Assembly: GCA_016194725.1 (NCBI GenBank)
Contig: JACQAW010000170.1
Span: 1-34,395, forward strand
Reading direction: 5' to 3'
DNA length: 34,395 nucleotides
Origin: Deltaproteobacteria bacterium
GTDB lineage: Bacteria > Bdellovibrionota > UBA1018 > UBA923
Shown: piece after piece, positions 1 to 34,395 of the stretch
How the letters are laid out: every line of letters begins with the position of its first letter
How positions within the stretch are numbered: position 1 is the stretch's first letter
Made by a program: the position numbers and the translations under genes
Notes under the pieces: generated by a model
Seen by the model: the letters and a program-made list of their open reading frames with translations, nothing else
Database searches by the model: none
Told to the model about the DNA's origin: nothing

Positions 1-261
1 TAGTACCCCGCCCGCGTAAAGATCACGTTTTGAGCGGCGGCTTTTGCCGCAGAGCTTCGTCAGCGGACCACAAAAAAGCCTCACCAGCCCGCACCGGGGA
101 TGGTTCCGGTTTTTTGCGTTCCGCTTCCTCGCTCTGCGGAAAAATCCTTGCTCAAAAGCGCGATCTTTACGCGTGCGGGGTACTAGGCCGTTGCAGTAGT
201 TTGATTTCCTGGTTGCCCCCGGCCCGGGGAGCCGATAAACTTCATGCTGGGGGTTTCACGA

Positions 262-720
262 ATGAAGAAATTGTTGTTTGCCGTGACGTTTTTGTTTCTC
301 ACGACCGGGTCACTCGCGCTGGCCGAGACTTGCCAGGAGTGCATGTCTCAGTGCCCTCATGAAACCAGGGACATCAAGCCCTGCGACCTGGGGTGCAAAG
401 AGGTTTGCCCCGCGACCGAAACCAAAGAGGAAATGAAATTCCGCCGCTGCTCCGAATGCATGGAGCCGTGCCCACACCTGACCCGCGACCTCAAGCCCTG
501 CGACAGGGGCTGTCCGAAATTCTGTGATACAGCCTCGCTCGTCAGGCTGCTGCACAAGGCAAAGTCCGAGCTGCGGGAATGCAGGAAAAATGCGGATGGA
601 GTTCCCAAACAGACGGTTGAAACCGAGGAAATCGACGGCAAGAATGTCGGGAACGTGCTGCCACCCTCCAAAGCCACTCCCGATGACGAGCAGACGACGC
701 CTACGAAAAGGCATCTGTAA
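262..720 (+). CDS. Exported cysteine-rich repeat protein (hypothetical)
   Basis: Signal peptide MKKLLFAVTFLFLTTGSLALA from ATG 262; two 26-aa repeats with 6 Cys each; low-complexity tail. Confidence 0.75.
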   Translation: MKKLLFAVTFLFLTTGSLALAETCQECMSQCPHETRDIKPCDLGCKEVCPATETKEEMKFRRCSECMEPCPHLTRDLKPCDRGCPKFCDTASLVRLLHKAKSELRECRKNADGVPKQTVETEEIDGKNVGNVLPPSKATPDDEQTTPTKRHL

Positions 721-734
721 ACCAGCTCCCCTGC

Positions 735-1490
735 TCAGGTGTCGTCTTTGATGCAGTCCTTGAAAACGCGCGGGTCCCCCTGCGCCCATTGCGCGGCAGC
801 CTCGGGATGGGCCAAGGCGGCCAGGACGCTTGAGCAAAGCTCATACAGGTTTCCATCCAGCCTCTTCTTTGGAAGCCCTTCGAACGCGGCCTCGATGATT
901 CCGCTGATTCCTGTCAGAAGTTGCAGGGACATCGGAATTTGCACTTTAGCGCGGTCTTTTTCAAACGACTGGCGGCAGCGCTGGACTGAAAAGGAGTGGG
1001 CCATGCGGCAGGTCAGAGGCCTATTCTCGTAAACAGAGCATTGGTTTTCGTCAGAGAGCAGGGGACAGGCGGTTTTGTTGTTCATGTTTTTCCGGACGGA
1101 AGAATCTTTGAGATCACGCACGCGGGCCCGCATTTTGTCCTGGAGCGCTTCCACCTGCTCTTTCGTGCGGGTGGCCTTCAAGGCCCCTGCGATTCGCAGG
1201 GCTTCAAACGGAAAAGCAGTTGCGGGCTGATGGCAGCAGTAGGAACAACCTTTTTCGCAGGCGGTGCCCAGCTTCCTGCCCACCTGCTCAAGGAACCCGG
1301 AGGCATGGGCATGAGTGGCATCGGACAGCTTGATGGCAAGCTGCTCACCTGGTCCCTTGTCTTCGAGGATGTGTGATTGGATGGCTTTCTGGTTGGCTTG
1401 TGAAGCTTCAAAAAAAGAGAACTCCGAATCATTTTTATGCCTGCGAGCCAGAGCGGCATAATCCGGACGCGGGTGAGTCTTGATTCCCAT
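735..1490 (-). CDS. YkgJ/CxxCxxCC family Zn/Fe-chelating cysteine-cluster protein
   Basis: Motifs CEKGCSYCC, ACPLL, CSVYENRPLTCR. Confidence 0.85.
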   Translation of the reverse strand: MGIKTHPRPDYAALARRHKNDSEFSFFEASQANQKAIQSHILEDKGPGEQLAIKLSDATHAHASGFLEQVGRKLGTACEKGCSYCCHQPATAFPFEALRIAGALKATRTKEQVEALQDKMRARVRDLKDSSVRKNMNNKTACPLLSDENQCSVYENRPLTCRMAHSFSVQRCRQSFEKDRAKVQIPMSLQLLTGISGIIEAAFEGLPKKRLDGNLYELCSSVLAALAHPEAAAQWAQGDPRVFKDCIKDDT

Positions 1491-1599
1491 TGTTCTCTTT
1501 ATAATGCTCTTTTACGTTCACCGAGGAAAGAGGCAGTGCAGAATTTTAAGCAGCCTCGAAACCTTGTCGAACTTCTGGCCAAACGAAGGGTGATTCTGA

Positions 1600-1615
1600 T
1601 TAACTGGTCAGTTAA
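1600..1615. promoter_or_regulatory. Inverted repeat TTAACTG-GT-CAGTTAA, possible operator
   Basis: Perfect 7-bp arms in the divergent intergenic region 1491-1761. Confidence 0.35.
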
Positions 1616-1709
1616 CTTCAATTGAATCCGCGAAGGCTGCTCATCGCGATGCCTCGGTTTGCCCAATGACCGAGGCGAGTTGCAAGATCCCTGTTTCAAG
1701 TGATTTTTT

Positions 1710-1726
1710 TTGGCGCGCCGCTTGCT
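1710..1726 (+). promoter_or_regulatory. sigma54 -24/-12 promoter for the 1762 gene
   Basis: TTGGCGC-GCCGC-TTGCT (GG-N10-GC); no GAGACA-type box upstream. Confidence 0.6.
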
Positions 1727-1761
1727 GATCTAGTCCCTAAGACAGAAAGAGGAACCAAAAA

Positions 1762-3379
1762 ATGTTTATATCCCGTTTTGCTTCGAAAGGCGTAATTGCC
1801 TTGATCGCCATGACTCTCAGTGCAGGCTCGCTCGCGAATGTCGCGCATGCCGACCCCGGCCATGAAAAGCCGCATCACGGTGAAAAAGATAAGTCCGATG
1901 ACACCGATAAGGGCCCCCAGACTCGCCGTAAAACAGCAAGCCGCCCGCGAACAGGCCATGAAAGACCAGGCTGCGGCTCATGAACAGGCTACTAAAGATC
2001 AGGCTGTTCGTGAACAAGCCGCTCGCGAACAAGCAGCCCACGATCGCCAGGTCCGCGAACAGGCCGAAAAAATTCAAGCCGCCAAAGATGACATCGCCAT
2101 CCGCGCTGCTCGTGAACAGGCTGAAAAAGATCACAAGCTCAAGGAGCAGAACGATCGCTTGGCTCAGATCATTCGCCAGCAGCAGGAGCAGCTGGATCGT
2201 CAGGCCAGGATCGAACATTGGAAAGAAGAAGACCTGAAGCGTCAGCGGCAGGCCTTGGCCGAACAGCAGGCCCGCCAGCGTGCCGAGATGGAACGTCTCG
2301 GCGAAGTCGAGCGTCAGGTGCGCCAGCAGGCTGAACTCGATCGTCTGGCAAGAGCCCAGCGTGAAGAGCAGGAAAAAATCGATCGCCTGGCTCGTATGAA
2401 CGCCGAACAACGAGAAGCAATGGCTCGCCAGGCGCGCATCGAACGCGAACAGCGCGAACAGATCGAACGCCAGGCGTTGGTCGAACACTGGGAACACGAG
2501 CAGCTCGAAAAGCACCGGGTTGAACTGGCCGAACGCCAGGAACGTGAACGGCTCGAACGTGAGCGCCTGGGCGAGATCGAACGCCGTCAGCGCGAACAGG
2601 CTGAAATCGCCCGTCTGGATCGCATTCAGCGTGAACAGCAGGAAGCTTTCGACCGTGCCGCGCGCGAACAGGCGGAACACGATCGCCTCGTCCGTGAACA
2701 GCTCGAACGCGATCGTCTCGTCCGTGAACATCTCGAACGCGATCGCCTTGTCCGCGAACAGCTCGAACACGATCGCCTTGTCCGCGAACAGCTCGAACAC
2801 GATCGCCTTGTCCGGGAACAGCTCGAACGCGATCGCCTTGTCCGGGAACAGCTCGAACACGATCGCCTTGTCCGGGAACAGCGCGAAATGGAGCGCCTCG
2901 CGCACCTGCACGACTTCAACCACTACCAGTGGATGCTGGGCGACGACGTGGCTCACAATGAAGACCACCTCACCTACTGTTACGCGGTTGCCAACGACGG
3001 TGGAATCATGAACGCGGGTAACCCCCAGGACGAAAGCCTGTGCGTGATGAACGTTGGCGCCAAGCCAACGTATAGCACGTACCTCTGGCTCCAGGACGGA
3101 CGCTGCTACGCGAAGCACTCGAGGAGCGGTGAGTTCCTCAACCGCCGCAGATGGGTTGAGCCTCGCTTCTGCCAGTACTCGCCAGTCTACCGTGTTCGCA
3201 CTCGCGGCACGGTGCTGAGCCAGAACGACGCGAATCCGTTCGGGCTCACCAAGAAGCCTTTCGACATGAAGAATGTCGATGAAGACTCGGTCGATTCGAA
3301 GATGATTGCTTTCGGCAACAGCGACGAGAATGGCCCTAAGTCGGCCAGCCCAGCGCCCGGCCGTTCAGTAGTCGACTGA
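1762..3379 (+). CDS. Exported long charged-helix repeat protein with C-terminal Cys-containing domain; frameshifted near 1911-1930
   Basis: SD GAGGA and signal peptide (MFISRFASKGVIALIAMTLSAGSLANVAHA) in the 1762 frame; E/R/Q-rich body in the 1820 frame; removing one C from the C5 run at 1914-1918 joins them. Confidence 0.65.
2663..2881 (+). repeat. 30-nt coding tandem repeat, 7 units plus a partial unit (REQLE[H/R]DRLV)
   Basis: Unit cgcgaacagctcgaacacgatcgccttgtc repeated head to tail with few substitutions and no spacers. Confidence 0.95.
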
Positions 3380-3404
3380 AAGACCTGATCTGATCAAGTG
3401 TGGC

Positions 3405-3437
3405 CGGCCCTGGGACTGATTTTCAGTCTCAGGGCCG
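3405..3437 (+). terminator. Stem-loop downstream of the repeat-protein gene
   Basis: 15-bp stem cggccctgggactga/tcagtctcagggccg with one G-U pair; no clear U-tract. Confidence 0.45.
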
Positions 3438-3467
3438 CAGCACATTAAAACCAGCCACGAGGGAAAG

Positions 3468-4562
3468 ATGAATCAGAGAGCTTCATCGCAACCGAAATCG
3501 CAGAAACCGAATGACCTGTCGGCAGTCCGCGCCTTGCTGACTGGGCTCGCGCTTGCGATATTCTGGCTGGTCCTCGGCACCGGCGAAGCGCGCGCCGGCA
3601 AATACGACAATTACTTTCTGGATGCCGACCAGACCCTGGACCAGGAGCTGCTCGAAGATGGCCGCCTCGACATCACCGTGGCCTTCGGCTTTCAGCAGGA
3701 GGAGCCGTCGGACAGTCTTATTCCGGGAGTGAAGCAGGTCGTGAAGGCGGTCGATTCTTTTTCGCTCGATCGTCCCGCAATCGCCAGGAACGTGGGCGAT
3801 CTTGATCGCGCACTGATGGCCAAAGACCCGAACTTCAGAAAGACCATCTCGCATGGCGAGACGGTTTATGAAACCACCGTTCTGCGCGGCGGGCGCGTGG
3901 TGCCCGTGCGGGTCAATGTGCTTTACCCTACCGACCGCAAGTCGGTGGATCTGCTCAAGAGCAAGTTTCTTGCGGCGCTCAAGACCAGCGATGTCATCAT
4001 TTACAACGGCCATTCGCGGGCCGGCGACGGGTTTCCCGACTTCGACCGCCCCGCCTTCGGCCATGGCAAGGTTTTTTCGGAAGACACGTTCGGCGGCCAC
4101 TGGAGCGGTACTGAAAAACACCCGTTCAACCGCTTCAAAAAGCAGGTCCTTGCCGTGGTGTCCTGCGAGTCCGACAAGTACTATCACACCATGCTGCGCA
4201 ACTCGTTCGACGAGAAAGACCCCGCGAACCTGGCGCTGATCCTGACCAAAGCCCCTGGCTACAACGAAGACCTGGCCCCCACCAGCGCAGCGCTCATCGG
4301 TGGTCTTATGGCGGGAAACCAGCCCGACGCCATTCTGGATTCGATGGAGCAGTCCGCGAAGAACTACTACGGCGGCGACTTCGACCCATCGATGCCCACG
4401 CTTTTTTCCGAGGACGGCTTCATTAAACGTTGGACTTCTGCTCCAGGTTGGCGCCTGCCGCCTGTTGCCGCCGACGTGCGTGACGTCAAGGTGGTACCAT
4501 CGGTGCCGACTGCAGCGTCGCGCAGCGTGGCCTCTGTTCCGGACGCGATTCCGGCGCGCTAG
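3468..4562 (+). CDS. Exported hypothetical protein, possible caspase/gingipain-like (clan CD) fold
   Basis: N-terminal hydrophobic segment ending ARA; DVIIYNGHS and VLAVVSCES motifs; SD GAGG. Confidence 0.7.
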   Translation: MNQRASSQPKSQKPNDLSAVRALLTGLALAIFWLVLGTGEARAGKYDNYFLDADQTLDQELLEDGRLDITVAFGFQQEEPSDSLIPGVKQVVKAVDSFSLDRPAIARNVGDLDRALMAKDPNFRKTISHGETVYETTVLRGGRVVPVRVNVLYPTDRKSVDLLKSKFLAALKTSDVIIYNGHSRAGDGFPDFDRPAFGHGKVFSEDTFGGHWSGTEKHPFNRFKKQVLAVVSCESDKYYHTMLRNSFDEKDPANLALILTKAPGYNEDLAPTSAALIGGLMAGNQPDAILDSMEQSAKNYYGGDFDPSMPTLFSEDGFIKRWTSAPGWRLPPVAADVRDVKVVPSVPTAASRSVASVPDAIPAR

Positions 4563-4583
4563 TTTCTCCATCCTGCGAGCTAC

Positions 4584-4619
4584 GGGCTGATTTGTCTCTC
4601 GGATGAGCCGGAATGTCTC
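4584..4619. promoter_or_regulatory. Tandem enhancer boxes (GAGACA-N3-TGTCTC type)
   Basis: GGGCTG-ATT-TGTCTC 4584-4598 and GAGCCG-GAA-TGTCTC 4605-4619. Confidence 0.7.
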
Positions 4620-4661
4620 GAGGCAAGGCCTTGGCTCCCTCGGAACAACCGAAAATGGCGA

Positions 4662-4678
4662 TTGGCACCGAATTTGAA
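4662..4678 (+). promoter_or_regulatory. sigma54-like promoter for hsp20-like gene
   Basis: TTGGCAC-CGAAT-TTGAA (-12 GA variant), 42 nt downstream of the proximal box. Confidence 0.6.
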
Positions 4679-4748
4679 AAGACAAGGAATAAGCACAAGA
4701 CGTCTTAGATTGCCCGATGTGCGCAACTAAATTTCAAGGAGAGAGAAG

Positions 4749-5135
4749 ATGAATCACCAATCCCAACTGCAAGCTGTAAATTCCGTGGTCTTGTTTCCAA
4801 CCCCTGAGTCACGGCTTGAAAAAAGGCCGTCGAAACTTTCCAGAATGCTTGACTTGAATCCCGCGCCACCGCACGCGTTGATGGAAAGCGAGTCTGCCTA
4901 TTCGATCGTGTTTAACATGCTCGGAATTGAGCAAAAGGGCATCGGAATCGACATCGATACCGGCAAGCGCGAGGTCACGGTGTTGGCACGGCGTGAGCGT
5001 GAGTTTTCTCGCAACGGGTTTTTTTGGACCTTTGGCGTTCCGGGTGACGCCCTGTTAGTGGAAATGACAGCCCGCTTCAAGGCCGGTGTTCTCGAAATTG
5101 TCATTCCGAGATCGCCGCAGTTCATTGTCGCGTGA
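4749..5135 (+). CDS. Hsp20/alpha-crystallin-like protein (divergent)
   Basis: ESESAYSIVFNMLGI...ARFKAGVLEIVIPR pattern; SD AAGGAG. Confidence 0.75.
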   Translation: MNHQSQLQAVNSVVLFPTPESRLEKRPSKLSRMLDLNPAPPHALMESESAYSIVFNMLGIEQKGIGIDIDTGKREVTVLARREREFSRNGFFWTFGVPGDALLVEMTARFKAGVLEIVIPRSPQFIVA

Positions 5136-5157
5136 ATCCAAAATCCCAAACTCAGAA

Positions 5158-6306
5158 TTAAGCGGAGCTTCTGGTTTTACGTTGCTTCGGCAGCCGCACG
5201 ACAAAGCGTGTATTGGGCGCGCTGGAATCGATGACGAGGCTTCCACCATGATTCTCGATGATTGCCGTGGAAACGCTCAAGCCAAGCCCCGAGCCCTCTC
5301 CCATATCCTTGGTCGTGAAAAAGGGTTGCATGATTTTTTCGCGCAGTTCTTTGGGTATGCCGCGGCCGCTGTCGGAAACAGCGATTTCGACGTTTTCCGG
5401 GCCGTCGAGAACTTCAATTTTGATCCATCGCTCGTCCAGCTGAAGAATCGCGTCTTTGGCGTTGTTGATGAGATTCACGAACACCTGGCTGATCTGGGTT
5501 TCCTGGCACAAGATCTCGACACTGGCATCGATCCCCGTGGTGTGGGTGGTGATTCCGTGTTTTTTGAAGCTTTCCCAGGTAAAACCCAGCACGTCGTTGA
5601 TCATGCGTGCGACTGACGTATTATGGAACGGGTCGTTGGTCCCATCGCGGGAAAGCGCGCGCATGCCGCGAATAATCGCAGCCATGCGATCGCAAAGGCT
5701 TTTGACCGTATCAAAAGTTTTGAGAAGGTCCGTATCAGAACGCTTGCCTGCCTGTATCTGCATTTCCTGGAATTCCACGCGACCGCGAATGGTCGCAAGG
5801 GGGTTGCCAAGCTCGTGAGCAATGCCCGCGGCGAGCTCGCCCACGCTTGCCATTTTCTCGGAATGAATGAGAGTCGCGCGATGCCGTTCGGCCAGCTCCT
5901 GAACAAGCTTCTGCTCGGTGATGTCGGTGCGAATCGCGACGTATTTGAAGGGGCGGCCCTTGGCGGTCATAAAAGGGACGATCGTAGTGAAAACCCAGTA
6001 GAAGCTGCCGTCTTTTGTGCGGTTTTTGACTTCGCCTTTCCACGTCTTGCCCGAAGAGATGGTGGTCCAAAGATCGACGAAGAATTCCTTGGGATGGTGG
6101 CCTGAGTTGATGATTCGGTGGTTTTGGCCGATCAGCTCCTCGCGGGAAAACTTCGAGATCTCGCAGAACTTGTCGTTGAGGTAGGTAATGGTCCCTGTGG
6201 CGTCGGTGAACGCGACGATCGAAGAGTGGTCCAGCGCGTGGCGCAGATCATCGACCTCTTTTTCAGTGCGCTCCAACTGCTCTTCAACGCTCAACCGATC
6301 GCTCAT
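5158..6306 (-). CDS. Soluble PAS-domain sensor histidine kinase (HK1)
   Basis: NifL/Aer-type PAS (IGQNHRIINSGHHP...WKGEVKNRTKDG), H-box AHELGNPL, N box NLINNAKDA, G boxes DSGRGI and GSGLGL; no TM segments; start ATG 6306 with SD GAGG. Confidence 0.92.
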   Translation of the reverse strand: MSDRLSVEEQLERTEKEVDDLRHALDHSSIVAFTDATGTITYLNDKFCEISKFSREELIGQNHRIINSGHHPKEFFVDLWTTISSGKTWKGEVKNRTKDGSFYWVFTTIVPFMTAKGRPFKYVAIRTDITEQKLVQELAERHRATLIHSEKMASVGELAAGIAHELGNPLATIRGRVEFQEMQIQAGKRSDTDLLKTFDTVKSLCDRMAAIIRGMRALSRDGTNDPFHNTSVARMINDVLGFTWESFKKHGITTHTTGIDASVEILCQETQISQVFVNLINNAKDAILQLDERWIKIEVLDGPENVEIAVSDSGRGIPKELREKIMQPFFTTKDMGEGSGLGLSVSTAIIENHGGSLVIDSSAPNTRFVVRLPKQRKTRSSA

Positions 6307-6318
6307 GCCATCCTCGAA

Positions 6319-6373
6319 GTGACAACGTGTCTCAAAGAATGGCACTATCAGGCCAAATTGGCTCAATAGTCAA
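6319..6373 (-). promoter_or_regulatory. Putative sigma70 promoter of HK1 overlapped by two operator boxes
   Basis: Minus strand TTGACT (6373-6368), 18 nt, GATAGT (6349-6344); boxes GAGCCA-ATT-TGGCCT (6364-6350) and GAGACA-CGT-TGTCAC (6333-6319). Confidence 0.55.
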
Positions 6374-6397
6374 GTGAGTGCCAACAGCCAGTCGCCT

Positions 6398-7675
6398 TTA
6401 CGGTCCCTTGCAATAGAGATCGCGCCAGGAGCGCTGGAGCTGATCGCGATCGGCAGGATGTGCGATCGAAAGGAGCGCTTTGGCTCGCTGAGCCAGGTTC
6501 TTTCCATAGAGATCGGCGACTCCATATTCGGTAATCACGTAGTGAACGTGCGCTCGCGTCGTCACCACGCCCGCGCCGAGCCTCAAGGTTGGAACAATTC
6601 GTGAGCTGCCTGATTTTGTACGGCTGGGTAGGGCGATAATGGGTTTACCACCCGGCGAAAGCGAGGCACCCCGCATGAAATCCATTTGCCCGCCTGCGCC
6701 AGAGATAATTCTAGTTCCGATGGAATCCGCGCAAACCTGCCCGGTAAGGTCGATCTCGACGGCCGAGTTGATAGCGACCACCTTGGGGTTACGAGCGATA
6801 TTGGCCGCGTCGTTGACGTAACCAATGTCAAGTTGCACTACCGAGGGGTTGTCATGGATGAAGTCATAAAGTTTTTTGGAACCCATGACAAAACCCGAGA
6901 CGGTTTTGCCGGGATGTACCTTTTTCAAGGAGTTATCGACCGCGCCGGAGCGGAGCAGCTCCAGGGCTCCATCGGACCACATCTCGGAGTGGATTCCCAG
7001 ATGACGCCGGTCTTTGAGCACGCCGAGCACGGCGTCCGGAATATTTCCGATTCCCATTTGCAAAGTTGAGCCGTCGTCGATGAGGCTGGCAACATGATGT
7101 GCTATGGCCTTCTCGATATCACCGGGCAGGGTGGCGATTTCCTCGGGAAGTGGGTCGTCGACCTCAATGGCGTGGTCGATGCGACTGATATGGATGAAGC
7201 CATCGCCGTGAACGCGAGGCATTCGGGGATTGATCTGGGCAATGACGACCTTTGCGACGTCGATTGCGGCACGTGCGATGTCCACGCTCGTTCCCAGGGT
7301 GCAGTAGCCGTGTTGATCGGGGGGAGAAACGTGAATGAGGGCGACATCCAAGGGGAACCGGCCGGAGCGAAAGAGCTGCGGGATTTCTGATAAAAAGCAG
7401 GGAATATAATCGACCTGTCCCGGGTTCAATTTTTGGCGAAGGTTGGCGCCAATGAAAAAGGCTGAGACCTTGAAGCTGTCGGCCACGGCGGGATCGGCGT
7501 ATTTTGACGTTCCGATGGTATGCAGGTGAACCAGCTCCACGTTCTTCAGGCGACCGGCTTGGGCTGCCAGCCCGTCCAGGAGACGCGTGGGAGTCGCCGC
7601 CGCGCCTTGCGCGAACACGCGTTGGTTGGATTGAATCGCGGCGATGGCATCTTCGGCTCTTAAATGTGTTTTCAT
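6398..7675 (-). CDS. Acetyl-CoA hydrolase/transferase family (4-hydroxybutyrate CoA-transferase-like)
   Basis: TLQMGIGNIPDAV, HLGIHSEM, GAGGQMDFMRGA, VITEYGVADL motifs. Confidence 0.93.
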   Translation of the reverse strand: MKTHLRAEDAIAAIQSNQRVFAQGAAATPTRLLDGLAAQAGRLKNVELVHLHTIGTSKYADPAVADSFKVSAFFIGANLRQKLNPGQVDYIPCFLSEIPQLFRSGRFPLDVALIHVSPPDQHGYCTLGTSVDIARAAIDVAKVVIAQINPRMPRVHGDGFIHISRIDHAIEVDDPLPEEIATLPGDIEKAIAHHVASLIDDGSTLQMGIGNIPDAVLGVLKDRRHLGIHSEMWSDGALELLRSGAVDNSLKKVHPGKTVSGFVMGSKKLYDFIHDNPSVVQLDIGYVNDAANIARNPKVVAINSAVEIDLTGQVCADSIGTRIISGAGGQMDFMRGASLSPGGKPIIALPSRTKSGSSRIVPTLRLGAGVVTTRAHVHYVITEYGVADLYGKNLAQRAKALLSIAHPADRDQLQRSWRDLYCKGP

Positions 7676-7689
7676 CGAAAGCTTAAGTT

Positions 7690-7706
7690 TGCAAGTTTGG
7701 TGCGCA
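7690..7706 (-). promoter_or_regulatory. sigma54-like promoter for CoA hydrolase/transferase
   Basis: TGCGCAC-CAAAC-TTGCA (-24 CG variant), 39 nt from box 7746. Confidence 0.5.
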
Positions 7707-7745
7707 CGCCGCGGGGGCGGCAGAAACCGGGATAAGATTCAAAAT

Positions 7746-7781
7746 GAGACAAAGCCTGCACCAGACGTGACAAGTTGTCTC
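7746..7781. promoter_or_regulatory. Tandem enhancer boxes
   Basis: GAGACA-AAG-CCTGCA 7746-7760 (half-site) and GTGACA-AGT-TGTCTC 7767-7781. Confidence 0.7.
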
Positions 7782-7821
7782 ACGGGCATTGGAAAAAAAT
7801 CCGTAACTTCCATGACTTCTG

Positions 7822-7838
7822 CTGGCATCAAGTTTGCT
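7822..7838 (+). promoter_or_regulatory. sigma54 promoter
   Basis: CTGGCAT-CAAGT-TTGCT, 40 nt from box. Confidence 0.75.
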
Positions 7839-7850
7839 CATTAGACCGGT

Positions 7851-8339
7851 ATGAACAAACAATCACCAGCACAGTATTTGAACTTGGGTAGCAAGGTCAC
7901 ATTTTACGTCGTCGCGAGTCGTACGGAAGCCGTGTTCTTTTCGGTGGGCGACGAACAGGCGTTTCGATTCGTTGAACGGCTCTCGGACGAAAAGGGTGCT
8001 CTTCACGAGAGCGAACTCGTTTCGGACAGACCGGGCAGAGGGCTGTCAAGCGCAGGTAATGGCGTCGTTCGTCATGCCGTTGGGCATGGGGAGACGCACC
8101 GCGAACAGCTTGCAAAGAAGTTTGCAGCTCGAATTGCGGCGGCGCTGGATACGGCGCGCGCGCAAAAGCGCTTTACTGAAGTCGTACTTGCAGCCGAGCC
8201 ACGCTTTCTCGGCCTATTGAGGGAGGCGCTTGGATTGGAAATTCGTGCTTTGGTGAAACATGAAATTCCCCGTGAGTACGTCAAGTGTTCAGATGGCGAG
8301 GTTCGCGCCCGTATTCTGAAGGCGATCGAGAAAGAGTGA
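7851..8339 (+). CDS. Host-attachment family protein (bacterial aeRF1-like, baeRF)
   Basis: YVVASRTEAVFF, ELVSDRPGR, KFAARIAAALD, VLAAEPRFLGLLR. Confidence 0.85.
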   Translation: MNKQSPAQYLNLGSKVTFYVVASRTEAVFFSVGDEQAFRFVERLSDEKGALHESELVSDRPGRGLSSAGNGVVRHAVGHGETHREQLAKKFAARIAAALDTARAQKRFTEVVLAAEPRFLGLLREALGLEIRALVKHEIPREYVKCSDGEVRARILKAIEKE

Positions 8340-8358
8340 TTTTTCCGGGTGCCTGAGA

Positions 8359-8955
8359 TCATTTACCCAGGTAAACCACGCAGCGAATCGCGATGCGGTC
8401 GTCGGATCTGAGTCCGCCCATCATGGCAGTGAGCGGTACCAGGCCAAATGTGGTCTGGGCGATCTGGATATTGGCCTCGTAGGTATTCGCCCCTGTCTTC
8501 TTGAAGCGAATGTACTGCTCCACTGCCCGGCCGTGTAACGTGAGCAAGCCCTTGGCAAGAATCGAACTGCCATCGCGCTGCACGGAAACATCATTGACCT
8601 GATATCGAATCCACGGAAAGTCATCGCCTTGAAGCAACTGAGAGCGAATCTTCTGTTTGATCCGGCTCTTGTCCGCCTCTGAAATGTCTGGAGAAACGAC
8701 CTCAAGCCCGTTCACGTCGATTTCAGCCTCGATGCGAGCGCCTGCCGGGCAGGATTCCTCGGGCGTGACAGTGACGACCAGCTGCTGCGCGAGAATAACT
8801 GGCGCTTTGGCCAGTTTCGCCAAGGGGCCGCTGTTGCTGGGATGAAGCTCAATATAGACCTGTCGCTCCGAGAAGCAGAGTTTCCGTCGCGGCAGATTAA
8901 GCGCGGTAAAGAAGTCACTTTCCATTGTGTTCTCTTCCAGTCGAATCGGCTTCAT
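8359..8955 (-). CDS. YceI-like (lipid/polyisoprenoid-binding fold) protein
   Basis: LLQGDDFPWIRY, AKGLLTLHG, QTTFGLVPLTAMMGGLRSDD; start ATG 8955 after SD AAGGAG; no signal peptide. Confidence 0.72.
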   Translation of the reverse strand: MKPIRLEENTMESDFFTALNLPRRKLCFSERQVYIELHPSNSGPLAKLAKAPVILAQQLVVTVTPEESCPAGARIEAEIDVNGLEVVSPDISEADKSRIKQKIRSQLLQGDDFPWIRYQVNDVSVQRDGSSILAKGLLTLHGRAVEQYIRFKKTGANTYEANIQIAQTTFGLVPLTAMMGGLRSDDRIAIRCVVYLGK

Positions 8956-9009
8956 GCTTACTCCTTTGAGTGTTGAATCCACACGGGACATTCCGCTTGT
9001 CTGACTATT

Positions 9010-9026
9010 AGCAGGCTCCGTGCCAT
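9010..9026 (-). promoter_or_regulatory. sigma54 promoter for YceI-like gene
   Basis: ATGGCAC-GGAGC-CTGCT, 40 nt from box 9067. Confidence 0.72.
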
Positions 9027-9066
9027 GCCGGCCAGTGGCTGGAAATCGGGCTACGAGGTCCAATGT

Positions 9067-9103
9067 GGGACAGATTGGCTCAAGCCGTGCGCGCTGTTGT
9101 CTC
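9067..9103. promoter_or_regulatory. Tandem enhancer boxes
   Basis: GGGACA-GAT-TGGCTC 9067-9081 and GCGCGC-TGT-TGTCTC 9089-9103. Confidence 0.7.
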
Positions 9104-9142
9104 GTGCAACCCTGAAATCAAGTTATTTCAGTGGGATCTCCC

Positions 9143-9159
9143 CTGGAACGCCAGTTGCA
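9143..9159 (+). promoter_or_regulatory. sigma54 promoter
   Basis: CTGGAAC-GCCAG-TTGCA, 39 nt from box. Confidence 0.7.
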
Positions 9160-9203
9160 ATTTCATTGGCTGACGGCAAGGTCGTCAGCGACGAGGTGAA
9201 GCC

Positions 9204-9410
9204 ATGAGGGCATTTTGGCCGATTTTCATCATTCTTGGAGTGGCCAGCCGAATGCAAAGAGGACTAAACCCAAAGTTCTATCGGGCCGTTCTGGACGACC
9301 GCGCGCAGAATGTCGGTGCTTGTCAGGATTCCGATGATTCGGTGCTCGGAATCCACGATGGGAATGGCGTGAATCCTATTGGCAAGCATAGCTGCGCGCC
9401 CTGCCGTTGA
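9204..9410 (+). other. Small ORF or 5' remnant of an exported-protein gene
   Basis: Own sigma54 promoter, SD GAGGTG and signal-like start MRAFWPIFIILGVAS, but after about 20 codons it runs antisense through the CBS fragment. Confidence 0.4.
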
Positions 9411-9429
9411 TGGAGTAAAGAAGCGGCAT
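9264..9429 (-). pseudogene. CBS-domain gene with large internal deletion/frameshift
   Basis: ATG 9429 gives MPLLYSINGR; the other frame gives the last CBS half MLANRIHAIPIVDSEHRIIGILTSTDILRAVVQNGPIELWV; the first CBS domain is missing. Confidence 0.65.
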
Positions 9430-9441
9430 CTGACGAATTCC

Positions 9442-9951
9442 CTAAAAAATAAATCCATCCATGCGATGGCCCGCGTTCTCGAGAATTCCCTGAAGAGTCC
9501 AGCGTGCGGGCGTCTTGGGATCTCCCAAGAGGTCGATGAGAACTTTCATCAGATCGTCCGTCGTGACGATGCCTACGGTTGCACGGCCATTTGTTACCAA
9601 GAGGGCCGATACCTTTTCCTGGAGCAAGCGCTCGGCAACCAATCGGATGTCCGAATCCTGCTCGATGGTCAGAACCGGCCAGCCCATGTAGTCGCGAACT
9701 CTCGCTTCGGGATCGAATTCGATGCTTTCCGATGAAGCCGGGCTCGGTGGCTCATGCTTGATCTCGGAAATCATGGCCCGCTGTACGTCGCGGTCGGAAA
9801 GCATCCCTACGATTTCACCGGTATCGTCGCATACCGGAAGATGCCTGAGTTTCCGCTTTCGCATGCGTTTGCACGCGGTTTCCATATTCTCATTGAAGTT
9901 TATCGTGACCAGTTTCTTGCTCATGCTTTCGCGCGCCAGTTTCTTTGTCAT
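9442..9951 (-). CDS. CBS-domain pair protein
   Basis: MRKRKLRHLPVCD...VGMLSDRDV; VGIVTTDDLM; start ATG 9951 with SD GGAGAGG. Confidence 0.9.
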   Translation of the reverse strand: MTKKLARESMSKKLVTINFNENMETACKRMRKRKLRHLPVCDDTGEIVGMLSDRDVQRAMISEIKHEPPSPASSESIEFDPEARVRDYMGWPVLTIEQDSDIRLVAERLLQEKVSALLVTNGRATVGIVTTDDLMKVLIDLLGDPKTPARWTLQGILENAGHRMDGFIF

Positions 9952-9980
9952 GGATTGATCCTCTCCCTGCCTTACTGTTA

Positions 9981-9997
9981 CGCAAGATGGATGCCAT
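9981..9997 (-). promoter_or_regulatory. sigma54 promoter for CBS genes
   Basis: ATGGCAT-CCATC-TTGCG, 39 nt from box 10037. Confidence 0.75.
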
Positions 9998-10036
9998 TTA
10001 TTCAAGGCTTGACTTGCCAGCTATCCGACTCGATTT

Positions 10037-10073
10037 GGGCCGTTTCGTCTCAGCGGCAGCGACTTTGGGGCAC
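10037..10073. promoter_or_regulatory. Tandem enhancer boxes
   Basis: GGGCCG-TTT-CGTCTC 10037-10051 and degenerate GCGACT-TTG-GGGCAC 10059-10073. Confidence 0.55.
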
Positions 10074-10081
10074 GTTACCTC

Positions 10082-10852
10082 TTATAACTTGCGATATACG
10101 TCAAGGACGCGATTAACCGCTTTACCGCTCATGGCGCGTACGTGGACAAGGTACGGTCCTGCCTTGAGCTGGCCAAGCCTGATTTCGTATCGAAATTCAG
10201 TTCGCTCGTGGCGGCACGGCTGGCTTCGGTCGCGTTCGACAATGGGCATGACGACAAAAACATCATTCTGCCTCTCCAGGCGTACCGGCTCTTGCAGATG
10301 CTCGCACGAGAAGTAGAGTGTCCCCTGGATGATAATCTTGATCGACTCGTCATCGAGCAGGATCTTATCCGAAAGAACATCGCTCACCGAGGCGTAGGGG
10401 TAGTCATCGATATCCGCGGTTTCCGCGGCCGCCACGCCGAAGTCGCGAGTTCCGATATTTTTAGTTTCCTGGTCGCGCAGGAATTCGATTTTGTACTTTC
10501 CGGCGTCCAGCTGCCCAAGCGAGACTTCCGTCTCATAGGGGCTCGTCAAATCAGGATCGAGGTCCCCGTTTCCGCAGATGCCTGTTGTTCTCAGCCACGC
10601 ATATTGATGAACGCGCAGGGTAGGACCTTTCTTTTCTATCTTGGTTTCGCCCAAGGTATAGCAGATATGCGGTAGCTCCCCTTTGACCACCATGACAATA
10701 TGGTCATTGTCGTCATATCCGTGCGCCGGTACGAACACGGCACTGACATTGACTTCCGTCGCCGCATCTTGTGCCAGTGCTTTGGTTGAAGAAAAAGACA
10801 GTGCGGTACTTAGAATCCCAAAGCTCAGTGCGATCCATACTTTCTTATTCAT
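10082..10852 (-). CDS. Exported two-repeat beta-sandwich-like hypothetical protein (GYDDND motif)
   Basis: Signal peptide from ATG 10852 (SD GGGGGA); two internal repeats each with a Cys pair; paralog of 12220-12954. Confidence 0.8.
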   Translation of the reverse strand: MNKKVWIALSFGILSTALSFSSTKALAQDAATEVNVSAVFVPAHGYDDNDHIVMVVKGELPHICYTLGETKIEKKGPTLRVHQYAWLRTTGICGNGDLDPDLTSPYETEVSLGQLDAGKYKIEFLRDQETKNIGTRDFGVAAAETADIDDYPYASVSDVLSDKILLDDESIKIIIQGTLYFSCEHLQEPVRLERQNDVFVVMPIVERDRSQPCRHERTEFRYEIRLGQLKAGPYLVHVRAMSGKAVNRVLDVYRKL

Positions 10853-10877
10853 GATTCCCCCGTTTGCCTGGGCAATT

Positions 10878-10894
10878 AGCAATCGATGTGCCAA
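10878..10894 (-). promoter_or_regulatory. sigma54 promoter
   Basis: TTGGCAC-ATCGA-TTGCT (consensus), 42 nt from box 10937. Confidence 0.8.
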
Positions 10895-10936
10895 ACGCAG
10901 TTCCAGCGGCGGTTCGGGTTAGAGAAAATTCTCCAT

Positions 10937-10973
10937 GAGACGGAATAGCTCGTGCCGAGGTTCGATTTGTCCC
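10937..10973. promoter_or_regulatory. Tandem enhancer boxes
   Basis: GAGACG-GAA-TAGCTC 10937-10951 and GGTTCG-ATT-TGTCCC 10959-10973. Confidence 0.65.
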
Positions 10974-11014
10974 GAAAAGGCGGCGCGGTTCTCTTGCTGC
11001 GGCCGGGAAATTTC

Positions 11015-11031
11015 CTGGAATACCTATTGCA
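11015..11031 (+). promoter_or_regulatory. sigma54 promoter
   Basis: CTGGAAT-ACCTA-TTGCA, 41 nt from box. Confidence 0.7.
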
Positions 11032-11064
11032 CAGTGCTCCATCCAGGAAAGTGAGGAACTTAAA

Positions 11065-11541
11065 ATGAGAAATGAAAAAATAGCGACGGTGTTGTTGGTT
11101 GGAAGCGTATTCGTGTTTCAGGGTTGTGCGCATGGTGGGCTGGATAAACGTCTCGATGCGAAGTTGTCGGGAGAAAATACCGTTAAGGCACGAGCAGACT
11201 TACAGGCCGAGGCAGGTCAACTGATTGAAGCGGCGCCAGGGTTGTCCGCAGACCAGCGTTCGAATCTCACAGCACTTCGTGAGACAGTCCGCACGCAGAC
11301 CGATGCGATTCGGGAGCGGTCATTGAAACTTCGTTCGGTGCTCATAAAGGATCTCATGTCGGCAAGTTACGACGAGGACGAAGTGGAGCTTGTAAAAGAG
11401 AGGATTAAAAACCTCGAAGATCAAAGGCTGTCGGCTCTGTTCAATGCGGTCGAGCGTGCCAATGCGATTCTTGGACGCCAGGCTTCGGCGAATCAGCAGA
11501 TAGTTCATGATTTTTTTGAACACGCAGGGCACAGCAACTAG
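11065..11541 (+). CDS. Helical lipoprotein (hypothetical, Spy/CpxP/ZraP-like pattern)
   Basis: Lipobox FQGC; LSADQRSNL; paralog of the next gene. Confidence 0.78.
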   Translation: MRNEKIATVLLVGSVFVFQGCAHGGLDKRLDAKLSGENTVKARADLQAEAGQLIEAAPGLSADQRSNLTALRETVRTQTDAIRERSLKLRSVLIKDLMSASYDEDEVELVKERIKNLEDQRLSALFNAVERANAILGRQASANQQIVHDFFEHAGHSN

Positions 11542-11549
11542 CACTGGGA

Positions 11550-12041
11550 ATGGGTATGAAAAAAATAATAATTTCTGTTTTAATTGCGGCAGGCGTCCAA
11601 GGCTGTGCCCACGGCTCGGAGTTATCAACCGAAGCAAGGCTTGACGAGAAGTTGAGTCAGGAAGCATTGCTTAGAAACGGGGCTGATTTGAAAGCTGAGG
11701 CGAAGCAGCTTCTGGAAAGCTCTTCTCGTCTTACTCCCAGCCAGAGAGCTGAGCTTACCTCGCTGCGAAATTCGACTTCCAGGCAGATGGACAAATTCAA
11801 TTCTGAGTCCCTGAAGTTGCGCGCTGTATTAATCGAGGATGTCCTTGCGTCCTCGTATGATGGTGCCGAGGTCGAATTGCTCAAGAGACGAATGAGAGAT
11901 CTGGAGCATCGTAAGCTTTTGGCTTTCTTTAGATCCATACGGGATGCCAACATCAAGCTTGGGCGCTGGTCGTCGAAGAATGATCGCGTTACGTCCGAAG
12001 TGCTGGATGAAATGACTTTCGACGTTTTTCTGCTCAAATAA
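11550..12041 (+). CDS. Helical lipoprotein (hypothetical), paralog of 11065
   Basis: Lipobox VQGC; LTPSQRAEL, SLKLRAVLI, SYDGAEVELLK match the upstream paralog; start 11550 or 11556. Confidence 0.78.
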   Translation: MGMKKIIISVLIAAGVQGCAHGSELSTEARLDEKLSQEALLRNGADLKAEAKQLLESSSRLTPSQRAELTSLRNSTSRQMDKFNSESLKLRAVLIEDVLASSYDGAEVELLKRRMRDLEHRKLLAFFRSIRDANIKLGRWSSKNDRVTSEVLDEMTFDVFLLK

Positions 12042-12080
12042 GGCCAAAGTCATGCTCAAGCTAAATACCCGGCATCAATT

Positions 12081-12116
12081 GAGACAAAAAATCTCCACGA
12101 AGACTCAATTCTTCTC
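12081..12116. promoter_or_regulatory. Tandem enhancer boxes
   Basis: GAGACA-AAA-AATCTC 12081-12095 and GACTCA-ATT-CTTCTC 12102-12116. Confidence 0.6.
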
Positions 12117-12157
12117 ACCGGATACACGGAGTGAGCCGATCTGTAGGCAAAAGTTGC

Positions 12158-12174
12158 TTGGCACGTCGGCTGCA
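12158..12174 (+). promoter_or_regulatory. sigma54 promoter
   Basis: TTGGCAC-GTCGG-CTGCA, 41 nt from box. Confidence 0.75.
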
Positions 12175-12219
12175 ATGGGTCTTCCCGATTTTAAAAAAAT
12201 TCAAACAGGGGGAAGAGTC

Positions 12220-12954
12220 ATGAATAAAGTTTTGGTGAACTTGGCTATTTTGTTTTCTGTCGTAATCATTTCAGCAAAGGCTGCGACGGCTCAGGATTTT
12301 AAGCCAGTGCTTCTTGTTCAGGAGCCGGAGCATGTGTTTACCCCGATGGGTTTTGACGACAACGATAACGTGCAGATGGTTCTCCATGGCTACTTGTCTG
12401 ATACCTGCCACAAAACGGGTCCTGTCTATACGCGGGTCGACAAAGAGCACAAGACGATCTACGTCCGCAATACGGTGTACTTCTATTCCGGCTGTTGGTG
12501 TGCGGCTGTACTTACGCCTTATCTTCAAACCCTGAATCTGGGACTGCTGGGCGTCGGAAGCTACGATGTTGTCGTGGAGAAGCCGGACGGCACGTTTCAA
12601 AAAATGGCAGCGCTCCCTGTCGCGGTCGCCAAAACACCAAGTCCAGACGATTACCTCTATGCGCCCGTCGATCACCTGCACTTCACCCAACGCCAGGCCC
12701 CGCAGTCGTCTGAGATCACTTTGAGTGGCGTATTCAGAAACAGCTGCATGACGTTGAAAGACGTAAAAGTAACCTATCGACCCAATCATGTCGTCGAAGT
12801 CCAACCCATCGCGGAAATGGACACGACCAATTGCACGATTGACGCCAAGCCCTTCGAAGCAACCGTCAAAATCAATCCTGCCTATCGCGGAACAGCTTTG
12901 ATTCACGTTCGGTCCCTGAACGGCCAGTCCTTGAATCAGGTCGTCGACCTGTAA
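12220..12954 (+). CDS. Exported two-repeat hypothetical protein (GFDDND motif)
   Basis: Signal peptide from ATG 12220 (SD GGGGGA); VFTPMGFDDNDN, DDYLYAPV, LIHVRSLNGQSLN align with 10082-10852. Confidence 0.8.
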   Translation: MNKVLVNLAILFSVVIISAKAATAQDFKPVLLVQEPEHVFTPMGFDDNDNVQMVLHGYLSDTCHKTGPVYTRVDKEHKTIYVRNTVYFYSGCWCAAVLTPYLQTLNLGLLGVGSYDVVVEKPDGTFQKMAALPVAVAKTPSPDDYLYAPVDHLHFTQRQAPQSSEITLSGVFRNSCMTLKDVKVTYRPNHVVEVQPIAEMDTTNCTIDAKPFEATVKINPAYRGTALIHVRSLNGQSLNQVVDL

Positions 12955-12990
12955 GTGGTGATTTTCAGGCGCAGGTTGCGGGCGCCAGGA

Positions 12991-13025
12991 CGTCGCGGTC
13001 AGGGGCAATAGACCTGACCGCGACG
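12991..13025. terminator. Perfect 13-bp hairpin between convergent genes
   Basis: cgtcgcggtcagg-N9-cctgaccgcgacg. Confidence 0.6.
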
Positions 13026-14098
13026 CTACATCCAATAGCTGAAGTAGATCAACGGCCGAAAGAGCAAACGTCTGAGTCGGTGAAGCAGGGTGCTGGTGTC
13101 CTGCCTGATTTTAATCGAAACGCTCAGATCAAGACGGTATTGCTGTGATAAGGTTTGCAGAGTGGCGGGAAGGGTCGTGGCATAGTTTGCCTCGATATCA
13201 TGCAGCGAGCTGCGAAAGTTCAGGTTACCCGACCCCAGCATCGCCCAGCGGTCGATGAGCATGCACTTGGCGTGAAGGAAGCTGGATTGGTATTCGTAGA
13301 TCTGCACGCCGGCGCCTTGAAGTGTCGGAAACAGCAGGGAAGAGATCCAGCCGACAACCGGAACATCGGCGTAGTGATCCAGACGTGATCTTTCGCTGAA
13401 TTGATGCGCGCAATCATGTCATCAAAAAACAGATGCCGAAGCGTTCCTGACGTCTCGGTTCGAATTGGACTATCCGCGATACGCGCTCGTAGCCTTTGGG
13501 TCAGTCTGCGTTTGTGGTCGTTATTCAAGAGCAAATTGATTCGGTCGTACCAGGTCACGCGAAAGGCGAGCTCGAAAGGGAGTGGATCGATTCCCACAAT
13601 GCGTATTCCGGTGTCGCGCCAGGCTTTATCTCCATCGATCGATCGAAGATGACGACTCGAGACGTTGAAGCTTCCTATCCAAATTTCACTTTCGTCAATG
13701 AGGCACATTTTGCGGTGATTTCGATGGTTCAAACGGTTAAAGAAATCACGAAATGGGCCGTGCCTGGCAAGAGGCGTGAAAACCCCGAGTCCCATGAAAC
13801 GCAGGAAAAACCGTGGTACGGGGTGGTAGTAATGAAAGCTCACCCCGGAGTATTTCAGCTCAGCTTCCGAGGCAAAGTCGAGCGAGCCAATACCATCGAT
13901 GAGCAGGCGCACGCTCACACTCACACCTCGCTTCGCGGCTTCGGCTAAGGCGCCAATCATGCGTTTGCCCAGGGGACCGTTCTCGAAAATGTAGCTCTCG
14001 AGATGGATGGAGCGACGGGCCCCTGCGATGGCGGCAAGGATTGCGTCGAAATAGGCGTCGCCGTCGAAAAACAGTTGTTCGGTAAGTTCCTTTTCCAT
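13026..14098 (-). pseudogene. cls: Cardiolipin synthase (PLD family, ClsB-like), interrupted by an internal deletion/frameshift near 13367
   Basis: HKD motifs NHRKMCLIDE and LHAKCMLIDR lie in different frames; WITTP joins directly to an out-of-frame DVPVVGWISS...GVQIYEY. Confidence 0.85.
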
Positions 14099-14101
14099 CT
14101 G

Positions 14102-14848
14102 CTAGTTTCCGCGAAGATGGTGCAATGGACACGATGGCGCCAGAGTAGTGGGCCGGGTCTTCGGTGGACTTAATGCTGAATCGATTAGCGCTGAGGCGTG
14201 CAGACTCAGCGAAAACAATCCCAGTCCGATCATGAGAGCCGCCGAGATCTTCGGGGTAAAACCGCGTATTTTGGTGGTAAACCTATTGAAGAGTGCCGGC
14301 GCGGCGCTCAATGCCGGCACGGTCCCGAGCCAAAACAGGCTCAACGCCGCTGCACCTAAAATAGCGCTCTTCGTGGCGGTGGCGCCGAGGACGAAAGTGT
14401 AAAGCCAGCCGCATGGCAGGAAAGCGGAAAGGGCGCCCAGGGTGAAGACACCAATTGCTGAGCTGCCTCTTAGGGAACGTTGAATTAGGTTTGCTGAAAT
14501 AAGGGAGACAGACTTCGGGAAAAGCAAATGCAGGGGCTTACCGCTCAGGCGCCGCACGCCGACCCCGATAAGAAGAATGCCAAAGGCGGTAGAGGCAACC
14601 CAGGGCAATTGTTTTGAGATCGGTGCGTTAAGGATGGAGTTTCCGAGGGCCCCGGCTATGGCGCCGAGGCTTGCGTAACTCAATAGGCGTCCCAGATGAT
14701 AGAGGCCAAGGCTCTTGGTGTCTTTGACGAAGCTGATGACGAGGCCGCCGCACATGCCGACGCAATGCGCGCTGCCCAGAAGGCTGGCAACCAGTATTCC
14801 GCTCGGCAAAATGGCCTGTAAGATTGGGTCAGAGATAGGGGCCGACAA
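14102..14848 (-). CDS. DsbD_2/TauE-SafE-like membrane protein of cbb3 clusters
   Basis: GSAHCVGMCGG, YHLGRLLSY, FLPCGWLY, FWLGTVP; multiple TM segments. Confidence 0.88.
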   Translation of the reverse strand: MSAPISDPILQAILPSGILVASLLGSAHCVGMCGGLVISFVKDTKSLGLYHLGRLLSYASLGAIAGALGNSILNAPISKQLPWVASTAFGILLIGVGVRRLSGKPLHLLFPKSVSLISANLIQRSLRGSSAIGVFTLGALSAFLPCGWLYTFVLGATATKSAILGAAALSLFWLGTVPALSAAPALFNRFTTKIRGFTPKISAALMIGLGLFSLSLHASALIDSALSPPKTRPTTLAPSCPLHHLRGN

Positions 14849-16244
14849 GGCTTAACTCCTCTGTAAGCACGATTGCACTTCCATTCATAATATTCAAAGC
14901 AATCTGGGTATGCCCGTTTACAAGCAGCGACTTTGGAAATTTTATGAAAAACTCGGCTCCCGCTTTCTGCCCAGCCTGAATATGCAGGGGCCGCCCGGCA
15001 AAAACGAATTCCACGCCGCGGTTTGCATACTCAGCAGTGGGCAGCAGATCGATGACAGCCCCGTCGAAACTTTGATTGCTGAGATCGGTTTTGAAATGAT
15101 TTATGATCACGCTCGAACCAGTCGAGGTTTTTATCTCCTGGTAGGGCGTGTCGGTGGCGCGAATGAAGGCCGCCTCGACCGGGCGCCTAGTCGCAATGCT
15201 CGTGATGAGTCCCATGATTATTCCCGCGAGCAGAAGCGAATAGACGATGGTGCGTCCCCGGATTATTTTTGATTTCCCGCCTTGAAGAGCGACCGCCGAA
15301 GCGTGCCTGATCAGACCTCTAGGCTTATGGAGCCTCGTCATCACGTCATCGCAAGCATCGATGCAAGCGGTGCAGCCGATGCATTCGAGCTGCGTGCCAC
15401 GACGAATGTCGATTCCCGTCGGGCAGACCTGCACGCAACGGTAGCAGTTGACGCAGTCGCCGCCAGGCGTGCCCTCGCTATTTAAACCTTTTCGCGGCTC
15501 TCCGCGCCTGACGTCGTAGGTCACGAGGGTGGAATGCTCATCCATCAAGAGACACTGGAACCTGCCATAGGGGCAAAGCATGGTACAAAACTGCTCACGA
15601 AACCACCCAAAGTCGAAGAGGATGAAACCGGTGATTGCCAGCATTACCGAAAAGCTCAGAGGGTTTTCGGCGGGAGAATGACGGATCATCCGAGACAATT
15701 CATCGGTTCCCACGAAGTAAGCGATAAAACTGTGTGCTACAACCAAGGTAAAGGTCGAGTAAAGAAGCCACTTCAGACATTTTTTGTAAAATTTGTCAAA
15801 AGTCCATCCTCCGGTATCCAGCTTTCTGCGCGCGACATGGTCGCCTTCGACCACGCGCTCGATGACCCGAAAAAGACTATCGATAAAAACCGTCTGGGGA
15901 CACGCCCACCCACACCAGGCGCGCCCCCAGACGGCCGTGACAAGCCCAAGAGTCAGAGCCGCGCCGCCGATCAGGAAGACGAGCATCGGTGCGTCGTGCG
16001 CCCAGAAAGTAAGGCCGAAGATCGCGAATCTGCGCTGCATAATATTCATAAGAATAGCCTGGTGGCCATGCACGTGCATCCAAGGCAGAAGCAGAAAAAC
16101 CAGAATCAGAATCGAGTGAGTCCAGGTTCGCGCGGTGCGAAAGCGCCCTTTGACCTCGGCGGAGTACAGGTAGATTCGGCGTCCCTGTTGGTCTGAGGTC
16201 GCCAGCCTGTCAGTCGGCAGTTCGCGGGACGAGTTGGAGCTCAT
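14829..16244 (-). CDS. ccoG: Cytochrome c oxidase accessory protein CcoG/FixG
   Basis: GRAWCGWACPQT, REQFCTMLCPYGRFQ, CVNCYRCVQVCPTGIDIR, CIGCTACIDACD. Confidence 0.95.
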   Translation of the reverse strand: MSSNSSRELPTDRLATSDQQGRRIYLYSAEVKGRFRTARTWTHSILILVFLLLPWMHVHGHQAILMNIMQRRFAIFGLTFWAHDAPMLVFLIGGAALTLGLVTAVWGRAWCGWACPQTVFIDSLFRVIERVVEGDHVARRKLDTGGWTFDKFYKKCLKWLLYSTFTLVVAHSFIAYFVGTDELSRMIRHSPAENPLSFSVMLAITGFILFDFGWFREQFCTMLCPYGRFQCLLMDEHSTLVTYDVRRGEPRKGLNSEGTPGGDCVNCYRCVQVCPTGIDIRRGTQLECIGCTACIDACDDVMTRLHKPRGLIRHASAVALQGGKSKIIRGRTIVYSLLLAGIIMGLITSIATRRPVEAAFIRATDTPYQEIKTSTGSSVIINHFKTDLSNQSFDGAVIDLLPTAEYANRGVEFVFAGRPLHIQAGQKAGAEFFIKFPKSLLVNGHTQIALNIMNGSAIVLTEELSLVGPYL

Positions 16245-16247
16245 GGC

Positions 16248-16814
16248 CTACTCCTTCACGAGATTTCCCTGTGACGCTTTGGCGCCCGCTGGGTTCGTGC
16301 CACGAAGAGATTTCACATAAGCCGTGACTGAATAGAGCTCCTCATCGGTTAACAGGGTTACCCAGGGGGGCATGCCTTTGTCCAAAACTCCGTCATGAAC
16401 GACTTTGGCGATCGCTCCGATCTTACCGTCTCCATGTATCCAATAGTCGTCGGTGAGATTCGGGCCTATGAGACCCTGCCCTTTGTCGCCATGGCAGGAA
16501 ACGCAACGATTTTGAAATACGGTTTTACCCACGGCCAACTTCTCGGCACTTGTCTGGTAAGCTACGAGCTTCGGCATTTCGGGAAACAAGCTTGGTGGCG
16601 CAGCCGTTTTTTTCGATTCCATCGCGGCCACTTCGCTCGCGAATTCGTCTTGAATCGAAGGGCCGCTGCCCAGCTCATAATAACAGTAGTATCCGGCGCC
16701 AAATAGTAGGGTCAGATAGAGCAGCCCCAACCACCACTGCGGAAGCGAGTTGTCGAGCTCCTGGATGCCGTCGTAGTCGTGATCGGTCAGCTTTTCGTTC
16801 TTTTCATCGCTCAT
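16248..16814 (-). CDS. ccoP: cbb3-type oxidase subunit III, mono-heme CcoP
   Basis: DHDYDGIQELDNSLPQWW N-terminus; single CVSCH; IGPNLTD; KGMPPW. Confidence 0.92.
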   Translation of the reverse strand: MSDEKNEKLTDHDYDGIQELDNSLPQWWLGLLYLTLLFGAGYYCYYELGSGPSIQDEFASEVAAMESKKTAAPPSLFPEMPKLVAYQTSAEKLAVGKTVFQNRCVSCHGDKGQGLIGPNLTDDYWIHGDGKIGAIAKVVHDGVLDKGMPPWVTLLTDEELYSVTAYVKSLRGTNPAGAKASQGNLVKE

Positions 16815-16983
16815 GACGGTCTTCTTCTTCAGCGAGCGGCAGACGCTCCATTCTTTTGTAGAGCTCGGAGTTTGCTTTCATGAAGACTCGGATAAACATC
16901 GTCACGAATACGGAAAGGAAGATCAGCATCGCGATGCACGTGAGCCAGGTCATCGGAAAGTGGCAAAGTGCTTGAGCGTTCAT
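16804..16983 (-). CDS. ccoQ: cbb3-type oxidase subunit CcoQ
   Basis: 59 aa, one TM, ends MERLPLAEE; ATG overlaps the TGA of the shifted ccoO frame. Confidence 0.8.
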   Translation of the reverse strand: MNAQALCHFPMTWLTCIAMLIFLSVFVTMFIRVFMKANSELYKRMERLPLAEEEDRHER

Positions 16984-19059
16984 TTTGCATCCCCTTCGAC
17001 CATGTGCCCGAGGCGTTGAATGTAAGCGATGAGGGCCGTGATTTCCTTTTCTTCCAGCCCCTGATTCGGCGCGTTCGACGTCCTTATCGGAGTAGGGAAC
17101 TCCCAGGGTTCTCATGACAGAAAGCTTTTTGGAGAGAACCGCGAAGTCCGTCTTGTCCTGGAATAACCAGGGGTAGGCTGGCATGATCGACTTTGGCGTG
17201 ACCTCTCTGGGGTCAGCCATGTGGCGGTAATGCCAGAGATCGGGATATTTTCCCCCGATACGAGCGAGGTCGGGCCCAATTCTCTTTGAGCCCCATTGGA
17301 AAGGGTGGTCATACATCGACTCCTCGGGGGTGGAAGGCTTTCCGTAGCGCAGAAGCTCTGAGGTCATCGGACGAATTTGCTGCGAGTGGCACACGTAGCA
17401 GCTCTCCCTGACGTAGATATCCCGACCGGCAAGCTCCAGAGCGGTGTAGGGACGAACCTTGGCGTTCATGGGCACAAAAGTATGAGCCATCAACGTGGGA
17501 ATGATTTCAATGACTGAGCCGACGAGAATCGCAATCAGAGTGAGGACGCTGAATACGGCGGGCAGGCCTTCGAGTATGCGATGCGGGCGCTCGTCAAACA
17601 GCTTGGGAATGTCGGTCACGAGCGCAGGCGCTGTCTGCTTTTCGCTTACGAGCATCTTAGGCGCGAGCTCGATCGTCTTATATACGTTGTAGGCCATCAT
17701 GATGAACCCCACGAGATACAGGGTGCCGCCCACGGCCCTGATCCAATAGAGCGGGACGATTCTGATGACAGTTTCAATGAAGTCGGGATAGACGAGCTTG
17801 CCGCTGGAGTCGACCGCGCGCCACATCAACCCCTGGGTAATGCCCGAAACATCCATGGACACGACGTAGGCGAGGATGCCCAGAAACCCCGTCCAGAAAT
17901 GCGTGTTGGCAAGCTTTTCGCTGTAGAGTTTCGTGTTCCACATTCTCGGGACGAGGTAGTAGAGCATCCCCGCAGTAAGAAAGCCGTTCCAGCCCAGCGT
18001 GCCGCCGTGAACGTGGCCGATGATCCAGTCCGTATAATGACCGATGGCATTCACCGATTTGATCGAGAGAAGAGGGCCCTCGAAGGTTGCCATTCCATAG
18101 AACGTCAAAGCGCCCACGAAAAATTTGAGGATCGGCTCCGTGCGCACGCGATCCCATGCCCCGCGAAGAGTGAGCAAGCCGTTGATCATGCCGCCCCAGC
18201 TCGGCGCCCAGAGCATGATGCTGAACACCACCCCAAGGGTCTGCGCCCATTCCGGCAGCGCCGTATAGAGCAGATGATGCGGGCCGGCCCAGATGTAGAT
18301 GAAGACCAGCGACCAGAAATGGACGATCGAAAGGCGATAGCTGTATACAGGGCGATTGGCCGCCTTGGGAACGTAGTAGTACATCAGCCCCAGAAATGGC
18401 GTGGTGAGAAAGAATGCGACGGCGTTGTGCCCGTACCACCATTGAACCAATGCGTCCTGAACGCCCGCGTATACGGGGTAGCTCTTGAGAAACGTTACGG
18501 GAATATTTATCGAGTTCACGATATGCAGCACGGCGACCGTCACTATCGTGGCGATGTAGAACCAGATCGCGACATAGATGTGCTGCTCCCGGCGGCGCGA
18601 AAGCGTGCCGAAGAAATTTACGGCGAAAGCGACCCAAATCACGGTGATCGCGATTTTGATGGGCCATTCCAGCTCGGCGTATTCCTTGCTCACGGTATAG
18701 CCCAGCGGCAGCGTGATTGCGGCGGCGACGATAATGAGCTGCCAGCCCCAGAAATGGAAGTTACTCAGAAAATCGGAGTAGAGCCTGGTTTTCAGCAGTC
18801 GCTGCGTGGAGTGGTAAATGCCTGCAAATATGGCGTTACCAGCAAATGCGAAGATGGCGGCGTTGGTATGCAGTGGGCGCAACCGGCCGAAGGTAATCCA
18901 CGGCAGTCCCATGTTGAGGCGCCAGCTCGCAAGCTCGAAAGCTATGAAAACGCCGGCGGCCATGGCGATTATTCCCCAAATCAATGTCGCGATTATGAAT
19001 TTTCTTACGACCGCGTCGTCATAGGTGAAGGTATCGAGTTGCTGGGATTGGATGCTCAT
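16980..19059 (-). CDS. ccoN: Fused cbb3 oxidase subunits I/II (CcoN-CcoO), frameshift near 17060
   Basis: GRLRPLHTNA, QWWYGHNAV, WAGPHHL, GHVHGG; CcoO CYVCHSQ and WGSKRIGPDLAR; conserved end EITALIAYIQRLG is in another frame and stops at 16980. Confidence 0.93.
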
Positions 19060-19220
19060 TTGCGGTTCCTTTCCATCCCAATGGAGTCATCGAGAAGCAT
19101 TTTGTGAGCCGGTGTTTCAAGGTCGTCGTACTGCCCGCGCCCGGCGGCCCAGATGAAGGCAACGACGAAGATGAGTGCGAGCAGCAAAGCCAGAGGTAAG
19201 AGCACTACGATAATGTTCAT
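19056..19220 (-). CDS. ccoS: cbb3 oxidase assembly protein CcoS (absent from ORF track)
   Basis: MNIIVVLLPLALLLALIFVVAFIWAAGRGQYDDLETPAHKMLLDD..., 54 aa; ATGA overlaps with ccoI and ccoN. Confidence 0.92.
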   Translation of the reverse strand: MNIIVVLLPLALLLALIFVVAFIWAAGRGQYDDLETPAHKMLLDDSIGMERNRK

Positions 19221-21634
19221 GTTTGACGCCTTCTTGTTCCAATGAGCGACGAGCCGAAAACCGTGAAGGCGCTGAGCGGCATGAGAAGCGCGGCAAACAA
19301 CGGAGTGACATGACCGGTGGCCGCGGCCATTCCGCCTGCGAGGTTATAAAGCAGGGAAAACGCAAAGTTTCGATGAATGGTGTGCATGGTTTCGCGACCG
19401 ATTCGGATGAGCTCCACGACTGGGCGCAAGCCGGGGCGAGTCAGGTAAACATCCGCCGCTCGCAAACTGACTTCCATGCTCCCATGTACGGCCACGCCCA
19501 CGAAGGCGGTTGAAAGAGCCAGCGCGTCATTGGCGCCGTCGCCGACCATGATCGAGCGTTCGTGGGCCTCGATGAAACGCTGTTTTGATTCCGGGTCCGT
19601 GCATGCCATGGTCTGCGAAAGTGGAATTCCGATTTGTGCAGCGGCATTCTCGACCGCACCGTGGTTGTCGCCGGACACGATGTAGGGATTGAGGCCGAAG
19701 CGTTTGAGAGCTTCTATGCATTGTGCGGTGTCCGGCCTGAGTCGATCTCCCAGATGCACCTCGCCAGCCAGGGCTTCATCCCAGTAGATGCCCACCGCGG
19801 TACCCCGAAATTCCCGAAGCGGCTGTAACGTGAGTTTGCGTCCATGAGCTGTGCCTTCAACCCCGGTTCCCAGCAATTCCTTGAAACCGGTGACGGCCGG
19901 CAGCTCGGCCTCGAGCTGTGGTTTCAGGAAGGCTACAATCGCCTTTGCGATGGGATGCTTCGATTTGCTCTCGATGGCGCAGAGGGTTTCCTTGAAATTT
20001 TCAAGCGGTTGCACCTGACTGAAATCGAGAACCTCAAATTGTCCCACGGTGAGCGTTCCAGTTTTATCGAGAACGATATTTTCAGCCTGACTGATTTTTT
20101 CCAGTACATCGGCGCCTTTAATGAGAATTCCAGCTCTGGCGGCGCGGCCCAATGAAGCACTCATGGCTAGCGGTGTCGCGAGTGCCAAGGCGCAGGGACA
20201 GGTGACGATAACCATAGCCAGTGCGCGCGTGAAACCCTCCGAAAGACTCGGAGCCAGAAAGATAACCGCAGCGGCGGCAATAAATACGGCGGCGAGAAAC
20301 CACTTGGTGGTTTTATCGGCCAGCGTGACGATCTGAGCTTTCTTCAGAGAGCCACTTTCGATCTGCAGCAAGATCTGCCCCAGCCTGGTTTGCGCGCCGA
20401 GCGCTGTCACTTTGATATGCAGCGTGCTTGCTTCATTAACGGTTCCCGAGAAGACGGCGTCACCAGCGCCCACGGCATTCGGAACCGACTCACCCGTGAG
20501 CAACGCGCAGTTTATGGCGCTCGAGCCATCTTGGACGATCCCATCGGCGGGCAGCGCTTCAGCAGGCTCTACCGCGATGACGTTTCCGATTTTGAGGGTA
20601 TTGACGGGGACTTCCATGATTTCACCAGAGGAAGCGTCAACCCGTTTGGCGACGGAAGGACTGAGAAATTGAAGAAGATGCGAGGAATGAAATGCATTCT
20701 GCTGAATTCGACGGAGTACGAAGCGGCTCGAGAGTAGAAGAAATACCAGGGCTGCCAGCGAATCAAAATAAACGTGATCTGTACCGGAGAGCAGATGCGC
20801 GATGCTTGCTCCGCTACCCAGGATAATTGCCAGCACGATGGGAAGGTCGATCGACATCGTTTTGGAATGCAAAGAAGCCCACGCGCTTTTGTAGAAAGGA
20901 ACGGCGCTATAGAAGAGCACGGGCAGAAACAGGAAAAGGCTGAGCCAGCGAAAATCGGCTGCAAGCTGGCCATCCAGACCGGAATACAATGGAACGGCCA
21001 GAAGCATGACGTTGCCGGCGCAAGCTCCGGCTACGCCGATTCGAATGAGCCAGCTTCGGTTTTCTTTCTTCTGAAGCAGCTCGGCCTGCTCGTTGTGTTC
21101 AATGGCATGGGGTTTATATCCCAGCCCTTCGAGAGTTCTGGCAACTGGGGCAAACGTGCAATTCGGTTTGATCCTGATTTTCGCGATCGAACGTCCAATG
21201 TCGAGCGTGGCGGCTTCCACCTCGGCCACCAGGGTGGGCAGTTTTTCAACGAGCCAGAGGCAAGCTGCGCAATGTACCCCTTCGAGATAAAAGTCCATGC
21301 TGGTGGCATCTTCTCGGGCATACTTTTTCTTGAACTCCGTGTCATCGAGGTATCTATAGGTTTCCGAAGACACGGTGACCGGCTTGCTGCCCGAGAACGA
21401 ACCGGTTTGGCTCCTGAGGGCGTAATATCTTTCAAGTCCACTGGAGTTCAGCAGACTGTAAACCGTGCGGCAACCCAGGCAGCAAAACGCCGGCTCATCT
21501 GGGGCATGAGAGCTTTTCTCCGTCCCCGCGACCTCTGTCGCGCAGTGGGTGCACAACAGCGGCTGATGCCGCGGGGCTGCGTTCAGCCGGCGTGCTGGAA
21601 ATAAGTTATGGCGAGACAGTGCCTTGGGATTCAT
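19217..21634 (-). CDS. ccoI: Cu-translocating P1B-type ATPase CcoI/FixI
   Basis: CTHC...FCCLGC, GVHCAAC, TGES, CPCAL, DKTGTLT, GDGAND. Confidence 0.93.
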   Translation of the reverse strand: MNPKALSRHNLFPARRLNAAPRHQPLLCTHCATEVAGTEKSSHAPDEPAFCCLGCRTVYSLLNSSGLERYYALRSQTGSFSGSKPVTVSSETYRYLDDTEFKKKYAREDATSMDFYLEGVHCAACLWLVEKLPTLVAEVEAATLDIGRSIAKIRIKPNCTFAPVARTLEGLGYKPHAIEHNEQAELLQKKENRSWLIRIGVAGACAGNVMLLAVPLYSGLDGQLAADFRWLSLFLFLPVLFYSAVPFYKSAWASLHSKTMSIDLPIVLAIILGSGASIAHLLSGTDHVYFDSLAALVFLLLSSRFVLRRIQQNAFHSSHLLQFLSPSVAKRVDASSGEIMEVPVNTLKIGNVIAVEPAEALPADGIVQDGSSAINCALLTGESVPNAVGAGDAVFSGTVNEASTLHIKVTALGAQTRLGQILLQIESGSLKKAQIVTLADKTTKWFLAAVFIAAAAVIFLAPSLSEGFTRALAMVIVTCPCALALATPLAMSASLGRAARAGILIKGADVLEKISQAENIVLDKTGTLTVGQFEVLDFSQVQPLENFKETLCAIESKSKHPIAKAIVAFLKPQLEAELPAVTGFKELLGTGVEGTAHGRKLTLQPLREFRGTAVGIYWDEALAGEVHLGDRLRPDTAQCIEALKRFGLNPYIVSGDNHGAVENAAAQIGIPLSQTMACTDPESKQRFIEAHERSIMVGDGANDALALSTAFVGVAVHGSMEVSLRAADVYLTRPGLRPVVELIRIGRETMHTIHRNFAFSLLYNLAGGMAAATGHVTPLFAALLMPLSAFTVFGSSLIGTRRRQT

Positions 21635-21648
21635 TCCCAGCTAGGAAT

Positions 21649-21665
21649 TGCAGGCTTTGTGCCGG
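21649..21665 (-). promoter_or_regulatory. sigma54 promoter of the cco operon
   Basis: CCGGCAC-AAAGC-CTGCA, 40 nt from box 21706. Confidence 0.7.
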
Positions 21666-21677
21666 GCGGAAATAAAC

Positions 21678-21753
21678 GGGAAAAACCGTCCCAAAACTCC
21701 AAGGCGAGACGTAATGGCTCGAGCCGGTGTCCCACGGTGAGCCAAGTTGTCTC
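21678..21753. promoter_or_regulatory. Cluster of enhancer boxes
   Basis: GAGACG-TAA-TGGCTC 21706-21720 and GAGCCA-AGT-TGTCTC 21739-21753; weaker GGGAAA-AAC-CGTCCC 21678-21692. Confidence 0.75.
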
Positions 21754-21782
21754 AAAAGCGGGCTTAAAGGGCTGGAACCTGC

Positions 21783-21799
21783 TTGGCACGAGAATTTCA
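21783..21799 (+). promoter_or_regulatory. sigma54-like promoter for HK2
   Basis: TTGGCAC-GAGAA-TTTCA (-12 TC variant), 29 nt from box. Confidence 0.55.
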
Positions 21800-21811
21800 T
21801 GGATATAGGAT

Positions 21812-22939
21812 GTGCTTACAATGGAATACATGCTTGCCAACACGGACCCTCAAAACGTCTTTTTTCGGTGCGTGGAGGACTGTAGCGAGGCGATCATGGT
21901 TACGGATACGAAGGGAATTCTTCTCTACGTCAACCCGGCCTGGTGTCAGATTTATGGCTTCACCAAGAAAGAAGCCGTGGGACAGACGCCTAAAATCCTG
22001 CACTCCGGTTATCAGCCTTCCGAATTCTACCGCCAGATGTGGCAAACGATCCTGAATCCAAAACTGGGGAGCTGGAAGGGCGATATCGTCAACAAGTCCA
22101 AGAACGGCGCGCTTACCCCGGTGCTCTTGACTATCACCCCGGTTCGAGATCCCAACGGACAGATTGTCGGGCACATGGGCATTGCCCTGGATATGTCGGC
22201 TCAAAAGCAGCTGGAGTCCAAGGTTCTGCAACAGGACAGGCTTGCTTCGATCGGAGTTTTATCGAGCGGCCTGGCTCATGAAGTCGGAACTCCTCTGGGA
22301 GTCGTGCGTGGACGAGCTGAATTTCTGATGATGCAGCCCGAGGTCGCCAAAAGCCCGGTTTTGGGTATTGGTCTACAGACGATTGTCACGCAAATCGACC
22401 GTATTTCCAGGCTCATCAGCTCGCTGCTGCGATTTAGCCGCGCGACGGATGACGTGCATAACCAGGATATCGAATTTTTGGCTGTCATCGACGAGGTCGA
22501 GAACCTCATTGGGCAGAATCTCAAAGCGAGCTCGATTGAGCTGAAACTTGAAATTCCAAAGGGACTCAAAATTCACGCCGATTTCAACCGCCTGCAACAA
22601 GTCTTTTTGAATCTCATGGTAAACGCGGTTCACGCCATTCAAAAAGCTCAAAAAGACGGGTCAGGGCGTGAGCATGCCATTGTGATTCATGCCGAACGTA
22701 AAGGCGAGGCGTCAGACTCCAGTGTCGTGATTACGGTGAAAGACAGCGGTTGCGGCATTGCGCCAGGCAATCTGCGAAAGATTTTCCAGCCTTTCTTCAC
22801 GACCAAAGACGTGGGCGAGGGCACGGGGCTGGGACTTGCGATCGTTTCAAAGCTCGTGCATGAAATGAGGGGCGAAATCATGGTGGAAAGCGTGCTGGGC
22901 GAGGGCGCGAATTTCACGCTTTTTTTAAGGTCAAGATGA
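21812..22939 (+). CDS. Soluble PAS-domain sensor histidine kinase (HK2)
   Basis: NifL-type PAS (VNPAWCQIYGF...GQTPKILHSG...WKGDIVN), AHEVGTPL, NLMVNAVHA, DSGCGI, GTGLGL; start 21812 or 21821. Confidence 0.92.
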   Translation: MLTMEYMLANTDPQNVFFRCVEDCSEAIMVTDTKGILLYVNPAWCQIYGFTKKEAVGQTPKILHSGYQPSEFYRQMWQTILNPKLGSWKGDIVNKSKNGALTPVLLTITPVRDPNGQIVGHMGIALDMSAQKQLESKVLQQDRLASIGVLSSGLAHEVGTPLGVVRGRAEFLMMQPEVAKSPVLGIGLQTIVTQIDRISRLISSLLRFSRATDDVHNQDIEFLAVIDEVENLIGQNLKASSIELKLEIPKGLKIHADFNRLQQVFLNLMVNAVHAIQKAQKDGSGREHAIVIHAERKGEASDSSVVITVKDSGCGIAPGNLRKIFQPFFTTKDVGEGTGLGLAIVSKLVHEMRGEIMVESVLGEGANFTLFLRSR

Positions 22940-23559
22940 GCATCAAACCCTGTTCACTTATCGTTCTGACTGGCGGGCCCGGCGCGGGAAAAACCGCAAC
23001 CCTCGAAATCGTGCGCAAGAGGTTTCTCGAGCATATCTCGATCGTACCCGAGGCCGCCAGCATTATTTATGGCGGGGGGTTCTGGAGGCGCGACGGCCTG
23101 GCGATGAAAAAGGCCGCGCAAAGGGCCATTTATCACGTTCAGCGGGAGCTGGAGCACGCGATTGTCGAGGACGGGAACACGACGGTTGCTCTGTGTGACC
23201 GCGGCACGCTGGACGGGTTGGCCTATTGGCCAGAGGCGGCCGAGTCATTTTGGCAGGAGCTGGGCATTACGCGCGAAGCCGAGCTGAAGCGTTACGCGGC
23301 GGTCATTCACCTGCGCACTCCGAACGCCGAACACGGTTACAATCATCAGAATCCCATTCGCACCGAGAATGCGCGCGAGGCCTCAGTGATCGATGAGCGC
23401 ATCGTGAAAGCCTGGGAAGGGCACCCCAACCGCATCTTCATCGAGAGCACCGAAAATTTTCTGGAAAAGGTCAGGCTTGCCCTTGAAGTGATCAAGAAAC
23501 AACTCATCGTTATTCAGAATCTTCCGGAAAATGCTCCGGCTCCTGCTCGTCGCCCGTGA
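22936..23559 (+). CDS. AAA_28/NadR-like P-loop kinase/ATPase
   Basis: LTGGPGAGKT, VPEAA, CDRGTLDGLAYW; ATGA-coupled to HK2. Confidence 0.85.
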   Translation: MSIKPCSLIVLTGGPGAGKTATLEIVRKRFLEHISIVPEAASIIYGGGFWRRDGLAMKKAAQRAIYHVQRELEHAIVEDGNTTVALCDRGTLDGLAYWPEAAESFWQELGITREAELKRYAAVIHLRTPNAEHGYNHQNPIRTENAREASVIDERIVKAWEGHPNRIFIESTENFLEKVRLALEVIKKQLIVIQNLPENAPAPARRP

Positions 23560-24834
23560 CGAAGCCGAATTCGCGTTCTTTCCGATAAAGGGTTCGGCGA
23601 TTGATGCCGAGTATCTGAGCGGCCTTGTCCTTTCGACCGCCGGTTTTTTCCAAAACGAGCTGCATATATCTTTTTTCCAGCGATTCGATCGTGGGAAAAT
23701 CGGAAACCGCGGTTCCAAAGAATTGATCTGCGGTAGCCACCTCGGTTGAAGGAATATTTTCCTCGTCGATCTGCGTTCCCGAGCAGAGAACGACGGCGCG
23801 CTCGATGACGTTCTCGAGCTCTCGCACGTTACCTTCCCACTTCGCGCTCACGAGCTTCGTGGTCGCGGCTTTCGTGAAGCTGGTGACTTTGGAGTTATTC
23901 GCGGCCGAATATTTGCGCAAAAAGTGCTCGGCCAGGATCGGGATATCCTCTTTGCGATGCCGAAGGGGCGGAATCACGATGGGAATGACGCTCAGGCGAT
24001 AGTAGAGGTCTTCGCGAAAGATACCTTGTTTGATCGCAGCTTTGAGATCTTTGTGCGTCGCTGCAACGATTCGAACGTCGATATCTTTGGTGATGTTTTC
24101 GCCTACGGGACGAATCTTGCGTTCCTGGATCACGCGCAAGAGCTTCGACTGCAGCGATGGTTGCATATCGCCGATTTCATCGAGAAACAATGTGCCGCCC
24201 TCGGCTTCCTCGAAGAGTCCTTTCTTTCGTTGGACAGCGCCCGTAAATGAGCCTTTAGCGTGGCCGAAGAGCTCGGACTCCAGAAGATTCTCCGGAATGG
24301 CCGTGCAGTTGATCGCGACAAACGGCTTTTCGCGGCGGGGGCCGCTGTTGTGGATGGCACGGGCCACCATTTCTTTTCCTGTTCCGCTTTCACCGGTAAT
24401 GAGGACATTCGCATTGGCTTGCGAAACCCGGCCTACGAGATCAAAAACTTCTTCGTGACGCTCATTTCAGCAAGCTTGAAGGGTTTGACGATATAGTCGT
24501 AGGTGCCGCGGCGCATGGCCTCAATCGCGGTTTCAATACTTCCGAATGCCGTGATGAGAATGACTGGAATTTTAGGATACTGCTGCTTTAACTTTGCCGC
24601 GAAATCCATGCCGTCAAGTTGTGGCATCCTGATATCCGAGATGATGAGATCAACCGCTTCATGTGGAATCTCGGCTTTGCCGCCTTCAACTTCGGAGCCC
24701 AGAGCGCGAAGCGCATCGGTGGCCAGCGAAAAGGTCGTGGTTCTATAGCCTTCTGCCGTGAAAAAATCGTTGAGCAGGGATCTCATCTCCCAGTCATCGT
24801 CCACAATTACGATATGGCCTTTTTGTTCCTTCAC
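23510..24834 (-). pseudogene. NtrC-family sigma54-dependent response regulator (REC-AAA+-Fis HTH), broken by a deletion/frameshift near 24455
   Basis: REC from GTG 24834 (SD AAGGAG) stops at 24433; EEVFDLV...GESGTGKE, GSFTGA, FLDEIG, GNVREL and the HTH are in another frame; the REC-AAA linker is missing. Confidence 0.88.
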
Positions 24835-24846
24835 GAGTGCTCCTTT

Positions 24847-24881
24847 GGGACAATATGTCTCGCAGCGGGACATTTTTACCA
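24847..24881. promoter_or_regulatory. Tandem boxes in the leader of the response regulator gene
   Basis: GGGACA-ATA-TGTCTC 24847-24861 and GGGACA-TTT-TTACCA 24867-24881, between promoter and SD. Confidence 0.7.
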
Positions 24882-24929
24882 CATTTGACCCCCTGACTGT
24901 AGGAATTCTTGGTGGTTTCTCCTCTATAC

Positions 24930-24946
24930 AGCAGGGAACGTGCCAA
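24930..24946 (-). promoter_or_regulatory. sigma54 promoter upstream of the response regulator
   Basis: TTGGCAC-GTTCC-CTGCT. Confidence 0.7.
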
Positions 24947-24960
24947 CGCCCTTCCAGGTT

Positions 24961-25965
24961 TCACGAAATTGGATTTCCCACCTGGTTTTGCAAAGGCAAA
25001 CCGAGCTCGAAATCCGAGATATTTTTTAGGGTCGTATGGGCGATGTTCGCAAGGGCTTCCACCGTTAGAAACGCCTGGTGCGACGTCACGAGTACATTGG
25101 GAAACGTCAGCAGCCTCGCCAGGGTATCGTCTTGCATCACCTGGTCGGAAAGGTTTTCGAAGAAAATGCCCTCTTCTTCCTCGTAGACATCGAGGCCGGC
25201 GCTGCCCAGGGATCCGTTCTTGAGCGCCGAGATCAATGCGTTGGCGTCAATCAAGGCTCCCCGGCTTGTGTTGATCAGCATTGAGCCACGTTTGAGCCTA
25301 CTCAGGGCGGAGTCGTTGATGAGATGGTGGGTTGCCGGAGAAAGTGGGGCATGCAGTGAGATGACATCCGATTGCCGGTAGAGGGTGTCGAGGTCGACAT
25401 ATTCAATGCCATAGGTCCTTTGGAGAACGGTATTCTGCTTGGGGTCATAAGCAAGGACTCTGCAGCCAAAACCCCTCATGATTCGCGCGAAAACAGCGCC
25501 AATTTTTCCGGTGCCGATCACGCCAACCGTTTTTCCATGAAGATCAAAGCCGACCAGCCCATCAAGGCTGAAGTTGAATTCTCGGACTCGGTTGAAGGCA
25601 CGATGAATTTTCCGGTTCAGCCCGAGGATGAGGCAAACGGCGTGCTCTGCGACGGCATATGGCGAATATTCGGGAACGCGCACCACAGGCAAATTGAAAC
25701 GGGCGCAGGCTTCCAGGTCAACGTGGTTGTAACCCGCCGACCTCAGTGCGATAAGCTTTGTTCCCTGAGCCTTCAATACAGCCAGTGTTTTTTCGTCCAA
25801 TCGGTCGCTCACGAACGCGCAAATTGCGTCGTATCCCTTGGCAAGCGGCGCGGTTTGTCCGGTAAGGCGTGGTTCGAAAAAGGTCAAGGCGTGCTGAAAT
25901 TCCATGTTTGCCTGCTCGAAAAAATCAGTTTCGAATTTATGGGTGCTGAATATCGCCGTCTTCAT
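24961..25965 (-). CDS. ldhA: D-lactate dehydrogenase (D-2-hydroxyacid dehydrogenase)
   Basis: LRSAGYNHVD, VPEYSPYAVAEH, GTGKIG, INTSRG, DVYEEE, LTFPNVLVTSHQAFLT; ATG 25965. Confidence 0.92.
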   Translation of the reverse strand: MKTAIFSTHKFETDFFEQANMEFQHALTFFEPRLTGQTAPLAKGYDAICAFVSDRLDEKTLAVLKAQGTKLIALRSAGYNHVDLEACARFNLPVVRVPEYSPYAVAEHAVCLILGLNRKIHRAFNRVREFNFSLDGLVGFDLHGKTVGVIGTGKIGAVFARIMRGFGCRVLAYDPKQNTVLQRTYGIEYVDLDTLYRQSDVISLHAPLSPATHHLINDSALSRLKRGSMLINTSRGALIDANALISALKNGSLGSAGLDVYEEEEGIFFENLSDQVMQDDTLARLLTFPNVLVTSHQAFLTVEALANIAHTTLKNISDFELGLPLQNQVGNPIS

Positions 25966-25978
25966 TAACAAATTGCAT

Positions 25979-25995
25979 TACAAGTTGCGTGCCGA
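25979..25995 (-). promoter_or_regulatory. sigma54-like promoter for ldhA
   Basis: TCGGCAC-GCAAC-TTGTA (-12 GT variant), 31 nt from box 26027. Confidence 0.55.
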
Positions 25996-26026
25996 GGCGA
26001 TTTAAGCGAGGGGCGAAAACCGTTTC

Positions 26027-26062
26027 GAGACAATTTGAGTGCCGGGCGGGCTTTTTTGTCTC
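26027..26062. promoter_or_regulatory. Tandem enhancer boxes
   Basis: GAGACA-ATT-TGAGTG 26027-26041 and GGGCTT-TTT-TGTCTC 26048-26062. Confidence 0.68.
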
Positions 26063-26103
26063 GTCTGGCGGCGGGCACAAACAGGTCTGATGCCCGCAAA
26101 TGG

Positions 26104-26120
26104 CTGGCCCGCTGGTTGCA
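26104..26120 (+). promoter_or_regulatory. sigma54 promoter
   Basis: CTGGCCC-GCTGG-TTGCA, 41 nt from box. Confidence 0.72.
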
Positions 26121-26132
26121 CTATCAGCGATT

Positions 26133-27515
26133 ATGGCCCCCTCAATTCAATTTTTAGGCGCAGCCGGCACCGTTACAGGCTCCAAATTCCTTTTTAGGAC
26201 AGAAACACAGAAGATACTCGTCGACTGCGGGCTTTTTCAAGGGGTGAAAGAACTTCGCCTTCAAAATTGGGAAAAACTTCCCATTGAAGCCTCAGCCATC
26301 GACGCCGTGATTTTAACTCATGCCCATCTCGACCACACCGGCTACCTGCCGCTTCTGGTCCGGAACGGGTTCAAAGGAAAGATCTACTGTACGGCCCCGA
26401 CGCGGGAGCTCTCCAAAATCATTCTGAACGATAGCGCGCACATTCAGGAAGAGGATGCCGAATATGCGAATAGGTTGGGTTTTTCAAAACATTCTCCTGC
26501 AATGCCGCTTTATACGACTTCGGATGTTGCTCATACCTTGAAGCTGTTTATCTCGGTAGCTGGGGATAAATGGGTAAAAATCGCGAAAGACGTCAAATTT
26601 CGGTTATCTCCGAGCGGGCACATTCTCGGGTCCGCCTTCGTCGAGCTGAATCATTCTGGAATGCGGGTGGTCTTCAGCGGCGATCTGGGAAGAAAAAAAC
26701 CATTGATGCTGAATCCCCCGACGCGGTTGACCACCGCGGACTATCTTGTCATCGAATCGACTTATGGCGATCGCGTTCACTCGCCGGAGTCGCCGATGAA
26801 CGTGCTCAAGCGGGTGATCAACGAGACCGTGGCTCGCAAGGGGCATCTCATCATACCCAGCTTTGCGGTAGGCAGGGTGCAGGATGTCTTGTATCTCATC
26901 AGCAAGTTAAAAAGACAAAAGCTCATCCCCAACATCCCGGTGTATCTGGATAGCCCGATGGGGATTCACGCCACTGAGGTGCTCCTGGATTACCCAGAGT
27001 GGCATAAACTCGGCGCAAAAGAAATTGAAGCTTTCTGCCAGGACGCCATCATGGTTCGAAGTTATCAAGATTCAAACGGATTGGCCCGCGCCAGGAAGAG
27101 CACGATCGTGGTTGCTGGCAGCGGGATGTTGACCGGTGGGCGGGTGCTCCATCATCTCGAAACTCGGCTTTCAGATTCACGAAACACAATCCTGCTCGTA
27201 GGGTTCCAGGCTGCCGGTACGCGCGGCCGTTTGCTGCGTGATGGCATTCCCGAACTGAAGATGTACGGAAAGTACGTCCCCGTAAAAGCACGAATAGAAG
27301 AGCTTTCGTCGCTTTCGGCGCACGCCGACCAGTCTGAGATCATCGAATGGCTGAGAGGCTTTCGATCGGCGCCGAAAACGACCTTCATCGTTCACGGCGA
27401 GCCGCAGGCTGCCGATGCATTGCGAGTGCGGATTCGAGATTCTTTGAACTGGTTTGCCGAGGTCCCAGCTCATTTGGAAGTGAAAGAATTAAACCTCAAA
27501 ACGCAAGACGAATAA
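26133..27515 (+). CDS. MBL-fold beta-CASP metallo-hydrolase (RNA-processing type)
   Basis: FLGAAGTVTGS, THAHLDH, GHILGS, FSGDLG, ESTYG, LSAHADQ, VHGE; likely start ATG 26133. Confidence 0.92.
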   Translation: MAPSIQFLGAAGTVTGSKFLFRTETQKILVDCGLFQGVKELRLQNWEKLPIEASAIDAVILTHAHLDHTGYLPLLVRNGFKGKIYCTAPTRELSKIILNDSAHIQEEDAEYANRLGFSKHSPAMPLYTTSDVAHTLKLFISVAGDKWVKIAKDVKFRLSPSGHILGSAFVELNHSGMRVVFSGDLGRKKPLMLNPPTRLTTADYLVIESTYGDRVHSPESPMNVLKRVINETVARKGHLIIPSFAVGRVQDVLYLISKLKRQKLIPNIPVYLDSPMGIHATEVLLDYPEWHKLGAKEIEAFCQDAIMVRSYQDSNGLARARKSTIVVAGSGMLTGGRVLHHLETRLSDSRNTILLVGFQAAGTRGRLLRDGIPELKMYGKYVPVKARIEELSSLSAHADQSEIIEWLRGFRSAPKTTFIVHGEPQAADALRVRIRDSLNWFAEVPAHLEVKELNLKTQDE

Positions 27516-27526
27516 AAGGAGATGTC

Positions 27527-27907
27527 ATGGCTTCATATGTGATTTGGATGGATTCGAAAGAAGGAAAAGTATTTGATCTTTTGCCGGAAGGAACAAAAGT
27601 CAGGCACCTGCATACGCATGGCCACAAATACAAGCCACAGCCTGGCGGTGACCACAATGAGGCGCATCAGCACGGTCTTGATGGATTTTTCAAGCAGCTC
27701 GCCGATTCCATCAAAGATGCCAAAGAAGTGATCGTTCTTGGGCCGTCCGAGGCGAAAGTGCATTTCAAAAGCTATCTTGAAAAGCACTTCGCCCATACTC
27801 TTGCCAAAAAGATTGTGGCAGTTGAAACCGTTGATCACCCAAGCGACAATCAGATTCTTGCGCAGGCTCGAAAGTTCTTCAAGGCCTACGATGCGTTCCA
27901 GCAGTAG
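27527..27907 (+). CDS. Small aeRF1-domain-like (baeRF) protein
   Basis: VIWMDSKEGKVF...FFKQLADSIKDAKEVIVLGPSEAK...VETVDHPSDNQILAQARKFF; SD AAGGAG. Confidence 0.82.
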   Translation: MASYVIWMDSKEGKVFDLLPEGTKVRHLHTHGHKYKPQPGGDHNEAHQHGLDGFFKQLADSIKDAKEVIVLGPSEAKVHFKSYLEKHFAHTLAKKIVAVETVDHPSDNQILAQARKFFKAYDAFQQ

Positions 27908-28721
27908 CCCCCCGGTAAGGCACATCCTATGGAGTGTTTCTCCAAGGACTGAAATCGACGTGCTATTGCGCTCGATATCGGCGCTAGGGGCCTTCGCACG
28001 CGCGCATGAGGCCGTGATTCAGCCGGTTTTTGTGCATAACCTGAATGAAGGTGGAATCGATGAGGCTGAACGCGAGTTTGGAAAGGCGATAGGTAGATTC
28101 AGTGAGCCGCTTTTCATAAGGCCCAAGGTCATTTCTTGCGCCGGCTCGTCAGTGAACGGCGCCGTCGATGCTCTTTGCGATTACGCTGCGTTGTCCGCTA
28201 GCGACGTTATCGGTGTCAGCACCCACGCGCGGGCTGGCCTCTCGCGAATGGTGCTTGGCAGTTTTGCAGAAACTTTGATTCTGAGATCCAAAGTGCCGGT
28301 TCTTGTGGTGAATCCTCACGATCTCTGGCGGGAAGAGCGGGTGGGGCGAATTCTTGTGGCTAGCGACCTTGATGCGGAGTCCTTTGGCTTCTTCAAGCGC
28401 GTGGCTTCGGTTGCCAGTCGAATGGAGTCCTCACTGCTCATTTATTCAAAAACCGACAAAGCCCAACATCTTGCACGAGCTAAAGTGGCGGGATTATGGG
28501 CTCAGGAGGTGGCGCAGGCTTTTGGAGTCGCTGCTGAAATTATGATTGAGACGGGCAGTGAAGAAGTTTCTTCCGCCATTATCCGGCACGCTTCAGTGTC
28601 CAAGTGCGGCATGATTGCGCTTCAGACCCGATCGGGGGCGTTGAAAGCTGCCTTGCACGGTAGCATCGCGCGCGCCCTGGCCCGCTCGGCACCGTGCCCC
28701 TTATGGATTGAGCGAGCCTGA
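27891..28721 (+). CDS. Tandem universal stress protein
   Basis: DVIGVSTHARAGLSRMVLGSFAETLI; ILVASDL; LHGSIARALARSAPCP; likely start ATG 27891. Confidence 0.87.
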   Translation: MRSSSSPPVRHILWSVSPRTEIDVLLRSISALGAFARAHEAVIQPVFVHNLNEGGIDEAEREFGKAIGRFSEPLFIRPKVISCAGSSVNGAVDALCDYAALSASDVIGVSTHARAGLSRMVLGSFAETLILRSKVPVLVVNPHDLWREERVGRILVASDLDAESFGFFKRVASVASRMESSLLIYSKTDKAQHLARAKVAGLWAQEVAQAFGVAAEIMIETGSEEVSSAIIRHASVSKCGMIALQTRSGALKAALHGSIARALARSAPCPLWIERA

Positions 28722-28724
28722 AGC

Positions 28725-29726
28725 TTAATTCGTTTTTATTTTGTGGATAGCGACCTTCGAGTGAAGCTTGCGTATGAGTGCGTAATGGCCGAGCGAAGTC
28801 CCTTCTGTTGCAGCCGTGGCAGCACCGGCGGCAATACCCCAGCGGAAAACGTCCGAGAGCTGTTTCGGTGTCGCCTGCTCGATGTCCTCTGGCCGGGCCA
28901 GCTTCCAGGATGCGAGCCTCGCTGCTATCGCTCCAACCATCGAATCACCAGCCCCCACTGTTCCCCTGGCCTTGATTCGCGGGGCCCGCGCCATCCAAGT
29001 TTCTTGATTCACGCAGAAAAGCGCCCCTCGATCTGCCAGCGATACGCACACGATCGCCGCCCTTCGAGACAGCTGGTGCGCGGCGGCGGCGATTGCCGAG
29101 ATGGAACGAAGGTTTTTCCCAATCAGCGTTTCAAGCTCTGTCTGATTCGGTTTGATCAGAAGAATTCTGGCTGACGGTGACCGGATAATGGCCTTGAGAG
29201 CAGGTGCTGGAACATCAACGACGACCCCGAGCCCTTGTTTCGACACCGAATCGATGAGGTCGATGTAAAAGCGCGGTGAACAGCCGGCCGGAAGGCTGCC
29301 GCCAATGAGTACGATGCCCGGAGCTCGGAATTTGGATATCGCGGATAGGAGCAAGCGAATTTCCTGCCGGCTGATGTGGGGGCCCGGGAAGGTCAAACGT
29401 GTCTGCTTGTGGTCATGGTCGTTCGTGACGGTGACATTGGTGCGGGTGGTTCCTCGAATTTTCGTGAACTGTTCCTCAAGCCCCTCGCTCTTCAAAAGCG
29501 CCTGAAGCTGTGAGCCTGTGCCGCCACCCAGAAAGCCGAGTAGCATGGGGCGGCCACCCAGCCTTTTTGCAATACGGGCCGCGTTGATCGCATTGCCGCC
29601 GGGATCGAGCCGTGCTCGTTCCACGTAGTTCTTCTCGTCGGCGACAATTCGGTTCACGTGTCCTGACAGGTCAAGCGCTGGGTTTGGGGTTATGGCGTAG
29701 ATTCTCGTTTGTCCTTCTCTGTTCAT
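28725..29726 (-). CDS. pfkB: PfkB/1-phosphofructokinase family sugar kinase
   Basis: ITPNPALD, PGGNAINAAR, TRTNVT, GGSLP, KPNQTEL, TVGAGDSMV. Confidence 0.88.
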   Translation of the reverse strand: MNREGQTRIYAITPNPALDLSGHVNRIVADEKNYVERARLDPGGNAINAARIAKRLGGRPMLLGFLGGGTGSQLQALLKSEGLEEQFTKIRGTTRTNVTVTNDHDHKQTRLTFPGPHISRQEIRLLLSAISKFRAPGIVLIGGSLPAGCSPRFYIDLIDSVSKQGLGVVVDVPAPALKAIIRSPSARILLIKPNQTELETLIGKNLRSISAIAAAAHQLSRRAAIVCVSLADRGALFCVNQETWMARAPRIKARGTVGAGDSMVGAIAARLASWKLARPEDIEQATPKQLSDVFRWGIAAGAATAATEGTSLGHYALIRKLHSKVAIHKIKTN

Positions 29727-29739
29727 GCATGCTCAATAA

Positions 29740-29756
29740 TGCATTCCAGATGCCAA
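29740..29756 (-). promoter_or_regulatory. sigma54 promoter for pfkB
   Basis: TTGGCAT-CTGGA-ATGCA, 29 nt from box 29786. Confidence 0.68.
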
Positions 29757-29785
29757 GATACCGGGGCTTTGAAGTTCGAGGGCAC

Positions 29786-29822
29786 GGGACACCAAGTGTC
29801 GTTTCGTGAGCAAATTTGTCTC
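29786..29822. promoter_or_regulatory. Tandem enhancer boxes
   Basis: GGGACA-CCA-AGTGTC 29786-29800 (half-site) and GAGCAA-ATT-TGTCTC 29808-29822. Confidence 0.68.
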
Positions 29823-29862
29823 AAGCCACCGTCGACCCGCGCGATTTCCGCCAGTAAATGCC

Positions 29863-29879
29863 TTGGCACGCTCGCTGCA
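29863..29879 (+). promoter_or_regulatory. sigma54 promoter
   Basis: TTGGCAC-GCTCG-CTGCA, 40 nt from box. Confidence 0.75.
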
Positions 29880-29930
29880 ACAATGCCTAAACGAGACTGG
29901 CGACTTATTCAAAAAACAGGAGGAATCAAG

Positions 29931-30461
29931 ATGAACAATCTGACAACGAAGAATTTTTGGAATCCATGGGCCGATGAGTCGGCGACTTTTCAGCGTGCCG
30001 TCGAGCGCTTGTTTGGCGACTCGATGTTATCGTTAAAGGCGAATGCGAAGATGCCAACGTTCAATCCCATGTGCGATGTCGAGGAGTCGGACGGGCACTA
30101 CCTGTTCAGCTTCGATGTGCCAGGTATCGGCAAAGACGATATCAAGGTGGAGCTTCTCGAAAACCAACTTGTGGTGTCCGGTGAACGGAAGTACGAGCAT
30201 TCTGAAAAGAAACATGCCCATCGCCTCAATGAGCGCTACTACGGCAGCTTTCAAAGGGCGTTCACGCTTCCCTCGGTCATTGATGCCGAGCGCGTCGAAG
30301 CTTCCTACGACAACGGCGTCCTTCGAATCGCCATTCCCAAAGCCGAAACCACGAGAAATCGGACGGTCAAGATAGGCGAAGGGAAAAGCGGATTTTTCGC
30401 CAAGATCCTGAGCCGGGGCGAAGGCGACAAGACGGAAACCGGAAAAAAGTTATCAGCATGA
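29931..30461 (+). CDS. Hsp20/alpha-crystallin small heat-shock protein
   Basis: DVPGIGKDDI, ERYYGSFQRAFTLP, ASYDNGVLRIAIPK; SD AGGAGG before ATG 29931. Confidence 0.93.
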   Translation: MNNLTTKNFWNPWADESATFQRAVERLFGDSMLSLKANAKMPTFNPMCDVEESDGHYLFSFDVPGIGKDDIKVELLENQLVVSGERKYEHSEKKHAHRLNERYYGSFQRAFTLPSVIDAERVEASYDNGVLRIAIPKAETTRNRTVKIGEGKSGFFAKILSRGEGDKTETGKKLSA

Positions 30462-30489
30462 GCGGGCATTGCCCTTCAAAGGAGATCAC

Positions 30490-30903
30490 ATGAAAGCAAT
30501 GCCAAGAATTCAAAAAGTCATGACCGCGATGCCGCACACCATTGGAAGCGACATTCCGATCAAAAAGGCGATGGAAATGATGCGGGAGTTCCGCATTCGC
30601 CATCTGCCGGTTCAGAGGGCCGGGCAGCTCATCGGTGTCTTGAGCGATCGAGACATCAAACTTGCCCGCTCATTTCAAGGGCCAGGCGAGCTGACCGTCG
30701 ATGACGTAATGACCCCCGATCCCTACGTCGTTGCTCCAGACGCCTCGCTGGACGAAGTCGCGTTCAATATGGCCGAACACAAATACGGCTGCGCTATCGT
30801 CCGGCAGTCCAACGGAAAGGTCGTTGGTATTTTCACGGACAACGACGCCCTCAGAAGTTTAGGTGAGACGCTCCGCAGCCACTACAAGACCGTGGCGGCT
30901 TGA
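30490..30903 (+). CDS. CBS-domain pair protein
   Basis: IRHLPV...GVLSDRDI; VDDVMT; VVGIFTDNDAL; SD AAGGAG. Confidence 0.9.
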   Translation: MKAMPRIQKVMTAMPHTIGSDIPIKKAMEMMREFRIRHLPVQRAGQLIGVLSDRDIKLARSFQGPGELTVDDVMTPDPYVVAPDASLDEVAFNMAEHKYGCAIVRQSNGKVVGIFTDNDALRSLGETLRSHYKTVAA

Positions 30904-30990
30904 CCAGCGCAAAGAGAACCGCAGGGCGCACCGCCACGATGGTTATCGTGGAGGACGTCTTGCGGTTCAGTTTTGATGGAAGGCCAGGAT

Positions 30991-31440
30991 ATGAACACTT
31001 TAGCGGCAAAGACAGGTGATCAAGCAGGACAAAAAGAGACAAAGACCGTCAATTTGTCCCATGGGTTGACCAAGGGGCGGCTTCTGGTGATCGACGACGA
31101 TGTTGGGATGCGGTCTCTTTTGAACGATGTGTTGTGCACCTCGGGCTACACCGTGACGAGCTTTTCGGACGCGATCGGAGCGTTGAAAATCGTTACGGCC
31201 AACGATCAGAATATTGACGCCATAATTTGCGATCTGAATATGCCCAGAATCAGCGGATTTGATTTCCTGGACATGCTGCAAAGGATGAAATCGAAGATAC
31301 CTCTGATACTCATTACCGCATTTGGAACGAAGAAGACCGAGCAGGAAGCGCAGAAAAAAGGCGCATTTGGCTACCTCTCAAAACCGTTCCAGCTTTCGGA
31401 AATCAGCGAGCTGATTCAAAAGGCAGTGAATCCGCTCTGA
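30991..31440 (+). CDS. Single-domain response regulator (receiver)
   Basis: LVIDDD, ICDLNMP, ITAFG, KPF; no output domain. Confidence 0.9.
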   Translation: MNTLAAKTGDQAGQKETKTVNLSHGLTKGRLLVIDDDVGMRSLLNDVLCTSGYTVTSFSDAIGALKIVTANDQNIDAIICDLNMPRISGFDFLDMLQRMKSKIPLILITAFGTKKTEQEAQKKGAFGYLSKPFQLSEISELIQKAVNPL

Positions 31441-31842
31441 CTACAGGCGACTGGCCTGAGACGGGATATAGGGCACGAATCTCAGGATCTCGAAATTCTT
31501 GACGCTGATTTCGAAGCGGAGCTCGGCTCCGACATACGACCCGGCATGGGGGGACAGCTCCCCCTGGAACTTGGGAAGCGGGTCCTGGAGGTTTACGGCC
31601 TGCAGCTCGATGGTCTGGCCCGTGCCGGAATCCCGAAACAGGGTAATAGCCATGCTCCTGGGCGCGAGCTTCTTGGTGTTGAGCGTATAGACCTCGACGT
31701 GGTTCGCAGCGGGATCGATTTTGACCTCAAACTGGTGCGTGTTGTTCTGAACGACTTTTCCGCCGTGGGGACCCGGCTTTTCTTCAGCGTGCCCAAGTTG
31801 AGAGGCAATCAATAAGAGCGCGGCGGCAACTTGAATTTTCAT
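31441..31842 (-). CDS. Exported hypothetical protein with GPHGG motif
   Basis: Signal peptide followed by EEKPGPHGG; start overlaps the stop of the upstream gene. Confidence 0.7.
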   Translation of the reverse strand: MKIQVAAALLLIASQLGHAEEKPGPHGGKVVQNNTHQFEVKIDPAANHVEVYTLNTKKLAPRSMAITLFRDSGTGQTIELQAVNLQDPLPKFQGELSPHAGSYVGAELRFEISVKNFEILRFVPYIPSQASRL

Positions 31843-32210
31843 AAAGTGCGGTTTCCCTTCCGGATGGTTTTAGTGTGTTCGGCTTCGCTGAGGTCGCTGT
31901 GCAGTTTCTTGCCATCTGTCAGGGCGAGCTTGCCGTCTTTTTCAAATATGAGGCGGATGGCTTGCATATCCGTCTCGAGGGGCAGCTCATAGACCATCAA
32001 TGTTCCCGAGCTTACTGCAACCAGTTTTGTCCGAACGTCTTCTTTTTTGAAGTATTCAGCCGTGAAGGTGTCGCGAATCCAGGTATTGCCCCGCACTTTG
32101 GCCACTCCTTGTTCGTAGGCATCGACTACGCCAAGAAAAAACCGTGAGTGGTCATTCTCAAAGAGTCGCCGATGGACGATCAGAACCTTCGAACCTTCTT
32201 CCAGGATCAT
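31839..32210 (-). CDS. Conserved-looking hypothetical protein
   Basis: 123 aa directly downstream of a sigma54 promoter; GSKVLIVHRRLFENDHSRFFLGVV. Confidence 0.7.
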   Translation of the reverse strand: MILEEGSKVLIVHRRLFENDHSRFFLGVVDAYEQGVAKVRGNTWIRDTFTAEYFKKEDVRTKLVAVSSGTLMVYELPLETDMQAIRLIFEKDGKLALTDGKKLHSDLSEAEHTKTIRKGNRTL

Positions 32211-32238
32211 GATGTTGCCCCTTCTTCAGGCTCAGAAT

Positions 32239-32255
32239 TGCAACCACTGGGCCAA
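32239..32255 (-). promoter_or_regulatory. sigma54 promoter
   Basis: TTGGCCC-AGTGG-TTGCA, 41 nt from box 32297. Confidence 0.72.
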
Positions 32256-32296
32256 GCTGAAATGAGGGTGGGGTTTGGGGTGGACCAGTTGATCAC

Positions 32297-32342
32297 GAGC
32301 AAAAAAGACTCGTTTCCGCTGTGGGGCGAGACATTGTGTCTC
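32297..32342. promoter_or_regulatory. Enhancer boxes including the perfect palindrome
   Basis: GAGCAA-AAA-AGACTC 32297-32311 and GAGACA-TTG-TGTCTC 32328-32342. Confidence 0.75.
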
Positions 32343-32381
32343 AAGAGGTGCTTTGCAAGTGCCTGAATACGCTGCGAAATA

Positions 32382-32398
32382 TTGGCATGAGCGCTGCA
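32382..32398 (+). promoter_or_regulatory. sigma54 promoter
   Basis: TTGGCAT-GAGCG-CTGCA, 39 nt from box. Confidence 0.75.
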
Positions 32399-32425
32399 GT
32401 ACCTAACTCTGAAAAGGGGAAGATC

Positions 32426-33583
32426 ATGAGCCGATACTCGCTTAGCGTATTTCTAGGACTGGCGGTTTTGAGTTTACTGACGTCGCTGCGCGCTGCGCGC
32501 GCCCAGGACGCGCCTGACGTCAAGGCGACGATGAACAGGAATTTCAACGCCTTGATGAATCTGCAATCGTTCGCGGCCGACCCCAAGGTGTTCGCGGATC
32601 CCAAAAATAGAGACGAAATCGAAAAGAATCTCGAAGCGATGTCGGGCCTCACGCATATCTTCCCGCAAAAGTTAGCAGGACAGGAGCCCGGCCTTGCAGC
32701 CATCTCGAGCCTGTTCTCGGATTACCTGAAAGAGGTGCAGAGGTCTTTCAAGAGTGGCGCGAACGGATCTTTTGTCAGAAACCAGGTCAGAACCATGATG
32801 GGCCTGTGCATGAGTTGCCATACTCGCGTGAGCACGAATCAGAGTTTTACCGATCTGAAAGACAAAGTCGACTCCACGCCGCTTACCGACTTTCAAAGAG
32901 CGGAATTTTATGCCGCCACCAGGCAATTCGACCGGGCGATCAAGGCTTTCGACGTGATCATTTCTGAAACCCCGAGCGGTGAGTTCGGCTATCTGGAGCT
33001 GGGTCGATCCGTGCGCGAAGCTTTAAGCATCACGATTCGGGTCAAGCAAGACCCCAAGGCCACCTTTTATATCCTCGAAAAACTCGCAACCCGGGATGAC
33101 CTGCCGGAGTTTTTTCAGCGCTATGTCGCGGAGTGGAAAAAAGACGTGACGAAATGGATGGGCGAAAAGAAGCGCCCCAAAGACATGACGGCAACAGAGC
33201 TGATGAACAAGGCGGATGCTTTGGTGGACCAGGCTACGAAGCGACAGCTGTTCCCGGTTGATCCGTCTGGCGACGTGAACTACCTGCGCGCCACCAACTA
33301 CATTCACGAGGCTCTGACAAAGGACCCCAAAGGCAAGTTTCGGGGCGAGGCGCTGTACCTTCTTGGCAGCTGTTACGACACCTTGCAAGACCCGATGCTT
33401 TGGGCGCTCGACAGCCTGTATTTCGAAGCCTGCGTGCGGGAGTTCCCGCACTCCGCGGTATCCAGGAAATGCTACCATCGTTACGCCGCGAAGCTTTACT
33501 TCGGCTACAGCGGCAGCGGTGGAACTTTCATTCCCGAAGACGAGATCAAAAAACTAACCGAGCTGCGAAAGCTCACTCAGTAG
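32426..33583 (+). CDS. Exported mono-heme c-type cytochrome (helical bundle) with TPR-like C-terminal region
   Basis: Signal peptide ending ARA; CMSCH after about 100 helical residues; TPR-like EALYLLGSCY; start ATG 32426. Confidence 0.75.
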   Translation: MSRYSLSVFLGLAVLSLLTSLRAARAQDAPDVKATMNRNFNALMNLQSFAADPKVFADPKNRDEIEKNLEAMSGLTHIFPQKLAGQEPGLAAISSLFSDYLKEVQRSFKSGANGSFVRNQVRTMMGLCMSCHTRVSTNQSFTDLKDKVDSTPLTDFQRAEFYAATRQFDRAIKAFDVIISETPSGEFGYLELGRSVREALSITIRVKQDPKATFYILEKLATRDDLPEFFQRYVAEWKKDVTKWMGEKKRPKDMTATELMNKADALVDQATKRQLFPVDPSGDVNYLRATNYIHEALTKDPKGKFRGEALYLLGSCYDTLQDPMLWALDSLYFEACVREFPHSAVSRKCYHRYAAKLYFGYSGSGGTFIPEDEIKKLTELRKLTQ

Positions 33584-33592
33584 AGGTATAGC

Positions 33593-34381
33593 ATGAAGTC
33601 ATTTCAAAAAATTATCTGGGCCGCTGATCCGTTGGAAGACAAAGAGCTTCGAAGCCAAAGCATTCATGTGCTTCGAGACCTCTCGAAAAGGACTGGAGCG
33701 CGAATTGAGCCGGTCTACGTTTTGAGCGATGGTCTTCTGAGCCTCTCGGTGCCGAAGTCGGAGCTATTGAGAGAGTTCAAGCCCGCTTCGGAGCGAGCGC
33801 TGAAAAATCTGGCAAAACAATCCAGGGTCTCGAAGCTCGAACCATCGACGGTGCTGGTTTCGGCTCCCTCTTCGCGGGGCAGCGCCGCCGAAGCACTGGA
33901 TCGCTATGCCCGGAGTAAAAATGCTGATCTCATTCTTGTGAACTCGCATGGTCGCCACGGCGTCAAGCGTGCGGTCATGGGAAGCTTCGCGGAGACGCTC
34001 ACGCTCCACGCCAGGACTCCGGTATTGATCACGGGCCCAAAGACGCAGGCGGTCTCGAAGCTCGATCACATCCTTTTCCCGACGGATTTTTCGCTGGCAT
34101 CAAGAAAAGCGTTCGTGAAAGTGCAGGAACTGGCGGAAAAGCTCGGCGCACGGATCACGATTTTTTACGTGGTCTTGAATCCGATCGAGCCGTTCGTGCA
34201 GTCGGGTGCGGCGCTTCTTGGAGGCGGTTTCGTAACTACCCGGGGTTACGTGAAGCAGGTCTACGATCGCCAGAAAAAACTGGCCGCACACTGGGCTGCC
34301 GAGGCTCAGAATAAGGGCCTGGAAGCGGATAGCGCCTTTGACGTTGATAGCTGCAGCGTAATTTTGTCGATTCTCGAATAA
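33593..34381 (+). CDS. Tandem universal stress protein, 3'-truncated at window end
   Basis: DLILVNSHGRHGVKRAVMGSFAETL, ILFPTDFS; second domain lacks its final motif; the TAA is formed by the terminal A-run. Confidence 0.87.
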   Translation: MKSFQKIIWAADPLEDKELRSQSIHVLRDLSKRTGARIEPVYVLSDGLLSLSVPKSELLREFKPASERALKNLAKQSRVSKLEPSTVLVSAPSSRGSAAEALDRYARSKNADLILVNSHGRHGVKRAVMGSFAETLTLHARTPVLITGPKTQAVSKLDHILFPTDFSLASRKAFVKVQELAEKLGARITIFYVVLNPIEPFVQSGAALLGGGFVTTRGYVKQVYDRQKKLAAHWAAEAQNKGLEADSAFDVDSCSVILSILE

Positions 34382-34395
34382 AAAAAAAAAAAAAA
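34380..34395 (+). other. Terminal poly-A run (probable contig-end artifact)
   Basis: 16 A at the very end, interrupting a CDS. Confidence 0.7.

Follow-up and report, generated by a model that had tools for sequence, protein, structure and literature searches.

A predicted, physically clustered sigma-54 regulon with its own NtrC-type activator and flavin-type PAS kinases in a groundwater Bdellovibrionota genome

In Klebsiella and Azotobacter, the nif cluster brings together sigma-54 operons, each with an upstream activator site, and encodes both its bEBP and a redox sensor of the FAD-PAS type. There, NifL acts as an anti-activator rather than a kinase, NifA carries a GAF domain but lacks a receiver, the operator is TGT-N10-ACA, and the output, nitrogenase, is switched off by oxygen. 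The DosR regulon, which includes an eRF1-like protein and many members of which lie in genomic clusters, relies on a NarL/LuxR-type response regulator, sigma-70-class promoters, Dev boxes and heme-GAF kinases. The NmpR regulon of Myxococcus xanthus was defined experimentally and, in the portion of the account drawn on here, is an autoregulated sigma-54 and bEBP system comprising a CBS protein, a USP and a P-type ATPase with a cbb3 oxidase, with one member induced by hypoxia (PMC11841059). The same portion refers to FixLJ-FixK and FNR, by which the cbb3 oxidase is raised as oxygen falls (cited in PMC11841059).

We have analyzed a ~30-kb block of sigma-54 promoters and stress genes in a 3.97-Mb groundwater Bdellovibrionota genome (Table 1). 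The window, i.e., the whole 34,395-nt stretch analyzed, has roughly 19 promoters and 35 genes gathered in this single 30-kb block, and the contig ends 14 nt past the last tandem USP gene. Computation supports the view that 4.6-34.4 kb forms a single physical cluster of sigma-54-regulated genes, which share one operator and include those for an NtrC-type activator of their own, two PAS kinases and a receiver. Gene families were assigned by Pfam matches, which bore out the regulators named in the initial annotation, the bEBP being split into two frames, and likewise the cbb3, Hsp20, USP, PfkB, CBS and baeRF12/Host_attach genes. Many cluster members are envelope proteins without assigned function. 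Neither hemN nor a hemerythrin was seen in the window.

Table 1. Control regions and genes of the cluster. Promoters are sigma-54-like -24/-12 elements; for the overlapping HK2 candidates, 21784 (or 21773) is the one counted.
Feature	Position	Strand	Remarks
Two palindrome units	4584-4598, 4605-4619		upstream of 4663 promoter
Promoter, Hsp20-like gene	4663-4677	+	TGGCACCGAATTTGA; -12 = GA; ribosome site and ATG 71 nt downstream
Hsp20-like protein, 128 aa	4749-5135	+	weak Pfam match, 20.0 bits vs cut-off 20.8
PAS histidine kinase HK1	5158-6306	-	FAD-type PAS as in MmoS and Aer
Weak element, HK1 leader	6369-6383	-	palindromes downstream, 6350-6364, 6319-6333
Acetyl-CoA hydrolase/transferase	6398-7675	-	Pfam
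Divergent region 7691-7837, atypical promoter	7691-7705	-	GC replaces GG; ATG 15 nt after -12
Same region, palindrome	7767-7781		half-site near 7739
Same region, promoter	7823-7837	+	ATG 13 nt after -12
baeRF_family12/Host_attach protein	7851-8339	+	Pfam
YceI-like protein, 198 aa	8359-8955	-	
Divergent region, promoters	9011-9025 (-), 9144-9158 (+)		palindrome 9067-9081; distances 49, 70 nt
Putative gene, 68-aa ORF	9204-9410	+	behind 9144 promoter
CBS-pair protein, 169 aa	9442-9951	-	Pfam
Its promoter	9982-9996	-	palindrome 10037-10051
Uncharacterized protein, 256 aa	10082-10852	-	
Divergent region 10879-11030, promoter	10879-10893	-	perfect TGGCAC-N5-TTGC
Same region, promoter	11016-11030	+	palindrome 10937-10951
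Two uncharacterized proteins, 158 and 163 aa	11065-12041	+	
Promoter, 244-aa protein	12159-12173	+	palindrome 12081-12095
Uncharacterized protein, 244 aa	12220-12954	+	
Long cbb3 unit, ccoI-led	13220-21634	-	
PLD-like protein, cbb3 unit	13220-14098	-	
DsbD_2 protein, cbb3 unit	14102-14848	-	
ccoG, cbb3 unit	14829-16244	-	
ccoP, cbb3 unit	16248-16814	-	
ccoN-ccoO fusion, cbb3 unit	16804-19059	-	
ccoS, cbb3 unit	19056-19220	-	
ccoI (P-type ATPase), cbb3 unit	19217-21634	-	
Divergent region 21650-21798, ccoI promoter	21650-21664	-	ATG 15 nt after -12
Same region, palindromes	21706-21720, 21739-21753		
Same region, HK2 promoter candidates	21773-21787, 21784-21798	+	overlapping
PAS histidine kinase HK2, in unit 21812-23559	start 21812 or 21821	+	
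AAA_28 protein after HK2	22936-23559	+	
NtrC-type bEBP	23510-24834	-	split over two frames; Pfam
bEBP, AAA+/HTH_8 part	23510-24370	-	
bEBP, receiver part	24433-24834	-	
bEBP promoter	24931-24945	-	palindrome 24847-24861 downstream in leader, center 77 nt after -12
D-2-hydroxyacid dehydrogenase	24961-25965	-	
Its promoter	25980-25994	-	CGGCAC..TTGT; ATG 14 nt after -12
Palindrome units	26027-26041, 26048-26062		before beta-CASP promoter
Beta-CASP promoter	26105-26119	+	ATG at 26133, 13 nt after -12
Beta-CASP metallo-hydrolase	unit 26133-28721	+	first gene of unit
Uncharacterized 126-aa protein, beta-CASP unit	27527-27907	+	
Tandem USP, beta-CASP unit	27891-28721	+	
PfkB-family sugar kinase	28725-29726	-	
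PfkB promoter	29741-29755	-	ATG 14 nt after -12
Hsp20-unit promoter	29864-29878	+	palindromes 29786-29800, 29808-29822
Hsp20, 176 aa	unit 29931-31440	+	first gene of unit
CBS-pair protein, Hsp20 unit	30469-30903	+	
Single-domain receiver, Hsp20 unit	30973-31440	+	Pfam
Two uncharacterized proteins, 123 and 133 aa	31441-32210	-	behind promoter 32240-32254
Divergent region 32240-32397, promoters	32240-32254 (-), 32383-32397 (+)		
Perfect palindrome	32328-32342		GAGACATTGTGTCTC; between promoters 32240 and 32383
Uncharacterized 385-aa protein	unit 32426-34381	+	heads unit; weak TPR matches
Tandem USP	33593-34381	+	after 385-aa protein

Nearly every unit is headed by a sigma-54-like element, as had been noted from the sequence at the outset: 19 elements and 17 transcription units were counted within 4584-34381. 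The earlier figure of 14 exact GG-N10-GC matches was reproduced; the earlier total was 18. The canonical GG or GC is missing from the other five, at 4663 (..GA), 6369, 7691 (GC at -24), 21784 (..TC) and 25980 (..GT); 6369 and 7691 are weak elements. Loose sigma-54 patterns discriminate poorly, with counts barely above those of shuffled sequences: TGG-N10-GC gave 118 matches against 90.4+/-9.8 (118 or more in 1 of 100 shuffles), and TGGCAC-N5-TTGC with up to two mismatches gave 53 against 38.3+/-5.6 (53 reached by 2 of 100). When GG and GC are kept invariant and at most one mismatch is allowed, the 34.4 kb contains 12 sites and the 3.94-Mb rest of the genome 314, a 4.4-fold excess that shrinks to only 1.3-fold with up to two mismatches. 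Canonical sites with both a ribosome site and an ORF downstream number 11 here and 128 elsewhere (9.9-fold excess). By site density (up to two mismatches), the contig ranks second of the 128 contigs of at least 10 kb, contig C392 being denser. At six or seven promoters an ATG lies 13-15 nt past the -12 element, and leaderless mRNAs are therefore predicted from them. The rpoN gene is a 509-aa open frame on contig C231.

The shared palindrome proposed by the initial annotation is the 15-bp GAGACA-N3-TGTCTC. Perfect copies number 1 here and 0 elsewhere in the genome; the corresponding figures are 5 and 1 with up to one mismatch, 11 and 34 with up to two, and 25 and 703 with up to three. Both motifs are strongly enriched over the rest of the genome, a comparison on which the earlier proposal had been staked. 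Promoters preceded at 30-110 nt by a palindrome number 14 in the window and 13 in the rest of the genome (7 in the reversed-sequence control there), as scored with a palindrome matrix trained on the sites of the window. The 14 distances from palindrome center to TGGCAC follow the helical period, falling at 48-51 (7), 60 (2), 70-72 (3) and 81-82 nt (2), with R = 0.89 at an 11-bp period and none of 200,000 random draws as high, the distances of divergent pairs not being mutually independent. Palindrome units mostly come in twos, separated by one to three helical turns, with the proximal one centered ~49 nt upstream of TGGCAC (roughly -75), and two divergent promoters are often served by the same pair. 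In the leaders of HK1 and of the activator gene, the palindromes lie downstream of the gene's own promoter.

The PAS domain of HK1 matched that of MmoS (3ewk_A) with an E value of 1.3e-35, and NifL (structure 2GJ3 was named among the PAS-domain matches) and Aer were also matched. Its T, H, N and R residues align with MmoS T103, H132, N164 and R195, so that all four FAD-pocket residues are kept; two of the four are missing from HK2. Judged by these residues and matches, the flavin-type PAS sensors are more suggestive of sensing redox or energy state than of binding O2 directly.

The nearest loci are in Bdellovibrionota MAGs, in accord with the lineage guessed beforehand, and the activator is present in 51 of 201 Bdellovibrionota genomes. 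Synteny, suggested earlier as a check in that phylum, was found in at least six families, where the activator neighbors cco genes, CBS, USP, kinases, acetyl-CoA hydrolase, beta-CASP and Hsp20. In 4 of 8 related genomes examined, the activator's own leader has a sigma-54 site followed by the palindrome, at 76-78 nt in G008, G017 and G007 and 56 nt in G013 (77 in the window). In G017, G030, G007 and G013, the orthologues of CBS144 and USP are divergently paired, and sigma-54 sites and palindromes go with the pair. Around activator orthologues (428,139 bases), 16 promoter-plus-palindrome combinations were found against 1 in reversed controls; at the thresholds used, 16 of 22 related loci had none. 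Palindromes with up to one mismatch were not above the reversed control in several distant relatives (6 vs 11 in G017, 6 vs 9 in G014, 2 vs 7 in G030). In the two genomes of the same genus, the activator matches are only 59-61%.

The whole block looks like one switchable low-oxygen/low-energy survival programme, and we put at about 0.6 the probability of this reading, in which the block is a supra-operonic regulon where sigma-54 and the cluster's own bEBP act through the palindrome. We infer the palindrome-binding protein, the phosphotransfer routes, the signal and the physiological outcome as follows. RNA polymerase with sigma-54 would occupy the ~19 promoters, and the bEBP would bind GAGACA-N3-TGTCTC units on a fixed helix face upstream and activate them. 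The two cytoplasmic PAS kinases may phosphorylate the activator's receiver domain, with HK1 reporting cellular redox state through its MmoS/Aer-type FAD pocket and the lone receiver serving as a branch or sink. Palindromes downstream of these genes' promoters indicate feedback on the activator gene and HK1. Switching on would provide more high-affinity cbb3 oxidase and assembly factors, together with 2-hydroxyacid dehydrogenase, acetyl-CoA hydrolase/transferase and PfkB to redirect carbon and reductant, the nucleotide-binding stress proteins USP and CBS, Hsp20 chaperones, and RNA or translation factors (beta-CASP, baeRF). Induction by hypoxia and a link to dormancy are presumed; none of the RNA runs contains the stretch.

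The same machinery might instead be triggered by a general shortage of energy or nutrients, by stationary phase or by a stage of the life cycle (such as non-growing attack or resting cells), with oxygen one of several inputs. Flavin PAS sensors of the MmoS/Aer/NifL type report cellular redox, two kinases with a separate receiver suggest more than one input, USP and CBS proteins bind nucleotides, and uncharacterized envelope proteins are numerous. However, the cbb3 oxidase and its assembly genes make up the largest unit of the cluster, and the nearest characterized regulon, NmpR, responds to hypoxia in the part of its description used here (PMC11841059); we consider a general energy signal somewhat unlikely. 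It is very improbable that the palindrome is the site of another regulator, such as a repressor encoded elsewhere, with other bEBPs serving the promoters. An AAA+ query has 22 matches in the genome, the cluster activator is out of frame in the assembly, and in two cases the palindrome occupies a repressor-like position downstream of a promoter, but orthologues of the activator gene have the palindrome beside them at a nearly constant position in 4 of 8 related genomes, the enhancer distances upstream of the remaining promoters are helically phased, and the Pfam matches in the cluster include no further DNA-binding regulator.

The interrupted activator frame could also mean a decaying, silent remnant, since a real deletion would leave a regulon that could not be switched on. 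Compared with the 86%-identical orthologue of G008, ~112 bp coding for the linker that joins receiver and AAA+ is missing near 24453/24454. The Walker A motif is located between the two ORFs and has no in-frame start codon. Yet every other gene is intact and the promoters and operators are well preserved. Contigs approaching from either side, in two runs of the same study, end exactly at 24453/24454, where depth is only ~3-4.5. Those on the receiver side run on for 29 letters that disagree with the window, and none of the contigs crosses the junction. As the 112-bp gap is unbridged by any independent contig, the broken frame is probably an assembly fault, and a 112-bp frameshifting deletion in the strain itself is very improbable. 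The first interpretation is partly supported: it stands as to a sigma-54 cluster with its own regulators, and is to be amended in that the sensors are flavin-type and the activator frame is interrupted in the assembly.

How does this regulon of sigma-54 and its own bEBP compare with the systems described? FixLJ-FixK and FNR use sigma-70 promoters and CRP/FNR-type activators, without sigma-54 or AAA+ proteins as far as the source portion used here goes (PMC11841059). The present locus resembles NifL-NifA in being a cluster of sigma-54 operons with its own bEBP and an FAD-type PAS sensor, but here the PAS sensors are kinases and the activator has a receiver. The convergence with DosR suggested earlier is real as an overlap of Pfam families, as Hsp20, several USPs, PfkB, CBS and P-type ATPase are common to both in the part of the DosR (DevR) literature consulted (PMC7753917). 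Unlike DosR, the present system uses sigma-54, an AAA+ activator and flavin-type PAS kinases and gives the cbb3 oxidase a central place. Of the two comparisons, that with DosR is the weaker and that with NmpR much the closer.

With such a precedent, the kind of system is not new: a sigma-54/bEBP regulon with CBS, USP, P-type ATPase and cbb3 is already known. Within the portion of the NmpRSTU account used (PMC11841059), both systems have an NtrC-type activator acting at sigma-54 promoters with a paired inverted-repeat operator upstream, two kinases and a receiver-only protein, autoregulation of activator and kinases, and a common core of a CBS protein, a USP and a P-type ATPase heading the cbb3 operon. 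The operator is GAGACA-N3-TGTCTC here and GCGCA-N5-TGCGC in NmpR, and flavin-type PAS kinases stand in place of a protoglobin heme kinase and a receiver-HisKA hybrid (PMC11841059). In the tree, the activator groups with Bdellovibrionota proteins and its own paralogue, apart from the Myxococcaceae protein beside nmpSTU-like genes. On the same portion of that account, the ~19 promoters and ~35 genes of one 30-kb block contrast with 7 promoters and 23 dispersed genes in the NmpR regulon, relative to which the Hsp20, PfkB, baeRF, beta-CASP and dehydrogenase genes are extra (PMC11841059).

Between 4584 and 34381 the window comprises 17 transcription units with 19 sigma-54-like elements, of which 14 have an exact GG-N10-GC and five deviate from it. 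The looser pattern TGG-N10-GC was counted 118 times, compared with 90.4 ± 9.8 in shuffled sequences (at least 118 in 1 of 100 shuffles), and TGGCAC-N5-TTGC with up to two mismatches 53 times, compared with 38.3 ± 5.6 (at least 53 in 2 of 100). Such loose counts are weak evidence, and comparison with the rest of the genome was therefore used instead. With GG and GC fixed and at most one mismatch to TGGCAC-N5-TTGC, 12 sites were found in the window and 314 elsewhere in the genome, a 4.4-fold excess; when a ribosome site and an open reading frame (ORF) within 160 nt were also required, the numbers were 11 and 128, a 9.9-fold excess. At up to two mismatches the excess was only 1.3-fold, or 3.0-fold with the ribosome site and ORF required, and one other contig of the genome, C392 (13.8 kb), is denser than the window in loose sites, having nine at up to two mismatches with an ORF downstream. 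The genome also has rpoN (PF04552 on contig C231, 217 bits, in a 509-aa open frame).

The palindrome GAGACA-N3-TGTCTC was recognised by inspection of the sequence upstream of the promoters. Most control regions have two units, the outer halves being best conserved, and divergent pairs have palindromes in common. In the window versus the rest of the genome, the palindrome was found 1 versus 0 times without mismatches, 5 versus 1 with up to one mismatch, 11 versus 34 with up to two, and 25 versus 703 with up to three. Promoters with a palindrome 30–110 nt upstream number 14 in the window; the remaining 3.94 Mb yielded 13, compared with seven for the reversed-sequence control there. As the scoring matrix was trained on sites of the window, the count outside it is the more conservative figure. 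The clustering of sigma-54 promoters around a common palindrome, as described in the initial annotation, is confirmed well beyond chance, with the motifs enriched relative to the rest of the genome.

Distances from the palindrome centre to the T of TGGCAC, 14 in number, fall at 48–51 nt (seven), 60 nt (two), 70–72 nt (three) and 81–82 nt (two). At a period of 11 bp, which was picked post hoc, their mean resultant length is 0.89, a value that none of 200,000 random draws matched when each was scored by its maximum over four periods, with some distances being interdependent through common palindromes. In the loci of relatives the corresponding value was 0.60, reached by 1,443 of 200,000 draws. 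The palindrome, which is enriched, lies at helically phased distances and is conserved next to the activator gene, is a putative upstream activator sequence for the enhancer-binding protein. There is good support for joint control of the cluster by sigma-54 and a single activator, and we put its probability at about 0.85. Contigs C117, C89 and C384 of the same genome hold plausible candidate members of the regulon outside the window. On C117 (locus L104, about 7660–9670), a divergent sigma-54 pair around palindromes GGGACAAGTTGGCTC and CCTTTGTCCC precedes a small ORF and the genes for two CBS-pair proteins, and a further palindrome at 4032 adjoins an Hsp20-like fragment.

In the window, the receiver and AAA+ domains of this activator lie in separate frames, with Sigma54_activat and DNA-binding domains present according to Pfam. 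Compared with the 86% identical orthologue in the related genome G008, about 112 bp of the inter-domain linker are missing, and no in-frame start codon was found for the Walker A motif. Orthologues of the activator in relatives are unbroken, with 476–549 aa. In two sequencing runs, contigs from either side stop exactly at 24453/24454 at a depth of about 3–4.5, and the receiver-side contigs have 29 extra letters at odds with the window sequence. Since no contig bridges the junction, both sides end at it and the depth is low, we consider an assembly fault likelier than a true deletion.

The activator leader has an inverted layout, with the palindrome centre 77 nt after the −12 element. Four of the eight genomes scanned have the same layout, at 78 nt in G008 and G017, 76 nt in G007 and 56 nt in G013. 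At the PAS kinase HK1, a weak promoter-like element is followed by palindromes at about 12 and 43 nt. We read these downstream palindromes at the activator and HK1 as feedback sites of either sign. The promoter TGGAACGCCAGTTGC is identical in every letter to positions 12595–12609 of locus L022, upstream of the orthologue of the CBS protein CBS144 in genome G007; in the window only a 68-aa ORF lies ahead of it, a hint of rearrangement.

Positions and content of features in the window, in order along the contig, with paired promoter positions at the end
Feature	Position	Strand	Content
Terminal repeat element	1–185		185 bp, 31-nt terminal inverted repeats, nested 17-nt pair
Overlapping ORFs	1817–4685	+ and −	519 and 364 aa (+), shadowed by 433 and 400 aa (−)
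Compositional segment	2001–4000		GC 0.59, AT skew 0.18
First genes	from 4.6 kb		Hsp20-like (weak match), HK1, acetyl-CoA hydrolase/transferase, baeRF12/Host_attach
HK1	5158–6306	−	PAS kinase
Following genes			YceI-like protein, CBS-pair protein, four proteins without assigned function
Promoter TGGAACGCCAGTTGC	9144–9158
Single unit of 8.4 kb			ccoI, ccoS, ccoN-ccoO fusion, ccoP, ccoG, DsbD_2 protein, PLD-like protein
ccoN-ccoO	16804–19059		One 751-aa ORF
HK2 and AAA_28 protein	21812 onward (HK2)	+ (HK2)	PAS kinase; AAA_28
Activator	23510–24834	−	NtrC-type: receiver, AAA+, HTH_8
Dehydrogenase gene			D-2-hydroxyacid dehydrogenase
Beta-CASP unit, then PfkB			Beta-CASP hydrolase, 126-aa protein, tandem USP; PfkB
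Discarded ORF and putative site	27533–27925; 27951	− (ORF)
Hsp20 unit, then two proteins			Hsp20, CBS-pair protein, lone receiver; two unassigned proteins
Last unit			385-aa unassigned protein, second tandem USP
Divergent pairs with common palindromes	7691/7823, 9011/9144, 10879/11016, 21650/21784, 29741/29864, 32240/32383

The cbb3 gene set is present, with a COX1 and FixO fusion, FixP_N/Cytochrome_CBB3, an FixG-type Fer4 protein and a P-type ATPase identified by Pfam, together with a 54-aa ORF which, from its sequence pattern, we take to be CcoS-like. The ccoS gene overlaps each of its neighbours by 4 nt, and the fused ccoN-ccoO product has a C-terminal tail with an extra hydrophobic segment. 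No assignment from NCBIfam or Pfam, also at relaxed thresholds, was obtained for orf256, orf158, orf163, orf244, orf123, orf133 and the 68-aa and 126-aa ORFs. The 126-aa ORF matched only 'hypothetical protein' clusters in the protein atlas, and its BLASTP comparison with baeRF12 gave an E value of 0.16; on the opposite strand, the minus-strand ORF with its putative site was discarded, the plus-strand 126-aa gene and USP being preferred. Rfam at gathering thresholds gave no match in the window.

The assembly (3.97 Mb, 491 contigs) is rated 72.6% complete, and the window is the whole of one contig. The contig stops 14 nt beyond the last gene, so the cluster may extend further. The 185-bp element at the left edge recurs at 96–99% identity, in full length on contigs C254 and C227 and also where C188 and C212 end; it resembles a MITE-type repeat at which the assembly breaks. 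The four overlapping ORFs that precede the cluster had no Pfam match on either strand. The sequencing runs containing the window sequence are groundwater metagenomes of one study, with no RNA run listed among them, and the closest public loci are in metagenome-assembled genomes (MAGs) labelled Bdellovibrionota, Bdellovibrionales, Oligoflexia or Bacteriovoracaceae.

Subsets of the cluster recur beside activator orthologues in eight genomes (G008, G019, G027, G017, G029, G030, G007 and G013). The recurring genes are the cco genes, CBS144, the 385-aa protein, USPs, HK1, HK2, AAA_28, the AcCoA hydrolase, beta-CASP and Hsp20, and the divergent CBS144/USP pair has sigma-54 sites and palindromes in four families. 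Over 22 loci (428,139 bases, some loci overlapping), 16 promoter-plus-palindrome combinations were found versus one in the reversed controls, with none in 16 of the loci at the thresholds used. Same-genus genomes (72% and 90% complete) have rearranged pieces of the cluster at 68–74% DNA identity, and their best match to the activator is only 59–61% identical. An orthologue-grade match to the activator (E ≤ 1e-110) was present in 51 of 201 sampled Bdellovibrionota genomes, about a quarter (48 of 166 if only high-quality genomes are counted), with a patchy distribution across families (for example 10 of 13, 15 of 32 and 0 of 35). No comparable neighbourhood was found in the Myxococcota loci L049, L060, L058 and L051.

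Both sensor kinases have PAS, HisKA and HATPase domains, and in neither was a globin domain or FixL-type haem PAS found. The 'FixL' matches of their PAS domains are to engineered LOV-FixL chimeras. The PAS domain of HK1 matched 3ewk_A with an E value of 1.3e-35, and NifL and Aer PAS domains were also matched. In the part of the source available, 3EWK is described as the FAD-binding PAS domain of Methylococcus MmoS, with pocket residues T103, H132, N164 and R195 (PMC9668731). In the alignment to 3ewk_A, HK1 has identical residues at all four positions, and HK2 retains T and N, with P and A at the other two. The initial annotation saw here a sigma-54-driven hypoxia and dormancy island. A signal of low oxygen or redox state is reasonable to infer, the explanation as a whole being somewhat probable; a role in dormancy is speculation.

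Transcription from textbook sigma-54 promoters starts about 11 nt past the C of the −12 element. The ATG follows this C by 15 nt for the AcCoA hydrolase, 13 for baeRF12, 15 for ccoI, 14 for the 2-hydroxyacid dehydrogenase, 13 for beta-CASP and 14 for PfkB, so the 5' untranslated regions of these six genes would be 2–4 nt long. No Shine-Dalgarno sequence was found before these six ATGs, several of the close-spaced start codons are fixed by Pfam domain boundaries, and HK2 may be a seventh case. In G008 the spacing is kept for the dehydrogenase (14 nt) and is 16 nt for ccoI. Among the 314 sigma-54-like sites outside the window, 170 have the start of a long ORF within 120 nt, and in 32 of these 170 the start codon lies 12–16 nt after a strong site, compared with 6 of 94 for the reversed pattern and 1 of 34 for the scrambled one. 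An ATG lies 2–5 nt past the predicted start at about one third of the cluster promoters and about one fifth of the strong sigma-54-like sites genome-wide. This points to leaderless sigma-54 transcripts as a general trait of the organism rather than of this cluster alone. A literature search on leaderless sigma-54 transcripts yielded studies mapping transcription start sites, and the part of PMC3616915 available is silent on sigma-54-specific leaderless transcripts.

It is tempting to combine these observations into a Bdellovibrionota programme independent of DosR and NmpR, with about 19 promoters in 30 kb, one activator, and enhancers on one helix face at about −75, −86, −97 and −108, in which sigma-54 transcription would be tied to leaderless translation to form an expression mode reserved for stress or dormancy. 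We regard this full proposal as tentative and rather unlikely. The notable features of the cluster itself are the promoter density, the strict helical phasing and the predicted leaderless sigma-54 transcripts. Its dense, helically phased layout and the predicted leaderless transcripts together make it a compact natural model for enhancer geometry and for the coupling of sigma-54 transcription to translation. Bdellovibrionota, both predatory and free-living, are regarded as aerobic, and to our knowledge little is known of their survival in oxygen-poor groundwater, sediment or biofilm. The cluster offers a concrete circuit open to testing, with its sensor kinases, a single activator, one defined operator, about 19 promoters and some 35 genes.

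An earlier case of a clustered sigma-54 regulon, likewise equipped with its own activator and an FAD-PAS sensor, is the nif cluster of Klebsiella. We found no account in the literature of such a regulon in Bdellovibrionota, a result that falls short of proving absence. DosR/DevR is a NarL/LuxR-type response regulator with haem-GAF kinases. The likeness to DosR asserted in the initial annotation holds for gene families, since Pfam identified Hsp20, USPs, PfkB, CBS and P-type ATPase, but not for the machinery, as no NarL/LuxR-type regulator or GAF kinase was found by Pfam in the window. DosR-related genes named in the available part of PMC7753917 are pfkB, hrp1 (Rv2626c), Rv2629 and ctpF.

The NmpR system of Myxococcus xanthus shares more of the logic. 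As described in the accessible portion of PMC11841059, NmpR is an NtrC-like activator acting at sigma-54 promoters with paired GCGCA-N5-TGCGC sites, and its regulon comprises seven promoters and 23 genes, whose members include a CBS protein encoded at the head of the nmpR operon, a USP, a P-type ATPase with cbb3, hemN with hemerythrin, and nmpUTS. According to the same portion, a protoglobin kinase stands at the top of the pathway, and hypoxic induction was shown for one member (PMC11841059). To the extent covered by that source, the two systems are alike in their logic, including autoregulation, and in core genes (CBS, USP, and P-type ATPase with cbb3), whereas they differ in operator (GAGACA-N3-TGTCTC here), in sensors (PAS kinases without globin here, a haem-containing protoglobin master kinase there), in regulon size and in physical clustering. 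Orthology of the activator to NmpR was not recovered in a quick maximum-likelihood tree of 46 AAA+/HTH segments, in which deep branches are weak. The window activator fell in a Bdellovibrionota clade of 17 (SH-aLRT 91), sister to its own paralogue on contig C59, and a Myxococcaceae protein, NmpR-like from its nmpSTU-like gene neighbours and a perfect GCGCA-N5-TGCGC site, fell in another clade.

In the Myxococcota MAG G033 (loci L110/L111, C1:1495001–1530000), genes for a protoglobin kinase, an NtrC-type activator, CBS, USP and cbb3 are adjacent. This activator is 58% identical to that of the window, as its best match in G033, and the locus has sigma-54-like promoters; the arrangement implies that the theme goes back further, or is spread more widely, than either model system. 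In the sister lineages Myxococcota and Bdellovibrionota, the same core of CBS, USP and ccoI-cbb3 genes is attached to sigma-54 activators with different operators and sensors.

What the first reader, a model, noticed from the sequence alone, without database searches (positions are those of the whole stretch)
4584..32342. Candidate bEBP operator GAGACA-N3-TGTCTC, mostly in tandem pairs 20-22 bp apart
Seen: a 15-bp palindrome, perfect at 32328 and near-perfect at 6319, 7767, 21739 and 24847, occurs in 12 intergenic regions. Start-to-start offsets of pairs: 21 (4584/4605, 7746/7767, 12081/12102, 26027/26048), 22 (9067/9089, 10037/10059, 10937/10959, 29786/29808), 20 (24847/24867) and 31-33 (6319/6350, 32297/32328, 21706/21739), i.e. 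two or three helical turns. Some partners are only half-sites. Known: NtrC-type activators bind tandem palindromic UAS through Fis-type HTHs. Inference: this is the site of the 23510-24834 regulator.
Basis: partly seen in the sequence, partly recalled or inferred. Interest (0 to 1): 0.85.

Follow-up and report, generated by a model that had tools for sequence, protein, structure and literature searches.

The report
Enhancer sites of a sigma-54 low-oxygen regulon
The repeated 15-base palindrome is very probably the docking site of one NtrC-type activator that switches on about 18 sigma-54 promoters for a high-affinity oxidase and stress-survival genes in an uncultured Bdellovibrionota bacterium, a new example of a known kind of switch.

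Summary
GAGACA-N3-TGTCTC (up to 2 mismatches) occurs 11 times in the window against 1.1 expected. Ten of the 11 lie in the 9.3% that is non-coding. The 4-Mb genome holds 45 such matches, 11 of them on this contig.

Sigma-54 -24/-12 elements stand beside the sites. The proximal site centre lies 47-51 bp upstream of the -24 element at 13 promoters, and many sites are shared by two divergent promoters.

Across the order, the palindrome recurs beside orthologues of the contig's REC-AAA+-HTH_8 regulator, at their own 5' ends and upstream of ccoI/cbb3 and CBS/USP genes. It was found upstream of ccoI only in genomes that have the orthologue: 11 of 19 against 0 of 10.

The regulator gene is broken in this assembly, but public contigs do not support that junction.

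The closest known system is Myxococcus NmpR, which has the same type of regulon but another motif, another sensor and no orthology in my tree. This is a new member of a known kind. Binding itself is untested.

The parts
4584..4619 (.). Operator pair (4584-4598, 4605-4619), upstream of the Hsp20-like gene 4749-5135
   Evidence: partner score 11.9, null fraction 0.0006. Site centres lie 51 and 72 bp upstream of the TGGCAC at 4663.
4663..4678 (+). Sigma-54-like promoter TGGCACCGAATTTGAA (-12 is TTGA, not GC: weaker call)
6319..6364 (.). Operator pair (6319-6333, 6350-6364) between the acetyl-CoA hydrolase/transferase gene and PAS histidine kinase 1. It lies downstream of a TGGCAC-N5-TTGAC element (6383-6368, minus) and overlaps a sigma-70-like TTGACT-18-GATAGT (6373-6344, minus).
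7746..7781 (.). Operator (7767-7781 strong; 7746 is a GAGACA half-site only), shared by divergent promoters
7690..7706 (-). Non-canonical -24/-12-like element TGCGCAC-CAAAC-TTGCA before the acetyl-CoA hydrolase/transferase gene (start 7675)
   Evidence: The -24 GG is absent, so the call is uncertain.
7823..7838 (+). Sigma-54 promoter TGGCATCAAGTTTGCT before the Host_attach/baeRF12 gene (7851-8339)
9067..9103 (.). Operator pair (9067-9081 strong, 9089-9103 right half only) between divergent promoters
9010..9025 (-). Sigma-54 promoter TGGCACGGAGCCTGCT before the YceI-like gene (start about 8955)
9144..9159 (+). Sigma-54-like promoter TGGAACGCCAGTTGCA. No convincing gene lies downstream, and the transcript would be antisense to a CBS fragment.
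10037..10073 (.). Operator (10037-10051; the partner at 10059 is weak) upstream of CBS gene 1
9981..9996 (-). Sigma-54 promoter TGGCATCCATCTTGCG before the CBS gene (start about 9951)
10937..10973 (.). Operator pair between divergent promoters
10878..10893 (-). Sigma-54 promoter TGGCACATCGATTGCT (11 of 11 consensus positions) before the unknown gene 10852-10082
11016..11031 (+). Sigma-54 promoter TGGAATACCTATTGCA before unknown genes 11065-11541 and 11550-12041
12081..12116 (.). Operator pair upstream of a secreted unknown protein (12220-12954)
12159..12174 (+). Sigma-54 promoter TGGCACGTCGGCTGCA
21678..21753 (.). Three sites (21678 weak, 21706, 21739) between ccoI (cbb3 operon, minus strand) and PAS histidine kinase 2 (plus strand)
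   Evidence: Conserved upstream of ccoI in other genomes.
21649..21664 (-). Sigma-54 promoter CGGCACAAAGCCTGCA before ccoI-ccoNO-ccoP-ccoG (21634 down to about 14102)
21773..21801 (+). Sigma-54-like element(s) before PAS-HK2: TGGAACCTGCTTGGCA at 21773, or TGGCAC-N5-TTTCA from 21786
   Evidence: The register is ambiguous.
24847..24881 (.). Operator (24847-24861 strong, 24867-24881 half-site) in the 5' leader of the regulator gene, with site centres 91 and 71 bp downstream of the first base of its sigma-54 promoter
   Evidence: The same arrangement occurs in 11 of 28 upstream regions examined, the window included.
24930..24945 (-). Sigma-54 promoter TGGCACGTTCCCTGCT of the regulator gene
24433..24834 (-). 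Regulator, receiver (REC) part. Its frame ends in a short out-of-frame tail.
23510..24466 (-). Regulator, sigma-54 AAA+ domain (GSFTGA loop), lid and HTH_8. The junction at 24453|24454 lacks about 36 linker residues.
26027..26062 (.). Operator pair between the 2-hydroxyacid dehydrogenase gene (minus) and the beta-CASP metallo-hydrolase gene (plus)
25979..25994 (-). Sigma-54-like promoter CGGCACGCAACTTGTA (-12 GT instead of GC) before the 2-hydroxyacid dehydrogenase gene
   Evidence: Coordinates re-read by hand; I entered this promoter four bases too far upstream.
26105..26120 (+). Sigma-54 promoter TGGCCCGCTGGTTGCA before the beta-CASP gene (start 26133)
29786..29822 (.). Operator pair (29808 strong, 29786 weak) between PfkB kinase (minus) and the Hsp20 gene (plus)
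29740..29755 (-). Sigma-54 promoter TGGCATCTGGAATGCA before PfkB
29864..29879 (+). Sigma-54 promoter TGGCACGCTCGCTGCA before Hsp20-CBS(-REC)
32297..32342 (.). Operator pair (32328 perfect) between divergent promoters
32239..32254 (-). Sigma-54 promoter TGGCCCAGTGGTTGCA before unknown genes 32210-31441
32383..32398 (+). Sigma-54 promoter TGGCATGAGCGCTGCA before the secreted TPR-like unknown gene (32426-33583) and the USP gene
5158..6306 (-). PAS histidine kinase 1, a candidate sensor
21821..22939 (+). PAS histidine kinase 2, a candidate cognate sensor (adjacent to the regulator in many genomes)

Best explanation
The palindrome G(A/G)G(A/C)CA-N3-TG(T/G)C(T/C)C is the upstream activating sequence of a sigma-54 regulon. 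Dimers of the contig's NtrC-type response regulator (REC, sigma-54 AAA+ with a GSFTGA loop, Fis-type HTH) bind one full site and usually a second full or half site. The second site lies two helical turns away (20-22 bp), more rarely three (31-33 bp). After phosphorylation by a flavin-type PAS histidine kinase that reports redox state or low oxygen, the bound dimers assemble into the active ring. The ring reaches the sigma-54 holoenzyme parked about 50 bp away and opens the promoter. In five regions one site pair is shared by two divergent promoters, so each site is proximal for one promoter and distal for the other. The genes switched on are the high-affinity cbb3 oxidase with its copper ATPase and assembly genes, two Hsp20, two or three CBS proteins, two USP proteins, a PfkB kinase, a 2-hydroxyacid dehydrogenase, an acetyl-CoA hydrolase/transferase, a beta-CASP hydrolase, a baeRF-like protein and several secreted unknowns. 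This is a low-oxygen or energy-stress survival programme. The regulator also binds its own leader, downstream of its own sigma-54 promoter. What is shown: the sites, their enrichment, the promoter elements, the geometry, and the conservation and co-occurrence with the regulator. What is inferred: binding by this protein, the signal, activation, and the sign of autoregulation.
For: Enrichment and location of sites. Pairing at two or three turns. The genome has rpoN. Sigma-54-like elements scoring at least 10 of 11: 10 in the window against 1.5 expected from the rest of the genome. The proximal site centre lies 47-51 bp upstream of the first base of the -24 element at 13 promoters and 38-40 bp at two more, one turn less. 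Phase test at period 10.5: R=0.90, P about 1e-5, n=14. Sigma-70-like promoters are scarce there: 2 against 4.7 expected. Regulator domains. It is the only DNA-binding protein found on the contig. Hits of at least 64% identity occur in about 65 of 115 other genomes of the order. Twenty loci around such orthologues carry 18 sites with PWM at least 16 in 385 kb (1.61 per 34 kb), against 2 in 1.25 Mb (0.06 per 34 kb) around paralogues in other phyla. Those sites lie before orthologous targets: ccoI, CBS/USP divergent pairs and the regulator itself. A palindrome within about 250 bp upstream of ccoI (or of CBS-ccoI) was found in 11 of 19 informative loci from genomes with the orthologue and 0 of 10 from genomes without. 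Fisher P=0.0035, not corrected for relatedness. The PAS domains of both kinases match 3ewk_A 'Sensor protein' best (E 2.7e-46 and 3.8e-26), and also the Aer and NifL PAS domains. That 3ewk is the FAD-binding MmoS sensor is my recollection. A working precedent is M. xanthus NmpR, an NtrC-type regulator that activates CBS, USP and P-type ATPase/cbb3 genes under hypoxia from tandem 15-bp palindromes (abstract and sections 6, 13, 16, 17 and 22 read).
Against: No binding or expression data exist. No RNA run holds the stretch. The regulator gene is broken in this assembly; if that is real, the island would be silent in this strain. Whole-genome counts of the strict pattern (up to 1 mismatch) do not separate genomes with the orthologue (2-6 among the five; 5, 10 and 2 for G113, G115 and G110) from genomes without it (1-7). 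They also barely exceed a reversed-pattern control, so outside this lineage the regulon is small or the sites are weak. Eight of 19 orthologue-bearing genomes show no site before ccoI, one of them having the regulator directly upstream of ccoI. Genus g9 genomes carry the orthologue but have the CBS-ccoI arrangement without the motif. The PWM was trained on the window's own sites, so window counts made with it are circular. Some promoter calls are non-canonical (4663, 6383, 7706, 25994). The phase signal in other genomes is weak (R=0.34, P=0.05, n=25). A sister paralogue on contig C59 has almost the same recognition helix.
Confidence: 0.75

Rival explanations
1. The sites are sigma-54 enhancers, but they are bound by another bEBP of the genome, alone or together with the contig's regulator. 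The obvious candidate is the sister paralogue on contig C59.
For: The genome has at least 21 bEBP genes at 72.6% completeness. The C59 protein is 59% identical. It is the starred sister of the orthologue clade (SH-aLRT 98). Its recognition helix reads INRKTLYRKEREYG against INRRTLYRKEREYG. The window's own gene looks broken.
Against: Contig C59 (4261 bp) has no site with PWM of 11 or more and no sigma-54-like element scoring 10 or more. By contrast, 11 of 28 upstream regions of the window-type regulator carry the palindrome in a fixed place. Presence of the motif at ccoI follows the window-type orthologue. I did not test how the C59 type is distributed.
Confidence: 0.12
2. The palindrome is the operator of a non-bEBP factor, such as a repressor or an architectural protein, which merely sits next to sigma-54 promoters. 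The true enhancers would be elsewhere.
For: At the regulator's own promoter and at PAS-HK1 the sites lie downstream of the promoter element, as repressor operators do. One site overlaps a sigma-70-like promoter.
Against: No other DNA-binding protein was found on the contig or in the conserved neighbourhood. Sigma-54 promoters need an enhancer, and no other repeated motif ranks with it in the intergenic regions: the top hexamers are the palindrome's own halves and a poly-A run, followed by TGGCAC. The fixed distance of 47-51 bp on the upstream side is typical of activator sites.
Confidence: 0.06
3. The palindrome is a genomic repeat or a chance pattern without regulatory function.
For: Single matches with 2 mismatches occur about once per 34 kb in unrelated DNA (39 in 1.33 Mb).
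Against: 0 of 100 shuffles reach the count. Ten of 11 hits are intergenic. Eleven of 45 genome-wide hits lie on 0.87% of the genome. The motif is conserved before orthologous genes in other genomes. There is no Rfam match.
Confidence: 0.01

Closest known systems
NmpR of the NmpRSTU system, Myxococcus xanthus (PMC11841059; abstract and sections 6, 13, 16, 17, 22 read, plus passages on NmpT)
   Same: It is an NtrC-type response regulator acting at sigma-54 promoters from tandem 15-bp palindromes. Its regulon holds a CBS protein, a USP, a P-type ATPase with the cbb3 oxidase, and the system's own genes. It is induced by hypoxia. In Myxococcota MAGs the NmpR-like gene also sits beside a cbb3 cluster.
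   Different: The motif is GCGCA-N5-TGCGC, with 14-15 bp between sites, not GAGACA-N3-TGTCTC with 5-7 bp. The NmpR box is not enriched here: 0 perfect and 3 with one mismatch, 2 of them in genes. The sensor is a protoglobin kinase with a hybrid kinase and a double-receiver protein; protoglobin was found in 0 of 10 genomes of this family, and here the kinases are PAS type. Sequence identity is 48%. A quick tree places the two groups apart, with the NmpR-likes grouping with another bEBP of this genome on C50. The recognition helices differ. The paper does not use the word 'autoregulat' or the phrase 'downstream of the', and I saw no downstream operator described.
Classical NtrC/DctD/ZraR-type bEBP enhancers (textbook knowledge, recalled)
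   Same: Two dimer sites on one face of the helix upstream of a -24/-12 promoter, and a regulator built of REC, AAA+ and HTH_8.
   Different: The sites are closer than I recall for the textbook cases: centres at about -75 and -96, against about -100 to -150 recalled for glnAp2. One pair often serves two divergent promoters. No NCBIfam equivalog reaches its cut-off: AtoC 471 against 714 bits, NtrC 446 against 559, ZraR 413 against 760.
DosR/DevR dormancy regulon of mycobacteria (gene content recalled from memory; mentioned in PMC11841059 section 22)
   Same: A hypoxia-type gene set of USPs, an Hsp20, a CBS protein, PfkB and a P-type ATPase.
   Different: The DosR regulator is a NarL-type response regulator acting at sigma-70-type promoters. 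Here the regulator is a bEBP and the promoters are sigma-54 type. The resemblance is by gene content only.

Membership tests
bEBP (NtrC-type) enhancer and regulon | Regulator with a sigma-54 interaction AAA+ domain carrying the GAFTGA-type loop and a C-terminal HTH | tested here: met
   Sigma54_activat E 2.8e-59, AAA_lid_14 and HTH_8. GSFTGA is present in the translation. The REC domain is in the upstream piece. The full-length orthologues are 476-500 aa.
bEBP (NtrC-type) enhancer and regulon | The organism has sigma-54 | tested here: met
   Sigma54_DBD match of 217 bits in a 509-aa open frame on contig C231.
bEBP (NtrC-type) enhancer and regulon | -24 GG / -12 GC promoter downstream of the sites, facing the regulated gene | tested here: met
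   Fourteen canonical elements (score of at least 9 of 11 with GG and GC) sit next to the sites, and four are non-canonical. Enrichment is 10 against 1.5 expected at a score of 10 or more.
bEBP (NtrC-type) enhancer and regulon | Dyad-symmetric sites, two or more, on one helical face | tested here: met
bEBP (NtrC-type) enhancer and regulon | The regulator binds the sites and transcription depends on it and on sigma-54 | not testable with these tools
   This needs EMSA or DAP-seq, reporters and knockouts.
NmpR orthologue group | Sequence orthology to NmpR | tested here: not met
   NmpR-like genes, identified by their protoglobin-kinase context and GCGCA boxes, are 48% identical. They fall outside the starred clade of 15 rows that holds the window's protein (quick IQ-TREE, 48 rows; the separating branches have 88-92 support and are not starred). 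M. xanthus NmpR itself could not be fetched.
NmpR orthologue group | Recognition sequence GCGCA-N5-TGCGC | tested here: not met
NmpR orthologue group | Protoglobin sensor kinase NmpU upstream in the pathway | tested here: not met
   PF11563 was found in 0 of 10 genomes of the family, six of them at least 90% complete; G000 itself is 72.6% complete.
NmpR orthologue group | Regulon holding CBS, USP and P-type ATPase plus cbb3 oxidase genes | tested here: met
Named NCBIfam bEBP equivalogs (AtoC, NtrC, ZraR, GlrR, PEP-CTERM PrsR, NtrX and others) | Score above the curated cut-off | tested here: not met
   All 25 families listed for the full-length orthologue are below their cut-offs.

The most novel reading that the evidence does not exclude
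One bEBP runs a compact island that is, as far as I can see, driven only by sigma-54. About 18 promoters lie in 28 kb, fed by shared two-way enhancers set at a fixed helical phase about 50 bp from each -24 element. The same bEBP controls its own sigma-54 promoter from an operator conserved about +45/+65 inside the leader, in at least four families of the order. No other bEBP site is visible near that promoter and the geometry mirrors the upstream sites, so the regulator may activate from downstream, as a natural downstream enhancer. Alternatively it may act as activator elsewhere and as a roadblock on itself. The regulon would be an independent invention, in Bdellovibrionota, of the NmpR/DosR type of hypoxia programme.
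Probability: 0.3. Interest if true: 0.6.

Novelty: new member of a known kind. Interest (0 to 1): 0.45.

Why it matters
This gives a testable regulator, operator and regulon assignment for an uncultured lineage of Bdellovibrionota, where almost nothing is known about gene control. It predicts how these bacteria cope with low oxygen in groundwater. It links about ten proteins of unknown function to that response. It also offers a second, apparently non-orthologous case beside Myxococcus NmpR of a sigma-54 activator controlling cbb3 oxidase, CBS and USP genes. The very regular two-way enhancer geometry and the conserved operator downstream of the regulator's own sigma-54 promoter would make good material for studying how close, and from which side, a bEBP can act.

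Tried and rejected
1. Literature search by the motif letters returned only primer and oligonucleotide noise.

2. Searches for Bdellovibrio or Bdellovibrionota together with sigma-54, bEBP, hypoxia or cbb3 listed no paper on this regulator, judged from titles and abstracts only. PMC12316311 does not mention Bdellovibrio; passages read by term search.

4. Whole-genome counts of the strict pattern as a test of co-occurrence were uninformative: 1-10 matches per genome in both groups, close to the reversed-pattern control. I replaced this test with site presence at one defined target, ccoI.

5. The Myxococcota loci that the search for related loci returned (L005, L022, L036, L052, L076) have no homologues of the window's other genes nearby, and the GCGCA box is common in their GC-rich DNA. 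They therefore say nothing about NmpR. I found NmpR-like loci through the protoglobin kinase instead.

6. Same-genus genomes G111 and G112 seemed to lack the orthologue. G111's contig C413 ends close to where the regulator gene would begin, and it carries the palindrome there. This looks like fragmentation, not absence.

7. NCBIfam and relaxed Pfam scans of the unknown regulon genes gave only a YceI-like hit above its cut-off and weak TPR and Metal_resist hits.

8. Rfam: no family matched.

9. No RNA runs hold the stretch, so expression could not be examined.

10. The supplements of the NmpR paper were not opened. They may list further NmpR sites.

Full report
WHAT THE WINDOW IS. The window is a whole 34,395-bp contig (C141) of a 3.97-Mb, 491-contig genome estimated at 72.6% complete. 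The nearest public loci are titled Bdellovibrionota, Oligoflexia or Bdellovibrionales MAGs. The only runs that hold the stretch are groundwater metagenomes from one study.

Pfam gives a coherent gene set:
- a cbb3 oxidase cluster (P-type ATPase ccoI, fused ccoNO, ccoP, ccoG, a DsbD_2 protein);
- two Hsp20 proteins, two USP proteins and two CBS proteins;
- PfkB, a D-2-hydroxyacid dehydrogenase and an acetyl-CoA hydrolase/transferase;
- a beta-CASP hydrolase and a Host_attach/baeRF12 protein;
- a YceI-like protein, a PLD, an AAA_28 protein and a lone receiver;
- two PAS histidine kinases and one NtrC-type regulator;
- about ten proteins without a family.

THE OBSERVATION. It is confirmed. The strict pattern with up to two mismatches occurs 11 times against 1.1 expected, and none of 100 shuffles reached 11. 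Ten of the 11 lie in the 9.3% of the window that is non-coding on my gene map.

In the whole genome there are 45 such matches. Eleven are on this contig, which is 0.87% of the genome. Five of the 6 matches with at most one mismatch are also here. So this is a local regulatory word and not a genome-wide repeat.

A blind hexamer comparison of non-coding against coding sequence ranks GAGACA/TGTCTC first. GTGCCA/TGGCAC comes fifth, after two hexamers that overlap the palindrome and a poly-A run.

Seven of 10 partners exceed the 99th percentile of a genome-wide null. One is marginal. Two are only half-sites.

WHAT STANDS BESIDE THE SITES. Each region has one or two -24/-12 elements of the sigma-54 type pointing away from the sites. 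Elements matching at least 10 of 11 consensus positions number 10 in the window, against 1.5 expected from the rest of the genome. The genome encodes sigma-54. Sigma-70-like promoters are, if anything, under-represented in 4500-12400 (2 against 4.7 expected).

The geometry is strikingly regular. The centre of the proximal site lies 47-51 bp upstream of the first base of the -24 element at 13 promoters. At PfkB and the 2-hydroxyacid dehydrogenase gene it lies 38-40 bp upstream, one turn less (the 2-hydroxyacid dehydrogenase value is corrected by hand). A Rayleigh test at period 10.5 bp gives R=0.90 and P about 1e-5 for 14 site-promoter distances. These are not fully independent, because paired sites are two turns apart.

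In five regions (9010-9159, 10878-11031, 21649-21801, 29740-29879, 32239-32398) one site pair lies midway between two divergent promoters, whose -24 elements are 109-129 bp apart. Each site is then proximal for one promoter and distal for the other. Four promoter calls are non-canonical (4663, 6383, 7706, 25994) and should be treated as provisional.

WHICH PROTEIN BINDS. The contig's only predicted DNA-binding protein is the bEBP at 23510-24834, with REC, Sigma54_activat (GSFTGA loop), AAA lid and HTH_8. Hits of at least 64% identity occur in about 65 of the 115 other genomes of the order, as open frames mostly of 470-550 aa.

Their neighbourhoods repeat the window's gene set. Of 20 loci of up to 20 kb, a PAS kinase is present in 19, a USP in 11, a CBS2 homologue in 10 and the ccoI-ccoNO cluster in 9.

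In those loci, sites scoring at least 16 on the window-derived PWM occur 1.61 times per 34 kb, against 0.06 around paralogous bEBPs of other phyla. They lie before the orthologous targets: ccoI, divergent CBS/USP pairs often flanked by two sigma-54 elements, and the regulator itself.

As an independent test I grouped genomes by presence of the orthologue and then looked upstream of ccoI next to ccoNO. A palindrome with PWM at least 12 within about 250 bp of ccoI, or of a CBS-ccoI pair, was present in 11 of 19 informative loci with the orthologue and in 0 of 10 without. Three truncated loci were dropped. Fisher P is 0.0035, and relatives are not independent. Six of the nine earlier loci that hold ccoI also show it.

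RESULTS AGAINST THE READING.
- Strict-pattern counts over whole genomes do not differ between the two groups and barely exceed a reversed control. Outside this lineage the regulon is therefore small. The 12-region island seems to be an expansion particular to this lineage.
- Eight of 19 orthologue-bearing genomes lack a site at ccoI, notably genus g9.
- A sister paralogue (contig C59, 59% identical) has an almost identical recognition helix. However, its 4.3-kb contig has no site and no sigma-54 element.

THE REGULATOR GENE IS BROKEN IN THIS ASSEMBLY. REC and AAA+ are in different frames. About 36 residues are missing relative to the orthologues: the end of REC helix 5, the linker, and the first residues of the AAA+ domain.

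The break is at 24453|24454. In the two runs that hold the stretch, Logan contigs from both sides stop exactly there and none bridges it. The contigs on the REC side (coordinates above 24454) carry 29 further letters that do not fit the window (table 8). The junction is thus unsupported by an independent assembly of what may be the same reads. I read it as a probable MAG assembly fault or a minor variant. This is unproven, because contigs drop rare variants.

THE REGULATOR'S OWN PROMOTER. A good sigma-54 element (24945-24930) directly follows the stop codon of the upstream gene. The palindromes lie downstream of it, in the leader, with centres 71 and 91 bp from the first base of the -24 element, roughly +45 and +65.

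The same layout recurs in 11 of 28 upstream regions examined, from at least four families. It consists of a TGGCAC-N5-CTGCT element followed by one or two palindromes starting 62-65 and/or 82-85 bp later (53 bp in one locus). In most of the others the regulator has no promoter of its own.

A sigma-54 promoter cannot fire without an activator, and I see no other site there. The downstream distance nearly mirrors the upstream one. I therefore lean (about 55:45) to positive autoregulation from a downstream enhancer rather than a roadblock. This is inference only.

PAS kinase 1 shows a related picture. Its sites lie after a TGGCAC-N5-TTGAC element and overlap a sigma-70-like promoter.

THE LIKELY SIGNAL. 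The PAS domains of both kinases match PDB chain 3ewk_A best (E 2.7e-46 and 3.8e-26). They also match the PAS domains of the Aer aerotaxis receptor and of NifL. By my recollection these are flavin-binding redox sensors.

Together with the gene set this points to low oxygen or a reduced respiratory chain. The set comprises a high-affinity oxidase and its copper supply, nucleotide-sensing CBS and USP proteins, small heat-shock proteins and fermentative-type enzymes.

COMPARISON WITH WHAT IS KNOWN. The closest described system is NmpRSTU of Myxococcus xanthus (PMC11841059; abstract and sections 6, 13, 16, 17 and 22 read). NmpR is an NtrC-like regulator that binds tandem GCGCA-N5-TGCGC sites. Under hypoxia it activates a CBS gene heading its own operon, a USP, a P-type ATPase with cbb3 oxidase, hemN/hemerythrin, its kinase operon and pilR.

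The logic and the regulon match, but membership fails on four points:
- The NmpR box is not used here.
- The protoglobin sensor is absent from 10 of 10 genomes of the family.
- NmpR-like genes that I located in Myxococcota by their protoglobin-kinase context and GCGCA boxes are only 48% identical.
- Those genes fall outside the window's clade in a quick tree, grouping instead with another bEBP of this genome (the separating branches have 88-92 support and are not starred; M. xanthus NmpR itself could not be fetched).

No NCBIfam equivalog reaches its cut-off. A survey of sigma-54 regulons notes USP and CBS genes behind sigma-54 promoters in Planctomycetia and does not mention Bdellovibrio (PMC12316311, passages only).

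My searches listed no paper on this motif or regulator. RegPrecise and CollecTF could not be consulted.

VERDICT. This is a bEBP enhancer, most probably that of the contig's own regulator, driving a sigma-54 low-oxygen/stress regulon. It is a new member of a known kind, with an uncharacterised regulator lineage and a new recognition sequence. Two features are worth experimental attention: the tightly phased enhancers shared by two promoters, and the conserved operator downstream of the regulator's own sigma-54 promoter.

Noticed in passing
window 24453-24454: The regulator gene has a frame-breaking gap of about 36 codons. Public contigs from two runs stop exactly here and none bridges it, so the contig is probably mis-assembled at this point.
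   Followed up: partly
window 9264-9458 (minus) next to 9442-10005 (minus): A 64-aa frame with a CBS-like ending (…HAIPIVDSEHRIIGILTSTDILRAV…) directly follows the CBS gene in another frame. This is either a frameshift or a second assembly fault. The sigma-54-like promoter at 9144 (plus) would transcribe antisense to it.
   Followed up: no
window 13026-13307 and 13220-14098 (minus): The PLD-like gene appears split into two overlapping frames, each with a PLDc_2 match. This is another possible frameshift.
   Followed up: no
window 7675, 7851, 21634, 25965, 26133, 29726: Six start codons lie only 13-18 nt after the end of the -12 element. Transcripts would therefore be leaderless or nearly so, unless the true starts are further downstream.
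   Followed up: no
window 1651-1676 and 1711-1726: A different inverted repeat (GCCTCGGT-N10-ACCGAGGC) is centred about 47 bp upstream of another sigma-54-like element (TGGCGCGCCGCTTGCT), before an unknown gene. The spacing matches the palindrome regions, so it may be the enhancer of a different bEBP.
   Followed up: no
G000 contig C117 8312-9142; also C89:5358, C384:1237, C42:471: More sites of the same motif lie outside the window. C117:8366 sits between divergent sigma-54-like elements before a CBS gene homologous to the window's CBS1. The regulon therefore extends beyond this contig.
   Followed up: partly
loci L121 and L125 (genus g9), about 50 bp into the regulator's coding sequence: In genus g9 a near-perfect palindrome (GAGACA[G/A]CTCGTCTC) lies inside the start of the regulator's receiver-domain coding sequence instead of in the leader. 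It could be dual use or coincidence. The two genomes are close kin.
   Followed up: no
window 16804-19059 (minus): ccoN and ccoO are fused into one 751-aa frame (COX1 plus FixO). Matches of about 660-670 of its residues, in open frames of 708-795 aa, occur in 60 of 116 genomes of the order.
   Followed up: no
window 11065-11541 and 11550-12041; 12220-12954; 32426-33583: Several unknown, partly secreted proteins recur next to the regulator in other genomes. They are two paralogous proteins of about 160 aa, a 244-aa protein and a 385-aa TPR-like protein. They are likely conserved regulon members without a known function.
   Followed up: partly

Follow-up and report, generated by a model that had tools for sequence, protein, structure and literature searches.

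The window, by which we mean the whole 34,395-nt stretch of DNA analyzed, is a 34-kb stress/low-oxygen gene cluster of an uncultured predatory-type bacterium. Its genes include those for Usp, CBS, Hsp20 and PfkB proteins and for a P-type ATPase with a cbb3 oxidase, among others, and the cluster is wired by seven back-to-back sigma-54-type promoter pairs. These divergent pairs had been proposed from the letters alone (the sequence-only reading), and all seven were recovered, as 16-mers at 7690-/7823+, 9010-/9144+, 10878-/11016+, 21649-/21784+, 25979-/26105+, 29740-/29864+ and 32239-/32383+. Their compact spans were likewise borne out, at 140 to 160 bp. The promoters of the pairs are given below, with the gap counted from the last base of GTCYC up to the T that opens TGGCAC.

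7690-7705, minus strand: predicted sigma-54-type promoter (GCGCAC-N5-TTGCA, without GG), acetyl-CoA hydrolase gene; gap 40 nt; ATG at predicted TSS+5
7823-7838, plus strand: predicted sigma-54 promoter, Host_attach/baeRF12 gene; gap 41 nt; ATG at predicted TSS+3
9010-9025, minus strand: predicted sigma-54 promoter, hypothetical gene with its true start near 8955; gap 41 nt
9144-9159, plus strand: predicted sigma-54 promoter; gap 40 nt; downstream only a 68-aa ORF, running into the 3' end of a convergent CBS gene
10878-10893, minus strand: predicted sigma-54 promoter, 256-aa signal-peptide protein; gap 43 nt
11016-11031, plus strand: predicted sigma-54 promoter (TGGAAT..TTGCA), genes at 11065-12041; gap 42 nt
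21649-21664, minus strand: predicted sigma-54 promoter, P-type ATPase, ccoNO, ccoP, fixG operon; gap 41 nt; ATG at predicted TSS+5
21784-21799, plus strand: predicted sigma-54-type promoter (TGGCAC..TTTCA, without GC), PAS histidine kinase; gap 30 nt; GTG at predicted TSS+3
25979-25994, minus strand: predicted sigma-54-type promoter (CGGCAC..TTGTA, without GC), D-2-hydroxyacid dehydrogenase gene; gap 32 nt; ATG at predicted TSS+4
26105-26120, plus strand: predicted sigma-54 promoter, beta-CASP RNase-like gene; gap 42 nt; ATG at predicted TSS+3
29740-29755, minus strand: predicted sigma-54 promoter, PfkB kinase gene; gap 30 nt; ATG at predicted TSS+4
29864-29879, plus strand: predicted sigma-54 promoter, Hsp20, CBS and REC genes; gap 41 nt
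32239-32254, minus strand: predicted sigma-54 promoter, two hypothetical genes (31441-32210); gap 42 nt to a weak site
32383-32398, plus strand: predicted sigma-54 promoter, 385-aa hypothetical gene and Usp; gap 40 nt

Matches to TGGCAC-N5-TTGC with at most one mismatch numbered 14 in the window against 2.67 expected, a count that none of 100 shuffles reached. They comprise eight pair members, three further box-associated sites (9982-, 12159+ and 24931-) and three boxless sites (1711+, 4663+ and 5795-); the remaining six pair members have two mismatches each. Both the GG and the GC core, ten bases apart, are present in 11 of the 14 pair members, and the canonical core is missing in 7690- (CG for GG), 21784+ (TTTC for TTGC) and 25979- (TTGT for TTGC). 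The genome, which is 73% complete, encodes rpoN: a profile search matched TIGR02395 on contig C231 at 459 bits, which exceeds the cut-off. Seven promoters seem to yield leaderless mRNAs, with the start codon at predicted TSS+3 to +5, and ribosome-binding sites lie farther downstream at the others.

Each pair flanks two imperfect 15-bp palindromes with the consensus GAGACAAAWTGKCTC (site motif GAGACA-N3-TGTCTC). The site centers are 21 to 22 bp apart in five of the seven regions and 31 to 33 bp apart in the other two, and the outer halves match the motif better (on average at 5.5 of 6 positions) than the inner halves (3.7 of 6). Tandem palindromes between two outward-facing promoters were found in the seven window regions and once more on contig C117, where an eighth divergent pair with gaps of 52 to 53 nt drives two CBS genes. 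A central enhancer common to both directions would be the natural reading of this arrangement. The putative enhancers and two single promoters with sites are as follows.

7746-7781, no strand: putative enhancer, region 1; sites 7746-7760 and 7767-7781, centers 21 bp apart
9067-9103, no strand: putative enhancer, region 2; sites 9067-9081 and 9089-9103, centers 22 bp apart
10937-10973, no strand: putative enhancer, region 3; sites 10937-10951 and 10959-10973, centers 22 bp apart
21706-21753, no strand: putative enhancer, region 4; sites 21706-21720 and 21739-21753, centers 33 bp apart
26027-26062, no strand: putative enhancer, region 5; sites 26027-26041 and 26048-26062, centers 21 bp apart
29786-29822, no strand: putative enhancer, region 6; sites 29786-29800 and 29808-29822, centers 22 bp apart
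32297-32342, no strand: putative enhancer, region 7; weak site 32297-32311 and perfect palindrome 32328-32342, centers 31 bp apart; both blocks kept in a different genus
12081-12174, plus strand: single predicted promoter (12159-12174) with sites 12081-12095 and 12102-12116, centers 21 bp apart; gap 42 nt
9981-10051, minus strand: single predicted promoter (9981-9996) of a CBS gene with one site, 10037-10051; gap 40 nt

The gaps of the pair promoters were 40 to 43 nt in ten cases, 30 to 32 nt in three and 73 nt in one (32239-); at the last, a degenerate proximal site, GAGCAAAAAAGACTC, gives a gap of 42 nt and brings the long class to 11 of 14. With the 17-mer used in the sequence-only reading, the same gaps read 39 to 42 and 29 to 31 nt. 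As the single promoters add gaps of 42 nt (12159+) and 40 nt (9981-), the count becomes 13 long and 3 short. The sequence-only reading had put it at 14 long and 3 short; the two classes one helical turn apart stand, and the tally is corrected. Its broader claim of a fixed, helix-quantized spacing proved real, with gap classes of about 30, 41 and 52 nt, the two classes of site separation given above, and conservation of the spacing in relatives.

The spacing is far from random genome-wide. Upstream of 622 sigma-54-like sites, TGTCYC within 130 nt occurred eight times at gaps of 39 to 42 nt and twice at a gap of 30 nt, i.e., 10 of 26 occurrences, while the remaining 16 were scattered across 14 further values. 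Of the ten, nine lie in the window, one of them (gap 39) belonging to an alternative 16-mer (TGGAAC) at 21773, which shares sequence with the 21784+ promoter. Looser thresholds (3738 sites) gave gap peaks at 39-43, 52, 62-64 and 73-74 nt.

The geometry had also been taken for a new or unusually rigid short-range mechanism, and this part of the earlier interpretation did not hold up. Sites near -75 and -96 from the predicted start are compact, yet within known practice. In D. vulgaris, most sigma-54 promoters lie less than 100 nt from the closest activator site (PMC4641369). The design is real yet already familiar, and its best-known case is the zraP-zraSR region of E. coli and Salmonella, whose divergent sigma-54 promoters are under one NtrC-family response regulator, ZraR/HydG (PMC4987338). 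Measured in MG1655, the zraP-zraS region has 15-bp palindromes GAGTAAAAATGACTC and GAGTCATTTTTACTC with centers 31 bp apart, and its gaps are 42 nt on the zraP side (TGGCAC) and 51 nt on the zraS side (TGGCAT). These inverted repeats are reported to be the ZraR sites (Leonhartsberger 2001). Layout and numbers are the same as here, where region 7 likewise has a 46-bp central element. However, zraP-zraSR is a single locus with metal/envelope stress genes, whereas at least eight such units form one putative regulon here; the half-site is GAGACA here and GAGTA/GAGTC in E. coli, and the sites here are mostly 21 to 22 bp apart. The E. coli hycA-hypA region also has back-to-back sigma-54 promoters with activator (FhlA) sites between them, and its TGGCAC elements, 114 bp apart from T to T, are more compact than the 134 to 159 bp found here. 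FhlA, however, is not a response regulator, and the hycA-hypA spacer is A+T-rich. IHF has been reported to act at that spacer.

Tabulation of the spacing in relatives, suggested as a check by the sequence-only reading, recovered the same architecture in genomes of the same genus and of the same family, where the gaps are 40 to 44 and 32 nt. The spacing recurs in related Bdellovibrionota genomes despite differing spacer sequences. The region 7 orthologue in another genus keeps the 160-bp length, both sites and both promoters, while its left spacer has diverged with offsetting indels. Among 30 same-order relatives, GTCTC at gaps of 39 to 44 nt was only modestly enriched (18 of 46 matches, counted by hand), beside many control-level matches.

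The spacers carry a phased A+T periodicity of about 10.5 bp (p ~0.006 for 13 window spacers, in a test made after the pattern had been seen). Eleven spacers from relatives showed the same phase (p <=0.0004), although their promoters are partly orthologous and therefore not a fully independent sample. The periodicity was weak at 89 other sigma-54-like sites, and the phase differed by about 70 degrees between the plus- and minus-strand subsets. The E. coli IHF consensus, WATCAANNNNTTR, was not enriched in 14 spacers (mean best mismatch, 3.14 versus 3.27 in shuffled sequences; P = 0.29) and was matched with at most one mismatch in 1 of the 14.

Genes for a candidate activator and for PAS kinases lie within the cluster.

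23510-24945, minus strand: candidate activator gene; REC 24433-24834 and AAA+/HTH_8 23510-24463 in different frames; own predicted sigma-54 promoter at 24930-24945
21812-22939, plus strand: PAS histidine kinase, likely the cognate sensor, adjoining the activator gene
5158-6366, minus strand: second PAS kinase

The activator has a Walker A motif (GESGTGKE), the GSFTGA loop and HTH_8; against NCBIfam ZraR it scored 301 bits, below the cut-off of 760. In this assembly its gene has a broken reading frame, and the linker between REC and AAA+ is about 37 residues shorter than in the orthologues of loci L007 and L008. At a contig depth of about 5x, either an assembly error or a real deletion could be the cause, and in the latter case this genome's copy of the regulator would be inactive. 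On the sequence evidence, we put at roughly 75% the probability that most of the regulon of a single NtrC-family response regulator (REC-AAA+-HTH_8) lies in the window, the regulator being most likely the product of 23510-24882.

The genome contains 27 Sigma54_activat matches, 21 of them at an E-value of 1e-38 or better, at a completeness of 73%, so another activator could be the binder, a reading to which the apparently broken state of the cluster's own gene also lends weight. We nevertheless consider it unlikely that the boxes are bound by another of these many activators rather than by the cluster-encoded regulator. Around orthologues of the local activator (184 kb, 33 sigma-54-like sites), five strong palindromes of the same geometry lie within 130 nt upstream, at gaps of 29, 40, 42, 70 and 71 nt, whereas none does around nonorthologous activators (1.02 Mb, 151 sites). 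Furthermore, a box, GAGACATATTGTCCC, at 24847-24861 is found a short way downstream of the predicted sigma-54 promoter of the activator gene itself, and one is placed likewise in L008.

Alternatively, the boxes might be operators of a repressor or other factor, with the -24/-12 elements activated from elsewhere or some of them nonfunctional, and some pairs truly one-way. Three promoters without a GG or GC core, and 9144+ with its short ORF, would fit such an account. Its chances appear slimmer still, as a pair of palindromes separated by two or three turns and placed at -75 and -96 is the classic arrangement for an activator. The three weak promoters, moreover, retain the correct gap (40, 30 and 32 nt), and each has its start codon at predicted TSS+3 to +5. 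As for 9144+, genome G007 has an identical 16-mer with a ribosome-binding site after it. Least probable, in our judgment, is that the spacing is constant through duplication of a single ancestral promoter cassette and not through selection on geometry. All units do lie inside 34 kb and have one common layout, but the spacers are no more alike than shuffles (26.4% identity versus 25.0 +/- 0.8%), the region 7 orthologue holds its total length across divergence, the gap classes differ by whole helical turns, and E. coli zraP-zraS has comparable gaps of its own.

Taking the cluster-encoded response regulator as the preferred activator, the genes that it would drive suggest a low-oxygen, hypoxia or energy-stress (dormancy-like) response. 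Similar genes (Usp, Hsp20, CBS, PfkB, P-type ATPase and an eRF1-like protein) occur in the hypoxia-induced DosR dormancy regulon of mycobacteria and Burkholderia lxa locus. There, control lies with a LuxR-type regulator acting at sigma-70-type promoters rather than with sigma-54 and an enhancer. By analogy, the closest functional counterpart is NmpR of Myxococcus xanthus (NmpRSTU), a hypoxia-linked NtrC-like response regulator that binds two 5-N5-5 palindromes upstream of sigma-54 promoters (PMC11841059). Its self-regulated regulon includes a CBS-domain gene, a USP gene and a P-type ATPase gene followed by cbb3 oxidase genes, and here too there are CBS, USP and P-type ATPase/cbb3 oxidase genes and a box at the activator's own promoter. 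The NmpR site, however, is GCGCA-N5-TGCGC rather than GAGACA-N3-TGTCTC, with 14 to 15 bp between sites rather than 6 to 7 bp; the NmpR sensor is a protoglobin kinase, whereas the kinases here carry PAS domains, and no set of two-way promoters is described for NmpR (PMC11841059).

In the mechanism that we propose, dimers of the regulator would bind the two palindromes midway in each divergent intergenic region, which are spaced by two helical turns (by three in 2 of 7 regions), and, once phosphorylated by a PAS histidine kinase, would nucleate an AAA+ hexamer. With the proximal site centered at about -75 and the distal one at about -96, the hexamer could contact the sigma-54 closed complex on either side via a tight DNA loop. 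The 41-nt spacer, or one a turn shorter or longer, would hold activator and polymerase on a fixed helical face, and the A+T periodicity probably bends the spacer correctly without a recognizable IHF site. A stronger version can be offered only tentatively: a hard-wired loop in which a fixed 41-nt spacer (+/- whole turns), with phase-locked 10.5-bp A+T/G+C alternation kept across a Bdellovibrionota family, would curve through about 180 degrees within about 40 bp, unaided by IHF, so that one hexamer on two dimers may serve two mirror-image sigma-54 promoters, about half of them leaderless (start within 2 to 4 nt of the start codon).

Since the mechanism is textbook, the value of the locus lies in a clean example and in genome annotation rather than in a new principle. 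For face-of-helix rules and sequence-encoded looping at sigma-54 promoters, it is a ready-made natural series of about 17 promoters, which have gaps of 30, 41 or 52 nt, sites at either of two spacings, and nonhomologous spacers. The analysis predicts a sigma-54 activator regulon in Bdellovibrionota, a subject on which our literature search found no paper among the records listed. Overall, the locus suggests that a hypoxia/dormancy-like gene set, of the kind governed by DosR in mycobacteria and NmpR in Myxococcus, is under sigma-54 control in this bacterium.

Outward-facing sigma-54-type elements were found at every coordinate claimed for the seven divergent promoter pairs, both when the seven intergenic regions were read and in a scan with the -24/-12 consensus. 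With at most one mismatch, TGGCAC-N5-TTGC occurred 14 times in the window versus 2.67 expected, a number reached in 0 of 100 shuffles. Eight of these matches are members of the pairs, three are additional box-associated promoters (9982-, 12159+, and 24931-; promoters are named by the start and strand of the 16-mer), and three have no box. The other six pair members carry two mismatches each, and the core dinucleotide is missing in three pair promoters, namely, 7690- (CG for GG), 21784+ (TTTC), and 25979- (TTGT). The genome encodes rpoN. A good sigma-54-type element at 1711 to 1726 (+) (TGGCGCGCCGCTTGCT) is followed by a ribosome-binding site and a 519-aa ORF without a family match. As no GAGACA box was found upstream of this element, it is probably under another activator.

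Motifs G[AG]GAC and GTC[CT]C face each other in each region, with their starts separated by 31 to 32 bp in five of the seven. They are the outer half-sites of a pair of imperfect 15-bp palindromes per region (GAGACA-N3-TGTCTC). Oriented with the outer half first, the 14 sites read GAGACAAAWTGKCTC, with a mean match of 5.5/6 positions in the outer half versus 3.7/6 in the inner half. Site centers are separated by 21, 22, 22, 33, 21, and 22 bp in regions 1 to 6 and by 31 bp in region 7 (worked out from the sequence), corresponding to two or three helical turns.

The gap between the end of the proximal GTCYC and the T of TGGCAC was 40 to 43 nt at 10 of the 14 pair promoters, 30 to 32 nt at three (21784+, 25979-, and 29740-), and 73 nt at 32239-, where a degenerate proximal site lies at 42 nt. 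Among single promoters, 12159+ has two sites separated by 21 bp and a gap of 42 nt, and 9981- has one site and a gap of 40 nt. The long and short gap classes described in the sequence-only reading are real, with 13 long and 3 short gaps counted rather than 14 and 3; the ranges given there (39 to 42 and 29 to 31 nt) resulted from the use of a 17-mer for the promoter. With the GG set at -25/-24, the proximal site is centered at about -75 and the distal site at about -96 relative to the predicted starts, which are about 170 bp apart within a pair.

In the whole genome (3.97 Mb in 491 contigs, 73% complete; contig C141 is the window), the 130 nt upstream of each of 622 sigma-54-like sites were searched for TGTCYC, which occurred at a gap of 39 to 42 nt eight times and at 30 nt twice. 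These preferred gaps account for 10 of the 26 TGTCYC occurrences, with the other 16 scattered over 14 gap values. Nine of the 10 preferred-gap cases are inside the window, including one (gap 39) that represents an alternative TGGAAC 16-mer at 21773 overlapping the 21784+ promoter. A looser scan (3738 sigma-54-like sites; box match of at least 9/12) gave gap peaks at 39 to 43 (14 cases), 62 to 64 (10), 73 to 74 (7), 52 (3), and 29 to 30 nt (4) over a background of about 1 per bin; these peaks are one-helical-turn steps or reflect the distal site. Contig C117 carries an eighth divergent pair, in which both gaps are 52 to 53 nt as read from the sequence. The plus-strand promoter of this pair is directed toward two CBS-domain genes, the first listed start being about 185 nt downstream. 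Two further promoters of the same genome are candidate regulon members outside the window: one on contig C89 (about 5327), which has two boxes and a gap of 30 nt and precedes the gene for a 472-aa protein without a family match, and one on contig C250 (about 87) with boxes at gaps of 41 and 62 nt.

The closest relatives of the sigma-54 activator encoded in the window share 64 to 78% identity, and the next matches fall to 51%. The metagenome-assembled genomes carrying them are mostly labeled Bdellovibrionota, Oligoflexia, Bdellovibrionales, or Bacteriovoracaceae, and the remainder Lysobacteraceae, Proteobacteria, or Deltaproteobacteria. The runs listed as matching window positions 24000 to 33900 were three DNA runs from one study, labeled groundwater metagenome, and no RNA run was among them. 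Strong palindromes (at least 10/12, searched up to 130 nt upstream of sigma-54-like sites) were found at gaps of 29, 40, 42, 70, and 71 nt in the surroundings of orthologous activator genes (13 genes, 184 kb, 33 sigma-54-like sites), versus none in those of non-orthologous ones (67 genes, 1.02 Mb, 151 sigma-54-like sites).

Tabulation of the spacing in two same-genus (G001 and G002) and two same-family (G007 and G008) genomes, proposed earlier as a check, showed that the architecture is kept, although coding DNA is only about 70 to 79% identical and gene order differs. Gaps counted from these sequences were 40, 41, 41, 42, 42, 43, and 44 nt, plus single cases of 32 and about 53 nt. The region 7 orthologue in G008 has the same length as in the window (160 bp), with both promoters and both sites conserved; its left spacer has diverged, with indels that offset each other. 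Among 30 relatives of the same order, the strict pattern gave gaps of 39 to 44 nt in 18 of 46 matches outside the genome with the window (hand count from listed coordinates), only a modest excess with control-level background. Clear conservation of the motif is limited to the family and to the surroundings of orthologous activators.

Duplication of a promoter cassette was rejected, as pairwise identity among the 13 long-class spacers was 26.4%, versus 25.0 ± 0.8% in shuffles. When 41-nt spacers were aligned on the promoter, their A+T content oscillated with a period of about 10 to 10.5 bp (P = 0.005 to 0.007 for the 13 window spacers in a rotation test run post hoc, after the pattern had been seen). 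Eleven spacers from other genomes had the same period and a phase within about 5 degrees of that of the window; projected on the window's phase, they gave a P value of ≤0.0004, although several are orthologues and the 11 are therefore not fully independent. The periodicity was slight in 89 other sigma-54-like sites of the genome, and 13 sites drawn randomly from these reached the window amplitude in 0.3% of draws. Plus- and minus-strand spacer subsets were about 70 degrees apart in phase. The Escherichia coli IHF consensus was not enriched in the spacers; the genome encodes four HU/IHF-family proteins, and the three that were scored all fell below the IHF cutoffs.

The predicted promoter targets are as follows.

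acetyl-CoA hydrolase
Host_attach/baeRF12 protein
CBS-domain proteins
Hsp20
Usp proteins
PfkB kinase
D-2-hydroxyacid dehydrogenase
beta-CASP nuclease
single REC protein
PAS histidine kinase
P-type ATPase, then fused ccoNO, ccoP, and fixG
several hypothetical proteins, partly secreted

A single 751-aa ORF (COX1 plus FixO; 16804 to 19059, minus strand) encodes a CcoN-CcoO fusion, and the P-type ATPase gene precedes it in the operon. Downstream of the 9144+ promoter (window 9144 to 9410) are a short hairpin (CTGACG..CGTCAG) and a sole ORF, of 68 aa, that overlaps the 3'-terminal part of the convergent CBS gene; the promoter may serve a small membrane protein or produce antisense RNA. In G007, a 16-mer identical to that of 9144+ is followed by a ribosome-binding site.

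Of the 17 promoters with a box, 7 are followed by a long ORF whose first start codon lies at position +3 to +5 from the predicted transcription start, without a ribosome-binding site.

Start codons of leaderless candidates: 7675, 7851, 21634, 21812, 25965, 26134, and 29726

Judged from this sequence arrangement, these sigma-54 promoters probably give rise to leaderless mRNAs. The class takes in all three short-gap and all three non-canonical promoters. The other 10 promoters have leaders of 15 to 85 nt, and most of these leaders contain a ribosome-binding site of the GGAG type. Among beta-CASP orthologues, those in G002 and G008 have a leader and a ribosome-binding site, and that in G001 looks leaderless.

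The cluster-encoded activator has a REC-AAA+-HTH_8 architecture with the motifs GESGTGKE and GSFTGA, and none of the named activator families in NCBIfam reached its cutoff. As the genome contains 27 Sigma54_activat matches, we infer rather than observe the assignment of the sites to this activator. Its gene has its own sigma-54 promoter (24930 to 24945), and a box (GAGACATATTGTCCC) with an additional GTCCC half-site (24847 to 24872) lies between promoter and start codon, with about 66 nt separating the box from the predicted transcription start upstream. The orthologous locus L008 has the same order, with a box (at 9376) after the activator promoter. This arrangement may reflect autoregulation via a downstream enhancer or (auto)repression.

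At 24371 to 24470 (minus strand), the REC and AAA+ parts of the activator do not share a reading frame, and the linker lacks about 37 residues that the orthologues at loci L007 and L008 have. Either the assembly is wrong here or a real deletion has inactivated the gene. The CBS-pair gene at 9264 to 10005 (minus strand) is likewise split into overlapping ORFs (9264 to 9458 and 9442 to 10005), and this second frame break on the same contig favors sequence error at low coverage. Contigs of runs X1 to X3 covered 9200 to 25000 at a depth of about 5× in short pieces, none of which was shown to bridge 24371 to 24480; many of the loose contig ends near that stretch came from AAA+ genes of other organisms.

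The dependence of close enhancers on the face of the helix, and the replaceability of IHF by curved DNA, have reportedly long been known (work attributed to Buck, 1987; Minchin, 1989; Perez-Martin, 1994; and Carmona, 1997). In the zraP-zraS region of E. coli MG1655, we measured two 15-bp palindromes, presumably the ZraR sites, with centers 31 bp apart and gaps of 42 nt to the zraP TGGCAC and 51 nt to the zraS TGGCAT. This geometry is the same as that of the window's pairs. Between hycA and hypA, the two TGGCAC elements are separated by 114 bp. ZraR controls the divergent sigma-54 promoters of zraP and zraSR (PMC4987338). Compared with enhancer to -12 distances of mostly 100 to 140 bp, a review-type statement in PMC2709558, the 63 to 84 bp in the window are compact. 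In Desulfovibrio vulgaris, the largest share of promoters lies within 100 nt of the closest site (PMC4641369). The nearest described system by function is NmpR of Myxococcus xanthus (PMC11841059), which differs in site and sensor; the order of the P-type ATPase-ccoNO operon is that of the NmpR-controlled M. xanthus operon.

The sequence-only reading had proposed a rigid short-range geometry in which one activator assembly fires in both directions. Its phasing and shared enhancer hold, but its novelty was overstated, given MG1655 zraP-zraS. Overall, the window is a large, clean new example of a known regulatory design, with two side features of note, namely, phasing in the spacers and transcripts that are probably leaderless.
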